A stretch of 51,059 nucleotides of DNA from an uncultured Rhodobacterales bacterium (GTDB lineage Bacteria; Pseudomonadota; Alphaproteobacteria; Rhodospirillales; CAJXLG01): assembly GCA_964535075.1 (NCBI GenBank), contig CAZHRQ010000002.1, forward strand, positions 1 to 51,059, given 5' to 3'. This document shows, piece after piece, positions 1 through 51,059 of this stretch (position 1 is the first letter of the stretch; every line of letters starts with the position of its first letter). Made by a program: the position numbers and the translations under genes. The notes under the pieces were generated by a model. That model made no database searches and was not told the DNA's origin. It saw only the letters and a program-made list of their open reading frames with translations.

Positions 1-28
1 GTAAGCAAGGTGAGGGGGGAGATGCGCT

Positions 29-883
29 TTAGAGAGGCAGGAGCGACAGGCTGACCAGCGGCCCCATCACCGTGGCGGCGGCCAACAGGCCATCCACCCG
101 GTCCAACAGACCCCCATGCCCGGGAATGAGCTGGCTGCTGTCCTTCACGCCAAAGCGCCGCTTGATGCCCGATTCCAGCAGGTCGCCAATCTGGGTGGCC
201 AGGGAAACCGCCACCGCCGCCGCCGGCACCCAGGGCACCAACGGCACGGGCCCCACCAGCAGGGCCGCCACCGTGCCCGCCGCCACCGCCGAGCCCAAAC
301 CGCCCAGCAGCCCGGCCCAGGTCTTGTTGGGACTGATGCGGGGCGCCAGCCGGGGTCCGCCCAGCAGCCGCCCCACCACATAGGCCCCCACATCGGTGGA
401 CCATACCACCGCCAGCAGCCATAGCAGCAGGGCCAGCCCGAGATCGGGAACCGCCCGCAACCACACCAAGGCCACCGCCGGCACGGCAATATACAGCACC
501 CCCAGCAACTGCCACGGCACCATCCCCCGAGGCAACCGCCACACCGCCACGGCCCCCACGAGCACAAGGCCCGGCACCAGCAGCAACAGTGCCAAGTGGG
601 CCCCCGCCAGCCCCACCGACAACACCGGCACACTCACGGCCACGGCCAGGGCAGCCACTTCCGGGCGGCCCCGGCCACCGCACAGGCGTGCCCATTCCCA
701 GGCCAACACCACGGTGCACAGGGCCACCAAAACATCAAAAAAGGGAGCGCCCAGGGCTGTCAGGGCCAGGACAGGCAGGCCGAGGGCCAGGCCGGACAGG
801 GTCCGCACCCGCCACACGACCGCCGGCCTAGCCGACGGCGCCGAAACGGCGTTCGCGCTGCTGGAAGGCGGCAATGGCGGCAT
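29..883 (-). CDS. cdsA: phosphatidate cytidylyltransferase (CDP-diglyceride synthase)
   Basis: 284-aa polytopic ORF with the C-terminal signature SPNKTWAG ... SGIKRRFGVKDSSQLIPGHGGLLDRVDG, typical of CdsA. It follows uppS as in the conserved frr-uppS-cdsA block. The ATG at 883 overlaps uppS by 56 nt; an in-frame GTG at 817 is an alternative start. Confidence 0.9.
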   Translation of the reverse strand: MPPLPPSSSANAVSAPSARPAVVWRVRTLSGLALGLPVLALTALGAPFFDVLVALCTVVLAWEWARLCGGRGRPEVAALAVAVSVPVLSVGLAGAHLALLLLVPGLVLVGAVAVWRLPRGMVPWQLLGVLYIAVPAVALVWLRAVPDLGLALLLWLLAVVWSTDVGAYVVGRLLGGPRLAPRISPNKTWAGLLGGLGSAVAAGTVAALLVGPVPLVPWVPAAAVAVSLATQIGDLLESGIKRRFGVKDSSQLIPGHGGLLDRVDGLLAAATVMGPLVSLSLLPL

Positions 884-1571
884 CGAATTCCTCTACGGTG
901 TAGTCCGGCCACAGGGTATCGGAAAACACCAGTTCCGCATAGGCCGCTTGCCACAACAGGAAGTTGGAAAGGCGAATTTCACCGCTGGTCCGGATCATCA
1001 GATCCGGATCGGGCGCGCCCCGGGTCAGCAGCCGGTCGTTAATCCGGGCCTCGTCCACCTCCGCCGGGTCGAGGCGGCCGGCGGCCACCTCCTCCGCCAG
1101 GGCGCGAACAGCCTGCGTGATATCCGCCCGGCCCCCGTAACTCAGGGCCAGGTGCAGACAGGTGGTGCCACAGTGGGCGGTACGCTCTTCCGCCCGCCCC
1201 ACTAATTCCTGGATGTCGGGATCCAGCCGCGTCCGGTCGCCAATCACCACCAGCCGCACGTCATGCTCCAGCAGGTGGTCGATTTCCCGGCGCAGATACA
1301 ACCGAAGAATGCCCATGAGGTCCAGGACTTCCGCCAAGGGTCGGCGCCAGTTTTCCGAGGAAAAGCCGAACAAGGTCAGATACGGGATCTTCCAGGCCGA
1401 GGTGCGGGCGATAATGCGGCGCACCGTCCGCGCACCCTGCTGGTGCCCCGCCGCGCGGGGCAGGCCCCGCTGGCGAGCCCAGCGGCCGTTGCCGTCCATG
1501 ATGATGGCCACGTGCGTCGGCAGGGGGCCCGTGGTGTCCCCGGGATCCGGGGCCGGATGAGGCGCCGTCAT
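828..1571 (-). CDS. uppS: di-trans,poly-cis-undecaprenyl-diphosphate synthase
   Basis: Carries the HVAIIMDGNGRWA and RTSGEIRLSNFLLWQAAYAELVF cis-prenyltransferase motifs. The start codon overlaps the frr stop (TGATG). Confidence 0.93.
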   Translation of the reverse strand: MTAPHPAPDPGDTTGPLPTHVAIIMDGNGRWARQRGLPRAAGHQQGARTVRRIIARTSAWKIPYLTLFGFSSENWRRPLAEVLDLMGILRLYLRREIDHLLEHDVRLVVIGDRTRLDPDIQELVGRAEERTAHCGTTCLHLALSYGGRADITQAVRALAEEVAAGRLDPAEVDEARINDRLLTRGAPDPDLMIRTSGEIRLSNFLLWQAAYAELVFSDTLWPDYTVEEFDAAIAAFQQRERRFGAVG

Positions 1572-2140
1572 CAGACCTGCATGATCTCCTTTTCCTTGTG
1601 GTTCAGCAACTCGTCGATGCGGCTGATATGGTCATCGGTCAGCTTCTGCACCGTTTCTCCGTGACGATGGTGCTCGTCCTTGGAGATGTCGCCGTCCTTT
1701 TCCATTTTCTTCAGGTGCTCCATGCCATCCCGCCGGACATTGCGCACGGAAATCCGCGCCTGCTCGGCGTACTTGGCGGCCACCTTGGTGAGTTCCTGGC
1801 GACGCTCTTCGGTCAGCGGCGGCACGGGGATACGCACCAGGGTGCCATCCGCCGACGGGTTGAGGCCCAGGCCGGAATCGCGAATCGCCTTTTCCACCGC
1901 CTTCACGTTGGCCTTGTCCCACACCTGCACCGCCAGCATACGGGGTTCCGGCGCGCTGATGGTTCCCACCTGTTCGATGGGCATCGCACTGCCGTAGGCG
2001 GTCACCACCACCGGTTCCAGCAGACTGGTGACGGCCCGGCCGGTGCGCAAGCCAGCGAATTCCTTGCGCAGCACCTCCAGGGCCCCGTCCATGCGGCGTT
2101 GCAGGTCATCCTTGAGAGCAGCAAAATCCTGATCGGCCAA
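1571..2140 (-). CDS. frr: ribosome recycling factor
   Basis: 189-aa ORF with RRF-like sequence throughout ([32 protein letters not shown]). It sits in the conserved pyrH-frr position. Confidence 0.93.
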
Positions 2141-2143
2141 GGC

Positions 2144-2863
2144 TCAATCCTCCTGAGCAATAAGGGTGAAACGGCCCTCACCCGCGCACGCCGTGGCCAG
2201 GGCCCGGGTGTCGTGCAGGTTGAACACGATCAGCGGCAGCGTGGCCTCGCGTGCCAAGGCGATGGCGGTGGTGTCCATCACCTGCAGGTCCTCGCGCAAC
2301 ACATCGGCGTAGGTCAGCCGGTCGTAGCGGGTGGCGCTGGGATCCCGGCGGGGATCGGCGGAATAGACCCCGTCCACCTGCGTGGCCTTCATCACCACGT
2401 CACACTTCAGCTCCGCGGCACGCAACACCGCCGCCGTATCGGTGGTGAAAAAGGGGTTGCCGGTCCCCGCGGCACACAGCACCACCCGTCCCGCGTCCAG
2501 CGCCGCCAGACCGCGGCGGCGGGCATAGGCCTCACACACCCCGTCCATGGGCAGGGCAGAGAGCACCGACGTGGGCACACCGCGCTGTTCCAGGGCCCCC
2601 GCCAGGGCCAGCGCGTTCATCACCGTGGCCAGCATCCCCATATGATCGGCGGTGGCCCGGTCCATACCGGCGGCCGCCCCGGCCACCCCCCGGAAAATGT
2701 TGCCGCCGCCCAGCACCAGCGCCAACTGACGCCCCTGCTGATGAACCACGGCGATCTCCTCGGCCAGCCGGGTGGTGACGCCCGTATCAATGCCATAGGG
2801 CTGGTCCCCCAGCAGACCCTCGCCCGAGAGCTTCACCAGAATGCGGTGATAACCGGCACCCAT
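2144..2863 (-). CDS. pyrH: UMP kinase
   Basis: 239 aa with [16 protein letters not shown] and [12 protein letters not shown] motifs of the amino-acid-kinase-fold UMP kinase. Confidence 0.93.
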
Positions 2864-2923
2864 GCGTTCCCCCTCTGCCCCAATGGCCCGCCCGCCCCGG
2901 CACTGCGAGGCGGGCGTCTGTCT

Positions 2924-3853
2924 TCAGCCCTGACCGGCGGCGGCGGCCACTTCGGCGGCGAAATCGCCCGTTTCCTTTTCGATCCCCTCGCCCAGGGCGA
3001 AGCGCACGAAATCGGTCACGGTCATGGCCACCCCGGCGCTGCTGGCATGGGCCTCCACGGCCTTGCCCACGGTGGTCTCGGAATCGATCACGTAGACCTG
3101 TTCCAGCAGCACCACTTCTTCGTAGAACTTGCGCAGGCGGCCTTCCACCATCTTCTCGATGATGTTTTCCGGCTTGCCCGAGGCCCGCGCCTGTTCCACC
3201 AGCACGTCACGCTCGCGGTCCACCGCCGCGGCATCCAGGTCCTCGCGCCGCGTGGCCTGGGGCGCCGTGGCCGCCACGTGCATGGCCACGTTGCGGCCGA
3301 TCTCTTCCAGCTTGGCGGCATCGCCTTCGGATTCCACCCCCACCAGCACCCCGATCTTCCCCAGACCCGGCACCAATTGGTTGTGGATGTAGGAGGCCAC
3401 CACGCCCTGGGGCACGTCCAGCACGGCCGTGCGGCGCAGGGTCATGTTCTCGCCGATGGTGGCGATCAGCTCGGTGAGCTCCGCCTCCACGGTGCGCCCG
3501 GTGCCAGGGAAGTCCATGGCCTTCAAGGCTTCCAGGTCACCATCGGCCTTCAGGGCCAGACCGGCCACGGTGGTCACGAACCCCTGGAAGGTTTCGTTCC
3601 GGGCCACGAAGTCCGTTTCGGAGTTCACCTCCACCATCGCGCCCCGGGGGCCTTCGACGGCCACGCCCACCAAGCCTTCGGCGGCGGTGCGGCCTGCCTT
3701 CTTGGCGGCGGCGGAGAGACCCTTCTTGCGCAGCCAGTCCACGGCCGCTTCCAGGTCGCCCTCGGTTTCGTTCAGCGCCTTCTTGCAGTCCATCATTCCG
3801 GCGCCGGTCTTCTCGCGCAACTCTTTCACCAGAGAGGCGGAGATCTGAGCCAT
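2924..3853 (-). CDS. tsf: translation elongation factor Ts
   Basis: [27 protein letters not shown] is the EF-Ts N-terminal signature. I moved the start to the ATG at 3853; the ORF-track start at 3883 adds 10 unconserved residues. Confidence 0.93.
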
Positions 3854-3998
3854 GGTATCGTCCCCTTGTTCCACGAAAACCAATCCGGACCCCGCAGGGC
3901 CGTGTCCCCACTGGGGCGTAGTCTATGGCACGGCCGTTCGCCGCGCGCAAACCCAAACGCGGGAGACCGCCCCCAGGGGGCGGCCTCCCACCGGGGGC

Positions 3999-4871
3999 TC
4001 AGCCCTGCTGCTGGGCGTCGGCACCGGCCTCGCCGTCGTTGGCGGCCGGCACGGAGTCTTCGGCCGCTTCCGCGACGGCCTCTTCGGCCGCGCCTTCCTT
4101 GGCCGAGGGAGCTTCGCCCGCCTCTTCCACCACCACCTCGGTGGAATCCTCCAGGGCGCCCAGATCGGTCCCGCTGCGGACCATTTCCTCTTGGATGCCA
4201 TCCAGCACGGCGCCGGACATGAGCTCGCAATAGAGGTCGATGGCGCGCAGGGCGTCATCGTTGCCCGGAATGGGATAGGTGATGCCGGCGGGGTCGGCGT
4301 TGCTGTCGCACACGGCCACCACGGGCACGCCCAGCTTGCGGGCTTCCTGAACGGCGATGTGCTCCTTGACCACGTCCACGATGAACAGGATGTCGGGCAG
4401 GCCGCCCATGTCCTTGATCCCGCCCAGGGTCAGTTCCAGCTTTTCCTGATCCCGTTGCAGGTTGAGCCGTTCCTTCTTGGTCAGACCCGTGGCTTCAGAC
4501 TCCAGACGCTCTTCCAGCTCCCGCAGACGGCGGATGGAATGGGAGACGGTCTTCCAGTTGGTCAGCATGCCACCGAGCCAGCGGTGGTTGACGTAGTACT
4601 GGCCGCACTGACTGGCGGCTTCGGCCATGCGGCCCTGGGCCTGACGCTTGGTACCCACAAACAGCACCCGGCCGCCGGCGGCGGTCACGTCCCGCACGGC
4701 CTGCATGGCGCGGTACAGCAGCGGCACGGTCTGTTGCAGGTCGATGATGTGGATGCCATTGCGCACCCCGAACAGATAGGGCTCCATCCGGGGGTTCCAG
4801 CGACGGGTGTGGTGACCGAAGTGCACGCCGGCTTCCAGCAGCTGGCGCATGGTAAAGGTGGGAAGGGCCAT
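3999..4871 (-). CDS. rpsB: 30S ribosomal protein S2
   Basis: [29 protein letters not shown] is the S2 signature. Start placed at the internal ATG 4871. The protein has an acidic, Ala-rich C-terminal tail. Confidence 0.93.
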
Positions 4872-5264
4872 GATTCGAAACGATCCTTGACGTTTCCGGT
4901 TGATCCGCCACGGGCGCGCCCCGCAAGAAAGCAACGGCCGGCGCGCCATAAGGCGGCCGACCACGCTCAGCTTATCGGGGACCGGAAGAACACCGCCATC
5001 CGCCGGCGGTTGCTGGCCGCCGCATCCCGAGAGGGGACGCCGGCCAGCCCCGGCGGTGGGGGTCCGCGTGAAAGCACGTGCCCGCGTGTGAGGTTGATCC
5101 GGGGTTCATACCCCAATCCCGCGCCCTTGACAAGGCTCCGTGGCGACGGGACAACCGCCCTGCGGCTTTTTCGTTTGCGGCCGACGGCCGGAAGGCTACA
5201 GTCCCGGCCGTCGCCATCCTGTCCGGTCCCCATCATGACCGGCCCCGATCATGGAGAGGGTGTC

Positions 5265-6581
5265 ATGCGCCTGTCCCGTTATTTCCTGCCCACCCTGAAG
5301 GAAAACCCCACCGAGGCGCAGATCGTCTCCCACCGGCTGATGCTGCGGGCCGGCATGATCCAGCAAAGCGCCGCCGGCATCTATAGCTGGCTGCCCCTGG
5401 GGCGGCGGGTGCTGCGCAACATCGAAACCCTGGTGCACGAGGAACAGGCCCGGGCCGGCGCCCACGAAATCCTCATGCCCACCATCCAGTCCGCCGACCT
5501 GTGGCGGGAAAGCGGCCGCTACGACGACTATGGCGCCGAGATGCTGCGCATCACCGACCGTCACCAGCGGGACCTGTTGTACGGCCCCACCGCCGAGGAA
5601 CTGGTGACCGACATCTTCCGCCAGCACTGCCGTAGTTATCGCGACCTGCCGGTGGTCCTCTATCAGGTGCACTGGAAATTCCGCGATGAAGTGCGGCCCC
5701 GTTTCGGCGTGATGCGGGGCCGGGAATTCCTCATGAAGGATGGCTATTCCTTTGATCTCAGCCACGAGGACGCGCAGCGTACCTACCACCGCATGTTTGT
5801 TTCCTACCTGCGCACCTTCGCCCGCATGGGCATCAAGGCCATTCCCATGAAAGCCGACACCGGGCCCATTGGGGGCGATCTGTCCCACGAATTCATCATC
5901 CTGGCCGATACGGGCGAATCGGAGGTCTATTGCCACCGCGACTGGCTGGAACGGGACTTCCTGGCCCAGTCCGTGGACTACGATGCCGACCTGGGGCCGC
6001 TGGTGGCCGAGTGGACCCGCCTCTACGCCGCCACCGACGAAATGCACGATCCGGAAACCGCCGCCGCCCTGGGCGATGCGCTGGTGACCCGGCGTGGCAT
6101 CGAGGTGGGGCACATCTTCCACTTCGGCACCAAGTATTCCGAGCCCATGAATGCCGTGGTGCAGACGCCCAACGGCGGTCAGGCGCCGGTGTTCATGGGC
6201 AGCTACGGCATCGGCGTTTCCCGTCTAGCCGGCGCCATCATCGAGGCCAGCCACGACGACGCCGGCATCATCTGGCCGGAAGCAGTGGCGCCCTTCCACG
6301 TGGGGCTGATCAATCTGAAGTCGGGGGATGCCCGCTGCGATGCCGCCTGCGAGGACCTGTACGGCGCCCTGGTGAACGCCGGGGTGGAGGTGCTCTACGA
6401 CGACCGCCTGGACCTGCGCGCCGGGGCCAAGTTCGCCGACATGGACCTCATCGGCCTGCCGTGGCAACTGGTGGTGGGGCCCAAGGGCCTGGACAACGGC
6501 GTGGTGGAACTCAAGAATCGGGCCACCGGGGCGCGCACGGAACTGAGCCGTGACGCCGCCCTCGCCCACCTGACCGGGTGA
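5265..6581 (+). CDS. proS: proline--tRNA ligase (short alphaproteobacterial type)
   Basis: [34 protein letters not shown] plus class II aaRS motifs. The real start is the ATG at 5265, inside the long 3852..6581 ORF. Confidence 0.92.
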
Positions 6582-6588
6582 TCCGCCG

Positions 6589-7851
6589 ATGCTGTCCGCC
6601 TTCGAGCGCATGGTGGCCTTTCGCTACCTGCGCGCCCGCCGCCGGGACGGTTTCATTTCCGTCATCGCCGGCTTTTCATTGCTGGGGATCGCCCTGGGCG
6701 TGGCCACCCTCATCATCGTCATGGCGGTGATGAACGGCTTCCGGGCCGAGTTGTTCACCCGCATCATCGGCCTCAACGGCCACCTGAGCGTCTACGGCCC
6801 CGCCAACCGCCTCACCGACTACGACGCCCTGGCGGACAAGGTGCGGGACATCCCCGGGGTGCGGCTGGTGACTCCGGTGCTGGAAGGCCAGGTGATGGCC
6901 TTGGGCCCCCACGGCAGCAGCGGCGCCATGGTACGGGGGGTCACCCGCCAGTCCCTGGAGGCCCGCCGTGCCGTTGCCGACAATCTGTCCGCCGGCGCCC
7001 TGTCGCGCTTCGGGCCGGACGGCGGGGTGATCGTGGGACACCGGCTGGCCACCAGCCTGGGGGTGGCGCCCCTGGGCGCCGGCACCCAGGGAGAGGTGCG
7101 GCTGGTCTCGCCCAAGGGCAACACCACCGTGTTCGGCACCGTGCCCACCGTGCGGGCTTTTCCCGTGGCCGGCACCTTTGACGTGGGCATGTTCGAGTAC
7201 GATTCCGGCTACATCTACATGCCGCTGGATCTGGCCCAGCTCTATTTCCGCCAGCCCGACGCCGTGACGCAGTTGCAGATCCTGGTGGACGATCCCCACC
7301 AGGATCTGGACCCGGTGCGGGCCGCGCTGACCCCGATGTTGCCGGCCGGGGCGCGAGTCTATGACTGGAAGCAGTCCAACGCCAGCTTCTTCAATGCGTT
7401 GCAGGTGGAGCGGAACGTCATGTTCCTGATCCTGACCCTGATCATCGTCGTGGCGGCCTTCAACATCATTTCCAGCCTGATCATGCTGGTGAAGGACAAG
7501 GGCCGGGACATTGCCATCCTGCGCACCATGGGCGCCACCCGGGGCATGATCCTGCGCATCTTCATGTTGTCGGGCGCCAGCATCGGCGTGGTGGGCACCA
7601 CCCTGGGGGTGATCCTGGGGCTGGCCTTCGCCCTGAACATCGAGACCATCCGCCAGGGCCTGCAAATGCTCACCGGGACCGAGTTGTTCTCGGCCGAGAT
7701 CTACTTCCTGAGCAAGCTCCCCGCGGATGTGGACCTCTGGGAGGTGGTGAAAGTGGTTGGCATGGCCCTGGGGCTGAGCCTGGGGGCCACCCTGTATCCC
7801 GCCTGGCGGGCCGCCCGCCTCGATCCCGTGGAGGCTCTGCGCCATGAGTGA
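6589..7851 (+). CDS. lolC: lipoprotein-releasing ABC transporter permease (LolC/LolE family)
   Basis: 420 aa with FtsX/MacB-like topology (TM1, large periplasmic domain, three C-terminal TMs). It is followed by lolD with an 8-nt overlap. Confidence 0.85.
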
Positions 7852-8536
7852 GACCCCGCCGGTGCTGGACCTCAAGGGCGTGCGGCGCCACTTCCGTCAG
7901 GGAGAGACGGTGCTGCCCATCCTGGACGCCTGCGACCTGACCATCCGCGCCGGCGAGATGGTGGCGTTGGTGGGCCCCTCGGGCTCGGGCAAGTCCACCC
8001 TGCTGCATCTGGCCGGGCTGCTGGAGCGGCCCGACGACGGCGACATCGTGCTGGAGGGCACCGCCACCGCCCGCCTGAGCGACGCCCGCCGCACCCGGCT
8101 GCGGCGCGAAACCCTGGGGTTCGTCTACCAGAGTCACCACCTGTTGCCCGAATTCTCGGCCCTGGAAAACGTGGTGGTGCCGCAGATGATCGCCGGGGTG
8201 CGTCGGGGCGCGGCAGCGACGCGGGGCCGCACGCTGCTGGAGCGTCTGGGCCTGGGGGACCGTACCGGCCACCGCCCCGGCATGCTGTCGGGCGGCGAGC
8301 AGCAGCGGGTGGCCATCGCCCGCGCGCTGGCCAACGATCCCCGGCTGCTGTTCGCCGACGAACCCACCGGCAACCTGGACCCTCATACCGCCGGCGCGGT
8401 GTTCGAGTCCCTGGTGACGCTGGTGCGGGAAACGGGGTTGGCCGCCCTGATGGCCACCCACGATCACGCCCTCGCCCGACGCATGGACCGCATTGTCACC
8501 CTGCAGGAAGGCCGGGTGGTGCCTTTCACCGCCTAA
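7844..8536 (+). CDS. lolD: lipoprotein-releasing ABC transporter ATP-binding protein
   Basis: Walker [13 protein letters not shown] signature [15 protein letters not shown], and Walker [13 protein letters not shown]. Confidence 0.88.
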
Positions 8537-8668
8537 CCTTGGCCGGCCAGCTATAACGTTTGGTCTGGTTGGCCGGCGCGCCCAAAGCCCCTACCCTGTG
8601 TGCCACAAAAATGAAAACCGCCCGCCCTGGTGCGGGTGAAACGTGCGGCTGAATCAGGAGGAAGCGCC

Positions 8669-9058
8669 ATGACCGCCAGTCAACCCAGTGTTGCTGATAT
8701 CGCCCTGGTGGGCTTGGGAGAAGTGGGAAGCCGGTTTTTTGATGAAATGTTGGCGTTGAAGGACCGCGGCATTCACATCGTTTGCGTGGCGGAGCTGGAC
8801 GATACACCCGCCCGCCGTCGGGCCCAGGCGGAAGGCATTCCCCTGAAAACCCTGGACGAAATCGTGGGCCTGGGCCATGCGGTGGACGTGATTTTCGACC
8901 TCACCGGTGCCCCGGCCGTCCGCAAGAAGCTGCGCGAGCAAATGCAGGTCACCAAGAACCGTCACACCATCATCGCGCCTGAAACCATGGCGCGCCTGCT
9001 GTGGGCGGTGATCAGCGAAGACCGCCTGCCGGACCACCACGGCGACAAGGGCTACTGA
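8669..9058 (+). CDS. hypothetical small protein with N-terminal Rossmann-like (GxGxxG) motif
   Basis: The ATG at 8669 is preceded by CAGGAGGAAG. IALVGLGEVGSRF resembles the dinucleotide-binding loop of homoserine-dehydrogenase-type NAD-binding domains. At 129 aa there is no catalytic domain. Confidence 0.5.
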   Translation: MTASQPSVADIALVGLGEVGSRFFDEMLALKDRGIHIVCVAELDDTPARRRAQAEGIPLKTLDEIVGLGHAVDVIFDLTGAPAVRKKLREQMQVTKNRHTIIAPETMARLLWAVISEDRLPDHHGDKGY

Positions 9059-9116
9059 GCGCGGAACCTCGCCTCATTTCCGCCGGGGTGATAGGGTGGC
9101 GGTCTCGCTTTCCCCC

Positions 9117-9255
9117 TAGAGCCTATCGCGGTCAATGGGACCCAATTCTCGGGTCCCATTGACCGCGTGAATCGGCTCTATCCATTTGTTTTAGAGCGGA
9201 TTCACGCACCCAATCCGGTTCACAGCGTGAACCCGATTGGGTGCGATCCGCTCTA
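9117..9255. repeat. composite palindromic repeat, copy A (module 1 inverted + linker + module 2)
   Basis: Module 1 (9117-9180) is TAGAGCC...GGTCAATGGGACCC-loop-GGGTCCCATTGACC...GGCTCTA. The linker is TCCATTTGTTT. Module 2 (9192-9255) is TAGAGCGGATTCACGCACCCAATC...GATTGGGTGCGATCCGCTCTA. Related copies occur at 7 other sites in the window. Confidence 0.9.
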
Positions 9256-9279
9256 TCGCCCCGGAAAGGACCCGGCGTC

Positions 9280-9921
9280 ATGGATGTGGCCGCCCAGCTT
9301 GCCCAGGTGAAGGACTCCCTGCCCCCGCGCGTTACCCTGGTGGCGGTAAGCAAGGTGCACGGGCCCGAACGTATCCGGCCAGCCCTCGCCGCCGGCCATC
9401 GGGTGTTTGGTGAAAACCGGGTGCAGGAGGCGCACACCAAGTGGCCGCCCCTGAAGGCCGATTATCCCGACGGGGAGCTGCACCTTATCGGCCCATTGCA
9501 GACCAATAAGGTGCGGGAAGCGGTGGCCCTGTTCGACGTGATCCAGACCGTGGATCGCCCGAAACTAGCCCGCTGTCTGGCCGAGGAAATCGCTCGCAGC
9601 GGTCGCCATCCGGCCCTGCTGGTGCAGGTGAACACGGGCGCCGAACCACAAAAGGCCGGCGTGTTGCCCGACCACGCCGATGAGTTCCTGGCCCAGTGCC
9701 GGGAGGAATTCGGCCTGACCGTGCGCGGCTTGATGGCCATCCCCCCCGTGGACGAGGAACCCGCCCCCCATTTCGCCCTGCTGCGGGACATGGCCGACCG
9801 CCACGGCCTGGATTGGGTCAGCATGGGCATGAGCCACGACTATCACCTGGCGGTGCGCTTCGGCGCCACTCACGTGCGGGTGGGCTCGGCCATCTTTGGC
9901 GAACGGCCGAAAGGGGCGTGA
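9280..9921 (+). CDS. yggS: PLP-binding homeostasis protein, YggS family
   Basis: VAVSKVHGPERIRPALAAGHRVFGENRVQEA and LHLIGPLQTNKV are YggS/alanine-racemase-N-fold motifs. I prefer the ATG at 9280 (GGAAAGGA upstream) over the GTG at 9241, which lies inside the repeat. Confidence 0.88.
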   Translation: MDVAAQLAQVKDSLPPRVTLVAVSKVHGPERIRPALAAGHRVFGENRVQEAHTKWPPLKADYPDGELHLIGPLQTNKVREAVALFDVIQTVDRPKLARCLAEEIARSGRHPALLVQVNTGAEPQKAGVLPDHADEFLAQCREEFGLTVRGLMAIPPVDEEPAPHFALLRDMADRHGLDWVSMGMSHDYHLAVRFGATHVRVGSAIFGERPKGA

Positions 9922-9926
9922 CGGAC

Positions 9927-9956
9927 TTGGCGGGACAACGCACCCTCTGGTATACT
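9927..9956 (+). promoter_or_regulatory. candidate sigma-70 promoter for the radical-SAM/kinase pair
   Basis: TTGGCG (9927-9932), an 18-nt spacer, then TATACT (9951-9956). It is followed by the AT-rich stretch TTAACTAATTATTAAC (9962-9977). Motif match only. Confidence 0.3.
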
Positions 9957-10014
9957 TCTTCTTAACTAATTATTAACGCTTCCGCGCCGCCCCAGTCTGG
10001 CAGGACCCGCCCTC

Positions 10015-10902
10015 ATGGTGATCGCCTATCACGAGCCCGTTTTTCGGCCGCCGTCCGAGGCCCATAATCTTATCCTCCAGGCCACGGTGGGCTGCCGCTA
10101 CAACCGTTGCACCTTCTGTTCCATGTACACGGATAAGACCTATGGCCCCCGACCGGTGGCCGAGGTGATCGCGGACATGGAGGCCGCCGCCGCCGCGTGG
10201 CCGGAGACCCATCGGGTCTTCCTGGCCGATGGCGATGCCTTCACCCTGCCCACCGACCACCTGCACACCCTGTTGCAGGCGCTGGCCGCCCGCTTTCCGG
10301 CGCTGCAACGGGTGTCGTGCTACGCCACCCCCGCCGATGTGTTGAAAAAAAGCCCGGAGGAGCTGGCGACGCTGCGGGCGGCCGGGCTGCGGCTGATCTA
10401 TCTGGGGGTGGAGACCGGCGATCCGGCCCTGCTGCGCCGCATTCGCAAGGGCGTCACCGCCGAGGGCCTGGAAAAAGCCTTGACCCGGGCCCGGACGGCC
10501 GGCCTCAAGGTCTCGGCCACGGTGATCCTGGGGTTGGCGGGCCGGCACGGCTGGCAGGACCACGTGGACCACACCGCCGCCGTCATCAACGCCGCCCCGC
10601 CTCCCTATCTGTCTACTTTGCAACTGTTTCTCACACCCGCGGCGGAAGCGCCATTCCGGGAGGCCTTCGGCACCGATCCCCCGTTCGTTCCCCAGGACGA
10701 CAGCGGCATTCTGGCGGAACAGGAACGCTTTCTTCAGGCCCTGACCCCGCCCCATCCGGTGATTTTCCGCTCCAACCATGCCTCCAACGCCCTGGCCCTG
10801 GCCGGCACCCTGCCTCGGGACCGGGAACGGCTGGTGGCGACGGTGGCGGCCGCCCGCGCGGGCAGCGTGGCCCTGCGGCCCCTGATGGCCCGGAGCTTGT
10901 AA
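10015..10902 (+). CDS. radical SAM domain protein
   Basis: 295 aa. It has the cluster motif GCRYNRCTFCSMY near the N-terminus (spacing CX4CX2C) and a TIM-barrel-like remainder (VFLADGDAF, IYLGVETGD). Confidence 0.8.
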   Translation: MVIAYHEPVFRPPSEAHNLILQATVGCRYNRCTFCSMYTDKTYGPRPVAEVIADMEAAAAAWPETHRVFLADGDAFTLPTDHLHTLLQALAARFPALQRVSCYATPADVLKKSPEELATLRAAGLRLIYLGVETGDPALLRRIRKGVTAEGLEKALTRARTAGLKVSATVILGLAGRHGWQDHVDHTAAVINAAPPPYLSTLQLFLTPAAEAPFREAFGTDPPFVPQDDSGILAEQERFLQALTPPHPVIFRSNHASNALALAGTLPRDRERLVATVAAARAGSVALRPLMARSL

Positions 10903-10906
10903 CGCG

Positions 10907-13297
10907 GTGACGCTTCCCCCGGATCCCCTGGCGGCCTTCCTGGCGCTGCTGTTGGACCCGCCGGTCCTGGCGGCGCTGGCCCTGGTGTTGGCGGCCCTGA
11001 TGCTGCTGTGGGTGCTGGTGCTCACGCGCCGTTTGCATCGCACGGAGGCCCGCGCCCAGCGCGAGAGCCGCACCGCCGCCCGTCTGTGGGGGGTGCTGGC
11101 CGTGGCGGGGGACGCGCATTACATCTGGCACCTGCCCGACGGCGATGAAACCTGTTCCCGCCAACTGGCCGTGTTGCTGAGTCTGCCCGACGGCACCGAC
11201 TCCCGCTTTGCCCACCTGCGGGAGGCGGTGTCGGAGGACGACCGCGGACGCATGGAGCGGGTGGTGACCGCTCTGCGGCACGAAGGCGTGGGCTTCGAGA
11301 TCAATCTGTCCCTGGCCCCGGCAGGCCGACGGGTGGTGATGCATGGCGTGCGCGCCACCGACGACGACGGCGTGCCCCTGGCCGATGTGCTGTGGGTGCG
11401 GGATGTAACCGATGCCGCCATGGCGCTGGAGGAAATGACCGCCCGGCTTCAGGCGGAGGACGACCAGAATCTGGGCTATGCGGCGCTGTTGGATGCTTTG
11501 CCCTATCCCGCGTGGCTGCGCAATGAACAGGGGGTGCTGGTTTACTGCAACGCTGCCTACGCCGCCGCCGTGGAGGCCGCCGATCCGGAAGAGGCCACTC
11601 GCCATAACTGGTGTCTGGGGGGGCCTCCCGAATCAGGCATGGATTCCCTGACCCGGCGGGTGCTGGACAGCGGCCGCGCCATGGAGGATCGGCGCCATCT
11701 GGTGGTGGCCGGTGAACGCCGGCTCTATCGCATGCTGGAATCGCCGGTGCTGGGGCGGCGGCGCATCGCCGGCGCGGTGGTGGACCTGTCGCCCCTGGAG
11801 CGGGTGCGGTCGGAACTGCGGCGGCAGGGCGAAGCCCATTCGGAAATCCTGGAACACCTCAACACCGCCATCGCCATATTCGGCAGCGATCGGGTCATGG
11901 AGTTCCACAACAGCGCCTTCGCCCGGTTGTGGCGCCTGGACAAGGACTGGCTGGCCACCCATCCCACCTATAGCGAATTCCTGGAAAGCCTGCGCGACGA
12001 CCGGCTGCTGCCGGAAACGGCCGATTATCCCCTGTACAAGGCCGACGAGCTGAAGCGGTTCGCCACCCTGCTGGCGCCGGTGGAAGACCTGATGCACCTG
12101 CCCGACGGCACCACCCTGCGCCGCACCATCACCCCCCACCCCTTCGGCGGGCTGGTGTTCACCTACGAGGATGTCACCGACAAGCTGGCCCTGGAACGCA
12201 GCCACAACACCATGCTGACGGTGCAGCGGGAAACCATCGACCACCTCTATGAGGGGGTGGCGCTGATCGGCGCCGACGGCCAGTTGAAGCTGGCCAACCA
12301 AGCCTTCGGCACCCTGTGGTCGCTGCCCGCCGACGTTCTGGACGGCGCCACGCGGCTGGCGGAACTGCTGGATCGTCACCGGGAATGCATGACGGCGGAG
12401 AAATGGCGCACCTTCCGCGACGAAATCATGACGCTGTTCGGCGAGCGGCTGGCGCAATCAGGCCGCATCGAGCGGGAGGACGACTCGGTGGTGCAGTTTG
12501 CCAGCGTGCCGTTGTCCGATGGCGCCCTGCTGCTCACCTATCAGGATGTGACGGACACGGTGCGGGTGGAACAGGCGCTGCGGGATCGGAACGAAGCCCT
12601 GGCCACCGCCAACCGCATGAAGTCCGAATTCCTGTCGGCGGTGGGGCATGAGTTGCGCACGCCGCTGACCACGGTGCTGGGCTTCGGCGAAATGCTGGCG
12701 GGGGGCCACCTGGGGCCTCTGCCCCCGGCGGCGGAGACGGCGGTGACGGCGGTGGTGCAGGGGGGGCACACCCTGGAACGGGTGCTGCAAGAGGTGCTGG
12801 ATCTGGCCACGGTGGAGGCCGGCCGGGTGACACCGGCCCCGCAGCCGGTGACGCTGGGGCCGCTGCTGGCCGCCGCGGTGTTGCTGGTGCGGGAACGTAT
12901 CCGACAGCAGGGCGTGACCTTGATGCTGGACGGCCCCCCTCTGGATGCGGAGGCGGCCCTGGATCCGGAAATGATGAAGCAGGTGCTGTATCACCTGCTG
13001 GACAACGCCGTGACCTACACCCCGGCCGGCGGCCGGGTGACCCTGGGCGCCCGGCGGGAGCCGGGACGGGTGGTGTTGACGGTGGCCGACACGGGCCCGG
13101 GCCTGCCGCCCAGCGTGCGGGAGGCGCTGTTCCTGCCCTTCCACCACGGCCCGGGACCGGACAGCGGCGCCGGCCTGGGGCTGGCGCTGGCGCAACGGCT
13201 GATGATCGCCCAGGGCGGTCGCCTGAGCCTGGAACGCTCCGACGGCAGCGGTACGGTGCTGTCCTGCACCGTGCCTCAATTCGACGACGGGGGATAA
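10907..13297 (+). CDS. membrane-anchored multi-PAS sensor histidine kinase
   Basis: GTG start 4 nt after the radical-SAM stop. It has an N-terminal TM segment, repeated PAS-like segments, the H-box SEFLSAVGHELRTPL, and HATPase motifs (DNAVTYTP, DTGPGL, GAGLGLAL). Confidence 0.85.
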   Translation: MTLPPDPLAAFLALLLDPPVLAALALVLAALMLLWVLVLTRRLHRTEARAQRESRTAARLWGVLAVAGDAHYIWHLPDGDETCSRQLAVLLSLPDGTDSRFAHLREAVSEDDRGRMERVVTALRHEGVGFEINLSLAPAGRRVVMHGVRATDDDGVPLADVLWVRDVTDAAMALEEMTARLQAEDDQNLGYAALLDALPYPAWLRNEQGVLVYCNAAYAAAVEAADPEEATRHNWCLGGPPESGMDSLTRRVLDSGRAMEDRRHLVVAGERRLYRMLESPVLGRRRIAGAVVDLSPLERVRSELRRQGEAHSEILEHLNTAIAIFGSDRVMEFHNSAFARLWRLDKDWLATHPTYSEFLESLRDDRLLPETADYPLYKADELKRFATLLAPVEDLMHLPDGTTLRRTITPHPFGGLVFTYEDVTDKLALERSHNTMLTVQRETIDHLYEGVALIGADGQLKLANQAFGTLWSLPADVLDGATRLAELLDRHRECMTAEKWRTFRDEIMTLFGERLAQSGRIEREDDSVVQFASVPLSDGALLLTYQDVTDTVRVEQALRDRNEALATANRMKSEFLSAVGHELRTPLTTVLGFGEMLAGGHLGPLPPAAETAVTAVVQGGHTLERVLQEVLDLATVEAGRVTPAPQPVTLGPLLAAAVLLVRERIRQQGVTLMLDGPPLDAEAALDPEMMKQVLYHLLDNAVTYTPAGGRVTLGARREPGRVVLTVADTGPGLPPSVREALFLPFHHGPGPDSGAGLGLALAQRLMIAQGGRLSLERSDGSGTVLSCTVPQFDDGG

Positions 13298-13374
13298 CGC
13301 CCCCCTCACGACATTGGGTTCCGTGTCGTGACAGGAAAGAATATCTTTAGAGCCAATGGAACGACCCCCGCCCG

Positions 13375-14162
13375 CTACCCCAACCGATCCAGCCGCAACC
13401 GGTGCCGGGCGTCGGTCAGACGGGCCACAGCACCGAGGGTCACCGTCACCACCCCCAACCCGGCCCCGCCGGCCAGCAGCCCCATGATCAGCATCTGATA
13501 CCGCACCGCCTGTTCCGGGTCGTTGCCGGCGAGAATCTGGCCCGTCATCATCCCCGGCAGAAAGACCAACCCCATGGCCGACATGTTGTTGATCAGCGGC
13601 ATCAGCCCCGCCCGGATGGCCCGCCGCACCACCGGGGCCACCGCCACCCGCATGGGCGCTCCCATGAGCAAATGCGCCTCGATATCGGCCCGCTCCCGGG
13701 CCAGGGAATCGGTCAGACGCTCCAGGGCCAGGGCCACCCCGGTCATGGTGTTGCCCAGCACCATGCCCAGCAGCGGCAGAGCCACCGCCGGCTGGAACCA
13801 CGGCGACGGCCGCACGGGCCCCCACAGCGCGAACAGGGTCACCCCCACCCCGCCCAGGGCCATGGCCAACAGCCCCAGAGCCCAGCCATGCCGCAACCGC
13901 CGGGTCTGGCGCGCCTGCACCTCGTAGCCGGCAAACCCCACCATCACCAACGCCGCCGCCCCCGTGAGCCATGGCGACACGGTGGCGAACAGCGCCGTCA
14001 GCACCAATCCCATGAGGCTCAGTTGCAGCACCATGCGGATGAGGGCAATCACCAGGGTCCGCGCCACGCCCAGCCCCAGGGCCATCACCAGCCCGATCAG
14101 GAACAGGGGCAACACCCCCGTAAGCAACAGATCGCCGATGCTGATATGCGCCGGTCCGGGCA

Positions 14163-14163
<1 letters not shown>
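13375..14163 (-). CDS. fetB: iron export ABC permease-like protein (FetB/YbbM, UPF0014 family)
   Basis: 262-aa polytopic protein resembling YbbM/FetB (LPLINNMSAMGLVFLPGMMTGQILAG). The start ATG at 14163 shares one base with the ligA stop (TAATG). Confidence 0.75.
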
Positions 14164-17956
<3,793 letters not shown>

Positions 17957-17988
17957 GGCCGCGGCCCTTTCTTCTCGGATTCCTGGCC

Positions 17989-18051
17989 TAGAGCGGAGTC
18001 ACGCCGTCAATGGGGCCCGGGAATGGGTCCCATTGACCGCGATAGGCTCTA
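17989..18051. repeat. palindromic repeat, copy B (module 1)
   Basis: TAGAGCGGAGTCACGCCGTCAATGGGGCCCGGGAATGGGTCCCATTGACCGCGATAGGCTCTA. It fills the recN-bamD gap, and its last 3 nt are the bamD stop codon. Confidence 0.9.
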
Positions 18052-18882
18052 GAAGGGCCACCCCAGCCAGGAGCGGGATCCTTCCTCCCGGCCGCCGGGG
18101 TCGCCCACCAGGAGACGATAGCTGTCCTGATACCATTCGCTGCCCGGGAAGTTGTAGCCCAGCACGGCGGCGGCGCGACGGGCTTCCTCGGTCAGACCCA
18201 GGGCCAGATACGCCTCGGTCAGGCGATGCAGCGCCTCGGGCACGTGGCTGGTGGTCTGGTACTGGGTCACCACGTCCTTGAAGCGGTTGATGGCCGCCAG
18301 ATAATACTTGCGCCGGAGGTAAAAGCGGCCGATGTCCATCTGCTTGCCGGCCAGATGGTTTTCGGTCAGGTCCAGCTTCAACCGGGCGTCGCGGGCATAG
18401 GGGGAATCGGGAAAACGGGTGATGACCTGGGTCAGGGCGGCGCGGGCGTCGTCGGTGATTTTCTGGTCCCGGCCCACGTCGGAAATCTGTTCGTAATAGC
18501 ACAGGGCCTTCAGGTAATAGGCATAGGCCACATCCTGGTTGCCGGGATGGAGCCGGATATAGCGGTCCAGGGCCACGATGGCCGAGGTGTAATCGTTGTC
18601 CTGATAATGGGCGTAGGCGGCCATGAGCTGGGCCTTGGTGGCCCACACCGAATAGGGATGCAGCCGCTCCACCTCATCGAACTGGCGGGCGGCTTCCTCG
18701 TACTTACCCCGCTCCAACAGGTCCATGGCCTCGTTGTACAGAGGTGCCACCGGAATTTCCTGGCCGTCGGCGGGGTCCATCGCCGCCGGATCCGGGGTGG
18801 AGGAACAAGCGGCCACCCCCAGCACCAGGGCCAGACCGAGCAGGCGAAGCAGAGTGGGCGGAAGCAGACGACCGTGCAGCAT
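18049..18882 (-). CDS. bamD: outer membrane protein assembly factor BamD
   Basis: TPR lipoprotein with lipobox LGVAAC and BamD/YfiO-like sequence (YYLKALCYYEQI, RFPDSPYARDARLKL). I prefer the ATG at 18882, which gives a 26-aa lipoprotein signal. The ORF-track start at 18912 lies in the tandem repeat. Confidence 0.85.
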   Translation of the reverse strand: MLHGRLLPPTLLRLLGLALVLGVAACSSTPDPAAMDPADGQEIPVAPLYNEAMDLLERGKYEEAARQFDEVERLHPYSVWATKAQLMAAYAHYQDNDYTSAIVALDRYIRLHPGNQDVAYAYYLKALCYYEQISDVGRDQKITDDARAALTQVITRFPDSPYARDARLKLDLTENHLAGKQMDIGRFYLRRKYYLAAINRFKDVVTQYQTTSHVPEALHRLTEAYLALGLTEEARRAAAVLGYNFPGSEWYQDSYRLLVGDPGGREEGSRSWLGWPF

Positions 18883-18900
18883 GGACCATCCATTGGAGTT

Positions 18901-18990
18901 GCAGGGCCGCATTGGGCTGCGGCTGGGGTTTCAGGGCCGCATTGGGCTGCGGCTGGGGTTTCAGGGCCGCATTGGGCCGAGGCTGGGAAC
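18901..18990. repeat. 30-bp tandem repeat, about 3 copies
   Basis: (G/T)CAGGGCCGCATTGGGCTGCGGCTGGGGTT occurs at 18901-18930 and 18931-18960, differing at one base. A degenerate third copy lies at 18961-18990. The array is immediately upstream of bamD. Confidence 0.9.
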
Positions 18991-19132
18991 GCCGTCGGCC
19001 GGCGACCGGCGGCAGCAGGTGGCCGACACTATACCATGGGGAACCGCGAACGCCAGTCCTTCGCCCGGGCCGTGACCCCGCCCGGGACAGGGATGTTCTG
19101 CGGACGCTAAACAGTCTTAACGGATTTTCCAC

Positions 19133-19196
19133 TAGAGCGGAGTCACGCGGTCAATGGGACCCGAGAATGGGTTCCCATTGACCGCGATAGGCTCTA
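19133..19196. repeat. palindromic repeat, copy C (module 1)
   Basis: TAGAGCGGAGTCACGCGGTCAATGGGACCCGAGAATGGGTTCCCATTGACCGCGATAGGCTCTA. By hand alignment it matches the copy at 36857-36920 at 61 of 64 positions in the same orientation. Confidence 0.9.
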
Positions 19197-19303
19197 GTGG
19201 CCGGACCCTCGGCATCGGCCTGGCGCTGGTCCTGCTAATGCGGGTGGTCGCCCTTCACCATATAGGGAGGCGCCACCACGGCCCTTCGTTTTAAGGTCGT
19301 ACT

Positions 19304-19392
19304 ATTTATAAATCATTACCTGAACTTTCACAATCTAGTAACGCGAACATCATCAAACGGTCATTGACAGCCGCGCGCATTCAACGGACCAT
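19304..19392 (+). promoter_or_regulatory. AT-rich upstream region of small gene 1: ATTTATAAAT palindrome, GTAACGCG, TTGACAG -35-like element
   Basis: Elements are ATTTATAAAT (19304-19313), GTAACGCG (19338-19345), and TTGACA (19364-19369) followed at 17 nt by GACCAT. The same TTGACAG ... NACNAT arrangement recurs before gene 2 (19952-19980). Confidence 0.35.
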
Positions 19393-19472
19393 CCAGCGGC
19401 GTCCCGGGTTTTTGGTTCGCGCACAAAGGACCTTTGTCGCACGGAGGTCCCAGGCGGAATCGGAACGGCCAG

Positions 19473-19775
19473 ATGGGCCGGCGCGGGCGTACGATCCTGT
19501 TTGCCGCCGCTGCCGTGGCCATCCTGGCCCTGACCGCCGCCCCCGCTTCCGCCGCCGTGGAAGCCGTGGTGCCCAACGATGCCAACCTGATGAAACTGGT
19601 GAAGCAGGCCGAATCCTGCGCCAAAAAAGACGAAAAGGCGCATGAATGCCTCGACAGCGCCCACAAGATTTACAACAGCTGCACCGGCGTGCACATGGGT
19701 GACAACAATCACAAGATGGGCTGCCAGATGATGGCCGCCCAGAACCTGCTGAGCTGCATCAACCTGTGCAAGTAA
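19473..19775 (+). CDS. small secreted 6-cysteine protein, paralog 1
   Basis: The ATG at 19473 gives the signal peptide MGRRGRTILFAAAAVAILALTAAPASA. The mature ~73-aa protein has Cys spacing C-x9-C-x10-C-x13-C-x10-C-x3-C. It is clearly paralogous to 20116..20415 (shared AVEAV, NDAN, ESCAK, GVHxGD, LGC/MGC). Confidence 0.65.
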   Translation: MGRRGRTILFAAAAVAILALTAAPASAAVEAVVPNDANLMKLVKQAESCAKKDEKAHECLDSAHKIYNSCTGVHMGDNNHKMGCQMMAAQNLLSCINLCK

Positions 19776-19812
19776 GGTCGCCCGGCGTTTTATAAAATCC
19801 CCTCGGACCGGT

Positions 19813-19850
19813 AAGCGCACAACCCTTAGGGGTTGTGCGCTTGTTTTTCT
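19813..19850 (+). terminator. rho-independent terminator of small gene 1
   Basis: Stem AAGCGCACAACCC / GGGTTGTGCGCTT with a 4-nt loop, followed by TTGTTTTTCT. Confidence 0.8.
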
Positions 19851-19878
19851 GTTATAAATTTGTATTTTTCGTTATAAA
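19851..19878 (+). promoter_or_regulatory. two GTTATAAA motifs spaced 20 bp apart in an AT-rich island
   Basis: GTTATAAA occurs at 19851-19858 and 19871-19878, within a conspicuously AT-rich stretch (about 19841-19900) of an otherwise GC-rich window. Confidence 0.3.
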
Positions 19879-20115
19879 AACGAATATGATTGCGTGCTGT
19901 TAACTCACTGATATGGGGGCTTTTTTGCCCAGCGTCGGCCCATGGAAAGCCTTGACAGAAAGGGGTTGTGCACCCACGATCCGACATGTCGCTGTAACGC
20001 GTGAGTCACGGTACGGTAACCGTGGTCCGGGCTCGCCCCCGCCCCGGTTGAGAGATCGGGACCCATGGCGGGAAAGGCGCGTTACCGATCCCAAGCCTGG
20101 CTCTATTGGAGATCT

Positions 20116-20415
20116 ATGACCATGAACAAGCTGTTTGCCACCGCCGCCCTGGTGCTGTTCTCCGCCGCCGCTGCCACCCCGGCCGCTGCGTCCGTGGAAG
20201 CAGTGATGGCCAATGACGCCAACGTGAAGCAGATGGTGGAATCCATCGAGTCCTGCGCCAAGGACAATGAAAAAGCCAAGGCTTGCCTGGAGCACGCCAA
20301 GGCCATCCACAGCCACTGCTCCGGCGTCCACATTGGCGACAAGGACAACAAGCTGGGCTGCAGCGAAATGTTCAAGCAGAACCTGGAAGCTTGCGCCGCC
20401 GGCTGCGCTGAATAA
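20116..20415 (+). CDS. small secreted 6-cysteine protein, paralog 2
   Basis: The ATG at 20116 is preceded by GGAG. The signal peptide is MTMNKLFATAALVLFSAAAATPAAA, and the Cys spacing matches paralog 1. Confidence 0.7.
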   Translation: MTMNKLFATAALVLFSAAAATPAAASVEAVMANDANVKQMVESIESCAKDNEKAKACLEHAKAIHSHCSGVHIGDKDNKLGCSEMFKQNLEACAAGCAE

Positions 20416-20451
20416 GCGTTAACGGGACCTCGGGTGTCTCTGTAACGCATG

Positions 20452-20496
20452 AAACGGCACATCCCTGCGTGCGGGATGTGCCGTTTCCATTTTTAT
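20452..20496 (+). terminator. rho-independent terminator (possibly bidirectional) between small gene 2 and the end of the phage operon
   Basis: 14-bp stem AAACGGCACATCCC / GGGATGTGCCGTTT with a 7-nt loop, followed by CCATTTTTAT. It lies 10 nt from the stop of the convergent 107-aa phage gene. Confidence 0.75.
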
Positions 20497-20506
20497 GCCG
20501 ACGGAA

Positions 20507-20830
20507 TCACGCCGGCGTGGGCCAGAACTCCGGCGTGAACAGGCGCATGGAAACCTGGGTGGCGGCCCCCGCATTCTGCAAGGTGCCGCGCACGCTGTGG
20601 CCCTCCACTTCCAGCTTGGTGACACCCTTGGCGGTGAAGGTCAGGTCCTCGGCCTGGAACCACGCACTGCCATCGGGCGACAATTCCAGCACCGCCGTGG
20701 CGCCATCGAAGGTCCCCCACACGTACAGGGTTCCGGTCAGCGGCGTGTCGCCTCCGTCGTGATGGCCGGCGGCCAGCTTCAGCACGCCGCTGCTGCCATC
20801 GGTGGTGGCATCGGTAAGCAGGGAAATCAT
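20507..20830 (-). CDS. phage hypothetical protein (last gene of the tail-fibre module)
   Basis: 107-aa ORF co-directional with and closely following the fibre genes. No family recognised. Confidence 0.55.
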   Translation of the reverse strand: MISLLTDATTDGSSGVLKLAAGHHDGGDTPLTGTLYVWGTFDGATAVLELSPDGSAWFQAEDLTFTAKGVTKLEVEGHSVRGTLQNAGAATQVSMRLFTPEFWPTPA

Positions 20831-20854
20831 CGGCCTTCGCCCTTTCTGTTCTGA

Positions 20855-21208
20855 TTACGCCGCGGAGACCACGGCCAGGGTATCGCTGCGCCGCCAACTG
20901 GTCCCGTCGGAAAAGGCCAGACAGGCGGCGCCGGCGGCGCCGTCGTCGCACAGCACCACCCCCGCGTGATGGCTGGACGCCGGCGGCAACGTGGCCACGG
21001 TATAGCGCGGCGCGTCATAGATGCCTTCCGCCCCGTCGGTGGTGGCCGGGGTTCCGTCGGCGCGCGCCAGGGCGAAACCGCCGGCGGTGGTGCCGTCGTG
21101 CACCACCAGGGTCTGACGATCGGTATCCACCGTCACCTCGCGCGCGGCACCGGTGAAGGAGGCATGGGTGGCGGTGGTGCCGCCGCGCAACTGCAACACA
21201 TCGGGCAT
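20855..21208 (-). CDS. phage tail-fibre-like protein with Mtd/HylP-type N-terminal motif
   Basis: The N-terminus LQLRGGTTATHASFTGAAREVTVDTDRQTLVVHDGTTAGG resembles the QLRRGT...GE..vDTD...k.GDG motif of phage tail-fibre and major-tropism-determinant N-termini. The start shares a base with the upstream stop. Confidence 0.6.
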   Translation of the reverse strand: MPDVLQLRGGTTATHASFTGAAREVTVDTDRQTLVVHDGTTAGGFALARADGTPATTDGAEGIYDAPRYTVATLPPASSHHAGVVLCDDGAAGAACLAFSDGTSWRRSDTLAVVSAA

Positions 21209-22179
21209 CAGGTCAGTCCTCCCAGATCATGGCGGGTGGCCCCCCGGGCCAGGTCCACCTGGCGCAGCCGGCTCCCCTCGCCGGCAAAGACGGGGGTAGG
21301 CGGGGTCAGGGGCCCCAGATCGGTCAAAACGGCGGGACCGAGCGCGGTCGCCCCCTCCACATAACGTTCCCACTTGTCGCCAGCGAAGGGACTACCGGCG
21401 GTGTGGGCGGTGAGACAGTGGTAGCCGTGGCCGCCGGGCCCCACCACCACGTCGCCTTCGGCATAGGTCGCCCCGGGCTGCCAATCGCCCCGGGGCACAG
21501 TGAGGCCGGGCGCCCCCTGCGGCCCCTGGGGTCCACTGGCACCGGCCACCGCGATCTGCCAGCCCTCGGCATCGCCGGCCCCCGGCGTTTCGGTGACCGC
21601 CACCGTGAGCCACCACACGCCATCCCCGTCCGCCGCAAAGTCGGTCACGGTTCCGCCCAGGCTCAGGGTACCGTCGTCGCTCACCGCCTGTACCCCGGCG
21701 CCCGGGACGAAGGGGGCGCCCGACGGCACCTCGAACACGGCCGGATCGTCGGTGGCCGCCACGACGGAGGGCGACGGCACCCGGGCGCCGCCGAATAGCT
21801 GCCACGCCCCCAGACGCTGATCGGTCCACCACCACGGCGCGGCCGTGTGTTCGCTCAGGCACAGGAAAGGCACGCCGTTCACCCGCACCAGATCTTGGGG
21901 TTGGTAAAGCTGGCCACTCACCCAGTCCCCCCGGGGCGCCAGGCGGGTGGCCGGCAGGGCGAAGGTGCCGTAGTGGGTGCCCTGACTGCCCCAGATGTCC
22001 ATGGCGGCGCCGGTGACGGTGATGGTCTCGATGGACTCGCCGGTGAAGGAAAGGTCCTGCAGGGCCTCCACGGCCTGCTTCACGGCCCACCAGTTGCCGT
22101 CGATTTCCGCCACGGTCAGCGGCGTCCCCTTGCCGGCCCCCCAGGCCCCGGCATCGCGAAAGGTCAAGGTCACGGGCAT
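21208..22179 (-). CDS. phage tail fibre / receptor-binding protein with two CBM5/12-like repeats
   Basis: Two copies of PRGDW..G..Y...D.V...G..(Y/F).CL..HT resemble carbohydrate-binding module 5/12. There is also a short collagen-like GPQGPQGAPG stretch. Confidence 0.6.
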   Translation of the reverse strand: MPVTLTFRDAGAWGAGKGTPLTVAEIDGNWWAVKQAVEALQDLSFTGESIETITVTGAAMDIWGSQGTHYGTFALPATRLAPRGDWVSGQLYQPQDLVRVNGVPFLCLSEHTAAPWWWTDQRLGAWQLFGGARVPSPSVVAATDDPAVFEVPSGAPFVPGAGVQAVSDDGTLSLGGTVTDFAADGDGVWWLTVAVTETPGAGDAEGWQIAVAGASGPQGPQGAPGLTVPRGDWQPGATYAEGDVVVGPGGHGYHCLTAHTAGSPFAGDKWERYVEGATALGPAVLTDLGPLTPPTPVFAGEGSRLRQVDLARGATRHDLGGLT

Positions 22180-22185
22180 GATGGT

Positions 22186-24936
22186 CTACTCCGATTGTTC
22201 GGCAAGCGGACGCACCCGCCAGGGCAGGACGCGGGCGGGCACCACATGGTGGCGCCCCTCGCGCAGCCACAGGCGCTGCCACTGGTTGGTGGCGGGGTCC
22301 ACCCGACAGAGTTCCGAGCGGTACCGCACCTCCCACTGGTCCTCCGCCACCGCGATGTATCCCTTCAGCACCGAATTGGCCAACAGCCCGCCATCGGCGG
22401 TGGCACGGAAGCCCGGATCGGCCAGTTCGTGGATGGCGGCGGCGTACCAGTGCGCCGGCGGGGCCGCCCACCGGGTGGGATACTGGGTCCAGGTCCGCCC
22501 CTGGTTGCCGGAATAAAGCCAGTAAGTGGTCCGGGTGTGGGTCCACACCATCACCGCCAGCCCCCCATCGCCCAACACCACCGGCGGCCGGGTCGCCGTG
22601 GGGCCACCATTGGGCCCCTCCGCCCCGGCGGTGTGGGTCACGAGGAAAGGCACGTCGGCGGTGGCCTCTGCTTCGGCCATGGCCGTCACCCAGCCCCGGG
22701 CCAGATACTGCTCCATGTCCAGACCACGCAGGGGCGCTTCGGGCAGGCACTGGGCAAAACCGTGCACGTCGGCCAGGCGGGGCCCCGGCGGGCTGGTGAG
22801 CGGGGGCGTGACGGGTGTCTGGACCTCGTACCAGGCCAGATCGGGGGTGCCCTCACTGTCCAGAGCGAGCCAGCGGACCCACGCCCCCACCGGCAGAAAG
22901 CCCGGATCGTAGGACCCGGCCAGGGGGGCCGTAAGGCGGCGGCCATCAGGAGTCTCCACCACGAACCAGGGCACCGGTGGCCAGGTGGTGGCCGTGCCGG
23001 CCAGCAGGTCGGCTTCGTCGGCGGCCGCCGACGGCCGACAGGCGGCATGGGTGATGTCCGCCAGCGAGACCACTTTCCCCACCGCCTCCGCCGGTTCTCC
23101 CAGGGGGTCGGGCACGAAGGCGGTGGTGACCCGGTACCAGGCGGTGGTCCAGTGCACGCGGTCGGTGACGGTGTCCCGCCACAGCCGCACGTGTCGCACC
23201 ACGGCGCCGGCGGGCACCACGCGGGTATCCATGCGCGGATCCGGGGGCACCAGAGTCCGGGCCCCAGCCACGGTGTCGTTGATCCACCACCAGGGTTCCA
23301 GCTCGGCCCAAAAATCCCGCGCCACCCGGAAATACCGGATCAGGGTCCCCTCGGCCGCGCCGGGATAGTCGTTGCAGACCACGGTGATCACCGCGCCCTC
23401 GGAATAGGGCATGGCCGCCATGCGATCGTTGCGAGGGATGGGGTCGTGGTCCCAATAGACGGTGCTGTGGTGGTCGGGCCGCAGCGTGACGAAGGCCTCC
23501 TGCGCCGGCATGGCGGCGGTGTACTGGCCCCGTTGCAGGTGAATGGTGGCCGGGTGGTTGTCCTCCTCCGGTTCCCCGTACCGGGCCAGCCAGGCCACCG
23601 TCCACCCGGCGGGCATGACCCAGGTATGCCCATAGGGCGCCCGGCGCAGGGTGGGGGAGGCCGTTTGGTCGGGGGGCGGTGTGCCGCCGGTCCACACGGG
23701 GGTCCAGGCCAGCCCGTCCTCGGACCGCCACAGGGCCTCGCACGTGGTGCCCTGGCTGTCATCCCCCACCCGCCAGGGCGGGCCCGGCTCCACCCCGAAC
23801 ACGTGACGGCGCTGCCGCTGCCGCCCTCCGGCCAGGAAGCCGTCGCTCAGCGCCACCACCCATTCCGGATGCCGTTCTTCCACCGGCACCGGTGCCCACG
23901 CCCACGCGCCGCCATCCCCGGGGACGACCGTGGGGTCGCCAGAGGAATCCCGGCACCGGCGCGGCACGGAAAGGCTGTCCAGCCAAGCCGAGCCCCCCTC
24001 GCTGCCGTCGCCCCCTGCGGCCCACAGGTTGCCATGCCAGCGATGGGCCTGGCACCCCACGAAGGGCCGGTTGCAGCCTGAGGGCACCCAGGTTTCCTCG
24101 GTGATCTCCAAGCCAGTCCAGACAAAGGGCTGGCCGGGCGCATCGGCCCGGCCGGCGGTGTTTTCGCCCACCATCACGAAGCCTCGCTCGGGGCTTACCA
24201 CCCCGGCCAGCACCGAGCGGTTCACCCGTACCTCCGCCTCGGTGCGCCAGCCCCAGCCACCGGCGAGGGCCGGGGCACGGACACTGCTGGCCAGATCCTC
24301 CCGGGCCAGCACCGCGGGCGCTGGGACCTCGGCGCTCAGCGCCCACACCACCGGCCCCGGTGTGCCGTAGACCGAGGGCGGTGACGGCAGGGCCAGCGGA
24401 TAGCCCGCGGACACACTGGCCAGCGGCAGGCTGTCCCAGGCGGCCACCAGGGCCGCGCTGGGCATGTGATCATAAAAAACGCCATTCACGACCCAGGTGC
24501 GCCCGGTCAGGTCCGGTTCCTGGGTGTCATAGTGCACCACGGCCGTCATCACCTCCCCGGTGGCCCCGTCGGGATCCATGGGAAACAGGGGGTGCGGCCC
24601 GGTCTCGGGTCGGATCCAGCCCTCGGCAAAAGTGCTGCTGTCCCAGACCGTGCCGCCATCGCCGCGCACCAGGGTGAAGGTGCCGTACTCGGCCTCCAGT
24701 CCCAGCAGCCGCTGACGGGCGGGCAACAGGGCGGCACTGGCCAGCAACGCCCCTTCGCGACCGGTGGGGCCCTCCGCCGCCCAACCGATGCCCCAGCCGG
24801 TAACCGCATCGGCACCCGGCAGCACCTGCCAGGTCGTACCCTCCGCCCCGTCCCCGACCGCCTGGCGGGGTGTGGGACGCCCCGGCCGCAACAGGGCGGT
24901 GCGCAGGGTGACGGATCCGGCGGTATCACCGATCAT
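22186..24936 (-). CDS. large phage tail protein (tailspike or host-specificity candidate)
   Basis: 916 aa from the ATG at 24936, which forms an ATGA overlap with the upstream gene. It is Trp/Gly/Thr-rich and looks beta-rich, with Asp-box-like motifs SGNQGRTW and RGDGGTVW. Confidence 0.6.
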   Translation of the reverse strand: MIGDTAGSVTLRTALLRPGRPTPRQAVGDGAEGTTWQVLPGADAVTGWGIGWAAEGPTGREGALLASAALLPARQRLLGLEAEYGTFTLVRGDGGTVWDSSTFAEGWIRPETGPHPLFPMDPDGATGEVMTAVVHYDTQEPDLTGRTWVVNGVFYDHMPSAALVAAWDSLPLASVSAGYPLALPSPPSVYGTPGPVVWALSAEVPAPAVLAREDLASSVRAPALAGGWGWRTEAEVRVNRSVLAGVVSPERGFVMVGENTAGRADAPGQPFVWTGLEITEETWVPSGCNRPFVGCQAHRWHGNLWAAGGDGSEGGSAWLDSLSVPRRCRDSSGDPTVVPGDGGAWAWAPVPVEERHPEWVVALSDGFLAGGRQRQRRHVFGVEPGPPWRVGDDSQGTTCEALWRSEDGLAWTPVWTGGTPPPDQTASPTLRRAPYGHTWVMPAGWTVAWLARYGEPEEDNHPATIHLQRGQYTAAMPAQEAFVTLRPDHHSTVYWDHDPIPRNDRMAAMPYSEGAVITVVCNDYPGAAEGTLIRYFRVARDFWAELEPWWWINDTVAGARTLVPPDPRMDTRVVPAGAVVRHVRLWRDTVTDRVHWTTAWYRVTTAFVPDPLGEPAEAVGKVVSLADITHAACRPSAAADEADLLAGTATTWPPVPWFVVETPDGRRLTAPLAGSYDPGFLPVGAWVRWLALDSEGTPDLAWYEVQTPVTPPLTSPPGPRLADVHGFAQCLPEAPLRGLDMEQYLARGWVTAMAEAEATADVPFLVTHTAGAEGPNGGPTATRPPVVLGDGGLAVMVWTHTRTTYWLYSGNQGRTWTQYPTRWAAPPAHWYAAAIHELADPGFRATADGGLLANSVLKGYIAVAEDQWEVRYRSELCRVDPATNQWQRLWLREGRHHVVPARVLPWRVRPLAEQSE

Positions 24937-25433
24937 AGGGGCCCCCGATCCAGGCCCCGCACGAAGCCGAACCACGTGGCCACCGGATCCAGCCACAGCA
25001 GGGTGGCCACCCCGAACCCACCGCTCACCGGCGTCGCATCGGGCAACACCCCGCCATCCCACAGCACCGGCACCCCCCAGGTGACCTGAAAGGCGCCGGG
25101 CGGCATCTGTTCCCAGATCACGGTCAGGGTCCAGGCCCGCAGATCGTCGGCCTCCGCCTGCCGGGGCGGGGTGCGGAGCCGCAAGGTCACATCACCGGCC
25201 AGCCGCAGATGGTGCACGTTGGCCTCGGTCACATCCAGGAGATGCACGCCGTTCACCGTGGCGCTGAGCACCCGTTCGCTGTAGCCGGCCAGGGGACCCT
25301 CCGGCCGAGGGCTCTCGGCCGGGGGTGGGGGTTCGGGCGTCGGCGGCTGCATGGACCAGACCGGTACCCCGCCATGCTGGCCACCGGTGCGGGGCACGGC
25401 GGCGGGGGAACCGTCACGCAGGACCCGGGTCAT
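24933..25433 (-). CDS. phage virion-associated hypothetical protein
   Basis: 166-aa ORF inside the operon with a Pro-rich N-terminal third. No family recognised. Confidence 0.5.
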   Translation of the reverse strand: MTRVLRDGSPAAVPRTGGQHGGVPVWSMQPPTPEPPPPAESPRPEGPLAGYSERVLSATVNGVHLLDVTEANVHHLRLAGDVTLRLRTPPRQAEADDLRAWTLTVIWEQMPPGAFQVTWGVPVLWDGGVLPDATPVSGGFGVATLLWLDPVATWFGFVRGLDRGPL

Positions 25434-25451
25434 GGCGATCTTCCTTTTTCA

Positions 25452-27365
25452 TCATTCTTCCAGGGGGGTGGCGAGATCGAGGGTGGCGGGCAGGCCCACC
25501 GGGCCCGTGGGGGTCACGGTGATGGTGTGGGGCAGCACGTCCACGGCGGTGAGCGGCGTGAGCGCCAGGGCCACGTCACTGGGCACCGCCTGCACCTCCG
25601 TCGGCGGCCAGAAACCGATGCGCTGCCGTTCCCACAGCCAGGCTTCCTGCTCGGGCGCCAGATTCACCAGGCAGAGCCGCTCCAGGAACTCGTTTTCGGT
25701 CATGTGCGGCAAGGCGACCAGGCCCAGGGTGGGCGCCTGATCGCCGGGATCGTGATAGGTCACGGGCACGTCGCCATGGCTGTCACGCACCGCCCCGGCG
25801 GGATGCGCATAGACCCCAGGCGCGCTGTAGTCGGGACCATAGGGATCGTTCAAAACAGCGGGGTCCAGGGTGCTCCCGGTGCCGAGGGATGCCGCCAGGG
25901 TCACCTCCAGCGCCGGCACGCCGTGATCCCAGATCAGGGCCAGGGCCACCACCTTGCCCGTGGCCTGTCCCCCGGGCAGCCGGGGGGAGTCCAAGGTCAG
26001 GGTGGAATCACAGGTCACGTCCAGGGTGCGGGCCGTCCAACCGGGCAGCCGGGCGGCGATGCGCACGGCACGCTGGCTGCGGGCCAGGGTCACCGCCGCC
26101 AACTGCACCGCATGGTCCAGCGCCTGCCGGCCGCGATCCGTGAGAAAGAACCCGGCGCGGCGCGCATCGCCCACAGGCGGGGTGCCGGCGGGGGGCGCGG
26201 GAGGCGTGGGATTGGTCTCCTCCTCGCGGGCCCGGGCGATGAGACTGAGGCAGTCGGCGGGCAAGGGATCGTCGGGCAAGGTGACCGCAGCCGCCGGCAC
26301 CGCCGCCACGTCCCCCAGATCAAACCAGAGGTGCGGCTGAGTGGCGTCGGGCCCTTCCGCCGTATCCTGGGCGGCCCCCACCAGGGTGAGGGTCAGGTGT
26401 TCCTCCCGCTTCTGCCGGTAGTGCCAATCCACGAACAGTTGCGGATCGTAGGTCCGCTTGCGCAGGCTCACCAGGGAGCCGCCCGTGCTGTACCAGGGGG
26501 AACGGCCGGAACGGCCACTGAAATTCCACGGCCCGTCATGATCGTCCATCATGGTATAGCGGGCTTCGTAGGGCATGTGAGGATCGGCCGGCGGCGGCAT
26601 TTCCACCAGCGCGGCCTGTCGGACGCGATAGCCCGTGTCGCTGCCCAGGCTCTCCCCGGCCCGGGGCCAGCCGGCGGCGAAGGACTCGGGCGGCGTGAGC
26701 GTTTGCAGCGGCCCGCCATTCTGGCGCCAGATCTCCCGCCCCAGGTTGAGGGTGCCCCGCCCCTCCTGATGCCAGCGGGCGGTGGCGGTGAGGGTCACCT
26801 GATGATAGGGCGGCGCCGCCAGCCACCAGCGCACGCTGTCGGCGGCCACGGCGGCACGGGTGACGTGGTCCGTGTGACCACCGGTGGTGTCGTGGGACAC
26901 GGCCACCGTCCCGTCGCGACGATCGGTCCACAGATGGCGCAGCCAACCGCGCAACACCACCTCGGGATCATCCTCGTCGCCGTCCCGCACGAACAGGGAA
27001 TCGTATCCCGGCCCCACGCGGAACGGGGCCAGGGCGGCGGCGGTGGCGGCGGCATGGTCGCCCAGCCGCGCTTCAAAACGCAGGGTCAGGGTGCCCGTGC
27101 CCATCACCACCGGCGCCGCCATCAGCCGGCCACGAAACAGAGGCCGGCAGATGCCCTCCACGGTGGCGCTCAGCAAGGCATGGGCGGCGAGCCCGGGCAC
27201 GATCAGCGCCCGGTCGGGGGTGGCCAGGGTCACCTCCGCCGTGGGCACGGCCCCTTCCGCCTCCCGCACCACCACGTGATGCACCTGTTCATCGGCGCGC
27301 GCGTGGGCCCCCGCATCGAAGGGCTCATCGGGAGTCACCCAGGCAAAATGAAGCTGGGCAGCCAT
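25452..27365 (-). CDS. phage tail/virion protein of unknown family
   Basis: 637-aa ORF in the operon between the head-completion genes and the large tail protein. It is not alpha-helical or Gly/Ala-repetitive like a tape measure. Confidence 0.55.
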   Translation of the reverse strand: MAAQLHFAWVTPDEPFDAGAHARADEQVHHVVVREAEGAVPTAEVTLATPDRALIVPGLAAHALLSATVEGICRPLFRGRLMAAPVVMGTGTLTLRFEARLGDHAAATAAALAPFRVGPGYDSLFVRDGDEDDPEVVLRGWLRHLWTDRRDGTVAVSHDTTGGHTDHVTRAAVAADSVRWWLAAPPYHQVTLTATARWHQEGRGTLNLGREIWRQNGGPLQTLTPPESFAAGWPRAGESLGSDTGYRVRQAALVEMPPPADPHMPYEARYTMMDDHDGPWNFSGRSGRSPWYSTGGSLVSLRKRTYDPQLFVDWHYRQKREEHLTLTLVGAAQDTAEGPDATQPHLWFDLGDVAAVPAAAVTLPDDPLPADCLSLIARAREEETNPTPPAPPAGTPPVGDARRAGFFLTDRGRQALDHAVQLAAVTLARSQRAVRIAARLPGWTARTLDVTCDSTLTLDSPRLPGGQATGKVVALALIWDHGVPALEVTLAASLGTGSTLDPAVLNDPYGPDYSAPGVYAHPAGAVRDSHGDVPVTYHDPGDQAPTLGLVALPHMTENEFLERLCLVNLAPEQEAWLWERQRIGFWPPTEVQAVPSDVALALTPLTAVDVLPHTITVTPTGPVGLPATLDLATPLEE

Positions 27366-27369
27366 GGGC

Positions 27370-27882
27370 CTACACTTCCTCCAGGGTCAGGGACCACGGG
27401 GTGCGGGCATCCCACTCCTGCCATTCGGCGGCCCAGGACACCACCCGCATGCTCAGAACGGGGCGATAGAACACCACCACCGGCCCGTCGCCATGCGCGG
27501 CCACGGTCACCTCGCGGCCGGTGACCGCCAGCACGGCGTGGGACTCACCGGTGTCCGTCTCCGCCCGCACGCTGTCGGGGGCGGGATCGCGGTCCAGGGT
27601 CACGCCGGGAACGCCGCCGGCCAGCACCACCGCCAGTTCGTTGGCCAGGGTGACAGTGAGCGCGGTGCCCACCCGCAACCCGTCCAGGGCCGGCGGCCGG
27701 GCATCGTCACCGGACACCTCCAGGCGATAGGGATCACGGACGGGCCCCGTATGGTGCAGATGCCCCTCCTGATCCCGCCACAGACTGCCCCGGGGCACGG
27801 GGGTCAGGCGATGGCGCAAGCCCCGGGCGGACCAGGGGACCAGCAGCGCCGGGCTTTCCAGTTCCAGCGTGGTGGCCGTCAT
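27370..27882 (-). CDS. phage hypothetical protein
   Basis: 170 aa from the ATG at 27882, which shares one base with the upstream stop (TGATG). Confidence 0.55.
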   Translation of the reverse strand: MTATTLELESPALLVPWSARGLRHRLTPVPRGSLWRDQEGHLHHTGPVRDPYRLEVSGDDARPPALDGLRVGTALTVTLANELAVVLAGGVPGVTLDRDPAPDSVRAETDTGESHAVLAVTGREVTVAAHGDGPVVVFYRPVLSMRVVSWAAEWQEWDARTPWSLTLEEV

Positions 27883-28277
27883 CAGGCGGCCTCCGCCAGT
27901 TCGGTGGCCAGATAGGGCAATTCCAGCGGCAGGCGATACCAGCCTTCCGCCACGCTTCCCGGCCCCCACTGGGCCAGGCCCGGCTGCACCAGCAACCCCT
28001 GCTGCCGCAGCCGCCGGCTTTCCAATCCCTGGCCCAGGGTCCGGGCCAGGTCCTCGGCCGGCCCCGGCCCCTCGCCGGGGGGCAGGTGCAGGGTAACAAC
28101 GAACACACCCAGGCAGCGGCGATACAGATTGACGGTCCAGGTCTTGCCGGGCCGGTCCTCGGTGACCAGCCAGCGGCCGTCCGCCTCCGGGTGGGCTTCG
28201 GTATTGGCGGGAATCCAGGTGACGTCGGCAGGCAACACCTCGGCCAGCCGCGCCTCCAGCAGGGCACGGGGAGTCAT
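27882..28277 (-). CDS. phage protein, possibly tail-terminator / DUF4128-like
   Basis: 131 aa from the ATG at 28277 (AGGAGA upstream). The pattern LEARLAEVLP...WIPANTE...G......G.FVVTLHLPPGEG resembles tail-completion proteins. Assignment by recollection only. Confidence 0.4.
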   Translation of the reverse strand: MTPRALLEARLAEVLPADVTWIPANTEAHPEADGRWLVTEDRPGKTWTVNLYRRCLGVFVVTLHLPPGEGPGPAEDLARTLGQGLESRRLRQQGLLVQPGLAQWGPGSVAEGWYRLPLELPYLATELAEAA

Positions 28278-28311
28278 GGCACTCTCCTGAACACAGGGGA
28301 AAGAGGGAAGG

Positions 28312-28677
28312 TCACCGAATAACAAGACGCCACAGCAGGGCGGCGCCGGCGGTCACGTCTTCCACCGCCAGCACCTGATGGGTGCGGGCGTCGAGGGTGA
28401 GGGTATCGCCCGCCCGGGGCCGCACCCCCAGATCCCGCACCAGCACCTGCCGGCGCGCGGGGGGATGGATGCCCGGTTCCCGGGGCGCGGGGGTTTCCGC
28501 CTCCAGCAAGCCCTCACCGCTCCAGGCGAGAGCGGGCGCGATGTCGTGGCGCCCGGTGTCGGGGTTGTAGGGACCGCGCTGTCCCCGGGCCAGCACCACC
28601 GGCACCACCAGGGCCCCGGCGGCGGAAAACCCCGTGGCCACCGCCGTGGCCAGGTCGTCGAGGGTCAGGCCGCTCAT
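28312..28677 (-). CDS. phage head-tail joining hypothetical protein
   Basis: 121-aa ORF with an ATGA overlap to the upstream adaptor gene. Confidence 0.5.
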   Translation of the reverse strand: MSGLTLDDLATAVATGFSAAGALVVPVVLARGQRGPYNPDTGRHDIAPALAWSGEGLLEAETPAPREPGIHPPARRQVLVRDLGVRPRAGDTLTLDARTHQVLAVEDVTAGAALLWRLVIR

Positions 28678-29177
28678 GCCCGCACCACCCGACGGGTGCC
28701 GCTGTTGCGCAGGAAGGGCGCCATGAGCTGATCGGCCACCGGATACACGGGGGCCAGCGACACGGGATCGCGAAAGCCGATGGCGGTGGTCACCGGTCCC
28801 ACGGTGGTGCGCTGTTCCTCCACCGCGTCGGATTCGGGGGTGCGGTCGGGGGCAAGATCCCCGGTCAGCGCCCGCAGCGCCAGTTCGGCCGTGGCCTGGA
28901 TCACCGGACGGGGAATGACGCTTTCGGCCACATCGGGCACCCCGCGCCGGGGCCAGGCCAGCGCCTGATCGGCCAGCCGGGGGCTTCCCATCAGTTTCAG
29001 GCCATAGGCGCCGTCCAGGTACCGGGTGGCCCGGCGCAACGCCGCCTCCTTGCCGGCGGTGGTGGCGGCGGCCCAGGCGGGATTGTTGTAGTTCAGGTGA
29101 TGGTCGTCGGCCGTGGCCACGGCCACATAGCTGTCGGCGGTGGCGAGACCACTGCCCTCCTCCACGATCAAACTCAT
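28674..29177 (-). CDS. phage head-tail adaptor (DnaT-like/gp6-like connector family)
   Basis: SYVAVATADDHHLNYNNPAWAAATTAGKEAALRRATRYLDGAY ... QALAWPRRG matches the pattern I associate with head-tail connector proteins. Start at ATG 29177. Confidence 0.6.
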   Translation of the reverse strand: MSLIVEEGSGLATADSYVAVATADDHHLNYNNPAWAAATTAGKEAALRRATRYLDGAYGLKLMGSPRLADQALAWPRRGVPDVAESVIPRPVIQATAELALRALTGDLAPDRTPESDAVEEQRTTVGPVTTAIGFRDPVSLAPVYPVADQLMAPFLRNSGTRRVVRA

Positions 29178-29191
29178 GGGCCCAACTCCCC

Positions 29192-29271
29192 GCTCTAAAA
29201 CAAACAGATAGAGCCGATTCACGCGGTCAATGGGCCCCGCAAATGGGTCCCATTAACCGTGATCAGCTCCA
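29192..29271. repeat. palindromic repeat, copy D (module-2 end + linker + module 1) inside the phage operon
   Basis: GCTCTAAAACAAACAGATAGAGCCGATTCACGCGGTCAATGGGCCCCGCAAATGGGTCCCATTAACCGTGATCAGCTCCA. It fills nearly all of the 98-nt gap between two phage genes. Confidence 0.85.
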
Positions 29272-29275
29272 GGGT

Positions 29276-30055
29276 TTATGCACCAGGCCAGATTTCGAGG
29301 ATGCCGAAGGGCGCCCCGGGCGTGTCGGGATCGGGTTCCAGATGCACGTCGAACAGCAGCCGTGCCGGGCTGTCCTCGGCGGGGGCAAGGCTCCAGGGCG
29401 CCGCCGGCCCCACCGCCACCCGGGGCATGTCCCAAAAGAGACCGGGGCCATCCCCGGGCGGCAGCACCAGCCGGGCGGCCCCGGGGATACGCACCCGGCC
29501 GCCCACCGCGAAACGGTCGTGGGCCGGCACGGCGCGGGGATAGCTCACCGCCAGCCACGCCGGATCGGCATAGGGCGCGCCGGCGGCCCGGGTGAGGGTG
29601 CCGGCGTCGGCATCCACGACCACCGTGGCGGGATCATAGGCGGCGCCCAGATCCCGGCTTTCCACGGCGGTAACGGCCCCGGCGGGCGGTTGCATCAGCG
29701 GCCAGGGGGTGGTGCCCGCCAGGTACACGGCCTCGCGGGTCACGGTCTCCTGGCCGGCGGCAGCGGGGCTCACCGCCTCCCCCAGCAGGAAGAGACGCAG
29801 GCTGTGCGCGGTGATGCTTTCGCAGGCCACCCGCAGCCGCCCCCCCTGAGGCCCCAGCACCCGCTCGGCCACCCGCCGGCGGCCGTTGGTGTCCAGGATA
29901 AGGCGTTCCCGATGGTCGTCGGTAACGTCCAGGCTTTCGGGCACCACGTGGCCCAGGGGCACGAAGGCCCCCAGGCTGTGATCGGCCGCCCGCTCGGCGA
30001 AGGCGAGACGCACCCCGCCGGGCCGCAACAGGTGGTCCAGGTCGGCGGCGATCAC
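29276..30055 (-). CDS. phage virion protein of unknown family (downstream of capsid gene)
   Basis: 259-aa ORF whose GTG start overlaps the upstream stop (GTGA). Its position suggests a decoration, cement or tail-proximal protein. Confidence 0.5.
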   Translation of the reverse strand: MIAADLDHLLRPGGVRLAFAERAADHSLGAFVPLGHVVPESLDVTDDHRERLILDTNGRRRVAERVLGPQGGRLRVACESITAHSLRLFLLGEAVSPAAAGQETVTREAVYLAGTTPWPLMQPPAGAVTAVESRDLGAAYDPATVVVDADAGTLTRAAGAPYADPAWLAVSYPRAVPAHDRFAVGGRVRIPGAARLVLPPGDGPGLFWDMPRVAVGPAAPWSLAPAEDSPARLLFDVHLEPDPDTPGAPFGILEIWPGA

Positions 30056-30243
30056 GGTTGCGCCTCCTGCTGCAACACCCGACGCAACAGCACCGCCCGG
30101 CTTTCCCGGGCGGCCACGGGTTCGTCATGCTGTTCCAGCCACTGCTTGAGCCGCGCCCGGGTCCAGGTGCGGGGGTCCTCGCGGGGGGACGGCGGCGGCC
30201 GGTCGGGTCGGCGCCGGCGCAGGTTGTGTCCGGTCAGGCTCAT
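30052..30243 (-). CDS. small phage protein with HeH/SAP-like motif
   Basis: 63 aa. TRARLKQWLEQHDEPVAARESRAVLLRRVLQQ resembles the helix-extension-helix motif often found just after capsid genes. Confidence 0.4.
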   Translation of the reverse strand: MSLTGHNLRRRRPDRPPPSPREDPRTWTRARLKQWLEQHDEPVAARESRAVLLRRVLQQEAQP

Positions 30244-30253
30244 GGCCGGGGCC

Positions 30254-31246
30254 TCACAGGTTGGTGATCAGAGCGGCCAGGGGCACCTGTTTTCGGGAAA
30301 ACACCCGCCCCCAGTTGGCGCCGGTGGCCAGGGCGCTGTTGGCGGGGGAGATGCCGGTGGAGAGGTCGCCCACGTAGCTCATGCCCAGGGGATGCAGGCA
30401 CACGTGGCGACGGCTGACGAAGTACTCGATGCCCTCGCCATTGCCGCCCAGTTCGTCGCGGTCGATGGCCACCGGCACCCGGGGGGCCCCCTCGCCGTAG
30501 ACGATGGCCCCGCGCCCGAACAGCCACGAGCTGTAAGTGGTTTCCGAGCCGTTGGTGCCGGTGGGCAGCAGGTCCGACTGGATCAGGCGCATGCCCATGT
30601 AGGTGGGAATGGTGCCCAGCCCCTGGGATTCCGGCACGTAGTCGATGAGGTCGTTCTTCTGGATCTGCTGATAGACCTTGGAATGCACCACCATCACGGC
30701 GATGTCGTCGGCGGCATCGCCCAAGGTGCCCCGGGCCTCGATCACCGCCCCGGCGGACAGGCGGTTGGTGGCGCCGGGGGTGGTATCGGTGGAGATGTCC
30801 AGCACCGCGTCACTGGCCATGTCCGTTTGCTTGAACACCCCGTCCACCATCTTGATCAGGGCCGCCTGTAGCCGCCGGGTCCAGTAGGGCGCGATGCGAT
30901 CGGCCACCATGCGCATGGGATCGTCGCCGGCCACGGCGCCGGCCAGATCGGCGGCGGCGAAGGAGACGGCCCGGCGCAGTACCACCGCCGTCTGCTCGTC
31001 GCCCCCCACCTTGTACGGGGTGATGTTGGTATCGGGGTCATCGCTGGCCACGGCATCGTCGCCGTCCAGGTCGGCCCAAAAGGGCATGGTGACGGCGTGA
31101 CCGCCCTGGCGCAGGCGATCGGCCAGCACCGCATCCTCCCGCACCACCCCGGAGCGGAAAAAGGCCGACTGCTCGCGGGTGCGGGCCACCAGATAGGTCT
31201 GAAACACGTCGGGCACGATCACGTCACTGATCTGAGTGAGCGCCAT
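30254..31246 (-). CDS. phage major capsid protein
   Basis: 330 aa in the capsid position after the portal and scaffold-like genes. The N-terminus MALTQISDVIVPDVFQTYLV...SGVV and overall composition resemble HK97-fold coat proteins of short-tailed phages. Confidence 0.7.
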   Translation of the reverse strand: MALTQISDVIVPDVFQTYLVARTREQSAFFRSGVVREDAVLADRLRQGGHAVTMPFWADLDGDDAVASDDPDTNITPYKVGGDEQTAVVLRRAVSFAAADLAGAVAGDDPMRMVADRIAPYWTRRLQAALIKMVDGVFKQTDMASDAVLDISTDTTPGATNRLSAGAVIEARGTLGDAADDIAVMVVHSKVYQQIQKNDLIDYVPESQGLGTIPTYMGMRLIQSDLLPTGTNGSETTYSSWLFGRGAIVYGEGAPRVPVAIDRDELGGNGEGIEYFVSRRHVCLHPLGMSYVGDLSTGISPANSALATGANWGRVFSRKQVPLAALITNL

Positions 31247-31311
31247 GTCAGGGTCTCCTTATGAAAATCGCAAGCACTTGGGCGCCAGAGGCCGGTTCCG
31301 GGAGCGGACGA

Positions 31312-31794
31312 TCATCCTCCGGCCTGCTGAGCCAGCACGCGGGCCAGTTGCGGATTCTGGCGCATCAGTTCCCCCTGCCGGGTGAGATTAAAGCTTTCGG
31401 CGGCCCAGGGATTGGCCAGTCCGGGGGCGGCGGGCTCCCCGCTGCCGGGGGCGCCACCGCCGCCGGCGCCCCGGAAAAAGGGCGCCGGCACGGTCCCATT
31501 GCGGCGCATGTCGGCCAGCACCTCGGCCACGGACCGGGGCTGACCGGCCTCATCGGTGGCCATGGCGCCACTTTCGTCCAGGGCCACCACCGTGCCATCG
31601 TGCACGGACAGCCGCCCGGCCACATGGTCCACCAGGAAGGGCAGCATGGCCGGGTCCACGCCGGCACCCAGGGCGGCCTCGCGCACGGCGCCGTGGATCA
31701 GGTTCTGGTGATGCTCGGCCACCAGGGCTTCGTAGGCAGCTTCCACCTCGGCCAGCCGCTGGCTCAGGGCCTCGGGCTCGGGCATATCGGTCAT
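31312..31794 (-). CDS. phage scaffolding-like protein
   Basis: 160 aa with a helical acidic N-terminus and a Gly-rich C-terminus, located between the portal and capsid genes. Confidence 0.45.
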   Translation of the reverse strand: MTDMPEPEALSQRLAEVEAAYEALVAEHHQNLIHGAVREAALGAGVDPAMLPFLVDHVAGRLSVHDGTVVALDESGAMATDEAGQPRSVAEVLADMRRNGTVPAPFFRGAGGGGAPGSGEPAAPGLANPWAAESFNLTRQGELMRQNPQLARVLAQQAGG

Positions 31795-31827
31795 GGGTCA
31801 CACCTCCTGTGCGGAAAACGGGAAGAG

Positions 31828-33207
31828 TCAGGCGGTCCGGTCGGACTCGTCGGCGGGTTCGTCGGGCAGGCGCCCGCCCCGCCGCAGGTTCCAGGCCAGC
31901 ACCGAGTGGTCGAAGGCGCCGGCGCGCCACGCCTCGGTCAGGTCGCGCACGGCCTCGGGGCTGAGGGTGGCCTGGGTGAAATCGAGATTGGGCTCCACAC
32001 GTACCCGGGCGGGATCCTCGCCCAGCCAGCGGGCGGCGTGGCCCAGGGCCTGTTCCAAGGCCGCGGCCGTGGTCCGGGCCACGTCGGTGAGGCTCACGGT
32101 CTGGGCGGTGCTGCGCAGGCGCAGGGCCTCGGCGCTTTCCACGCCCCGTCCGCCCTCCAACAGCCGGGCCCCCATCTGCCACGCCTGGTCGTAGAGATCG
32201 CGGATGGCCTGCCGGTGGGCTTCGATGCCCTGGCCGTCCACTTCCAGGTAGAAAGCGCGGGCCTCGGGCGGCAGATACCAGATGGTGCTGGCGCCGATCT
32301 GTTCCGGCAGGCCGTCCTGGTTGTTCTCCACCCCGGCGATCACCGGCGTGGGCTGGGACGTGAGGAACAGCGCCTGCTTGTAGTCGGCGGACAGGCGATA
32401 GATGCGCAGGGCGATACGGGCCAGGGGCAGCAGGGGAATACGATCCGGCGCCGGGGTCAGGTCGGTGGCACCGGCGAAGACGAAGGGCAGCGCCCCCAGC
32501 CCGCCCGGATGCACGGGTCCCTCCCCGGTCAGGGCCGACGCCGGGGAACCGGCCCTTGCGGCCAAGGAACGGGGCTCGGGCCCCGGTCCGGCGGCCTGGG
32601 GCGGACTGCGCCACAGCCATTGGGTATAGCGGCCGTCCTCCAGGGACAGCACCCGCCACTGGGGCCGGATCACGTGGCCGAAGGGAGAGTGTCCGGGGCC
32701 ATCCACCTCCTCCCGCAACACCACCAGTTCCGGCACGGCGCCGCGCAGGCGCCAGTTGATCACGGCCTCGGCGGCATAGTCGGCCAGATAGAGCCCCTCG
32801 CCGTCGCCGGCCGGCCCCTCCACCAACAGCCCGTGACGGCCGGTAAGCAGCACGTTGCGGGTGATCCGGCGGTGCAGATCGGCCAGGGACAGGCCGTCGG
32901 GGGTGGCCTGGCGGCGCAGGGGCTCCAGGGCCGACGGCAGGGTGATGGTGGCCGGCTGGCGATGGATCAACCCCACGCAGGAATCCAGGGTCAACCGCAC
33001 CAGATCGGGAAAATCGGCCCGCAGACGATAAGCCTGATAGTCGGCATTGCGACCGGGGTCGGCCTCTTCCAGGCGCTGGCCCGGAGTCATGGGCAGGTAC
33101 AGGTCGCCCCGGGCCTTGATGGCGCTTTCCCCCTCCAGGCAGTCGCGCATGGTCTGCCAGTCGCCCAGGCGCTGGGCGGCCTGGGGGTGATACTGATCCA
33201 CCGACAT
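31828..33207 (-). CDS. phage portal protein (DUF4055-like)
   Basis: 459 aa immediately after terL (TGAATG junction). The N-terminal region ...YLPMTPGQ...YQAYRLRADFPDLVRLTLDSCVGLIHRQP resembles DUF4055-type portals. Confidence 0.7.
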   Translation of the reverse strand: MSVDQYHPQAAQRLGDWQTMRDCLEGESAIKARGDLYLPMTPGQRLEEADPGRNADYQAYRLRADFPDLVRLTLDSCVGLIHRQPATITLPSALEPLRRQATPDGLSLADLHRRITRNVLLTGRHGLLVEGPAGDGEGLYLADYAAEAVINWRLRGAVPELVVLREEVDGPGHSPFGHVIRPQWRVLSLEDGRYTQWLWRSPPQAAGPGPEPRSLAARAGSPASALTGEGPVHPGGLGALPFVFAGATDLTPAPDRIPLLPLARIALRIYRLSADYKQALFLTSQPTPVIAGVENNQDGLPEQIGASTIWYLPPEARAFYLEVDGQGIEAHRQAIRDLYDQAWQMGARLLEGGRGVESAEALRLRSTAQTVSLTDVARTTAAALEQALGHAARWLGEDPARVRVEPNLDFTQATLSPEAVRDLTEAWRAGAFDHSVLAWNLRRGGRLPDEPADESDRTA

Positions 33208-34554
33208 TCAATACACTCCCTTGATCCGGGCCTGTCCGGCGCGCGGGGTCTCCGGCGCCAGGAAACGAAAGGCGGCGGCCAGGGCATCCACCTGGTCGTC
33301 GTGGGCGCCCTTGGGAAAGGCTTCCAGTTCCCGCAGGAAGGGTTCGTTCCACGGACCGGCCACCAGGGCGAGGTTGCCCGCTTCCGCCTGGGCGGAGACG
33401 GGGGCGGCGCGCGCCTCCTTGGCGCCCTGTTCGGGACGGGCGCGCACCGTGAAGCCGGCCAGGGCGGCGGCCAGCCAGCGGGCCTGTGCCACCCCGGCCT
33501 GACCGGGATCCCGGGGCAGCACCACCGGCACCGCCACGCCATCGCTGGCGGCCACCCGCCGCAGGGCGGTTTCCACCTCCGCCGGCGAGCCCTGGAAACG
33601 TTCCACGTGCTCCACGGTGAAGCGGCCGGACTCATCCCGGGCCAGCCGCACCCCCACCGTCCAGTCGCCCCCGTCCCGGGTGGCGGCCAGATCCCAGGCC
33701 CGCACCCGCCGGGCGGTGACGGGGGCCTCGGACACGGTTGCCAGGAAACGGCGTTGGAAGTAGAGCCCCTGCGCCGGCCGCACATGCCAGTTGCCGCCCT
33801 TCAGCCGCTCCCGCTCCACCCGGGGCAGGGCATCCAGGTTGGCCAGATAGCCCGGGTCCTTGCGCAGCAGGATGCGGTTGTCGAACACGCTGGCGGCGAT
33901 GAAGGTCAGGGATTTGGGCCGGGTATCGGGGCCAAAGCGCTGCACCAGGGTTTCCGGCCGGTCGGCCCACACCAGATCGTCCTCATGCCGCACGAACCAG
34001 CGCAGGCGCCCGGCCCGTTCCGGCACGGGATAGCCGTCCTCGCCGATCCACCAGGCAATGAGTCGGGCCACGAAGCTGTCGGGATCGGGGTTGCACGTCG
34101 CCCGCACATAGGGCCGCACCCCGCAGGCACTGCGATTGCGGCCCAGCAGATAGAAAAACTGGCCCTCGGAAAAATGGGTCAGCTCGTCGAAGCCCAGCAA
34201 CGGGATCTGCGCGCCCTGCCAGTCATAACGGGTGCGCTCGTGCTCCAAGTGCGCGAACTTAACCCGGCTGCCGGCGGGAAAACGCCACTCCAGCAGGCTT
34301 TCCCGGGGGGTGCCTCCCAGGGGTGCATAGAGCCGGGCGCTTTCGTCCCACAGCCCCCCCTCGTTGCGTACCTGCACGGCGGTGCGGCGGAAAATCACGG
34401 CCCCGAACCCGGGATGGGCGGCGTGGCGCAGGGGTTCGGCCAGCAGCGCCCACGACTTGCCGCCACCGGCCGCCCCGCCATAGATGGCGATATCGGCGGC
34501 GCTGGCCAAGAAGCGTTCCTGCGGCCCCGGTTGCGGCCGCAGCCCGCCGCTCAT
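33208..34554 (-). CDS. terL: phage terminase large subunit
   Basis: Walker A IYGGAAGGGKSW, Walker B-like LLGFDELTHF, and a C-terminal nuclease region (DLAAT ... DDQVDALAAAF). The start ATG at 34554 forms an ATGA overlap with terS. Confidence 0.9.
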   Translation of the reverse strand: MSGGLRPQPGPQERFLASAADIAIYGGAAGGGKSWALLAEPLRHAAHPGFGAVIFRRTAVQVRNEGGLWDESARLYAPLGGTPRESLLEWRFPAGSRVKFAHLEHERTRYDWQGAQIPLLGFDELTHFSEGQFFYLLGRNRSACGVRPYVRATCNPDPDSFVARLIAWWIGEDGYPVPERAGRLRWFVRHEDDLVWADRPETLVQRFGPDTRPKSLTFIAASVFDNRILLRKDPGYLANLDALPRVERERLKGGNWHVRPAQGLYFQRRFLATVSEAPVTARRVRAWDLAATRDGGDWTVGVRLARDESGRFTVEHVERFQGSPAEVETALRRVAASDGVAVPVVLPRDPGQAGVAQARWLAAALAGFTVRARPEQGAKEARAAPVSAQAEAGNLALVAGPWNEPFLRELEAFPKGAHDDQVDALAAAFRFLAPETPRAGQARIKGVY

Positions 34555-35087
34555 GCCTCGTCCTCCCCGTCCTCTGTATCCCCGTCCTCTGTGTCCCCGT
34601 TCGGCATGGACCGTCCGTTGTCCGGCAGATAGAGAGTGACGGCCAGGTCCGCCGTCTCGTCGGCGGCCCCGGGACCCTCGAACAGGCCCAGATGCCGGCT
34701 GAGGCAATCCAGCGCGCCCTTCTTATCGTGCAGTTTTACGGTGACGGCATCGCGGCCCCGGCGCACTTCGGCCACGGCGGCGGCGGCATCGGCGTCCAGG
34801 TCCTCGCTGGGCAGGGGCACCACCGACTCGCCATCCCAGCGGCACACCTGCCGCAGATCGGCATAGGCCAGGCGGGCGTATTCCCGCAGCACCCGATCGG
34901 CGGTGATGCCGGTGCGGCGGCTTTGTTCCGCCCGGGCCGCCGCCAGGGCGGCGCGAATGTCGGCGCGTTGCAGCAAGCGCGGCCCTGTGCGCCCGGCATA
35001 GCCTGCCCGGCGGGCGGCGGCGGCCGCGTTATGGTCCACGAGAAACTCTTCCACAAACCGGCGATGCCGGGATGTCAGGCCGTCCAT
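34551..35087 (-). CDS. terS: phage terminase small subunit
   Basis: RHRRFVEEFLVDHNAAAAARRAGYA ... ITADRVLREYARLAYAD ... DKKGALDCLSRHLGLF is Terminase_2-like. GGGAG lies upstream of the ATG at 35087. Confidence 0.85.
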   Translation of the reverse strand: MDGLTSRHRRFVEEFLVDHNAAAAARRAGYAGRTGPRLLQRADIRAALAAARAEQSRRTGITADRVLREYARLAYADLRQVCRWDGESVVPLPSEDLDADAAAAVAEVRRGRDAVTVKLHDKKGALDCLSRHLGLFEGPGAADETADLAVTLYLPDNGRSMPNGDTEDGDTEDGEDEA

Positions 35088-35175
35088 CCCTTACTCCCTG
35101 CTTGCCACCGGACCAGCCGGGGGGGGATCCTCGAACGCGGACAAGGACCGCGGCAGCCCCCGCACGGCGCCCATG

Positions 35176-35217
35176 CCCGATTGGGCGCGATCGGCTCTAA
35201 AACAAAGGGAGAGAGCC
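35176..35217. repeat. truncated palindromic repeat, fragment E (module-2 end + linker)
   Basis: CCCGATTGGGCGCGATCGGCTCTA + AAACAAAGGGAGAGAGCC. It lies in the leader between the terminator and terS. Confidence 0.7.
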
Positions 35218-35242
35218 ACTTCGTTGAGGGCGGATCGCCCAT

Positions 35243-35278
35243 AAAAACCCCCCCGGCGGCGATCCGTCGGGGGGGGGG
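35243..35278 (-). terminator. rho-independent terminator between the 203-aa gene and terS
   Basis: On the minus strand a C-run/G-run stem (CCCCCCCGACGG ... CCGCCGGGGGGG, one mismatch) is followed by TTTTTAT. Confidence 0.7.
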
Positions 35279-35338
35279 TGTGGTGGGCGGCGTTTGGCGG
35301 GAAGCGGCGCGCCGCCACCCAGGCTCATCGTAGTAAAA

Positions 35339-35383
35339 GAGATACGCTAATTGCCCCCGCCCTGTCAAGAACAAAAACAGAAC
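35339..35383 (-). promoter_or_regulatory. SOS-box-like GAAC-N7-GAAC (35369-35383) abutting a candidate promoter (TTGACA 35368-35363, N18, TATCTC 35344-35339)
   Basis: The plus strand reads aGAACaaaaacaGAACatt. On the minus strand this is GTTC-N7-GTTC, immediately followed by TTGACA. Confidence 0.45.
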
Positions 35384-35410
35384 ATTCAGGGCGCGCCAAA
35401 CGCCTTGCGT

Positions 35411-36022
35411 TCAGGCTGCCTTCCAGCCCCGCACGTGGCAGTAGGCATTCAGGGCGCGGAACAGCTCCCGACGGGCCCAGCCCTTGCGACGGGCCTGGGC
35501 CCTGTCCATCATGGACAGGCTTTCCCCTCGCACCATGAGCGCCACCACCACGTCGTGGGCGATGCCCTGGGCCTGGCACCGTTCCACCCAGGCCACCCAG
35601 TGGGCCCGCTGGCGGGGGTTCACCGTCTCCAACGGGGTTCCGGTGTGGGCGCGATGGGTCACCGGCATTCCGTCGTAGGCGCTCACCCGGGTGCTGACCG
35701 GCCGCAGCAACCGCTCGGCACACTCGCCCAGGGTGGTCAGGGCCCGTTCCTGGTCGGGGTCCAGGGCCCGCCACAGGCGGGCATCCACCCGGCGGCGGCG
35801 CACCTTCTCCGCCTCGCGGGAGTCGCCAAGGAGCACCACCCGCTCCGTGGGGTGATGGGCTTCCTGCCAAGCGGCGGGAGAGCGGTGGGTGTGGCACCAG
35901 CGGTCCCGCTCCGCCTGCAAACGGGCCTGGAGACCCTTGCTGTGGGCCAGCGCCTCCCGGGCCTCCCACGAGGGATGGGCGGGGTCGAACGCTGGGGTGC
36001 AGTCTCTTCTGGATGCGGGCAT
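35411..36022 (-). CDS. phage regulatory protein candidate (203 aa; possible late-gene activator or antiterminator)
   Basis: The ATG at 36022 is preceded by AAGGAG at 8 nt. It is the only gene between the repressor and the structural operon. The C-terminus (GESLSMMDRAQARRKGWARRELFRALNAY) looks like an HTH or sigma-region-4-like helix pair. Confidence 0.5.
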   Translation of the reverse strand: MPASRRDCTPAFDPAHPSWEAREALAHSKGLQARLQAERDRWCHTHRSPAAWQEAHHPTERVVLLGDSREAEKVRRRRVDARLWRALDPDQERALTTLGECAERLLRPVSTRVSAYDGMPVTHRAHTGTPLETVNPRQRAHWVAWVERCQAQGIAHDVVVALMVRGESLSMMDRAQARRKGWARRELFRALNAYCHVRGWKAA

Positions 36023-36046
36023 GGCCAACACTCCTTATGCGTGCCA

Positions 36047-36090
36047 GAACATTATGAGAACACTATGCCGCATGATTACGTTTTTCGCAA
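36047..36090 (-). promoter_or_regulatory. SOS-box-like GAAC-N7-GAAC (36047-36061) overlapping a candidate leftward early promoter (TTGCGA-N17-CATAGT)
   Basis: AGAACATTATG and AGAACACTATG form a tandem 11-bp repeat. On the minus strand the -35 TTGCGA is at 36090-36085 and the -10 CATAGT at 36067-36062. Confidence 0.5.
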
Positions 36091-36126
36091 TATCGCTGGC
36101 GCGCCGGATTAGCGAAAATCGCATGC

Positions 36127-36816
36127 ATGATGGAACAGCCCTGGATCGCCCAACGGCTGGAGACTCTGGGACGCACCCGGCGGGAGCTGGCCCGCGCCCT
36201 GGGGGTGGATCCGGCCCGAATCAGCGAGATCCTCGCGGGACGCCGCCATGTGAAGGTGCGGGAGGTTCCGGCCCTGGCCCGCTTCCTGGACATGGATGCG
36301 GGGGTGGTGCTGTTGCGCCTGAACGGGGAGGCACCGGCCGCACCGCCGCCCACGGTGACGGTGCCGGTGGTGGGGGCGGTTCAGGCCGGCGCGTGGGCGG
36401 AGGCCATGACCTGGCCGCCGGAGGACCGATACCCGGTGGTGGTGCCACCGCCGCACGGGGGGCGGGAACCGTTTGGCCTGGTGGTCCGGGGCCAGTCCAT
36501 GAATCTGGACTACCCGGAGGGGACCATCCTGATCTGCGTGCCTTTTCTCCACTACGCCCGGACCATTGGCGAGGGAGACCATGTGGTGGTGCACCGCCGC
36601 GACCGTACCGGGTTGATGGAGGCAACGGTGAAGGCGCTGGTGATCGACTCGGCGGGGCACCGCTGGCTGTGTCCCCGTTCCAGCGACCCTGCCCACCAGA
36701 CGCCGCTGCCGCTGCCGGCCACGCCCCCGGATGCCCAGGACCACGCCGGCAACGACGACATTCAGGTGGTGGGGGTGGTGGTGGCCCACTACCGGGCCCA
36801 TCCCTCCGCCCCCTGA
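36127..36816 (+). CDS. phage CI/LexA-like repressor (XRE HTH + S24 peptidase)
   Basis: N-terminal HTH (RRELARALGVDPARISEILAGRR), a candidate Ala-Gly self-cleavage site (AVQAGAW), the catalytic Ser in VVRGQSM and the Lys in TVKAL. It is divergent from the 203-aa gene. Confidence 0.88.
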   Translation: MMEQPWIAQRLETLGRTRRELARALGVDPARISEILAGRRHVKVREVPALARFLDMDAGVVLLRLNGEAPAAPPPTVTVPVVGAVQAGAWAEAMTWPPEDRYPVVVPPPHGGREPFGLVVRGQSMNLDYPEGTILICVPFLHYARTIGEGDHVVVHRRDRTGLMEATVKALVIDSAGHRWLCPRSSDPAHQTPLPLPATPPDAQDHAGNDDIQVVGVVVAHYRAHPSAP

Positions 36817-36830
36817 TCCCCACGGAGGGG

Positions 36831-36920
36831 CGTGAATCGGCTCTAAATCAAATAGATAGAGCCGATTCACGCGGTCAATGGGACCCGAGAATGGGGTCCC
36901 ATTGACCGCGATAGGCTCTA
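36831..36920. repeat. palindromic repeat, copy F (module fragment + linker + module 1)
   Basis: CGTGAATCGGCTCTA + AATCAAATAGA + TAGAGCCGATTCACGCGGTCAATGGGACCCGAGAATGGGGTCCCATTGACCGCGATAGGCTCTA. Its last 3 nt are the hemJ stop codon. Confidence 0.9.
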
Positions 36921-37367
36921 AAAGGGTTTGACCACCGCCATGATCACGATCACCAGCATCAGCAGGGTGGGCGCCTCGTTGGCGAAGCGATAGAAGCGGG
37001 CACTGTGGCGATTGGCATCCTGTTCAAAAGCCCGGCGCCAGCGGGCATCGAACCAGTGCACCACCAGCATCCCCACGGCGGCGGTGATTTTTAGGTGCAC
37101 CCAGCCCTGGGCCCATTGCGCCTCCGACAGGTTGGCCAGCAGCACCAGCCCCAGCGCCACGCTCACCACCATGGACGGCACCATGATGGCCTTGTACAGG
37201 CGCCGTTCCATCACCTTGAACAGCTCCGACTGTTCCGACCCCACCGGCACCCCGGCGTGATACACGAACAGGCGCGGCAGGTAGAAAATGCCGGCCATCC
37301 AAGTGATGACGGCGATGATGTGCAGGGCCTTGATCCACAAGTACCAGGTGGGGGAGAGGACGATCAT
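36918..37367 (-). CDS. hemJ: protoporphyrinogen IX oxidase HemJ (UPF0093 family)
   Basis: 149 aa with 4 TM segments. WIKALHIIAVITWMAGIFYLPRLFVYH is the HemJ signature. The ATG at 37367 has GGAG upstream. Confidence 0.85.
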   Translation of the reverse strand: MIVLSPTWYLWIKALHIIAVITWMAGIFYLPRLFVYHAGVPVGSEQSELFKVMERRLYKAIMVPSMVVSVALGLVLLANLSEAQWAQGWVHLKITAAVGMLVVHWFDARWRRAFEQDANRHSARFYRFANEAPTLLMLVIVIMAVVKPF

Positions 37368-37485
37368 GATGTCTCCTGTGGCGGCGGACGGAAGGCCATC
37401 AGCATAGAACACCGTCCCTCTCGGCGAAATTGAGAATCCACGGTCCCCGCCCCCCGCACACATGCCGGCAATGCACTACCCATAG

Positions 37486-37513
37486 TTGACGGTTTTCGCG
37501 AGGGGCGTACACT
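37486..37513 (+). promoter_or_regulatory. candidate sigma-70 promoter of the lipoprotein/FecR pair
   Basis: TTGACG (37486-37491), a 16-nt spacer, then TACACT (37508-37513). Motif match only. Confidence 0.35.
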
Positions 37514-37571
37514 CATGGAAGGTACGGGTTGCCGCACCAGAACACCTTCACGCCAGCCGGAGGAGCCCGTC

Positions 37572-37904
37572 ATGCGTGTCACCGGTCTCATGATATCGAG
37601 CAGTCTCATACTGGGTCTCAGTGTGGTGTTGTCGGGATGCCCTCCCTTCACCGGCCCGTTCCTGCCCCCACCCGTGACCTTCGAGCCGGTCCCCGAGTCC
37701 GAACCCGTCACCATCGAACCCGAAAGCGAGACCTTCACCGACATGTTGCTGAGGCCTATTCGTCATACTGAAGAGCAGATGGAAAAAAGCGGTCTCGGCC
37801 TTGGCGAGTACACGCCCGCCGATGATGGCGGCGACCGCGACGGCAGTGGTGATGATGGCGGTGGCGGCAGCGGTGGTGGTGGCGGCGGCGGTCACGCTCA
37901 TTAA
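37572..37904 (+). CDS. small lipoprotein with TFEPVPE and EYTPADDGGDRDG-polyGly-HAH C-terminal module
   Basis: The ATG at 37572 is preceded by GGAGGAG. It has the lipobox VLSGC. The C-terminal ~75 aa are paralogous to the C-terminus of the next gene. Confidence 0.6.
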   Translation: MRVTGLMISSSLILGLSVVLSGCPPFTGPFLPPPVTFEPVPESEPVTIEPESETFTDMLLRPIRHTEEQMEKSGLGLGEYTPADDGGDRDGSGDDGGGGSGGGGGGGHAH

Positions 37905-37938
37905 TGGCTTTCCGCACGACATGAAGGGAGAGGCGCCC

Positions 37939-38781
37939 ATGATCCGGTTCGCGATTGTTCCTCTGGTTTTGATGCTTCTGATCCCCTTCCCGGCCCTGGC
38001 GGCGGAGACGGTGGGCACCGTCATCCGGCTCTCCGGCCAAGCGGAGGGGCGCCTGGGGGCTCAACGACGGGCCATACGTCCGCAGGCACCGGTCTATCGT
38101 GCGGAAAGCCTGCACACGGCGGCGGCGTCTCGCCTGCGGGCCCGCCTGGGGGACGGCACTCAGCTCACCATGGGGGCCAACGCCACTCTGGTACTGGATG
38201 ACCTGGTGCTGGGCCGCCGGGGGGCACAGGGGACCGTGCGCCTGATGAGCGGCGCCCTGCGCTTGGTTTCGGGCGCCCACCATCCTGATCTCCAGGTTCA
38301 GACCCCGGTGGGCACCATTGGCATTCGCGGCACCGATTTCTGGCTGGGCCCGGTGCCGGCGGGGTTGGGGGTGCTGTTGTTGCAGGGCGCGGTGGAAGTG
38401 CGCACCAACGCGGGACGCCGGGTTCTGTCCCGTCCTGGCGACGCGGTGGTGCTCACCCGGGCCGATGCCCCGCCGGGCCCGGTCACCCGCTGGACCCGGC
38501 GACAGCAGCGTCGCGCCCTGGCCACCACCGCTTTCCCGGATGAAACCGGCCAGCGGCCCGCGCCCCTAACCTTTGAGCCCGTTCCCGAGGGCAACCGTCC
38601 CACTGGTCCCACCTTCGAGCCGGCCCCGGGACACCCACAGGGCGGTTTCCTGGGCAACCAACTGCCCCAATGGCTGAAGGCCATCGAACCCGGTGAATAC
38701 ACGCCCCCCGATGACGGCGGCGACCGCGACGGCAACAGCGGCGGCGGCAGCAGCGGCGGAGGTGGGGGGGGACACCACTAA
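37939..38781 (+). CDS. secreted FecR-domain protein with the same C-terminal module
   Basis: Signal peptide MIRFAIVPLVLMLLIPFPALA. FecR-like core (GTVIRLSG ... LGDGTQLTMGANATLVLDD ... VQTPVGTIGIRGTDFWL). C-terminus is TFEPVPE ... EYTPPDDGGDRDG ... GGGGGGHH. Confidence 0.75.
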   Translation: MIRFAIVPLVLMLLIPFPALAAETVGTVIRLSGQAEGRLGAQRRAIRPQAPVYRAESLHTAAASRLRARLGDGTQLTMGANATLVLDDLVLGRRGAQGTVRLMSGALRLVSGAHHPDLQVQTPVGTIGIRGTDFWLGPVPAGLGVLLLQGAVEVRTNAGRRVLSRPGDAVVLTRADAPPGPVTRWTRRQQRRALATTAFPDETGQRPAPLTFEPVPEGNRPTGPTFEPAPGHPQGGFLGNQLPQWLKAIEPGEYTPPDDGGDRDGNSGGGSSGGGGGGHH

Positions 38782-38891
38782 AACGTAATCACCCGCTCCA
38801 GGGGAAGACGTCGTTCCCTTCCTCAATAACAAGACAACAAAAGAAGGCGGCCACGCGGACAATCGGTCTCATGACCTCCTGCTATTTCCTT

Positions 38892-38913
38892 TAGAGCGGA
38901 TTCACGCGATCTA
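38892..38913. repeat. repeat-family terminal fragment H
   Basis: TAGAGCGGATTCACGCGATCTA. Its first 16 nt equal the module-2 terminus, and its last 3 nt are the pckA stop codon. Confidence 0.5.
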
Positions 38914-40503
38914 CAGCGCGCTGCGCACGGCGTCTGGCACGTGCTCGGCGTATTGCTGGAAGGTCTCGTGCATCATGGCCGCCAGTTCCGCCGCCTTGGC
39001 GTCATAGGCGCCGCCGTCGGCCCAGGTGGCGCGGGGAGACAATATCTCCGCCGGTACCCCGGGGCAGGCCGTGGGAATGGCCAGACCGAAGGCCGGCTCG
39101 GTGGTAAAGGGGGTGGTGTCCAGGGTGCCGTCCAGGGCCGCGTGTACCAGGGCGCGGGTGTGGGCGATGGACAGTCGGTGCCCCGTGCCGTAGGGCCCAC
39201 CGGACCAGCCCGTGTTCACCAGCCAGCACTGGCTGCCGTGATCCCGCAGGCGCCGCCCCAGAATCTCGGCATAGACCACCGGATGACGGGGCATGAAGGG
39301 GGCGCCGAAACAGGTGGAAAAGGTGGCCTGGGGCTCTCGCACACCCTGTTCCGTGCCCGCCACCCGCGCCGTGTAGCCCAGCAGGAAGTGGGCCATGGCC
39401 TGCTCCGGCGTGAGGCGGCTGAGGGGCGGCAGCACCCCGAAAGCATCGCAGGTGAGCATGATCACCGTGCGGGGATGACCGCCCCGTCCGCCCGGCTGGG
39501 CATTGGGCACCTGGGTGAGGGCATAGGAGGCGCGGGTGTTTTCCGTCAGGCGGCCGTCGTTCAGGTCCAGGGCACGGGTTTCAGGATCCAACACCACGTT
39601 TTCCAGCAGGGTGCCGAACTGGTGGGTGGTGGCGTGGATTTCCGGTTCCGCCACCGGATCCAGGCGGATCACCTTGGCGTAGCAGCCGCCCTCGAAATTG
39701 AACACGCCATTGGGGCCCCAGCCGTGTTCGTCGTCGCCGATGAGGGCGCGGCTGGCGTCGGCGCTGAGGGTGGTCTTGCCGGTGCCCGACAGGCCGAAGA
39801 ACAAGGCCGTGGACCCGTCCCGCCCCACGTTGGCGGAACAGTGCATGGGGCAGACGTCTTGCTCGGGCAGCAGGAAGTTGAGCACCCCGAACACCGATTT
39901 CTTGATTTCCCCGGCATAGGCAGTGCCGCAGATGAGCACCCGCCGGCGGGTGAAATCAACGATGATGGCGGCTTCGGATCGGGTGCCGTCCCGGGCCGGG
40001 TCCGCCTGGAAGCTCGGCGCCTGCAACACGGTGAACCCAGGCGCGAAGTCGGCCAGGGCCTCGGCCGGGGGCGTGATGAACATGTTGCAGGTGAACAGAC
40101 TGTGCCACGCCGTTTCCGTGATCACCCGCACCGGCAGGCGGTGGTCGGGATCGGCGCCGGCGTGACAATCCTGCACGAACACCTCGGCCCCTGTCAGATG
40201 GGCGGTGACGCGCTGCCACAGGGCTTCGAAGGCCTCAGGGGCGAAGGGGCGGTTGACCGTGCCCCAATGCACGGCGTCCCGGGTCAGGGCGTCTTCCACG
40301 GTGAATTTGTCGTCGGGAGAGCGGCCGGTGTGGGGCACGGTGCGGGTGACCAGGGGGCCCCCCTGGGCCAGATGGCCCTCCCGTCGCCGCAGCGCCTCTT
40401 CCACCAGGGCTTCGGGGGCGTAGTTCCAGTGGGCGACCGCCACCCCGTCCAGGCCGAGGGCGGTGAGACCATGACGACTGATGCGGGGACCAAGGTGCTG
40501 CAC
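38911..40503 (-). CDS. pckA: phosphoenolpyruvate carboxykinase (ATP)
   Basis: 530 aa with [13 protein letters not shown] (kinase-1a), IGDDEHGW and GGCYAK motifs. Confidence 0.95.
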
Positions 40504-40582
40504 GGAACCCTCCTGCGACGTCGGTCGAGGGCTCCAGTATGACGCCCCTGGCGGCGGGGCGCCAAGGGCAGACGCAAAAAAA

Positions 40583-41029
40583 TCACGCCTGTGAGGACGG
40601 TCCGTACAGGCTTTCCGCCCGGTGCTCGAAGGCGTTGACCATCATGCGCACCGCCTGATCAAACAGGCCGCCCATCACCCGCTGTAACATGCGGTTGCGA
40701 AACTCAAAATCAATATAGAAATCCACCACACAGCCTTTATCGTGGGGGTCGAACACCCAATGGTTGTTGAGGTGGCGAAAGGGGCCGTCGGTGTAGGTGA
40801 CGTCGATGCGGTTGGGGCAGTCGGTGACCACCAGGGACGTATAGCGTTCCCGAATCATTTTAAAGCCGATCACCAGGTCGGCTCTGAAGCGGGTCTCGGT
40901 TTCCCGGCTGCGGATGCGGGCGGCCACGCACCAGGGCAGAAACTCGGGATAGCGTTCCACGTCGGCCACCAGCCCGCACATTTGCTCGGGGGAATAGGGC
41001 AGCACCCGCTTTTCCGCATGGGTGGGCAT
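40583..41029 (-). CDS. ratA: SRPBCC-fold protein, RatA/COQ10-like
   Basis: 148 aa ([14 protein letters not shown] ... [12 protein letters not shown]) in the conserved position downstream of lipA. Confidence 0.75.
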
Positions 41030-41040
41030 GGCGACCCTCG

Positions 41041-41970
41041 CTACTCGGCCGCCGTGCGCCGGGCCCGCAGCGCGGCGAAGTCCCGGTCGGCGTGGTGGGA
41101 GGAACGGGTGAAGGGCGTGGCCGCCACCATCAGGAAGCCCTTGGCATAGGCCCGTTTCTCCAGGATCTGGAAGGCCTCCGGCGTGACGTAGCGGTCCACG
41201 GCGGCATGCTTGCGGGTAGGTTGCAGGTACTGGCCCACGGTGAGGAAGTCCACGCCGGCGGCGCGCATGTCGTCCATCACCTGCTGGATTTCCCCGTCGT
41301 CCTCGCCCAGGCCCACCATCAGCCCCGACTTGGTGAACACCGCGGGATTCAGGGCGCGTGCCCGGTCCAGCAGGTTCAGGGAATGGTAGTAACGGGCGCC
41401 CGGTCGGATGGTGGGATAAAGCCGTGGCACCGTTTCCAGGTTGTGGTTGAACACGTCCGGCCCGGCGGCCATCAGGGTTTCCAGCGCCCCCGGCTTGTCG
41501 CGGAAATCGGGGGTCAGCACCTCGATGGTGGTGTCGGGGGACTGGTCGCGGATGGCCTCGATGCAGGCCACGTAATGGCCAGCGCCGCCGTCGTCCAGGT
41601 CGTCGCGGTCCACGGAGGTGATCACCACATGAGTGAGGCCCATGTCCCGCACGGAGGCGGCCAGGTTCCCCGGTTCTTCGGGGTCCAGGGCGGTGGGGCG
41701 GCCGGTGCGCACGTTGCAGAAGGCGCAGGCGCGGGTGCAGATGTCGCCCATGATCAGGAAGCTGGCATGCTTGCGCTGCCAGCATTCGCCGATGTTGGGG
41801 CAGGCCGCTTCCTCGCACACGGTGTGCAGGTGGCGGCCGCGCATCAGGCGCCGCACCGAGGCGTGCTCGGCGGAAGTGGGCGCCTTGACCCGGATCCAGT
41901 CGGGCTTGCGGGGCGAGATCTGGTCCGGCTTGCGCGCCTTTTCCGGATGGCGTTGGGGGCTGTCCGTCAT
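41041..41970 (-). CDS. lipA: lipoyl synthase
   Basis: Has the [12 protein letters not shown] auxiliary cluster and the radical-SAM motif [10 protein letters not shown]. Confidence 0.95.
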
Positions 41971-41973
41971 GGC

Positions 41974-43377
41974 TCAGAAATGGATGGCCCGGCCGTAGGC
42001 GTCAAGGACCGATTCGTGCATCATTTCCGAAAGGGTGGGGTGGGGGAACACCGTTTCCATCAGTTCGGCCTCGGTGGTTTCCAGGGTTTGCCCCACGGCA
42101 TAGCCCTGGATCATTTCCGTTACCTCCGCGCCGATCATGTGGGCGCCCAGCAGCTCGCCGGTGCGGGCATCGAACACGGTCTTGACCATGCCTTCGGTAT
42201 CGCCCAGGGCCACCGCCTTGCCGTTGCCCACGAAGGGGAAGTGGCCCACCTTGATGTGGTGGCCGCGCTCCTTGGCCTGGGGCTCGGTGAGGCCCAGGCT
42301 GGCCACCTGGGGATGGCAATAGGTGCAGCCGGGGACCCGGTTGGGGTCCAGGGGATGGGGCTGACCGCCGGCGATGGCCTCGGCGCAGATCACACCCTCG
42401 TGGCTGGCCTTGTGGGCGAGCCACGGCGGCGCCACCAGATCGCCGATGGCATAGAGCCCCTGAACGCTGGTGCGCAACAGCCCGTCCACCACCACGTGGC
42501 CCCGGTCCAGGGTCACGCCCAGATCTTCCAGGCCCAGATCCTCGGAATTGGCGGTGATGCCCACGGCGGACAGCACCCGTTCCACGGTCACCTGCTGCGA
42601 GGCGCTGTTGGCCGCCACCGTGGCGGTGACGCTGTTCGCCCCCTTGTCCAGCTTGGTGACCTTGGCGCCGGTGAGGAAGCGAATGCCCTGTTTTTCCAGC
42701 GCCTTGCGCGCCATGTCGGAGATTTCCGGGTCTTCCACCGGCAGAATGCGGTCCACCACCTCCACCACCGTGACCTCGGTGCCAAAGGTATTGAAGAAGC
42801 TGGCGAACTCGATCCCGATGGCGCCAGAGCCCACCACCAGCAGCGACTTGGGCAGGCTTTCGGACACCAGCGCGTGCTTGTAGGTCCACACCTGCTTGCC
42901 ATCGGCCTCCAGGCCGGGCAGTTCCCGGGCCCGGGCGCCGGTGGCCAGGATGATGTGGGCGGCGGCGAGATCGGCGGTGGCGTTGCCATCGCCATCGGTC
43001 ACCACCACCTTGCCGGCGCCGTTGAGCCGGCCCCGGCCGTCGAACACGGTGACCTTGTTCTTTTTCAGCAGATGCTTGACTCCGCCCGAGAGCCGCCGCG
43101 CCACGGAGCGGGAGCGCTTGACCATGGCGGCCAGATCAAAGGTGGCGGTGCCGTCGATGCCCAGGCCGAAATTCTTGGCCTCCCGCATCAGCCGGTATAC
43201 GTCGGCCGAGCGCAGCAGGGCCTTGGTGGGAATGCAACCCCAGTTGAGGCAGATGCCCCCCAGGTGTTCCCGTTCCACCAAGGCGGTGTTGAGCCCGAGC
43301 TGAGCGGCCCGGATGGCGGCCACGTAGCCGCCGGGCCCGCCCCCGATCACCACCACGTCAAAGGTCTGCTGCGCCAT
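41974..43377 (-). CDS. lpdA: dihydrolipoyl dehydrogenase (E3)
   Basis: GGGPGGY FAD motif, redox-active LNWGCIPTK, and C-terminal HAHPT-like FPHPTLSE. Confidence 0.93.
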   Translation of the reverse strand: MAQQTFDVVVIGGGPGGYVAAIRAAQLGLNTALVEREHLGGICLNWGCIPTKALLRSADVYRLMREAKNFGLGIDGTATFDLAAMVKRSRSVARRLSGGVKHLLKKNKVTVFDGRGRLNGAGKVVVTDGDGNATADLAAAHIILATGARARELPGLEADGKQVWTYKHALVSESLPKSLLVVGSGAIGIEFASFFNTFGTEVTVVEVVDRILPVEDPEISDMARKALEKQGIRFLTGAKVTKLDKGANSVTATVAANSASQQVTVERVLSAVGITANSEDLGLEDLGVTLDRGHVVVDGLLRTSVQGLYAIGDLVAPPWLAHKASHEGVICAEAIAGGQPHPLDPNRVPGCTYCHPQVASLGLTEPQAKERGHHIKVGHFPFVGNGKAVALGDTEGMVKTVFDARTGELLGAHMIGAEVTEMIQGYAVGQTLETTEAELMETVFPHPTLSEMMHESVLDAYGRAIHF

Positions 43378-43441
43378 GGTCTGTCCTTGGATTCTGTTAC
43401 TCGTGGGGTTTCTGTCGCGCGTGGCTGAAACGGCGGCACCG

Positions 43442-44734
43442 TCAGAGCATCATGGTGAGGGGATCCTCAATGAAGCCCTTGAAAGCGGCCAGGAACTCGG
43501 CCCCCACGGCGCCGTCCACCGAACGGTGGTCCACCGATAGGGTGCAGGTCATCATGGTGGCCACCGCCAGGGCGCCGTCGCGTACCACCGGCCGCTGCTC
43601 GCCCTGACCCACGGCCAGGATGCACGACTGGGGCGGGTTGATGATGGCCGAGAAACTCTGGATGCCGTACATGCCCAGGTTGGAAATGGTGAAGCCGCCG
43701 CCCTGGTATTCCTCGGGGGCCAGTTTCTGCTCCCGGGCGCGGGTGGCCAGGTCGCGCACCTCGTTGGAGAGCTCGGCCAACCCCTTGCGGTCGGCGTTGC
43801 GCACCACCGGGGTGATCAGGCCCTGATCGGTGGCGACGGCCACGGCGACATCCACGTTGTCCAGGCGGCGGATGGCCTTTTCGGTCCAGATGGCGTTGGC
43901 CGCCGGCACCTGCCGCAGGGCCAGCGCCACCGCCCGCACGATGAAGTCGTTCACCGATAGCTTGTAGGCGTCGGAGCGGCCGTTGAGTTGTTTGCGCAGG
44001 TCCAGCAAAGGATCCACGGCGCAGTCCACCGTCAGATAAAAGTGCGGAATGGTCTGCTTGGATTCCTGCAGGCGCTGGGCGATGACCTTGCGCATGGTGG
44101 CGTTGGGCACTTCGGTATAGGCCTGCCCGTACATTTCCGGCTCGGCACTGGTCGCCGGTTGGGGGGTGGGCGCCGGCGCGGCGGTGGTCTCCGGGGCCGG
44201 TGCCACGCCCTCCCGTTGCGCCCGTTCCACATCGGCCTTGATGATGCGGCCGTGGGGGCCGCTGCCGGTGAGGCGGTCCAGAGGGATGCCGGCGTCCTGC
44301 GCCAAGCGCCGGGCCAGGGGCGAGGCAAAAACACGTCCCGTGCCGGCCGGCTGGGTGGGGCCGCTGGGGCCGGATTGAGAAGGCGCTTGAGGGGTACTCG
44401 GTGGTTGCGGCGCGGCGGAGCCATCCCCGCTGTCTTCCGCGTTGCCGGCGGGCGGGGTGGTGTCCACCTGATCCAGGACACTGGGGTCCTCGCCGTCTTC
44501 CAGCAGCAGGGCGATGACGGCGTTCACGGCCACGCCTTCGCTGCCCTCGGGCACCACGATACGGCCGAGGGTACCGTCCTCCACCGCTTCCACTTCCATG
44601 GTGGCCTTGTCGGTTTCGATTTCGGCGATCACGTCGCCGCTGGCCACCGCATCGCCTTCCTTCTTCTGCCACCGCGCAAGCTTGCCCTCCGTCATGGTGG
44701 GCGAGAGGGCGGGCATCAGCACCTTTATCGACAT
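43442..44734 (-). CDS. pdhC: pyruvate dehydrogenase E2 dihydrolipoamide acetyltransferase
   Basis: Lipoyl domain ([13 protein letters not shown]), E3-binding domain (SPLARRLA), and catalytic DHRSVDG. Confidence 0.92.
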   Translation of the reverse strand: MSIKVLMPALSPTMTEGKLARWQKKEGDAVASGDVIAEIETDKATMEVEAVEDGTLGRIVVPEGSEGVAVNAVIALLLEDGEDPSVLDQVDTTPPAGNAEDSGDGSAAPQPPSTPQAPSQSGPSGPTQPAGTGRVFASPLARRLAQDAGIPLDRLTGSGPHGRIIKADVERAQREGVAPAPETTAAPAPTPQPATSAEPEMYGQAYTEVPNATMRKVIAQRLQESKQTIPHFYLTVDCAVDPLLDLRKQLNGRSDAYKLSVNDFIVRAVALALRQVPAANAIWTEKAIRRLDNVDVAVAVATDQGLITPVVRNADRKGLAELSNEVRDLATRAREQKLAPEEYQGGGFTISNLGMYGIQSFSAIINPPQSCILAVGQGEQRPVVRDGALAVATMMTCTLSVDHRSVDGAVGAEFLAAFKGFIEDPLTMML

Positions 44735-44825
44735 GGCGAGGCTCTCCTGATGAACAAACGGACACGCATTACGCCGGGGAAGGGAACGACGGGACGGCCC
44801 CGGGGACCGTCCCGATCACACGGTC

Positions 44826-46229
44826 CTACTTGACGTAGCAGACCTGTTTGGCGGCCTCCACCACCTGCGGCGGCTGAGGCGTGGCCAGGTGTTCCAGGTT
44901 GGCGGCATAGGGCATGGGGACGTCGGCCCCGGCCACCCGCATCACCGGTGCATCCAGCCAGTCGAAGCAGTCCTCCATCACCACGGCGGCGATTTCCGCC
45001 CCGATGCCGGCGGTGACCCAGCCTTCTTCGATGGTGACCAGGCGATTGGTTTTGCGCAGGGAGGTACACAGGGTCTTGCGGTCCAGGGGCCGCAGGCTGC
45101 GCAGGTTGATCACCTCCGCCTGGATGCCTTCGCCGGCCAGGGTTTCCGCCGCCTGCAAGGCCACGTCCACCATGCGGGAGAAGGCCACCAGGGTCACATC
45201 CGTGCCCGAGCGTTCCACCTTGGCCTTGCCAAAGGGCAGGATGTAATCCTCCCGCACCGGGCATTCGGAGGAATGGCCGTACAGGATTTCGTTTTCCAGC
45301 ACGATCACCGGGTTGGGATCGCGCACGGCGGCCTTGATCAGGCCCTTGGCGTCGGCGGCGCTGAAGGGCGATACCACCTTCAGTCCCGGAATGTGGGCGT
45401 ACCAGGAGGCGTAGCACTGGGAGTGTTGGGCCCCCACCCGGGCGGCGGCGCCGTTGGGCCCGCGGAAGACGATGGGCACCGGCATCTGGCCGCCGGACAT
45501 GTACAGGGTCTTGGCCGCCGAGTTCACCAGGTGGTCCATGGCCTGCATGGCGAAGTTGAAGGTCATGAATTCCACGATGGGCTTCAGGCCGCGGAAGGCG
45601 GCGCCCACGGCCAGACCGGTGAAGCCGTGCTCGGTGATGGGGGTGTCCACCACCCGCTTGTCGCCGAACTCCGCCAGCAGGCCCTGGGTGACCTTGTAGG
45701 CGCCTTCGAACTGGGCCACTTCCTCGCCCATGACGAAGACCTCACCATCGCGGCGCATTTCCTCGGCCATGGCGTCGCGCAGGGCTTCGCGCACGGTCAT
45801 GGTTTTGGTTTCGCCCAGCGGCGGTTCATCGGCGTCGGGGTCTTCCGCCGGTGCCGCCGGCACGGTGGCGGTGGCTTGTTGGGGGGGCGAGGTCTCCGCC
45901 CGGGGGGCTTCCTGGGCCGCGGGTTGCGCCCCCTGGGCCGCCTTTTTGGCCTCGGCCTCGGCGGCGTCCAGCGCGCTTTCGTCCTCGCCCTCGGCCAGGA
46001 TCAGGCCGATGGGGGTGTTCACGGGGATGTTCTCGGTCCCCTCGGCCACCAGTTGGCGGCCGAGGGTGCCTTCCTCCACCGCCTCCACTTCCATGGTGGC
46101 CTTGTCGGTTTCCACTTCGGCCACCACGTCGCCGCTGGCGATGCTGTCGCCGGGATTTTTGGTCCAGCGGGCCAGCTTGCCCTCGGTCATGGTGGGGGAC
46201 AGTGCCGGCATCAGAACCTGGATCGGCAT
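44826..46229 (-). CDS. pdhB: pyruvate dehydrogenase E1 beta subunit with N-terminal lipoyl domain
   Basis: N-terminal lipoyl domain ([13 protein letters not shown]) fused through an Ala/Pro linker to a transketolase-like E1-beta core. Confidence 0.93.
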
Positions 46230-46362
46230 CCTTCAAGCCTCCGTCTTCTGCGAGAGCTCATGGCGCCGCCTCTGGATGGCGACGGCACAACAATGAGCGT
46301 CAAACCACGACCTGCGGTGGCGTTCCCCCGGCATGGGGCGGGCGCCAGCGCAGGGGCTGGGA

Positions 46363-47364
46363 TCAGGCGTCCACCAGCACGTCCGTATAGAGTTCCGAGG
46401 GATCGGGCTCGGGGCTGCTCTGGGCGAAGTCGGCGGCGGCGCCCACCACTTCCTTCACCTCGCGATCCACCTTTTTGATGCTGTCCTCGTCCAGCACGCC
46501 ATCGGCCAGCAGCTTCTTGCGCAGCTGCTCGATGGGATCGTGTTCGGTGCGCATTTTCTGCACTTCTTCCTTCGTGCGGTACTTGGCGGGGTCGGACATG
46601 GAGTGCCCGCGATAGCGATAGGTCTTGCACTCCAGGATCAGGGGACCCTTGCCGTCGCGTACGTATTGGGTGGCCTCCCGGGCCGCCTCGCGCACGGCCA
46701 GCACGTCCATGCCGTCCACCTGCCGGCCGTCCACGCCGCAGGCCCGGCCGCGGTGGCACAGGTCGATGTTGGCGGAGGCCCGCTCCACCGAGGTGCCCAT
46801 GCCGTACTTGTTGTTCTCGATCACGTACAGCACCGGCAGATTCCACAGGGCGGCCATGTTGAAGGATTCGTACACCTGCCCCTGGTTGGCGGCGCCATCC
46901 CCGAAGTAGGTGATGCTGATGTTGCCGTCGTTGCGGTACTGGTGGGCGAAGGCCAGACCGGAGCCGATGGGCACCGGCGCGCCCACGATGCCATGGCCAC
47001 CGAAGAAGTGCTTTTCGTGGCTGAACATGTGCATGCTGCCACCCTTGCCCTTGGAATAGCCCCCGCGCCGGCCGGTGAGCTCAGCCATCACGCCCTTGGG
47101 GTCCATGCCGCAGGCCAGCATGTGGCCGTGGTCGCGGTAGCTGGTGACGACGGAGTCGCCCTCGTTCAACACCGACTGGATGCCCACCACCACGGCCTCC
47201 TGGCCGATGTACAGGTGGCAGAAGCCGCCGATCAGCCCCATGCCGTAGAGCTGCCCCGCCTTTTCCTCGAAACGGCGGATCAGCAGCATCTCCCGGTACA
47301 GGGACACCATGTCCTCCCCGGACAGGGCATCCTGCGTGGATGCCTCTTGGGAACTCGTCGCCAT
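46363..47364 (-). CDS. pdhA: pyruvate dehydrogenase E1 alpha subunit
   Basis: Start at ATG 47364 with GGAGGGAGGG upstream. It has the TPP-binding GDGAANQG and YRYRGHSMSDP motifs. Confidence 0.93.
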   Translation of the reverse strand: MATSSQEASTQDALSGEDMVSLYREMLLIRRFEEKAGQLYGMGLIGGFCHLYIGQEAVVVGIQSVLNEGDSVVTSYRDHGHMLACGMDPKGVMAELTGRRGGYSKGKGGSMHMFSHEKHFFGGHGIVGAPVPIGSGLAFAHQYRNDGNISITYFGDGAANQGQVYESFNMAALWNLPVLYVIENNKYGMGTSVERASANIDLCHRGRACGVDGRQVDGMDVLAVREAAREATQYVRDGKGPLILECKTYRYRGHSMSDPAKYRTKEEVQKMRTEHDPIEQLRKKLLADGVLDEDSIKKVDREVKEVVGAAADFAQSSPEPDPSELYTDVLVDA

Positions 47365-47565
47365 GGGAACCCTCCCTCCATGGATGACCCCGGCGAGGCC
47401 GGGAATGAACACGGCACGACGCCGCGTGCGGGTCGCGATCGCCCGGCACCTTACAGAGCCCTTATGGGATTGAAAACCCCGCGCGGGCCGGGAAAGACGC
47501 TTATGGCAGCGCACCATGGGCCCATGGGGGCGTGAAACGCAGCGGGGGCGATGATTCTCGTTCAA

Positions 47566-47706
47566 AGAGCGGGTCGCGCCCCATCGGGGTCACGCGGTGA
47601 CCCGGATGGGGCGCGTGAATCCGTTCTAAAACAAATGGATAGAGCCGAATCTCGCCGTCAATGGGACCCCAAAAATGGATCCCATTGATGACCGCGATAG
47701 GCTCTA
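47566..47706. repeat. composite palindromic repeat, copy G (module 2-like + linker + module 1)
   Basis: Module 2-like arm is AGAGCGGGTCGCGCCCCATCGGGGTCACGCGGTGACCCGGATGGGGCGCGTGAATCCGTTCTA. The linker is AAACAAATGGA. Module 1 is TAGAGCCGAATCTCGCCGTCAATGGGACCCC...GATCCCATTGATGACCGCGATAGGCTCTA. Confidence 0.85.
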
Positions 47707-47735
47707 ACCTCTTGATGCCAAACGTCTATGGAGGG

Positions 47736-48710
47736 CTATCCCTTGCCCCAGGGGGTGGGCGCCTTGCCATGACCAGCGAAGAGGTCGTTGAGGGTGGTAA
47801 CACTCCCCAGCAGGGCCGTGGCCTCGTAGGGCACCAGCACCCGTTCGCCCTTCTTGGCGATGTCGGGCAGGGTCTCCATGTAGCGCTGGGCGATGAGGTA
47901 GTTCACCACCGTGTCGGGATTCAGGGTGACCGACTGGGCCTGACCGGCGGAGAGCATCTGGTCGATGGCCTGTTGCTGTCCCTGGGCGCGCAGGATGGCC
48001 GCTTCCTTGTCGCCCTGGGCCTTGGCGATGGCGGCCTCGCGCTGGCCGTTGGCCTCGGTGACCATGGCCCGGCGCTGTCGTTCCGCCGCCATCTGCTTGT
48101 GCATGGCGTCTTCCACGTCGTGGGGGATGGTGATGTCCTGGATTTCCACCCGATTCACCTTCACGCCCCACTTGTCCCCCGCCTCGTCCATGACCTTTTG
48201 CAGGCTGGTATTAATTTCGTCGCGGGAGGAGAACATCTGGTCCAGTTCCTTTTCCCCCACCACCGAGCGCAGGGTGGTCTTGGCCAGGGTCTCGATGGCC
48301 TGGATGAGGTTTTCCACCTGATAGACGGCGTCCTTGGGGGAATGGATCTGGAAGTACAGGGCGCCGTCGATGTTCACCGACACGTTGTCGGAGGTGACCA
48401 CCGGCTGACTGGGGAAGTTCAACACCGTTTCCCGGATGTCGATTTTCTTTTCTTCCACCACCCGTTCGGTGAGTTCCTTGCCGAGCCCGGTGCTTTCATA
48501 GCGGCGAATCTTGATGGGACGGGCCTGTTCCAGCACCGGAATGATGAAGTTGATGCCGGGGGAAAGGGTGCGGCTGTAGCTGCCCAGGCGTTCCACGACC
48601 ACCGCCTGGGATTGCTGCACGATGAACAGGCCCTTGTAGAGAAAGATCAGGACCAGCAGCACCACGGCCGCGGCAATGATGAGAATCACGGGGATTTCGG
48701 GTCCGGTCAT
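47736..48710 (-). CDS. SPFH/band-7 (stomatin-like) membrane protein
   Basis: N-terminal TM segment followed by the SPFH core (FIVQQSQAVVVERLGSYSRTLSPGINFIIP, TLRSVVGEKELDQMFSSRDEIN). ATGA overlap with the upstream NfeD gene. Confidence 0.88.
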   Translation of the reverse strand: MTGPEIPVILIIAAAVVLLVLIFLYKGLFIVQQSQAVVVERLGSYSRTLSPGINFIIPVLEQARPIKIRRYESTGLGKELTERVVEEKKIDIRETVLNFPSQPVVTSDNVSVNIDGALYFQIHSPKDAVYQVENLIQAIETLAKTTLRSVVGEKELDQMFSSRDEINTSLQKVMDEAGDKWGVKVNRVEIQDITIPHDVEDAMHKQMAAERQRRAMVTEANGQREAAIAKAQGDKEAAILRAQGQQQAIDQMLSAGQAQSVTLNPDTVVNYLIAQRYMETLPDIAKKGERVLVPYEATALLGSVTTLNDLFAGHGKAPTPWGKG

Positions 48711-49171
48711 GGGGAGTCTCCCGTGTGGGGGGTGGGGCGTGCCGGCCCGCGCAGCAGCAGGGTGATGCCCTCCATGCCGGTAACGGTATAGCACGCGCCG
48801 GGTTCGGGCTCGGTCTGGTCGGGGAAGCGGAAGGGGTAGGTATCGCTCTTCAGGCGGGCCACCAGCCGGTCGCCCTGCCACACCAAGCAGGCCTCCCGCC
48901 CCACCATCCAGTCCCGTTCCAGGGGACGAGCGGCGAAGCGGGGGCGGAACAACAGAATCAACAGCGGGGTCAGCCCCACGGTGGCCCCGCCGAAAACCCA
49001 GAGCTGGGTGGCCAGGGAGGCATCCAGGGCGGCCAGGCCGGCCACGGTCAGGGCGGCCAGGGCCATGGGGATGAGCAGGAATTGTGCGCCCAGCAGGCTC
49101 ACGTCCGCCAGCACCAGGGCCACGGCGCCCAGCACCCACCAAGCCCACAAGGGCATTAGGTCCGTCAGCAT
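48707..49171 (-). CDS. NfeD-family membrane protein
   Basis: 154 aa with an N-terminal TM bundle and a C-terminal OB-like domain. It is the classic partner gene of SPFH proteins. Confidence 0.8.
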   Translation of the reverse strand: MLTDLMPLWAWWVLGAVALVLADVSLLGAQFLLIPMALAALTVAGLAALDASLATQLWVFGGATVGLTPLLILLFRPRFAARPLERDWMVGREACLVWQGDRLVARLKSDTYPFRFPDQTEPEPGACYTVTGMEGITLLLRGPARPTPHTGDSP

Positions 49172-49254
49172 GGTGCAGTCTCCCCCATGGCGGCGTCTCC
49201 CTGGTTATAACAGACCGGTGCCGCAGGGTCAGGGAGAAAGGGAGAAACCGCGTG

Positions 49255-49596
49255 TCAATTCCCCGGAATCACCGGGCCCGGCCCCGAATAGGGGGCAACG
49301 CTGCCCTGGGGGCTGCCATAGGGGGCGACACAGGGACAGGGGCACCAGCACTGGCCGGGCGGGTAGGGCGGTTGGGGGTCGGGTTTGGGCTTGGGCTCCG
49401 GGGCGGCAGGGTCGCCGCGACAGGTGCGGCGGCAGGCCCGGTACAGCCGGTTGCAGCGGCGTTCGTTGTTGGCCAGACAGTTCTTGAGCCGTGTCTCGCA
49501 GTTCATGAGACACACCTTGTAGCTCAAGTCCTCGGCGGTGGCCGTGCCGCTAAACAAGGCCAGCACCCCCAGCAGCAGGGCGGGCAACAGACGCAT
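49255..49596 (-). CDS. small secreted cysteine-rich protein
   Basis: The ATG at 49596 has GGAGG upstream. The signal peptide is MRLLPALLLGVLALFSGTATA. Six Cys sit in a basic helical region, followed by a Pro-rich linker and then CWCPCPC. Confidence 0.55.
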   Translation of the reverse strand: MRLLPALLLGVLALFSGTATAEDLSYKVCLMNCETRLKNCLANNERRCNRLYRACRRTCRGDPAAPEPKPKPDPQPPYPPGQCWCPCPCVAPYGSPQGSVAPYSGPGPVIPGN

Positions 49597-49666
49597 GATG
49601 GCCTCCGGTGTCATCGGAGGAAGAGGGGGGGGGAACGCCCGCGGGCGTTCCCCAACGGCGGGCAGA

Positions 49667-50077
49667 TCAGCGCGAGATCACGTTGTAGCCACGGTTGCGC
49701 AGGCACTGGATGATGATGTCCTGCTCTTGGCCAATGCCTTCCATGGCCCCGGCCGCCAGGCCCCCGATGGCGCCCAGGCCGGCCCCCAAGGCGGCACCCT
49801 TGCCCAGGTCGGCGCCCATGGACCCGGTCAACGCCCCGGCGGCCCCACCGGCCAGCGCCGCCCCGGCGCCTTTTTGCGCGGCGTTGATGGCGGCGCTGCG
49901 CTGAGACGCCATCTGGCGGCACTGGGCCAGGGCGGCGGGGTAGGCCGATTGCGGCGCGCGGGAGGCGCCGAAGTCCACCACCGGCTGATAGTTGGCGGAA
50001 TAGCCACCGGCACAGGCCGCCAGCAGGCCCACAGCAGCAACGGCGGCCGCGCGGCCGGTCCAGGACAGAAGGCTCAT
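49667..50077 (-). CDS. glycine-zipper lipoprotein
   Basis: Lipobox LLAAC and the Gly-zipper stretch GAGAALAGGAAGALTGSMGADLGKGAALGAGLGAIGGLAAGA. ATGA overlap with the upstream TPR gene. Confidence 0.65.
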   Translation of the reverse strand: MSLLSWTGRAAAVAAVGLLAACAGGYSANYQPVVDFGASRAPQSAYPAALAQCRQMASQRSAAINAAQKGAGAALAGGAAGALTGSMGADLGKGAALGAGLGAIGGLAAGAMEGIGQEQDIIIQCLRNRGYNVISR

Positions 50078-51059
50078 GGTTGGGTCTCCTCGTTCTCAAG
50101 GGCTTGAAGACGGCGCTCCGTCTCACGGTACAAAGTAGACAGGGGATCGAGACGAAGCAACAAGCGCTGATAGAGCTCGCGGGCCTTTGCCCCGTTCCCC
50201 GCCTGCTCGGCCCCCAGGGCGGCCAGGAACACGGCCTGGGGTTGGTCCACACCGCCGTCCACGGCGGCCAGCAGGTGGGTGCGGGCTTCCTCGGGCAGCG
50301 GCGTTTCGCCTTCCCAAGCCTGGGTGGCCAACAGGGCCCGGGCGGCGGCCAGATGGGCCTCCGCATCGTCGGGAGTGTGTTCCAAAACCGCCCGCCAGGC
50401 CCTCAGGGCCTCCTCGGGGGCGCCCATGCGGCTGGCCTGCTGCGCCAGTTCCCGCCAGGCGGCCACGTCGTCGGGGGTGTCGGCCACCTGCTGGCGCAAG
50501 GTGGCGGCCTTTTCCCGGGCGGCGGCTTCCGCCTTGCGCTGGGCCTCCTTGGCGGCTTCGGCGGCGCTGGCCACCTCGGCCAGATCGGGCATGTCCGGGG
50601 AGATGGCCGATTCCGGTACGCCCAGCTCCTGGGCGGCGGAGGAGAGCAGGGCTTCCACCCGGGTGCGCCAGGGGCCCTGGTCGTCGGCATGGCGGTCCAG
50701 CATCCAGGCCCACAGGCGGGCGGCGGGACGCACTTCGCCGGCCTGGGCCAACCCCAGGGCGGTGAAGTAGGCGGCCACCGTGTGGTTGGGGTCCATTTCC
50801 AGGGCCTGGGCAAAGGCTTCCAGCGCCGCCGGCGGCACGGAGCCATCGCCCCGGGCCCGGCCCAGGGCCTCGCCGTAGCGCACCAGCAGCTCGGGGGTGG
50901 GGTCTTCCAGGTCCAGCAGCATTTCGTAGGCCAGGGCGGCGTCGTCCCAACGCTCCAGCGCGGTATAGCTGCGGGCGGCCATGCGCCAGCCTTCCACATC
51001 GTCCATGTTGTTGGCCAGCCGGGCCTCCAGCCGGGCCAGCATGGCATCGATGTCGGGGG
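50074..51059 (-). CDS. ccmI: TPR protein resembling the C-terminal part of cytochrome c biogenesis CcmI/CycH (5' end outside window)
   Basis: LEARLANNMDDVEGWRMAARSYTALERWDDAALAYE ... LEMDPNHTVAAYFTALGLAQAGE ... matches the CcmI periplasmic TPR pattern. The frame stays open to the window edge. Confidence 0.55.
   Translation of the reverse strand, partial: PDIDAMLARLEARLANNMDDVEGWRMAARSYTALERWDDAALAYEMLLDLEDPTPELLVRYGEALGRARGDGSVPPAALEAFAQALEMDPNHTVAAYFTALGLAQAGEVRPAARLWAWMLDRHADDQGPWRTRVEALLSSAAQELGVPESAISPDMPDLAEVASAAEAAKEAQRKAEAAAREKAATLRQQVADTPDDVAAWRELAQQASRMGAPEEALRAWRAVLEHTPDDAEAHLAAARALLATQAWEGETPLPEEARTHLLAAVDGGVDQPQAVFLAALGAEQAGNGAKARELYQRLLLRLDPLSTLYRETERRLQALENEETQP

Follow-up and report, generated by a model that had tools for sequence, protein, structure and literature searches.

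How does a compact set of phage virion genes come to lie among the housekeeping genes of an alphaproteobacterium, and can it still be expressed there? The block at 20507-36816 of the window (the whole 51,059-bp contig analysed) contains 17 co-directional virion genes, a 203-aa gene upstream of them, and a divergent repressor gene with HTH and S24 domains (Table 1). The original prediction had described this arrangement, from terS to a 107-aa last gene, with a CI/LexA-type repressor and housekeeping flanks on both sides, and all of these elements were confirmed. The left flank encodes LigA, RecN, and BamD (order ligA-recN-bamD), and the right flank encodes HemJ, PckA, LipA, LpdA, PdhC/B/A, and a FecR-like protein (hemJ-pckA-pdh). 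The lpxC-bamD adjacency, conserved elsewhere, is broken at this bamD-hemJ locus. No close relative of the host was found among the GTDB representatives (best HemJ match 62%, without synteny) or in a collection of 5.8 billion proteins (best BamD match 70%). The closest element in the collections searched has a capsid identity of only 65%, and no second copy was found in any of them; one instance is known.

Table 1 Features of the virion gene block and its control region, with coordinates in the window.
Feature	Coordinates	Strand	Evidence
g19, CI/LexA-like autocleavable repressor	36127..36816	+	HTH_3 and Peptidase_S24
Inverted repeat, divergent g18/repressor region	36071..36129		arms 36071-36088 and 36112-36129, 78% complementary
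SOS-box-like direct repeat 1, GTTC-N7-GTTC	36047..36061	-	exact motif match
g18, 203-aa candidate late-gene regulator (activator or antiterminator)	35411..36022	-	position and HTH-like motifs
SOS-box-like direct repeat 2 (35369-35383) with TTGACA -35 (35368-35363)	35363..35383	-	exact match
Intrinsic terminator between g18/putative late promoter and terS	35243..35275	-	G+C-rich hairpin, then UUUUUAU
Hairpin related to host repeat family, terS leader	35190..35222		copies at 29188, 35190, 36836
terS, small terminase	34551..35087	-	PF03592 E 7e-25; phrog_51
terL, large terminase, Terminase_6 type	33208..34554	-	Terminase_6N and Terminase_6C, both full length
Portal	31828..33207	-	DUF4055; phrog_145 E 2e-104, full length
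Scaffold protein, short form, 160 aa	31312..31794	-	phrog_206 E 9e-18
Major capsid protein, SPP1 gp13 type	30254..31246	-	PDB 4an5 and 6r3a, E about 1e-62
g06, conserved small protein, 63 aa	30052..30243	-	60-aa ORF at equivalent position in L043 and L044
g07, conserved virion-module protein, 259 aa	29276..30055	-	41% identity to L043 261-aa protein
Full copy of 64-nt palindromic host repeat, g07-g08 gap	29209..29272		repeat comparison
g08, head-tail adaptor Ad1	28674..29177	-	PF20557 E 1e-35; phrog_477 E 5e-45
g09, head closure protein Hc1 (weak call)	28312..28677	-	phrog_161 E 5e-4
g10, tail terminator (tail completion) protein	27882..28277	-	PF13554 E 1e-6; phrog_179 E 3e-9
g11, Dit-position (distal tail) protein	27370..27882	-	58% identity to L043 173-aa protein
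g12, gp27/VgrG/Tal-like central tail hub	25452..27365	-	Foldseek vs PDB
g13, 166-aa tail protein, fibre-type C-terminal domain	24933..25433	-	phrog_24774 and phrog_7760
g14, 916-aa large distal tail protein	22186..24936	-	37% identity to partial L043 homologue
g15, fibre protein, N-terminal anchor and two CBM_5_12 modules	21208..22179	-	PF02839 x2
g16, Mtd_N-domain tail protein	20855..21208	-	PF18454 E 4e-15; phrog_9648
g17, 107 aa, last gene of operon	20507..20830	-	40% identity to L056 homologue

The structural genes are intact and retain their translational coupling. Operon genes are separated by -4 to 98 nt, and coding sequence makes up 98% of 20507-35087. The coupled junctions that had been listed were each verified in the sequence: ATGA at 34551-34554, 28674-28677, and 24933-24936, GTGA at 30052-30055, TGATG at 27882 and 21208, and TGAATG at 33205-33210. 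The predicted ORFs themselves also stood, but two of their start sites were corrected. The start of g08 was moved to 29177, as the Pfam match runs from residue 16 and the part upstream lies within a host repeat, and g10 most likely starts at 28277, with the ribosome-binding site AGGAGA. Nine proteins are within 5 residues of the lengths of their homologues in contig L043, at 37-65% identity, and no frameshift or premature stop, named beforehand as a sign against the prediction, was seen across 15 kb.

Judged by its protein matches, the head and neck module is of the siphovirus type, with an SPP1-like capsid followed by Ad1, Hc1, and a tail terminator. TerL matches phrog_979 (E 5e-158), and a Walker A motif (GAAGGGKS) and a DE motif can be read in its sequence. 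The capsid protein matches phrog_247 (E 4e-101) and is about 40% identical to siphophage capsid proteins. The match of the scaffold protein covers only positions 116-261 of 263 in the phrog_206 profile; its relatives are 271-300 aa long, and their N-terminal ~110 residues are missing here. With such a short scaffold, head assembly could be disabled. The 261-aa homologue of g07 in L043 contains PF27730 (UCP028589), and a relationship of g07 to tube proteins was ruled out (hhalign probability 3%). The position and length (121 aa) of g09 equal those of its L043 counterpart.

The tail terminator gene in the neck and the tail-tip genes, which are of the long-tailed-phage type, had been missed in the original prediction. 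We named g11 after its position, as its homologues in relatives seem to occupy the Dit place after the tape measure; no family match was found for it, and its structure model was unusable. It shares 45% identity with the C-terminal half of a terminator fusion protein in contig L005. For g12, the best 44 Foldseek matches against the PDB were all hub, spike, or baseplate-tip entries, derived from phage tails, tailocins, contractile injection systems, and T6SS (lowest E 4.5e-8, with a probability of about 1 but a TM of about 0.2), and matches of equal class were obtained against BFVD. These matches suggest a hub-like fold for g12, as seen in a model of low confidence (pLDDT 52.7). The matches of g13 come from four podophage-size genomes and one Microcystis phage genome. 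No match to g14 was found in Pfam, PHROG, the PDB, or cultured phages, and no family match was found for g17. The N-terminal 100-200 residues of g15 are conserved in L002-L005 and in 11 of the 12 viral contigs with hub homologues, and g16 is 53% identical to its homologue in L056.

In this operon, the terminator gene g10 is directly followed by g11 and the hub gene g12, with no tube, chaperone, or tape measure in between. The same g11-g12 pair lies directly 3' of a terminator, without tube or tape measure, in at least five contigs (such contigs are L043/L044, L055, L002-L004, and L005, the last with a terminator-Dit fusion ORF). As this layout recurs with two terminator families and differing capsid types, it is a stable design rather than the result of local decay. 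In more distant viral contigs, the pair is found 3' of a tape-measure gene. Three of these, L056, L057, and L062, match the element in the order of the homologues of g11, g12, and the N-terminus of g15. They differ in that the g11 homologue is immediately preceded by genes for a major tail protein, chaperone, and tape measure, the head genes are unrelated, and the identity is only 27-53%. Since tube and tape-measure genes are absent, the tail of the element should be short. The predicted podovirus-like architecture therefore stands for the short tail; it does not stand for the adaptor and nozzle, as the parts (Ad1, Hc1, tail terminator, Dit-position protein, and gp27/Tal-like hub) are of the siphovirus type. 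To our knowledge, particles that have a tail tip but lack both tube and tape measure are without precedent, and DNA delivery may therefore fail.

Searches of all 19 proteins against Pfam and PHROG found no integrase, recombinase, replication, holin, endolysin, tail-tube, or tape-measure match, in agreement with the list of missing functions given by the original prediction. A hydropathy scan of the element's proteins revealed no convincing membrane segment, its single peak being an Ala/Val-rich stretch in Hc1, and hence no holin candidate. On the evidence within the window, the claim that the element cannot integrate, replicate, or lyse cells by itself is supported, and the same applies to excision. 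The original prediction had named, as a sign against it, a locus confined to this strain while relatives carry the module in a full-length ~40-kb prophage. This applies in part: L056, an uncultivated viral contig of 38 kb from IMG/VR, carries homologues of g11, g12, g15, g16, and g17 as well as a tape measure, lysozyme, Rz, and integrase, the last three being absent from the element. However, L056 is distant (32-53% identity) and has a different head.

The control region suggests that the operon may respond to DNA damage. The repressor g19 matches phrog_4 (transcriptional repressor, E 7e-23) and, as read from the sequence, retains the Ala-Gly cleavage site (VQA/GAW), the serine (GQSM), and the lysine (TVKAL). 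The inverted repeat between g18 and g19 is a candidate operator for g19. The first SOS-box-like repeat lies immediately 3' of a promoter-like TTGCGA-17 nt-CATAGT (36090-36062) reading into g18, and the second adjoins a perfect TTGACA hexamer pointing toward terS, where only a weak -10 candidate (TATCTC after 18 nt) follows for the putative late promoter. Exact GTTCN7GTTC occurs only twice in the 51-kb window, once in each of the two regulatory gaps of the element. The chance of such a match is 0.003 for box 1 in its 104-nt gap and 0.008 for the gap of box 2, jointly about 2e-5. GTTCN7GTTC is the Caulobacter LexA (SOS) box, an alphaproteobacterial motif (PMC9578287). The use of this motif by the host LexA is an assumption based on other alphaproteobacteria, and the sites are called SOS-box-like. 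No such box was found upstream of recN in the window or adjoining g18 homologues elsewhere. The position of g18 and conserved HTH-like C-terminal motifs make it a candidate regulator. It has about 165 representative homologue clusters, with no Pfam or PDB match and no recognisable domain. Homologues lie 1.6-4.3 kb upstream of terS/terL in viral contigs L050, L051, and L054, in L051 just 3' of a DnaA_C-type gene. The 76-nt stretch with the intrinsic terminator folds at -34.3 kcal/mol. Overall, the control region looks host-wired.

The base composition is host-like, as predicted. The GC3 values of element and host genes are 0.857 and 0.863, respectively, the RSCU correlation is 0.98 between element and host (0.989 between the two halves of the host genes), and the tetranucleotide correlation is 0.97-0.98. 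In the window, the 64-nt palindromic repeat of the host is found at 9130, 17989, 19133, 29209, and 36857. Two sites of this repeat family had been noted in the cluster, and they proved to be one full copy and one related hairpin (Table 1). The copies at 19133-19196 and 36857-36920, 95% identical, lie at both outer limits of the bamD-hemJ island.

We propose that the block is an immobilised ("grounded") prophage derivative consisting of a DNA-damage switch, a late-gene regulator, and a complete virion operon, which came from an uncultivated phage lineage in which a siphovirus tail tip is attached directly to a head and neck of the SPP1 type. The element is probably still expressible, and a GTA-like domestication by the host is possible. 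In undamaged cells, g19, probably together with host LexA at both GTTCN7GTTC boxes, would silence the promoters of g18 and of the late genes. DNA damage would activate RecA and lead to self-cleavage of the repressor or repressors. The g18 protein would then be made and allow initiation at the late promoter, read-through of the terminator before terS, or both, in a lambda-Q-like layout. From their content, the 17 coupled genes would give heads with short tails. As excision and replication are lacking, the Terminase_6-type enzyme could package only the chromosome in place, from near terS toward bamD-recN-ligA, so the particles should contain mostly host DNA, comparable to lateral transduction or a GTA. 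Their release would need lysis genes encoded outside the window. The element could thus make particles yet cannot spread itself. We give this account, with derivative, lineage, and mechanism taken as one whole, about an even chance. The identities of the virion genes, the missing mobility and lysis genes, the housekeeping flanks, and the intact coupled genes all point to it, and host-matched codon usage and host repeats in two gaps of the element support its residence in this host. Counting against it are recN without a box, g18 without a domain, the weak -10, the short scaffold, the lack of lysis genes in the window, the g12 and g11 models (low confidence and unusable, respectively), and the single instance.

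Several known systems resemble parts of the element. RcGTA-type GTAs of the Alphaproteobacteria are likewise chromosomal, co-directional, tightly packed head-tail clusters of about 15 kb in an alphaproteobacterial host, without integrase, replication, or lysis genes, and in the order terS-terL-portal-capsid-adaptor-closure-terminator-...-Dit-hub-fibres. The element differs in its SPP1 gp13-type capsid and scaffold (HK97-type capsid and protease in RcGTA), in the absence of tube, chaperone, and tape measure, and in its own CI-like S24 repressor; it matches no RcGTA Pfam family. PBSX-type defective prophages of Bacillus (Xre repressor, Xpf late factor, terminase, head, tail) were compared by architecture. 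PBSX combines a repressor and one positive late regulator with a terminase-first late operon, is SOS-inducible, lacks integrase and replication genes, and carries host DNA in its particles. Unlike the element, it has a contractile tail, its own lysis cassette, and a Gram-positive host, and no homology of g18 or g19 to PBSX was seen in the Pfam or PHROG matches. In the PrtR/PrtN switch of R- and F-type pyocins, an autocleavable S24 repressor sits beside a small activator gene, and upon DNA damage the activator switches on a structural cluster of phage origin. The element similarly has an S24 repressor adjoining a candidate regulator gene and a structural cluster, but pyocins lack head and packaging genes, and no PrtN match was found for g18. 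Bacillus phage SPP1 shares the gp13 capsid, scaffold, portal, and Ad1/Hc1/terminator neck in equal order, whereas it has the tube gp17.1, chaperones, and the tape measure gp18 before Dit and Tal, where the terminator of the element is directly followed by the Dit-position gene; the scaffold of the element is also much shorter. The element has the same succession as the lambda Q/PR'/tR' region, with regulator gene, promoter, intrinsic terminator 65-120 nt further on, and late genes. No similarity of g18 to Q-family proteins was found, and its position suggests, by analogy, that it may act in antitermination.

The block may instead be an inert, recently truncated prophage remnant that makes nothing useful, a possible but more doubtful reading. 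The integrase, early and replication genes, and lysis cassette would have been deleted, perhaps between host repeat copies, and the operon would be intact for lack of time to decay. Cryptic remnants are very common, the hub gene survives as an isolated remnant among host genes in L001, and no second copy was found. The broken lpxC-bamD adjacency suggests rearrangement, the island is bracketed by 95%-identical repeats, and the scaffold gene is N-terminally short. L056 continues past its g17 homologue with a collagen-like fibre and a fibre chaperone, then lysozyme, Rz, and integrase, where the element stops. However, at least two to three separate deletions (beyond the repressor, between repressor and g18, and beyond g17) would each have had to spare the switch, g18, and all 17 late genes. 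The host repeats that already colonised two gaps needed time, no frameshift or premature stop was seen over 15 kb, and the host-type SOS boxes in both regulatory gaps are absent beside g18 homologues elsewhere.

Everything in favour of the grounded prophage derivative counts equally for a true GTA of a new type, inherited vertically and kept by selection for host benefit, with short-tailed particles that carry random or neighbouring host DNA only as far as the periplasm and with lysis and uptake genes elsewhere. We consider this unlikely. The RcGTA cluster also has only head and tail genes, with lysis genes elsewhere, and delivery through the recipient's uptake system, as in RcGTA, would fit the absent tape measure. 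The host-wired look of the control region, the host repeats, and the host codon usage agree with it, and so does L005, a chromosomal, tube-less relative in which a GTA_holin_3TM lysis pair forms the end, directly adjoined by the host gene prkA; an integrase is absent from that end. Yet no near-identical copy was found in the collections searched, the element, in contrast to the GTAs described so far, has retained a phage-type repressor of its own, and no RcGTA-type family was matched in Pfam or PHROG. Moreover, about 40 kb or more would normally fit into an SPP1-type capsid. The element is smaller than this, and the rule by which a locus exceeds the capacity of its capsid may therefore be broken here. 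A helper-dependent element, with its own capsid and tail tip but with a co-resident phage or other locus supplying replication, excision, and lysis, would explain why packaging and virion genes are kept while all autonomous functions are missing, and capsid-forming satellites are known. This is very unlikely, as the satellites known so far have retained integrase, replication module, and a packaging signal of their own but encode no full tails, nothing in the element resembles satellite modules in Pfam or PHROG, and no att-like direct repeats were found apart from the host repeat family. Finally, the window is one whole contig of an assembly, and both island limits coincide with near-identical 64-nt repeats, at which a larger real prophage could have been mis-joined. 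Such an artefact is very improbable: the copies share no exact run longer than 29 nt, which is little for a graph to collapse on, the missing early and lysis genes would be expected between repressor and g18 and beyond g17, neither of which is at a repeat, and the composition is uniform over the junctions.

The element comprises 17 minus-strand ORFs running from terS to a 107-aa gene, together with the candidate regulator gene g18 and the repressor gene g19. The late-operon genes are separated by gaps of -4 to 98 nt, with a coding share of 98%, and all of the junction overlaps listed in the original prediction are present (ATGA three times, GTGA once, TGATG twice, and TGAATG once). The housekeeping flanks are likewise as described, with LigA, RecN, and BamD on the left and HemJ, a FecR-like protein, PckA, LipA, LpdA, and PdhC/B/A on the right. 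The window is an entire contig of 51,059 bp with a G+C content of 65-72%, and the codon usage and tetranucleotide content of the element match those of the host, confirming the composition judged by eye. The major capsid protein g05 matches solved SPP1 gp13 structures (E about 1e-62) and is ~40% identical to capsid proteins from many cultured siphophages.

Features of the element, of its surroundings, and of related contigs. Positions are those of the window unless a related contig (L number) is named.
Feature	Coordinates	Description	Source
terS	34551-35087 (-)	small terminase	Pfam/PHROG
terL		Terminase_6-type large terminase, full length, motifs intact	Pfam/PHROG
portal		portal	Pfam/PHROG
g04		scaffold	Pfam/PHROG
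g05		major capsid protein, PF20036 (SPP1 type)	Pfam/PHROG
g08		Ad1 adaptor	Pfam/PHROG
g09		Hc1 head closure, weak match	Pfam/PHROG
g10		tail terminator	Pfam/PHROG
g15		two CBM_5_12 modules	Pfam/PHROG
g16		Mtd_N-domain protein	Pfam/PHROG
107-aa gene	20507-20830 (-)	last gene of the operon	
g18	35411-36022	upstream of terS, 203 aa	
g19	36127-36816	divergent HTH_3 + Peptidase_S24 repressor	
GTTCN7GTTC motifs	36047-36061; 35369-35383	candidate SOS boxes	
64-nt host repeat	9130-9164; 17989-18052; 19133-19196; 29209-29272; 36857-36920; partial at 47656	palindromic, REP-like	
tRNA-Ala call	42264-42361	98 nt	ARAGORN
Cys-rich protein genes	19434-19775 (+); 20065-20415 (+)	113 and 116 aa	
Tandem repeats	18894-18987	three 30-nt units	
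Replaced lpxC side	18912-19200	repeat, two small genes, element	
129-aa ORF	37515-37904	contains 80-nt repeat	
FecR-domain protein	37801-38781	contains 80-nt repeat	
L005 fusion	1803-2690	single 295-aa ORF	
L055 fibre gene	7496-9289	597 aa	
L002 transporter gene	5615-6589	EamA family	
L001 transporter gene	837-1784	EamA family	
L043 small ORFs	141-1691	three ORFs	

The tail genes distinguish this cluster from an ordinary siphophage. No element protein matched a long-tail family (major tail protein, assembly chaperone, or tape measure) in Pfam/PHROG, and there is no space for tube genes, as the terminator gene overlaps g11 by 1 nt and only 4 nt separate g11 from g12. We considered g07 as a displaced tube protein because of a weak phrog_807 match (E 0.011), but hhalign against the major tail proteins of relatives gave a probability of 3%. 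Neither g11 (170 aa) nor g12 (637 aa) could be assigned to a family or matched to a PDB sequence, and PDB sequence searches with g12, g14, and the g18 family profile returned nothing. A single-sequence AlphaFold model of g11 (pLDDT 38) was discarded. An AlphaFold model of g12 built from four sequences is poor (pLDDT 52.7); each of its top 44 Foldseek matches in the PDB is nevertheless a central hub, spike, or baseplate-tip entry, the set including contractile-injection-system hubs, Mu gp44, T4 gp27, VgrG, and siphophage tail tips (best E 4.5e-8, probability about 1, TM only about 0.2), and a viral structure library returned the same hub class. The model therefore suggests, with moderate confidence, that g12 is a gp27/Tal-like hub.

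Gene order in related contigs is consistent with this assignment. The g11-g12 pair was found in 12 IMG/VR contigs, 11 of which also carry an N-terminal g15 homologue. In three viral contigs (L056, L057, and L062), an unmistakable tape measure gene immediately precedes the g11 homologue, with a major tail protein farther upstream in the latter two, which places g11 and g12 at the Dit and Tal positions of ordinary siphophages. In the window and in four sets of relatives (L043/L044, L055, L002-L004, and L005), the Dit-position gene comes after the tail terminator without tube, chaperone, or tape measure. The g11 protein is 58% identical to a 173-aa protein of L043, is related to a 165-aa protein of L002, and shares 45% identity with the C-terminal half of the L005 fusion, in which residues 9-109 form a Tail_completion_gp17 domain and residues 130-295 a g11-like Dit-position domain. 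Such a terminator-Dit fusion is sensible only if both rings touch. The tube-less contigs carry two terminator families (PF13554 and PF11367) and differing capsid types, and capsid identity within the lineage of the element alone is 39-65%. From this recurrence with different terminators and capsids, together with the fusion, we conclude that the tube-less layout is a stable and presumably functional design rather than local decay. We found no tblastn match to g11, g12, g14, g15, g18, or the L062 hub in 50,697 cultured-phage records, and nothing relevant in the literature on siphovirus-type tails that lack a tube or on podovirus-like GTAs.

We note several other arrangements around these genes. 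A tail collar fibre gene (phrog_910, E 2e-82) lies between the Dit-position and hub genes in L055, a tube-less relative, and an opposite-strand EamA-family transporter gene occupies the same place in L002 (likewise in L003 and L004). L001 also has an EamA-family gene, 1.8 kb upstream of a hub homologue that stands alone among host genes. The closest relative by synteny, L043, has three small ORFs without Pfam family matches in the 2.2 kb preceding its scaffold gene, and neither portal nor terminase there, so its head-gene order is unlike that of the window.

The list of missing functions was borne out: none of the 19 proteins matched integrase, recombinase, replication, holin, endolysin, tail tube, or tape measure families in Pfam/PHROG at E up to 1, and no excisionase domain was found among them in the same databases. 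A membrane-segment scan gave no convincing segment in any of the 19 proteins, and a holin among the small ones was rejected. A diversity-generating retroelement tied to Mtd_N was also rejected, as a reverse transcriptase is lacking and g16 consists of the N-terminal domain only. A search for att-like direct repeats at the element ends recovered only the host repeat family. The tRNA-Ala called by ARAGORN sits inside the lpdA coding region, Rfam reports no tRNA anywhere in the window, and the call is almost certainly a false positive rather than an attachment site. Beyond its g15-g16-g17 homologues, L056 continues with genes for a collagen-like fibre, a fibre chaperone, lysozyme, Rz, and integrase; the window beyond g17 has two small secreted-protein genes on the opposite strand and then bamD. 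At the other end, just 104 nt separate the repressor gene from g18, where a conventional early region would be expected. Several separate losses from a normal prophage are thus needed, all of which would have spared the switch and the late operon.

This switch has a recognizable organization. As read from its sequence, the repressor g19 has retained the Ala-Gly site at which LexA/CI-type autoproteases are cleaved, along with their Ser and Lys residues. Exact GTTCN7GTTC motifs occur twice in the whole window, both in the control DNA of the element: one comes after a TTGCGA-17-CATAGT promoter-like site reading into g18, and the other adjoins a perfect TTGACA reading toward terS. By shuffling the two gaps, the joint chance of both motifs is about 2e-5, and the background is approximately one per 50 kb (946 kb of fetched loci). 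The motif is the Caulobacter SOS box (PMC9578287), and we assume the same motif for the LexA of this host; recN in the window has no GTTCN7GTTC upstream. GTA production is controlled by host regulators; the control regions here carry two candidate SOS boxes of alphaproteobacterial type, but the element also retains its own repressor. The motif is not an intrinsic feature of g18-family promoters, as none was found beside the g18 homologues in L050-L054. A strong intrinsic terminator (hairpin and U-run) lies 65-120 nt downstream of the TTGACA. The g18 family has approximately 165 representative clusters and no known domain; in viral contigs, 1.6-4.3 kb separate its homologues from terS/terL downstream, and in L051 the homologue comes after a DnaA_C-type gene, which is the classic late-regulator position. 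In architecture only, the succession of a regulator gene, a promoter, a terminator, and the late genes is like that of lambda Q/PR'/tR', and the pairing of a repressor with an activator is like that of PrtR/PrtN and Xre/Xpf.

The structural genes appear well preserved. Neither frameshifts nor premature stops were seen in the element genes, and nine proteins are within 5 residues of the length of their 37-65%-identical L043 homologues. At this protein identity, synonymous sites are saturated. The one exception is the scaffold g04, which has 160 aa versus 271-300 aa in relatives and whose match is confined to the C-terminal half of the PHROG profile. The host repeats noted within the cluster are present: the g07-g08 gap holds one full copy of the dispersed 64-nt repeat, and the terS leader a hairpin related to it; copies of the repeat are sometimes preceded by a second small hairpin.

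These features place the element only in part among known classes. By gene content and host flanks, it is a chromosomal phage-derived structural cluster without self-replication, excision, or transfer, as GTAs are; the integrase, early/replication, and lysis modules for a full cycle are absent, as in defective (cryptic) prophages. The RcGTA-like family has an HK97-type capsid with protease, a tube, a tape measure, and GTA-specific tail families, whereas the element has an SPP1-type capsid with scaffold, lacks tube and tape measure, and has no protein matching an RcGTA-type family, so we reject membership in that family. GTA particles package host DNA in fragments too short to hold the entire locus; the SPP1-like capsid type of the element would point to a head with room for more than its 16 kb. 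A tailocin has tail genes only, and here terS, terL, portal, scaffold, and capsid are present and intact. A capsid-forming satellite of the cf-PICI type carries integrase, regulator, replication module, and its own capsid genes without tail genes, whereas the element lacks integrase and replication genes and has tail-tip and fibre genes. No podovirus tail family of T7 or P22 type (adaptor, nozzle/tail-hub, or internal ejection proteins) was matched. We therefore also reject a tailocin, a satellite, and a classical podovirus. The short-tailed, podovirus-like particle originally proposed therefore holds for the predicted short tail, given the missing tube and tape measure genes, but not for the podovirus parts, because the neck (Ad1, Hc1, and tail terminator) and the distal Dit-position protein with its putative gp27/Tal-like hub are siphovirus parts. 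The original observation stands and its interpretation is supported in part, the element being best placed with the defective-prophage or GTA-like kind.

As to what the element is now, we consider the chances evenly balanced that it is a still-expressible, immobilised prophage derivative, with its complete late operon and candidate SOS-type control region. That it is truly a host-selected GTA seems rather unlikely; this is counted as a subset of the still-expressible derivative, and the likelihoods given here need not sum to unity. An inert recent remnant is somewhat improbable. A helper-dependent element is very improbable, and least probable is an assembly artefact. Everything between bamD and hemJ is enclosed by two copies of the repeat, at 19133 and 36857, that share 95% identity. 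GTAs are inherited vertically and conserved by purifying selection throughout a host clade, so searches for relatives bear on these readings. Scanning GTDB species genomes with HemJ turned up 34 loci (best identity 62%), none with any neighbouring gene common to the window, and a BamD search of 5.8 billion proteins gave about 70% identity at best and no usable host relative. The closest related element has 65% capsid identity and is on an 11-kb contig without visible host genes. Scans with the single capsid protein found only three short contigs in JGI metagenomes and no match in IMG/VR. The tube-less element in L005 ends with a Hydrolase_2/GTA_holin_3TM pair, and the next gene is already the host's prkA, so that no integrase lies on this side; this single observation hints that chromosomal, immobile tube-less versions may recur.

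If the still-expressible derivative does fire, it would be a rare example of a prophage at a stage intermediate between virus and host tool, in which every selfish function has been lost and a damage-inducible switch and full particle factory have been kept; it would move neighbouring host genes (the bamD, recN, and ligA side) and not itself. If inert, it is one more cryptic prophage, of little importance. Its two notable features are the control region, where candidate SOS boxes flank the regulator gene ahead of a terminator, and the tail, where terminator, Dit, and Tal adjoin without a tube. The occurrence of this tail with different heads and one fusion suggests a route from long-tailed to short-tailed phages and poses the problem of DNA passage through the envelope when no tape measure is present. 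More speculatively, and with doubt, the window, L043/L044, L055, L002-L004, and L005 might represent an undescribed kind of tailed particle, with Dit ring, Tal hub, and fibres directly on the tail terminator, which this host would have captured and placed under SOS/LexA control as a transducing agent unable to move itself; this would be a second independent alphaproteobacterial GTA-like origin, with a short tail maybe delivering DNA only to the periplasm.

In L049, whose BamD is 67% identical, the gene order is lpxC-bamD-recN-ligA, and in the window the lpxC side is replaced, indicating that a rearrangement occurred at the bamD locus. The two small genes between bamD and the element encode paralogous secreted Cys-rich proteins, each gene followed by a strong terminator, in DNA of unusually low GC (0.58). 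Neither protein has a Pfam, NCBIfam, or phage match, and the genes could be prophage morons or host genes. The tandem repeats at or upstream of the bamD 5' end would encode a repeated PQPNAALK-like stretch in an overlapping upstream ORF. On the hemJ side, the 129-aa ORF and the FecR-domain protein gene have in common an 80-nt repeat (76% identical) encoding a Gly-rich C-terminal tail (EYTP.DDGGDRDG...GGGG).

Follow-up and report, generated by a model that had tools for sequence, protein, structure and literature searches.

The window, by which we mean the whole 51,059-nucleotide stretch of DNA that was analysed, harbors a compact cluster of phage-like particle genes, all of which lie on the minus strand save for that of a repressor. 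The first of the late genes is terS (34551-35087), which is followed by terL (33208-34707), by the portal gene (31828-33207), and then by scaffold, capsid, head-closure, tail and tail-fibre genes that extend down to about 20.5 kb. These assignments come from Pfam and PHROG searches, and the terminase, portal, capsid and tail-fibre families so identified are generic ones only. No integrase, replication or lysis genes were recognised within the cluster, and an Rfam search of the window gave no match. A repeat of about 50 bp at 19143 and 36867 was considered as a possible attL/attR pair but was rejected, as it proved to be a dispersed REP-like palindrome with six copies, of which one lies within the cluster, and att sites were thus not identified. 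The element in the window holds REP-like palindromes of the host.

The control region of the cluster lies upstream of terS. The repressor gene (36127-36816, plus strand) encodes a CI-like protein of 229 amino acids, in which HTH_3 and Peptidase_S24 domains are recognised by Pfam and PHROG, and in which the Ala-Gly, Ser and Lys motifs can be followed in pairwise alignments. DNA binding falls to an XRE-type HTH_3 domain and not to a winged helix like that of LexA. An exact-sequence search with the repressor found a sole match, a Logan contig of 1.7 kb. On the other side of an intergenic region of 104 bp (36023-36126), whose length had been given correctly in an earlier, sequence-only reading of this DNA, lies the minus-strand gene for a 203-amino-acid protein (35411-36022), with a ribosome-binding site AAGGAG at 36036-36031, 8 nt before the ATG.

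Two inferred promoters, both on the minus strand, bracket this 203-aa regulator gene. The promoter of the gene itself (36062-36090) is composed of a -35 hexamer TTGCGA (36090-36085), a spacer of 17 nt and a -10 hexamer CATAGT (36067-36062), and agrees with the sigma-70 consensus at 8 of 12 positions; the same hexamers and spacing had been put forward as a leftward promoter candidate by the sequence-only reading. The late promoter (35339-35368) is composed of a -35 hexamer TTGACA (35368-35363), an 18-nt spacer and a -10 hexamer TATCTC (35344-35339). The hexamers were set by eye in both cases, and a consensus promoter scanner called neither the leftward nor the late promoter. The late leader, which runs from the late promoter to terS, is predicted to form two hairpins, the second of which (35275-35248) is followed by UUUUU. 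Together, hairpin and U-tract make up an intrinsic-terminator-like element at 35241-35275 on the minus strand, which was located by RNA folding, a hairpin finder and the inverted repeats I15 and I19.

Each of these promoters is associated with a direct repeat of the form GAAC-N7-GAAC. When both strands of the 51-kb window are scanned for this pattern and for its complement, GTTC-N7-GTTC, exactly two exact matches are found, and these are the two perfect boxes described in the sequence-only reading. Box 1 is located at 36047-36061 and reads GAACATTATGAGAAC on the plus strand and GTTCTCATAATGTTC on the minus strand, whilst box 2 is located at 35369-35383 and reads GAACAAAAACAGAAC and GTTCTGTTTTTGTTC, respectively. 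Both are listed as minus-strand, LexA-like operators with an exact core, and the minus strand, in whose direction box 1 reads, is also the strand of the 203-aa gene. The two boxes are intergenic and sit flush with hexamers that can be read, by eye and with the scanner silent, as a -10 (CATAGT, box 1) or a -35 (TTGACA, box 2). Box 1 begins directly after the -10, would span about -6 to +9 of the putative leftward promoter, and forms part of a tandem 11-bp repeat at 36046-36067 (AGAACATTATG/AGAACACTATG); the repeat, as well as the contact of box 2 with TTGACA, had likewise been seen previously. The distance from the 203-aa gene stop to box 2, given earlier as 28 nt, is in fact 27 nt when counted from the TGA (35411-13). 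The half-site AGAACA is common to both boxes, which thus conform to the pattern AGAACA-N5-AGAACA. It occurs 19 times on the two strands, and four of these 19 copies make up the two 11-bp-spaced pairs. The copies at 4987, 37539 and 39798, and others besides, lack a partner, just as had been claimed.

The number of exact cores is by itself weak evidence and is not significant, as the bare 8-base core is found on average 0.83 times per dinucleotide shuffle of the whole window and 20 of 100 such shuffles reach two matches. In a second shuffle test, in which every intergenic segment was shuffled separately and the local AT-richness was kept, the probability of at least two exact cores was 0.0095, and none of 2000 shuffles contained two sites of at least 20 bits. 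The bits refer to a position matrix that was derived from 32 LexA boxes of Caulobacter crescentus listed with their ChIP-seq peak heights (S6 table, PMC12700426). Each of the two boxes scores 23.1 bits on this matrix, compared to a median of 20.4 and a minimum of 14.8 bits among the training sites, and about 7 bits of each score are contributed by the spacer. The next best 15-mer in the window reaches 12.4 bits, and none of 200 shuffles attained 23.1 bits. Sites of at least 19 bits number two in 539 kb of alphaproteobacterial DNA that had been fetched for another purpose and zero in 826 kb of DNA from other bacterial phyla, giving a background rate of strong sites of at most 0.4 per 100 kb. 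The occurrence of the two boxes is thereby confirmed as real and non-random.

The 203-aa protein that is encoded between the boxes has no sequence match in Pfam, PHROG or the PDB, and a word-index search with it returned only the protein itself. It belongs to a family with 165 representatives at E<=1e-3, which is uncharacterised and encoded directly upstream of late promoters. A Pfam search of 40 family members gave no match, and the GafA-type domain DUF6456 was found neither in the 203-aa protein nor in 39 relatives. An AF2 model of the protein has a pLDDT of 86, and a fold search with it produced weak matches to sigma-region-4/KorA-like structures, all with E>1. For the scanning of loci, an alignment of 40 family sequences was too divergent and an alignment of 10 sequences was used instead. 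In most of the roughly 45 family loci, the stop codon of the gene overlaps a TGACA hexamer that resembles a -35, and a terminator-like hairpin is found downstream in about half of ten loci examined. From this layout, with a stop codon at the late -35 and a hairpin thereafter, we infer that the 203-aa protein is probably a late activator or a Q-like antiterminator.

The closest homologues of the 203-aa protein, identified via exact-sequence look-ups, are encoded at locus L288 (46% identity) and at loci L289 and L290 (42%). The region that follows the family gene at L288 reads TGA-ggac-GTTCCGTTTTTGTTC-TTGACG-N17-TATACG-TTTTACCAC and leads into a hairpin and then a terS homologue. Box 2 is hence kept at 14 of 15 bases in this locus, together with the -35, despite the protein identity of just 46% and flanks that have diverged. 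Conservation between L288 and the window extends from the -35 through parts of the spacer to the -10 and the first bases of the transcript (TTTTAC.AC.AT). Box 1 is not conserved at L288, where one half-site is left, and the -35/operator part of the 203-aa gene promoter can be aligned between the two. A distant family member at locus L278 is accompanied by a box of 22.8 bits in the divergent region between its gene and that of an S24 repressor, which is 25% identical to the repressor of the window and has a different HTH; with respect to the family gene, this box is turned the other way round. A strong box is thus found in only three of the approximately 45 family loci, with box 2 confined to the window and L288 and a divergent-region box to the window and L278.

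The S24 repressor appears to have operators of a different kind. A comparison of the window with L288 and L289 yielded the motif TTGCG-W5-CGCAA, a 15-bp pseudo-palindrome, and a motif scan places two copies of this type in the divergent region of the window. The first, TTACGTTTTTCGCAA (36076-36090), overlaps the -35 of the 203-aa gene promoter, and the second, TAGCGAAAATCGCAT (36110-36124), lies just 5' of the repressor start codon and forms the partner arm of inverted repeat I10. Palindromes of this type occur at positions 10 and 45 of the L288 control region, and three of 15 bp are found in that of L289, at 2871, 2915 and 2949. The divergent S24 repressor of L289/L290 is 63% identical to that of the window, with a near-identical HTH, and its control region contains neither a GAAC box nor any LexA-like site above 13 bits. 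These palindromes are therefore candidate operators of the S24 repressor. Another sequence considered for this role, GCGA-N3-TCGC, was discarded, as it is no more frequent than expected by chance.

The combination of a box with a -35 hexamer is not restricted to relatives of the 203-aa gene. Among 80 TerL relatives (L002-L081), L057 and L059 carry such a cassette, as GTTCTGTTTACGTTC-TTGATC and GTTCTTTTTATGTTC-TTGATC, in each case between an unrelated 252-aa gene, which it directly follows, and the late region. Most of the TerL relatives are without boxes, and the notion that the box is a trait of the TerL lineage was abandoned for this reason; upstream of terS in the Rhizobium phage whose TerL is nearest, no cassette is present. 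When IMG/VR was scanned with the cassette pattern, 77 matches came up, of which those on low-GC contigs look like chance occurrences and were set aside. On contigs with a GC content of >=0.55 there are 17 distinct matches, and their free positions are biased, with TT in 11 of the 17 and a C after TTGA in 12. In the loci that were examined, a gene ends just ahead of the cassette, and portal, terS/terL, protease-capsid or endolysin genes lie downstream of it. The preceding genes are unrelated to each other, and encode, for example, the 252-aa protein, a RES toxin or a membrane protein, and a profile of the 203-aa family detected no member in any of the cassette-carrying loci. Because the neighbours are unrelated and a family member is lacking, a shared host factor would account for the cassettes better than any single phage protein. 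Four contigs contain 4-6 strong boxes each, most of which lie between genes and point in the direction of the gene that follows.

The host of the element looks alphaproteobacterial. Its pckA gene has best matches in MAGs assigned to Rhodovibrionaceae, 'Alphaproteobacteria', Geminicoccaceae and Reyranella, none of them above 65% identity, and the host lineage is, as far as this gene indicates, one without a close relative among the reference genomes that were scanned with it. NCBIfam names within the window include a pyruvate dehydrogenase (PDH) E1-beta subunit with an N-terminal lipoyl domain, a mito-type E2 and a short ProRS, which we take to be typical of alphaproteobacteria, and the nearest cultured relatives of the TerL are those of Rhizobium phages. 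A tblastn search with LexA and RecA queries detected neither gene of the host in the loci that were fetched.

The direct repeat GTTC-N7-GTTC is the established LexA motif of alphaproteobacteria (PMC3323433; PMC12700426). The sequence-only reading had proposed that either host LexA or the S24 repressor of the element directly gates both transcription units. The part of this proposal that concerns LexA is supported at the level of sequence, in that the boxes match the LexA operator and lie on both putative promoters; the S24 alternative does not, given the HTH_3 domain of the repressor and its own palindromes. We infer that both boxes serve as operators for the LexA of an alphaproteobacterial host, and put the probability of this at about 0.6. 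The assignment is based on the matrix match, which includes the spacer, on the position of the boxes at the promoters, on the conservation of box 2, on the recurrence of the cassette, on the different operators of the S24 repressor, and on the alphaproteobacterial appearance of the host. The particle genes would then probably be switched on by DNA damage.

In the uninduced state, LexA bound to box 1 would cover the -10-proximal region and the start site of the 203-aa gene promoter, with the S24 repressor, at its palindrome over the -35, acting as a second lock on the same promoter. LexA bound to box 2 would directly adjoin the late promoter at its -35. Upon DNA damage, RecA* would cause LexA and the S24 repressor alike to cleave themselves, whereupon the 203-aa protein would be made and act at the freed late promoter. 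There it would probably carry RNA polymerase past the terminator in the leader, such that the late promoter would require both the release of LexA and the presence of the 203-aa protein. The terS, terL, portal, capsid and tail genes would be expressed last. If LexA does bind, particle production in this uncultured alphaproteobacterium would be coupled to DNA damage both through the regulator gene and through the packaging and structural operon, two levels to which the cleavable S24 repressor adds a further lock.

Several observations count against LexA. Box 1 is reduced to a single half-site in the closest relative, L288, and the recN gene in the window has no LexA-like box in a matrix scan. 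A direct repeat that abuts a -35 is also in the classic place for an activator, and the 4-6 co-oriented boxes per contig could reflect a class of activator-dependent promoters. The promoters themselves, moreover, are the ones drawn by eye.

These points bear most directly on an element-encoded activator, for which the 203-aa protein is the obvious candidate: it would bind the repeats, with box 1 serving for repression of its own gene and box 2 for activation of the late promoter. Lambda CII and PrtN of the pyocins make use of repeats adjoining a -35, and box 2 is placed where class II-type activators bind. The 203-aa protein has predicted HTH-like helices with a weak similarity to sigma region 4, its gene is immediately upstream of the late promoter, and box 2 is present in both the window and the locus of its closest homologue; the contigs with multiple boxes, together with the position next to the -35, also keep this reading alive. 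However, the distribution of the boxes does not follow the family, as among its roughly 45 loci box 2 is shared by no more than two and the divergent-region box by a different pair. The stop codon of most members overlaps the -35, which leaves no room for an intergenic site upstream of it, and the cassette is found next to unrelated genes in loci without a family member. The box at L278, in addition, is inverted relative to the family gene, and the exact agreement with the LexA matrix, which extends to the spacer, could then only be put down to coincidence. The 203-aa protein is therefore unlikely to be the binder. A reading in which another host factor recognises direct repeats with an 11-bp spacing, for instance a winged-helix response regulator that responds to a signal other than DNA damage, appears more improbable still. 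CtrA-like response regulators, which bind TTAA-N7-TTAA, have the same repeat geometry next to a -35 and control gene transfer agents, and the many co-oriented boxes in some contigs would suit such a factor. The half-site here, however, is GTTC and not TTAA, and to our knowledge it matches no response-regulator motif, whereas the full 15-mer scores higher on the LexA matrix than the median genuine LexA site.

The remaining two readings fare worse against the same data. The boxes may have no regulatory role, and represent T-rich flanks akin to UP elements or chance occurrences in AT-rich intergenic DNA. The spacer of box 2 is indeed a T-tract just upstream of the -35, and the bare core count does not rise above the whole-window shuffles; but the shuffles that preserve local composition, both for two cores and for two strong matrix hits, the low background of strong sites and the retention of box 2 at L288 make this very improbable. 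The S24 repressor, finally, is encoded next to box 1, and as S24 repressors are cleaved on DNA damage its binding to the GAAC boxes would lead to the same outcome. Yet its domain is not LexA-type, the window, L288 and L289 all keep palindromic operators of another sequence in their control regions, and a repressor with a near-identical HTH occurs at L289/L290 with palindromes and without boxes. At L278, a box adjoins a repressor with a different HTH. The S24 repressor was rejected as the GAAC-box binder on these grounds, and that it should nonetheless fill this role is scarcely credible.

Control by host LexA, as preferred here, has parallels in a number of known systems. In CTX-phi of Vibrio cholerae, LexA and the phage repressor RstR act together at the rstA promoter, and induction requires that both are lost (PMC3323433). 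The 203-aa gene promoter of the window is organised similarly, the -35 being overlain by a repressor palindrome and the start site by a LexA-like box. In contrast to CTX-phi, a filamentous phage whose LexA motif is the gammaproteobacterial palindrome, the element in the window is a tailed-phage-like cluster with the alphaproteobacterial direct repeat, its repressor is itself of the self-cleaving S24 type, and its late (packaging) promoter carries a further box.

The Bacillus phage GIL01 uses LexA with gp7 at its early promoters and the LexA-like gp6 at the late promoter P3. Both GIL01 and the window element are small and temperate in organisation, with LexA-type boxes at early and late promoters, but the window contains no gene for a gp7-like, gp6-like or LexA-domain protein, has its own CI-like repressor, and belongs to a different phylum with a different motif. 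In the R/F-pyocins of Pseudomonas, the S24 repressor PrtR, which is sensitive to RecA, controls the small activator PrtN, which in turn acts through P-boxes to turn on the structural genes. The window resembles these in being a compact particle cluster without visible replication or integration genes and in its similar order of control. It differs from them in that its repeat is the LexA operator motif and not an activator box, and in that the 203-aa protein has no detectable similarity to known families.

The arrangement around the late promoter mirrors the Q/PR'/tR' module of lambda, in which the regulator gene lies immediately 5' of the late promoter and a terminator is found in the short leader before the packaging genes. 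The conservation of parts of the promoter spacer and of the initial transcribed sequence between the window and L288 is a further likeness to the Q module. Unlike Q, to which it has no sequence similarity or significant fold similarity, the 203-aa protein is assigned a putative antitermination role from its gene layout, and no LexA site is known at lambda PR', whereas the late promoter here has a LexA-like box.

A further comparison is with RcGTA of Rhodobacter capsulatus, where the influence of LexA is reported to be indirect, via cckA, and no operator has been described at the particle promoter; its activator GafA has sigma-like HTH features, and particle production depends on the SOS regulator (PMC9638019). 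The window is likewise an alphaproteobacterial phage-like particle cluster, with an SOS link that is predicted from sequence. Homologues of GafA belong to DUF6456, in contrast to the 203-aa family, in which that domain was not matched. A broader reading, which we hold only tentatively and regard as somewhat doubtful, is that many phage-like elements of alphaproteobacteria, over a broad range, have their morphogenesis promoters under host LexA as direct master repressor, acting via a portable cassette GTTCTCTTTTTGTTC-TTGAC in which a LexA box is fused to the -35, that some elements carry 4-6 such promoters, with one before almost every structural gene or operon, and that the window element is a domesticated, SOS-triggered particle producer of the GTA or tailocin kind. 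The idea of domestication relates to the compactness of the element, in which no integrase, replication or lysis gene is apparent, and to the host REP-like palindromes that it contains. If true, this broader reading would provide the direct link from LexA to particles which RcGTA has not supplied.

In gamma-proteobacteria and Firmicutes, prophage genes are well known to be under direct LexA control. Little was found in the literature on such direct control of alphaproteobacterial phages, and the SOS link of gene transfer agents is still referred to as indirect. As LexA-controlled prophage-like elements are already known, the wiring is a familiar one and it is the element that is new. More interesting is the LexA-box/-35 late-promoter cassette, whose recurrence, along with the uncharacterised family of late-promoter regulators, offers testable leads on how the timing of late expression is set in these phages.

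A REP-like palindrome, CGCGGTCAATGGGA-N13-TCCCATTGACCGCG, is dispersed in the window, with copies at intergenic positions (9127-9167, 18002-18041, 19146-19186, 29222-29261, 36870-36910 and 47653-47666). One copy is found within the phage-like particle cluster and two on its flanks, and the GC content of the cluster is host-like. Judged by these sequence features, the presence of the palindrome within and around the cluster, together with its base composition, hints that the cluster is a long-standing resident of the host genome. The flanking copies were also considered as att sites, a role that was rejected because the palindrome is dispersed and one copy lies inside the cluster.

The cluster is adjoined by the consecutive host genes bamD, recN and ligA (window 14163-18912), and no LexA-like site was found upstream of recN. 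Among the domains encoded by the tail-fibre genes (window 20855-22179) are Mtd_N (major tropism determinant) and CBM_5_12, and no reverse transcriptase was seen near these genes. Elsewhere in the window, ARAGORN calls a 98-nt tRNA-Ala(GGC) on the plus strand (42264-42361), within a minus-strand dihydrolipoyl dehydrogenase gene; Rfam returns no match over this interval, and the call is probably a false positive.

Two further sequence elements lie within the cluster. The LexA-like box at window 35369-35383 and the inferred late promoter that it abuts are enclosed by a perfect 11-nt inverted repeat (GGCGTTTGGCG / CGCCAAACGCC; window 35289-35299 and 35394-35404), one arm of which falls within the first leader hairpin. 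This repeat could be due to chance, or could form an alternative structure in read-through transcripts. The second element, TTATGAAAATCGCAA (window 31259-31273), is operator-like, with two mismatches against the palindrome proposed for the S24 repressor, and occupies the small intergenic interval that separates the scaffold gene from the capsid gene.

LexA-like boxes are also found in other viral contigs. Four phage-like IMG/VR contigs (L231, L244, L195 and L188) harbor 4-6 strong boxes inside approximately 12 kb, mostly intergenic and in the same orientation as the downstream gene, which encodes a portal, a capsid or a small membrane protein. Around half of these boxes are fused to TTGAC. In L231, L195, L224, L213, L219, L184 and L057, the initial transcribed region that follows the box/-35 cassette shares a conserved short motif, (G)TTGCGCC or GGTGCGCC, about 40-50 nt past the -35 element except in L057, where the distance is 8 nt. 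The latter viral contig encodes a GcrA-like protein and two unannotated cargo genes (L057:604-1230 and 2351-4660), with the cargo genes sitting between the box/-35 promoter and terS.

In L289 (2073-3582) and L290, a repressor gene and a gene of the 203-aa regulator family occur as a pair on their own, with no late genes beside them and a convergent host histidine kinase next; the arrangement resembles either a remnant or a regulatory pair that stands by itself. Finally, within the TerL lineage, two of the viral contigs contain short ORFs resembling the LexA N-terminal DNA-binding domain (L061:1265-1468 and L031:1816-2013). One is 57% identical to a Rhizobium-type LexA sequence and the other is 39% identical to E. 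coli LexA; both may be phage LexA mimics.
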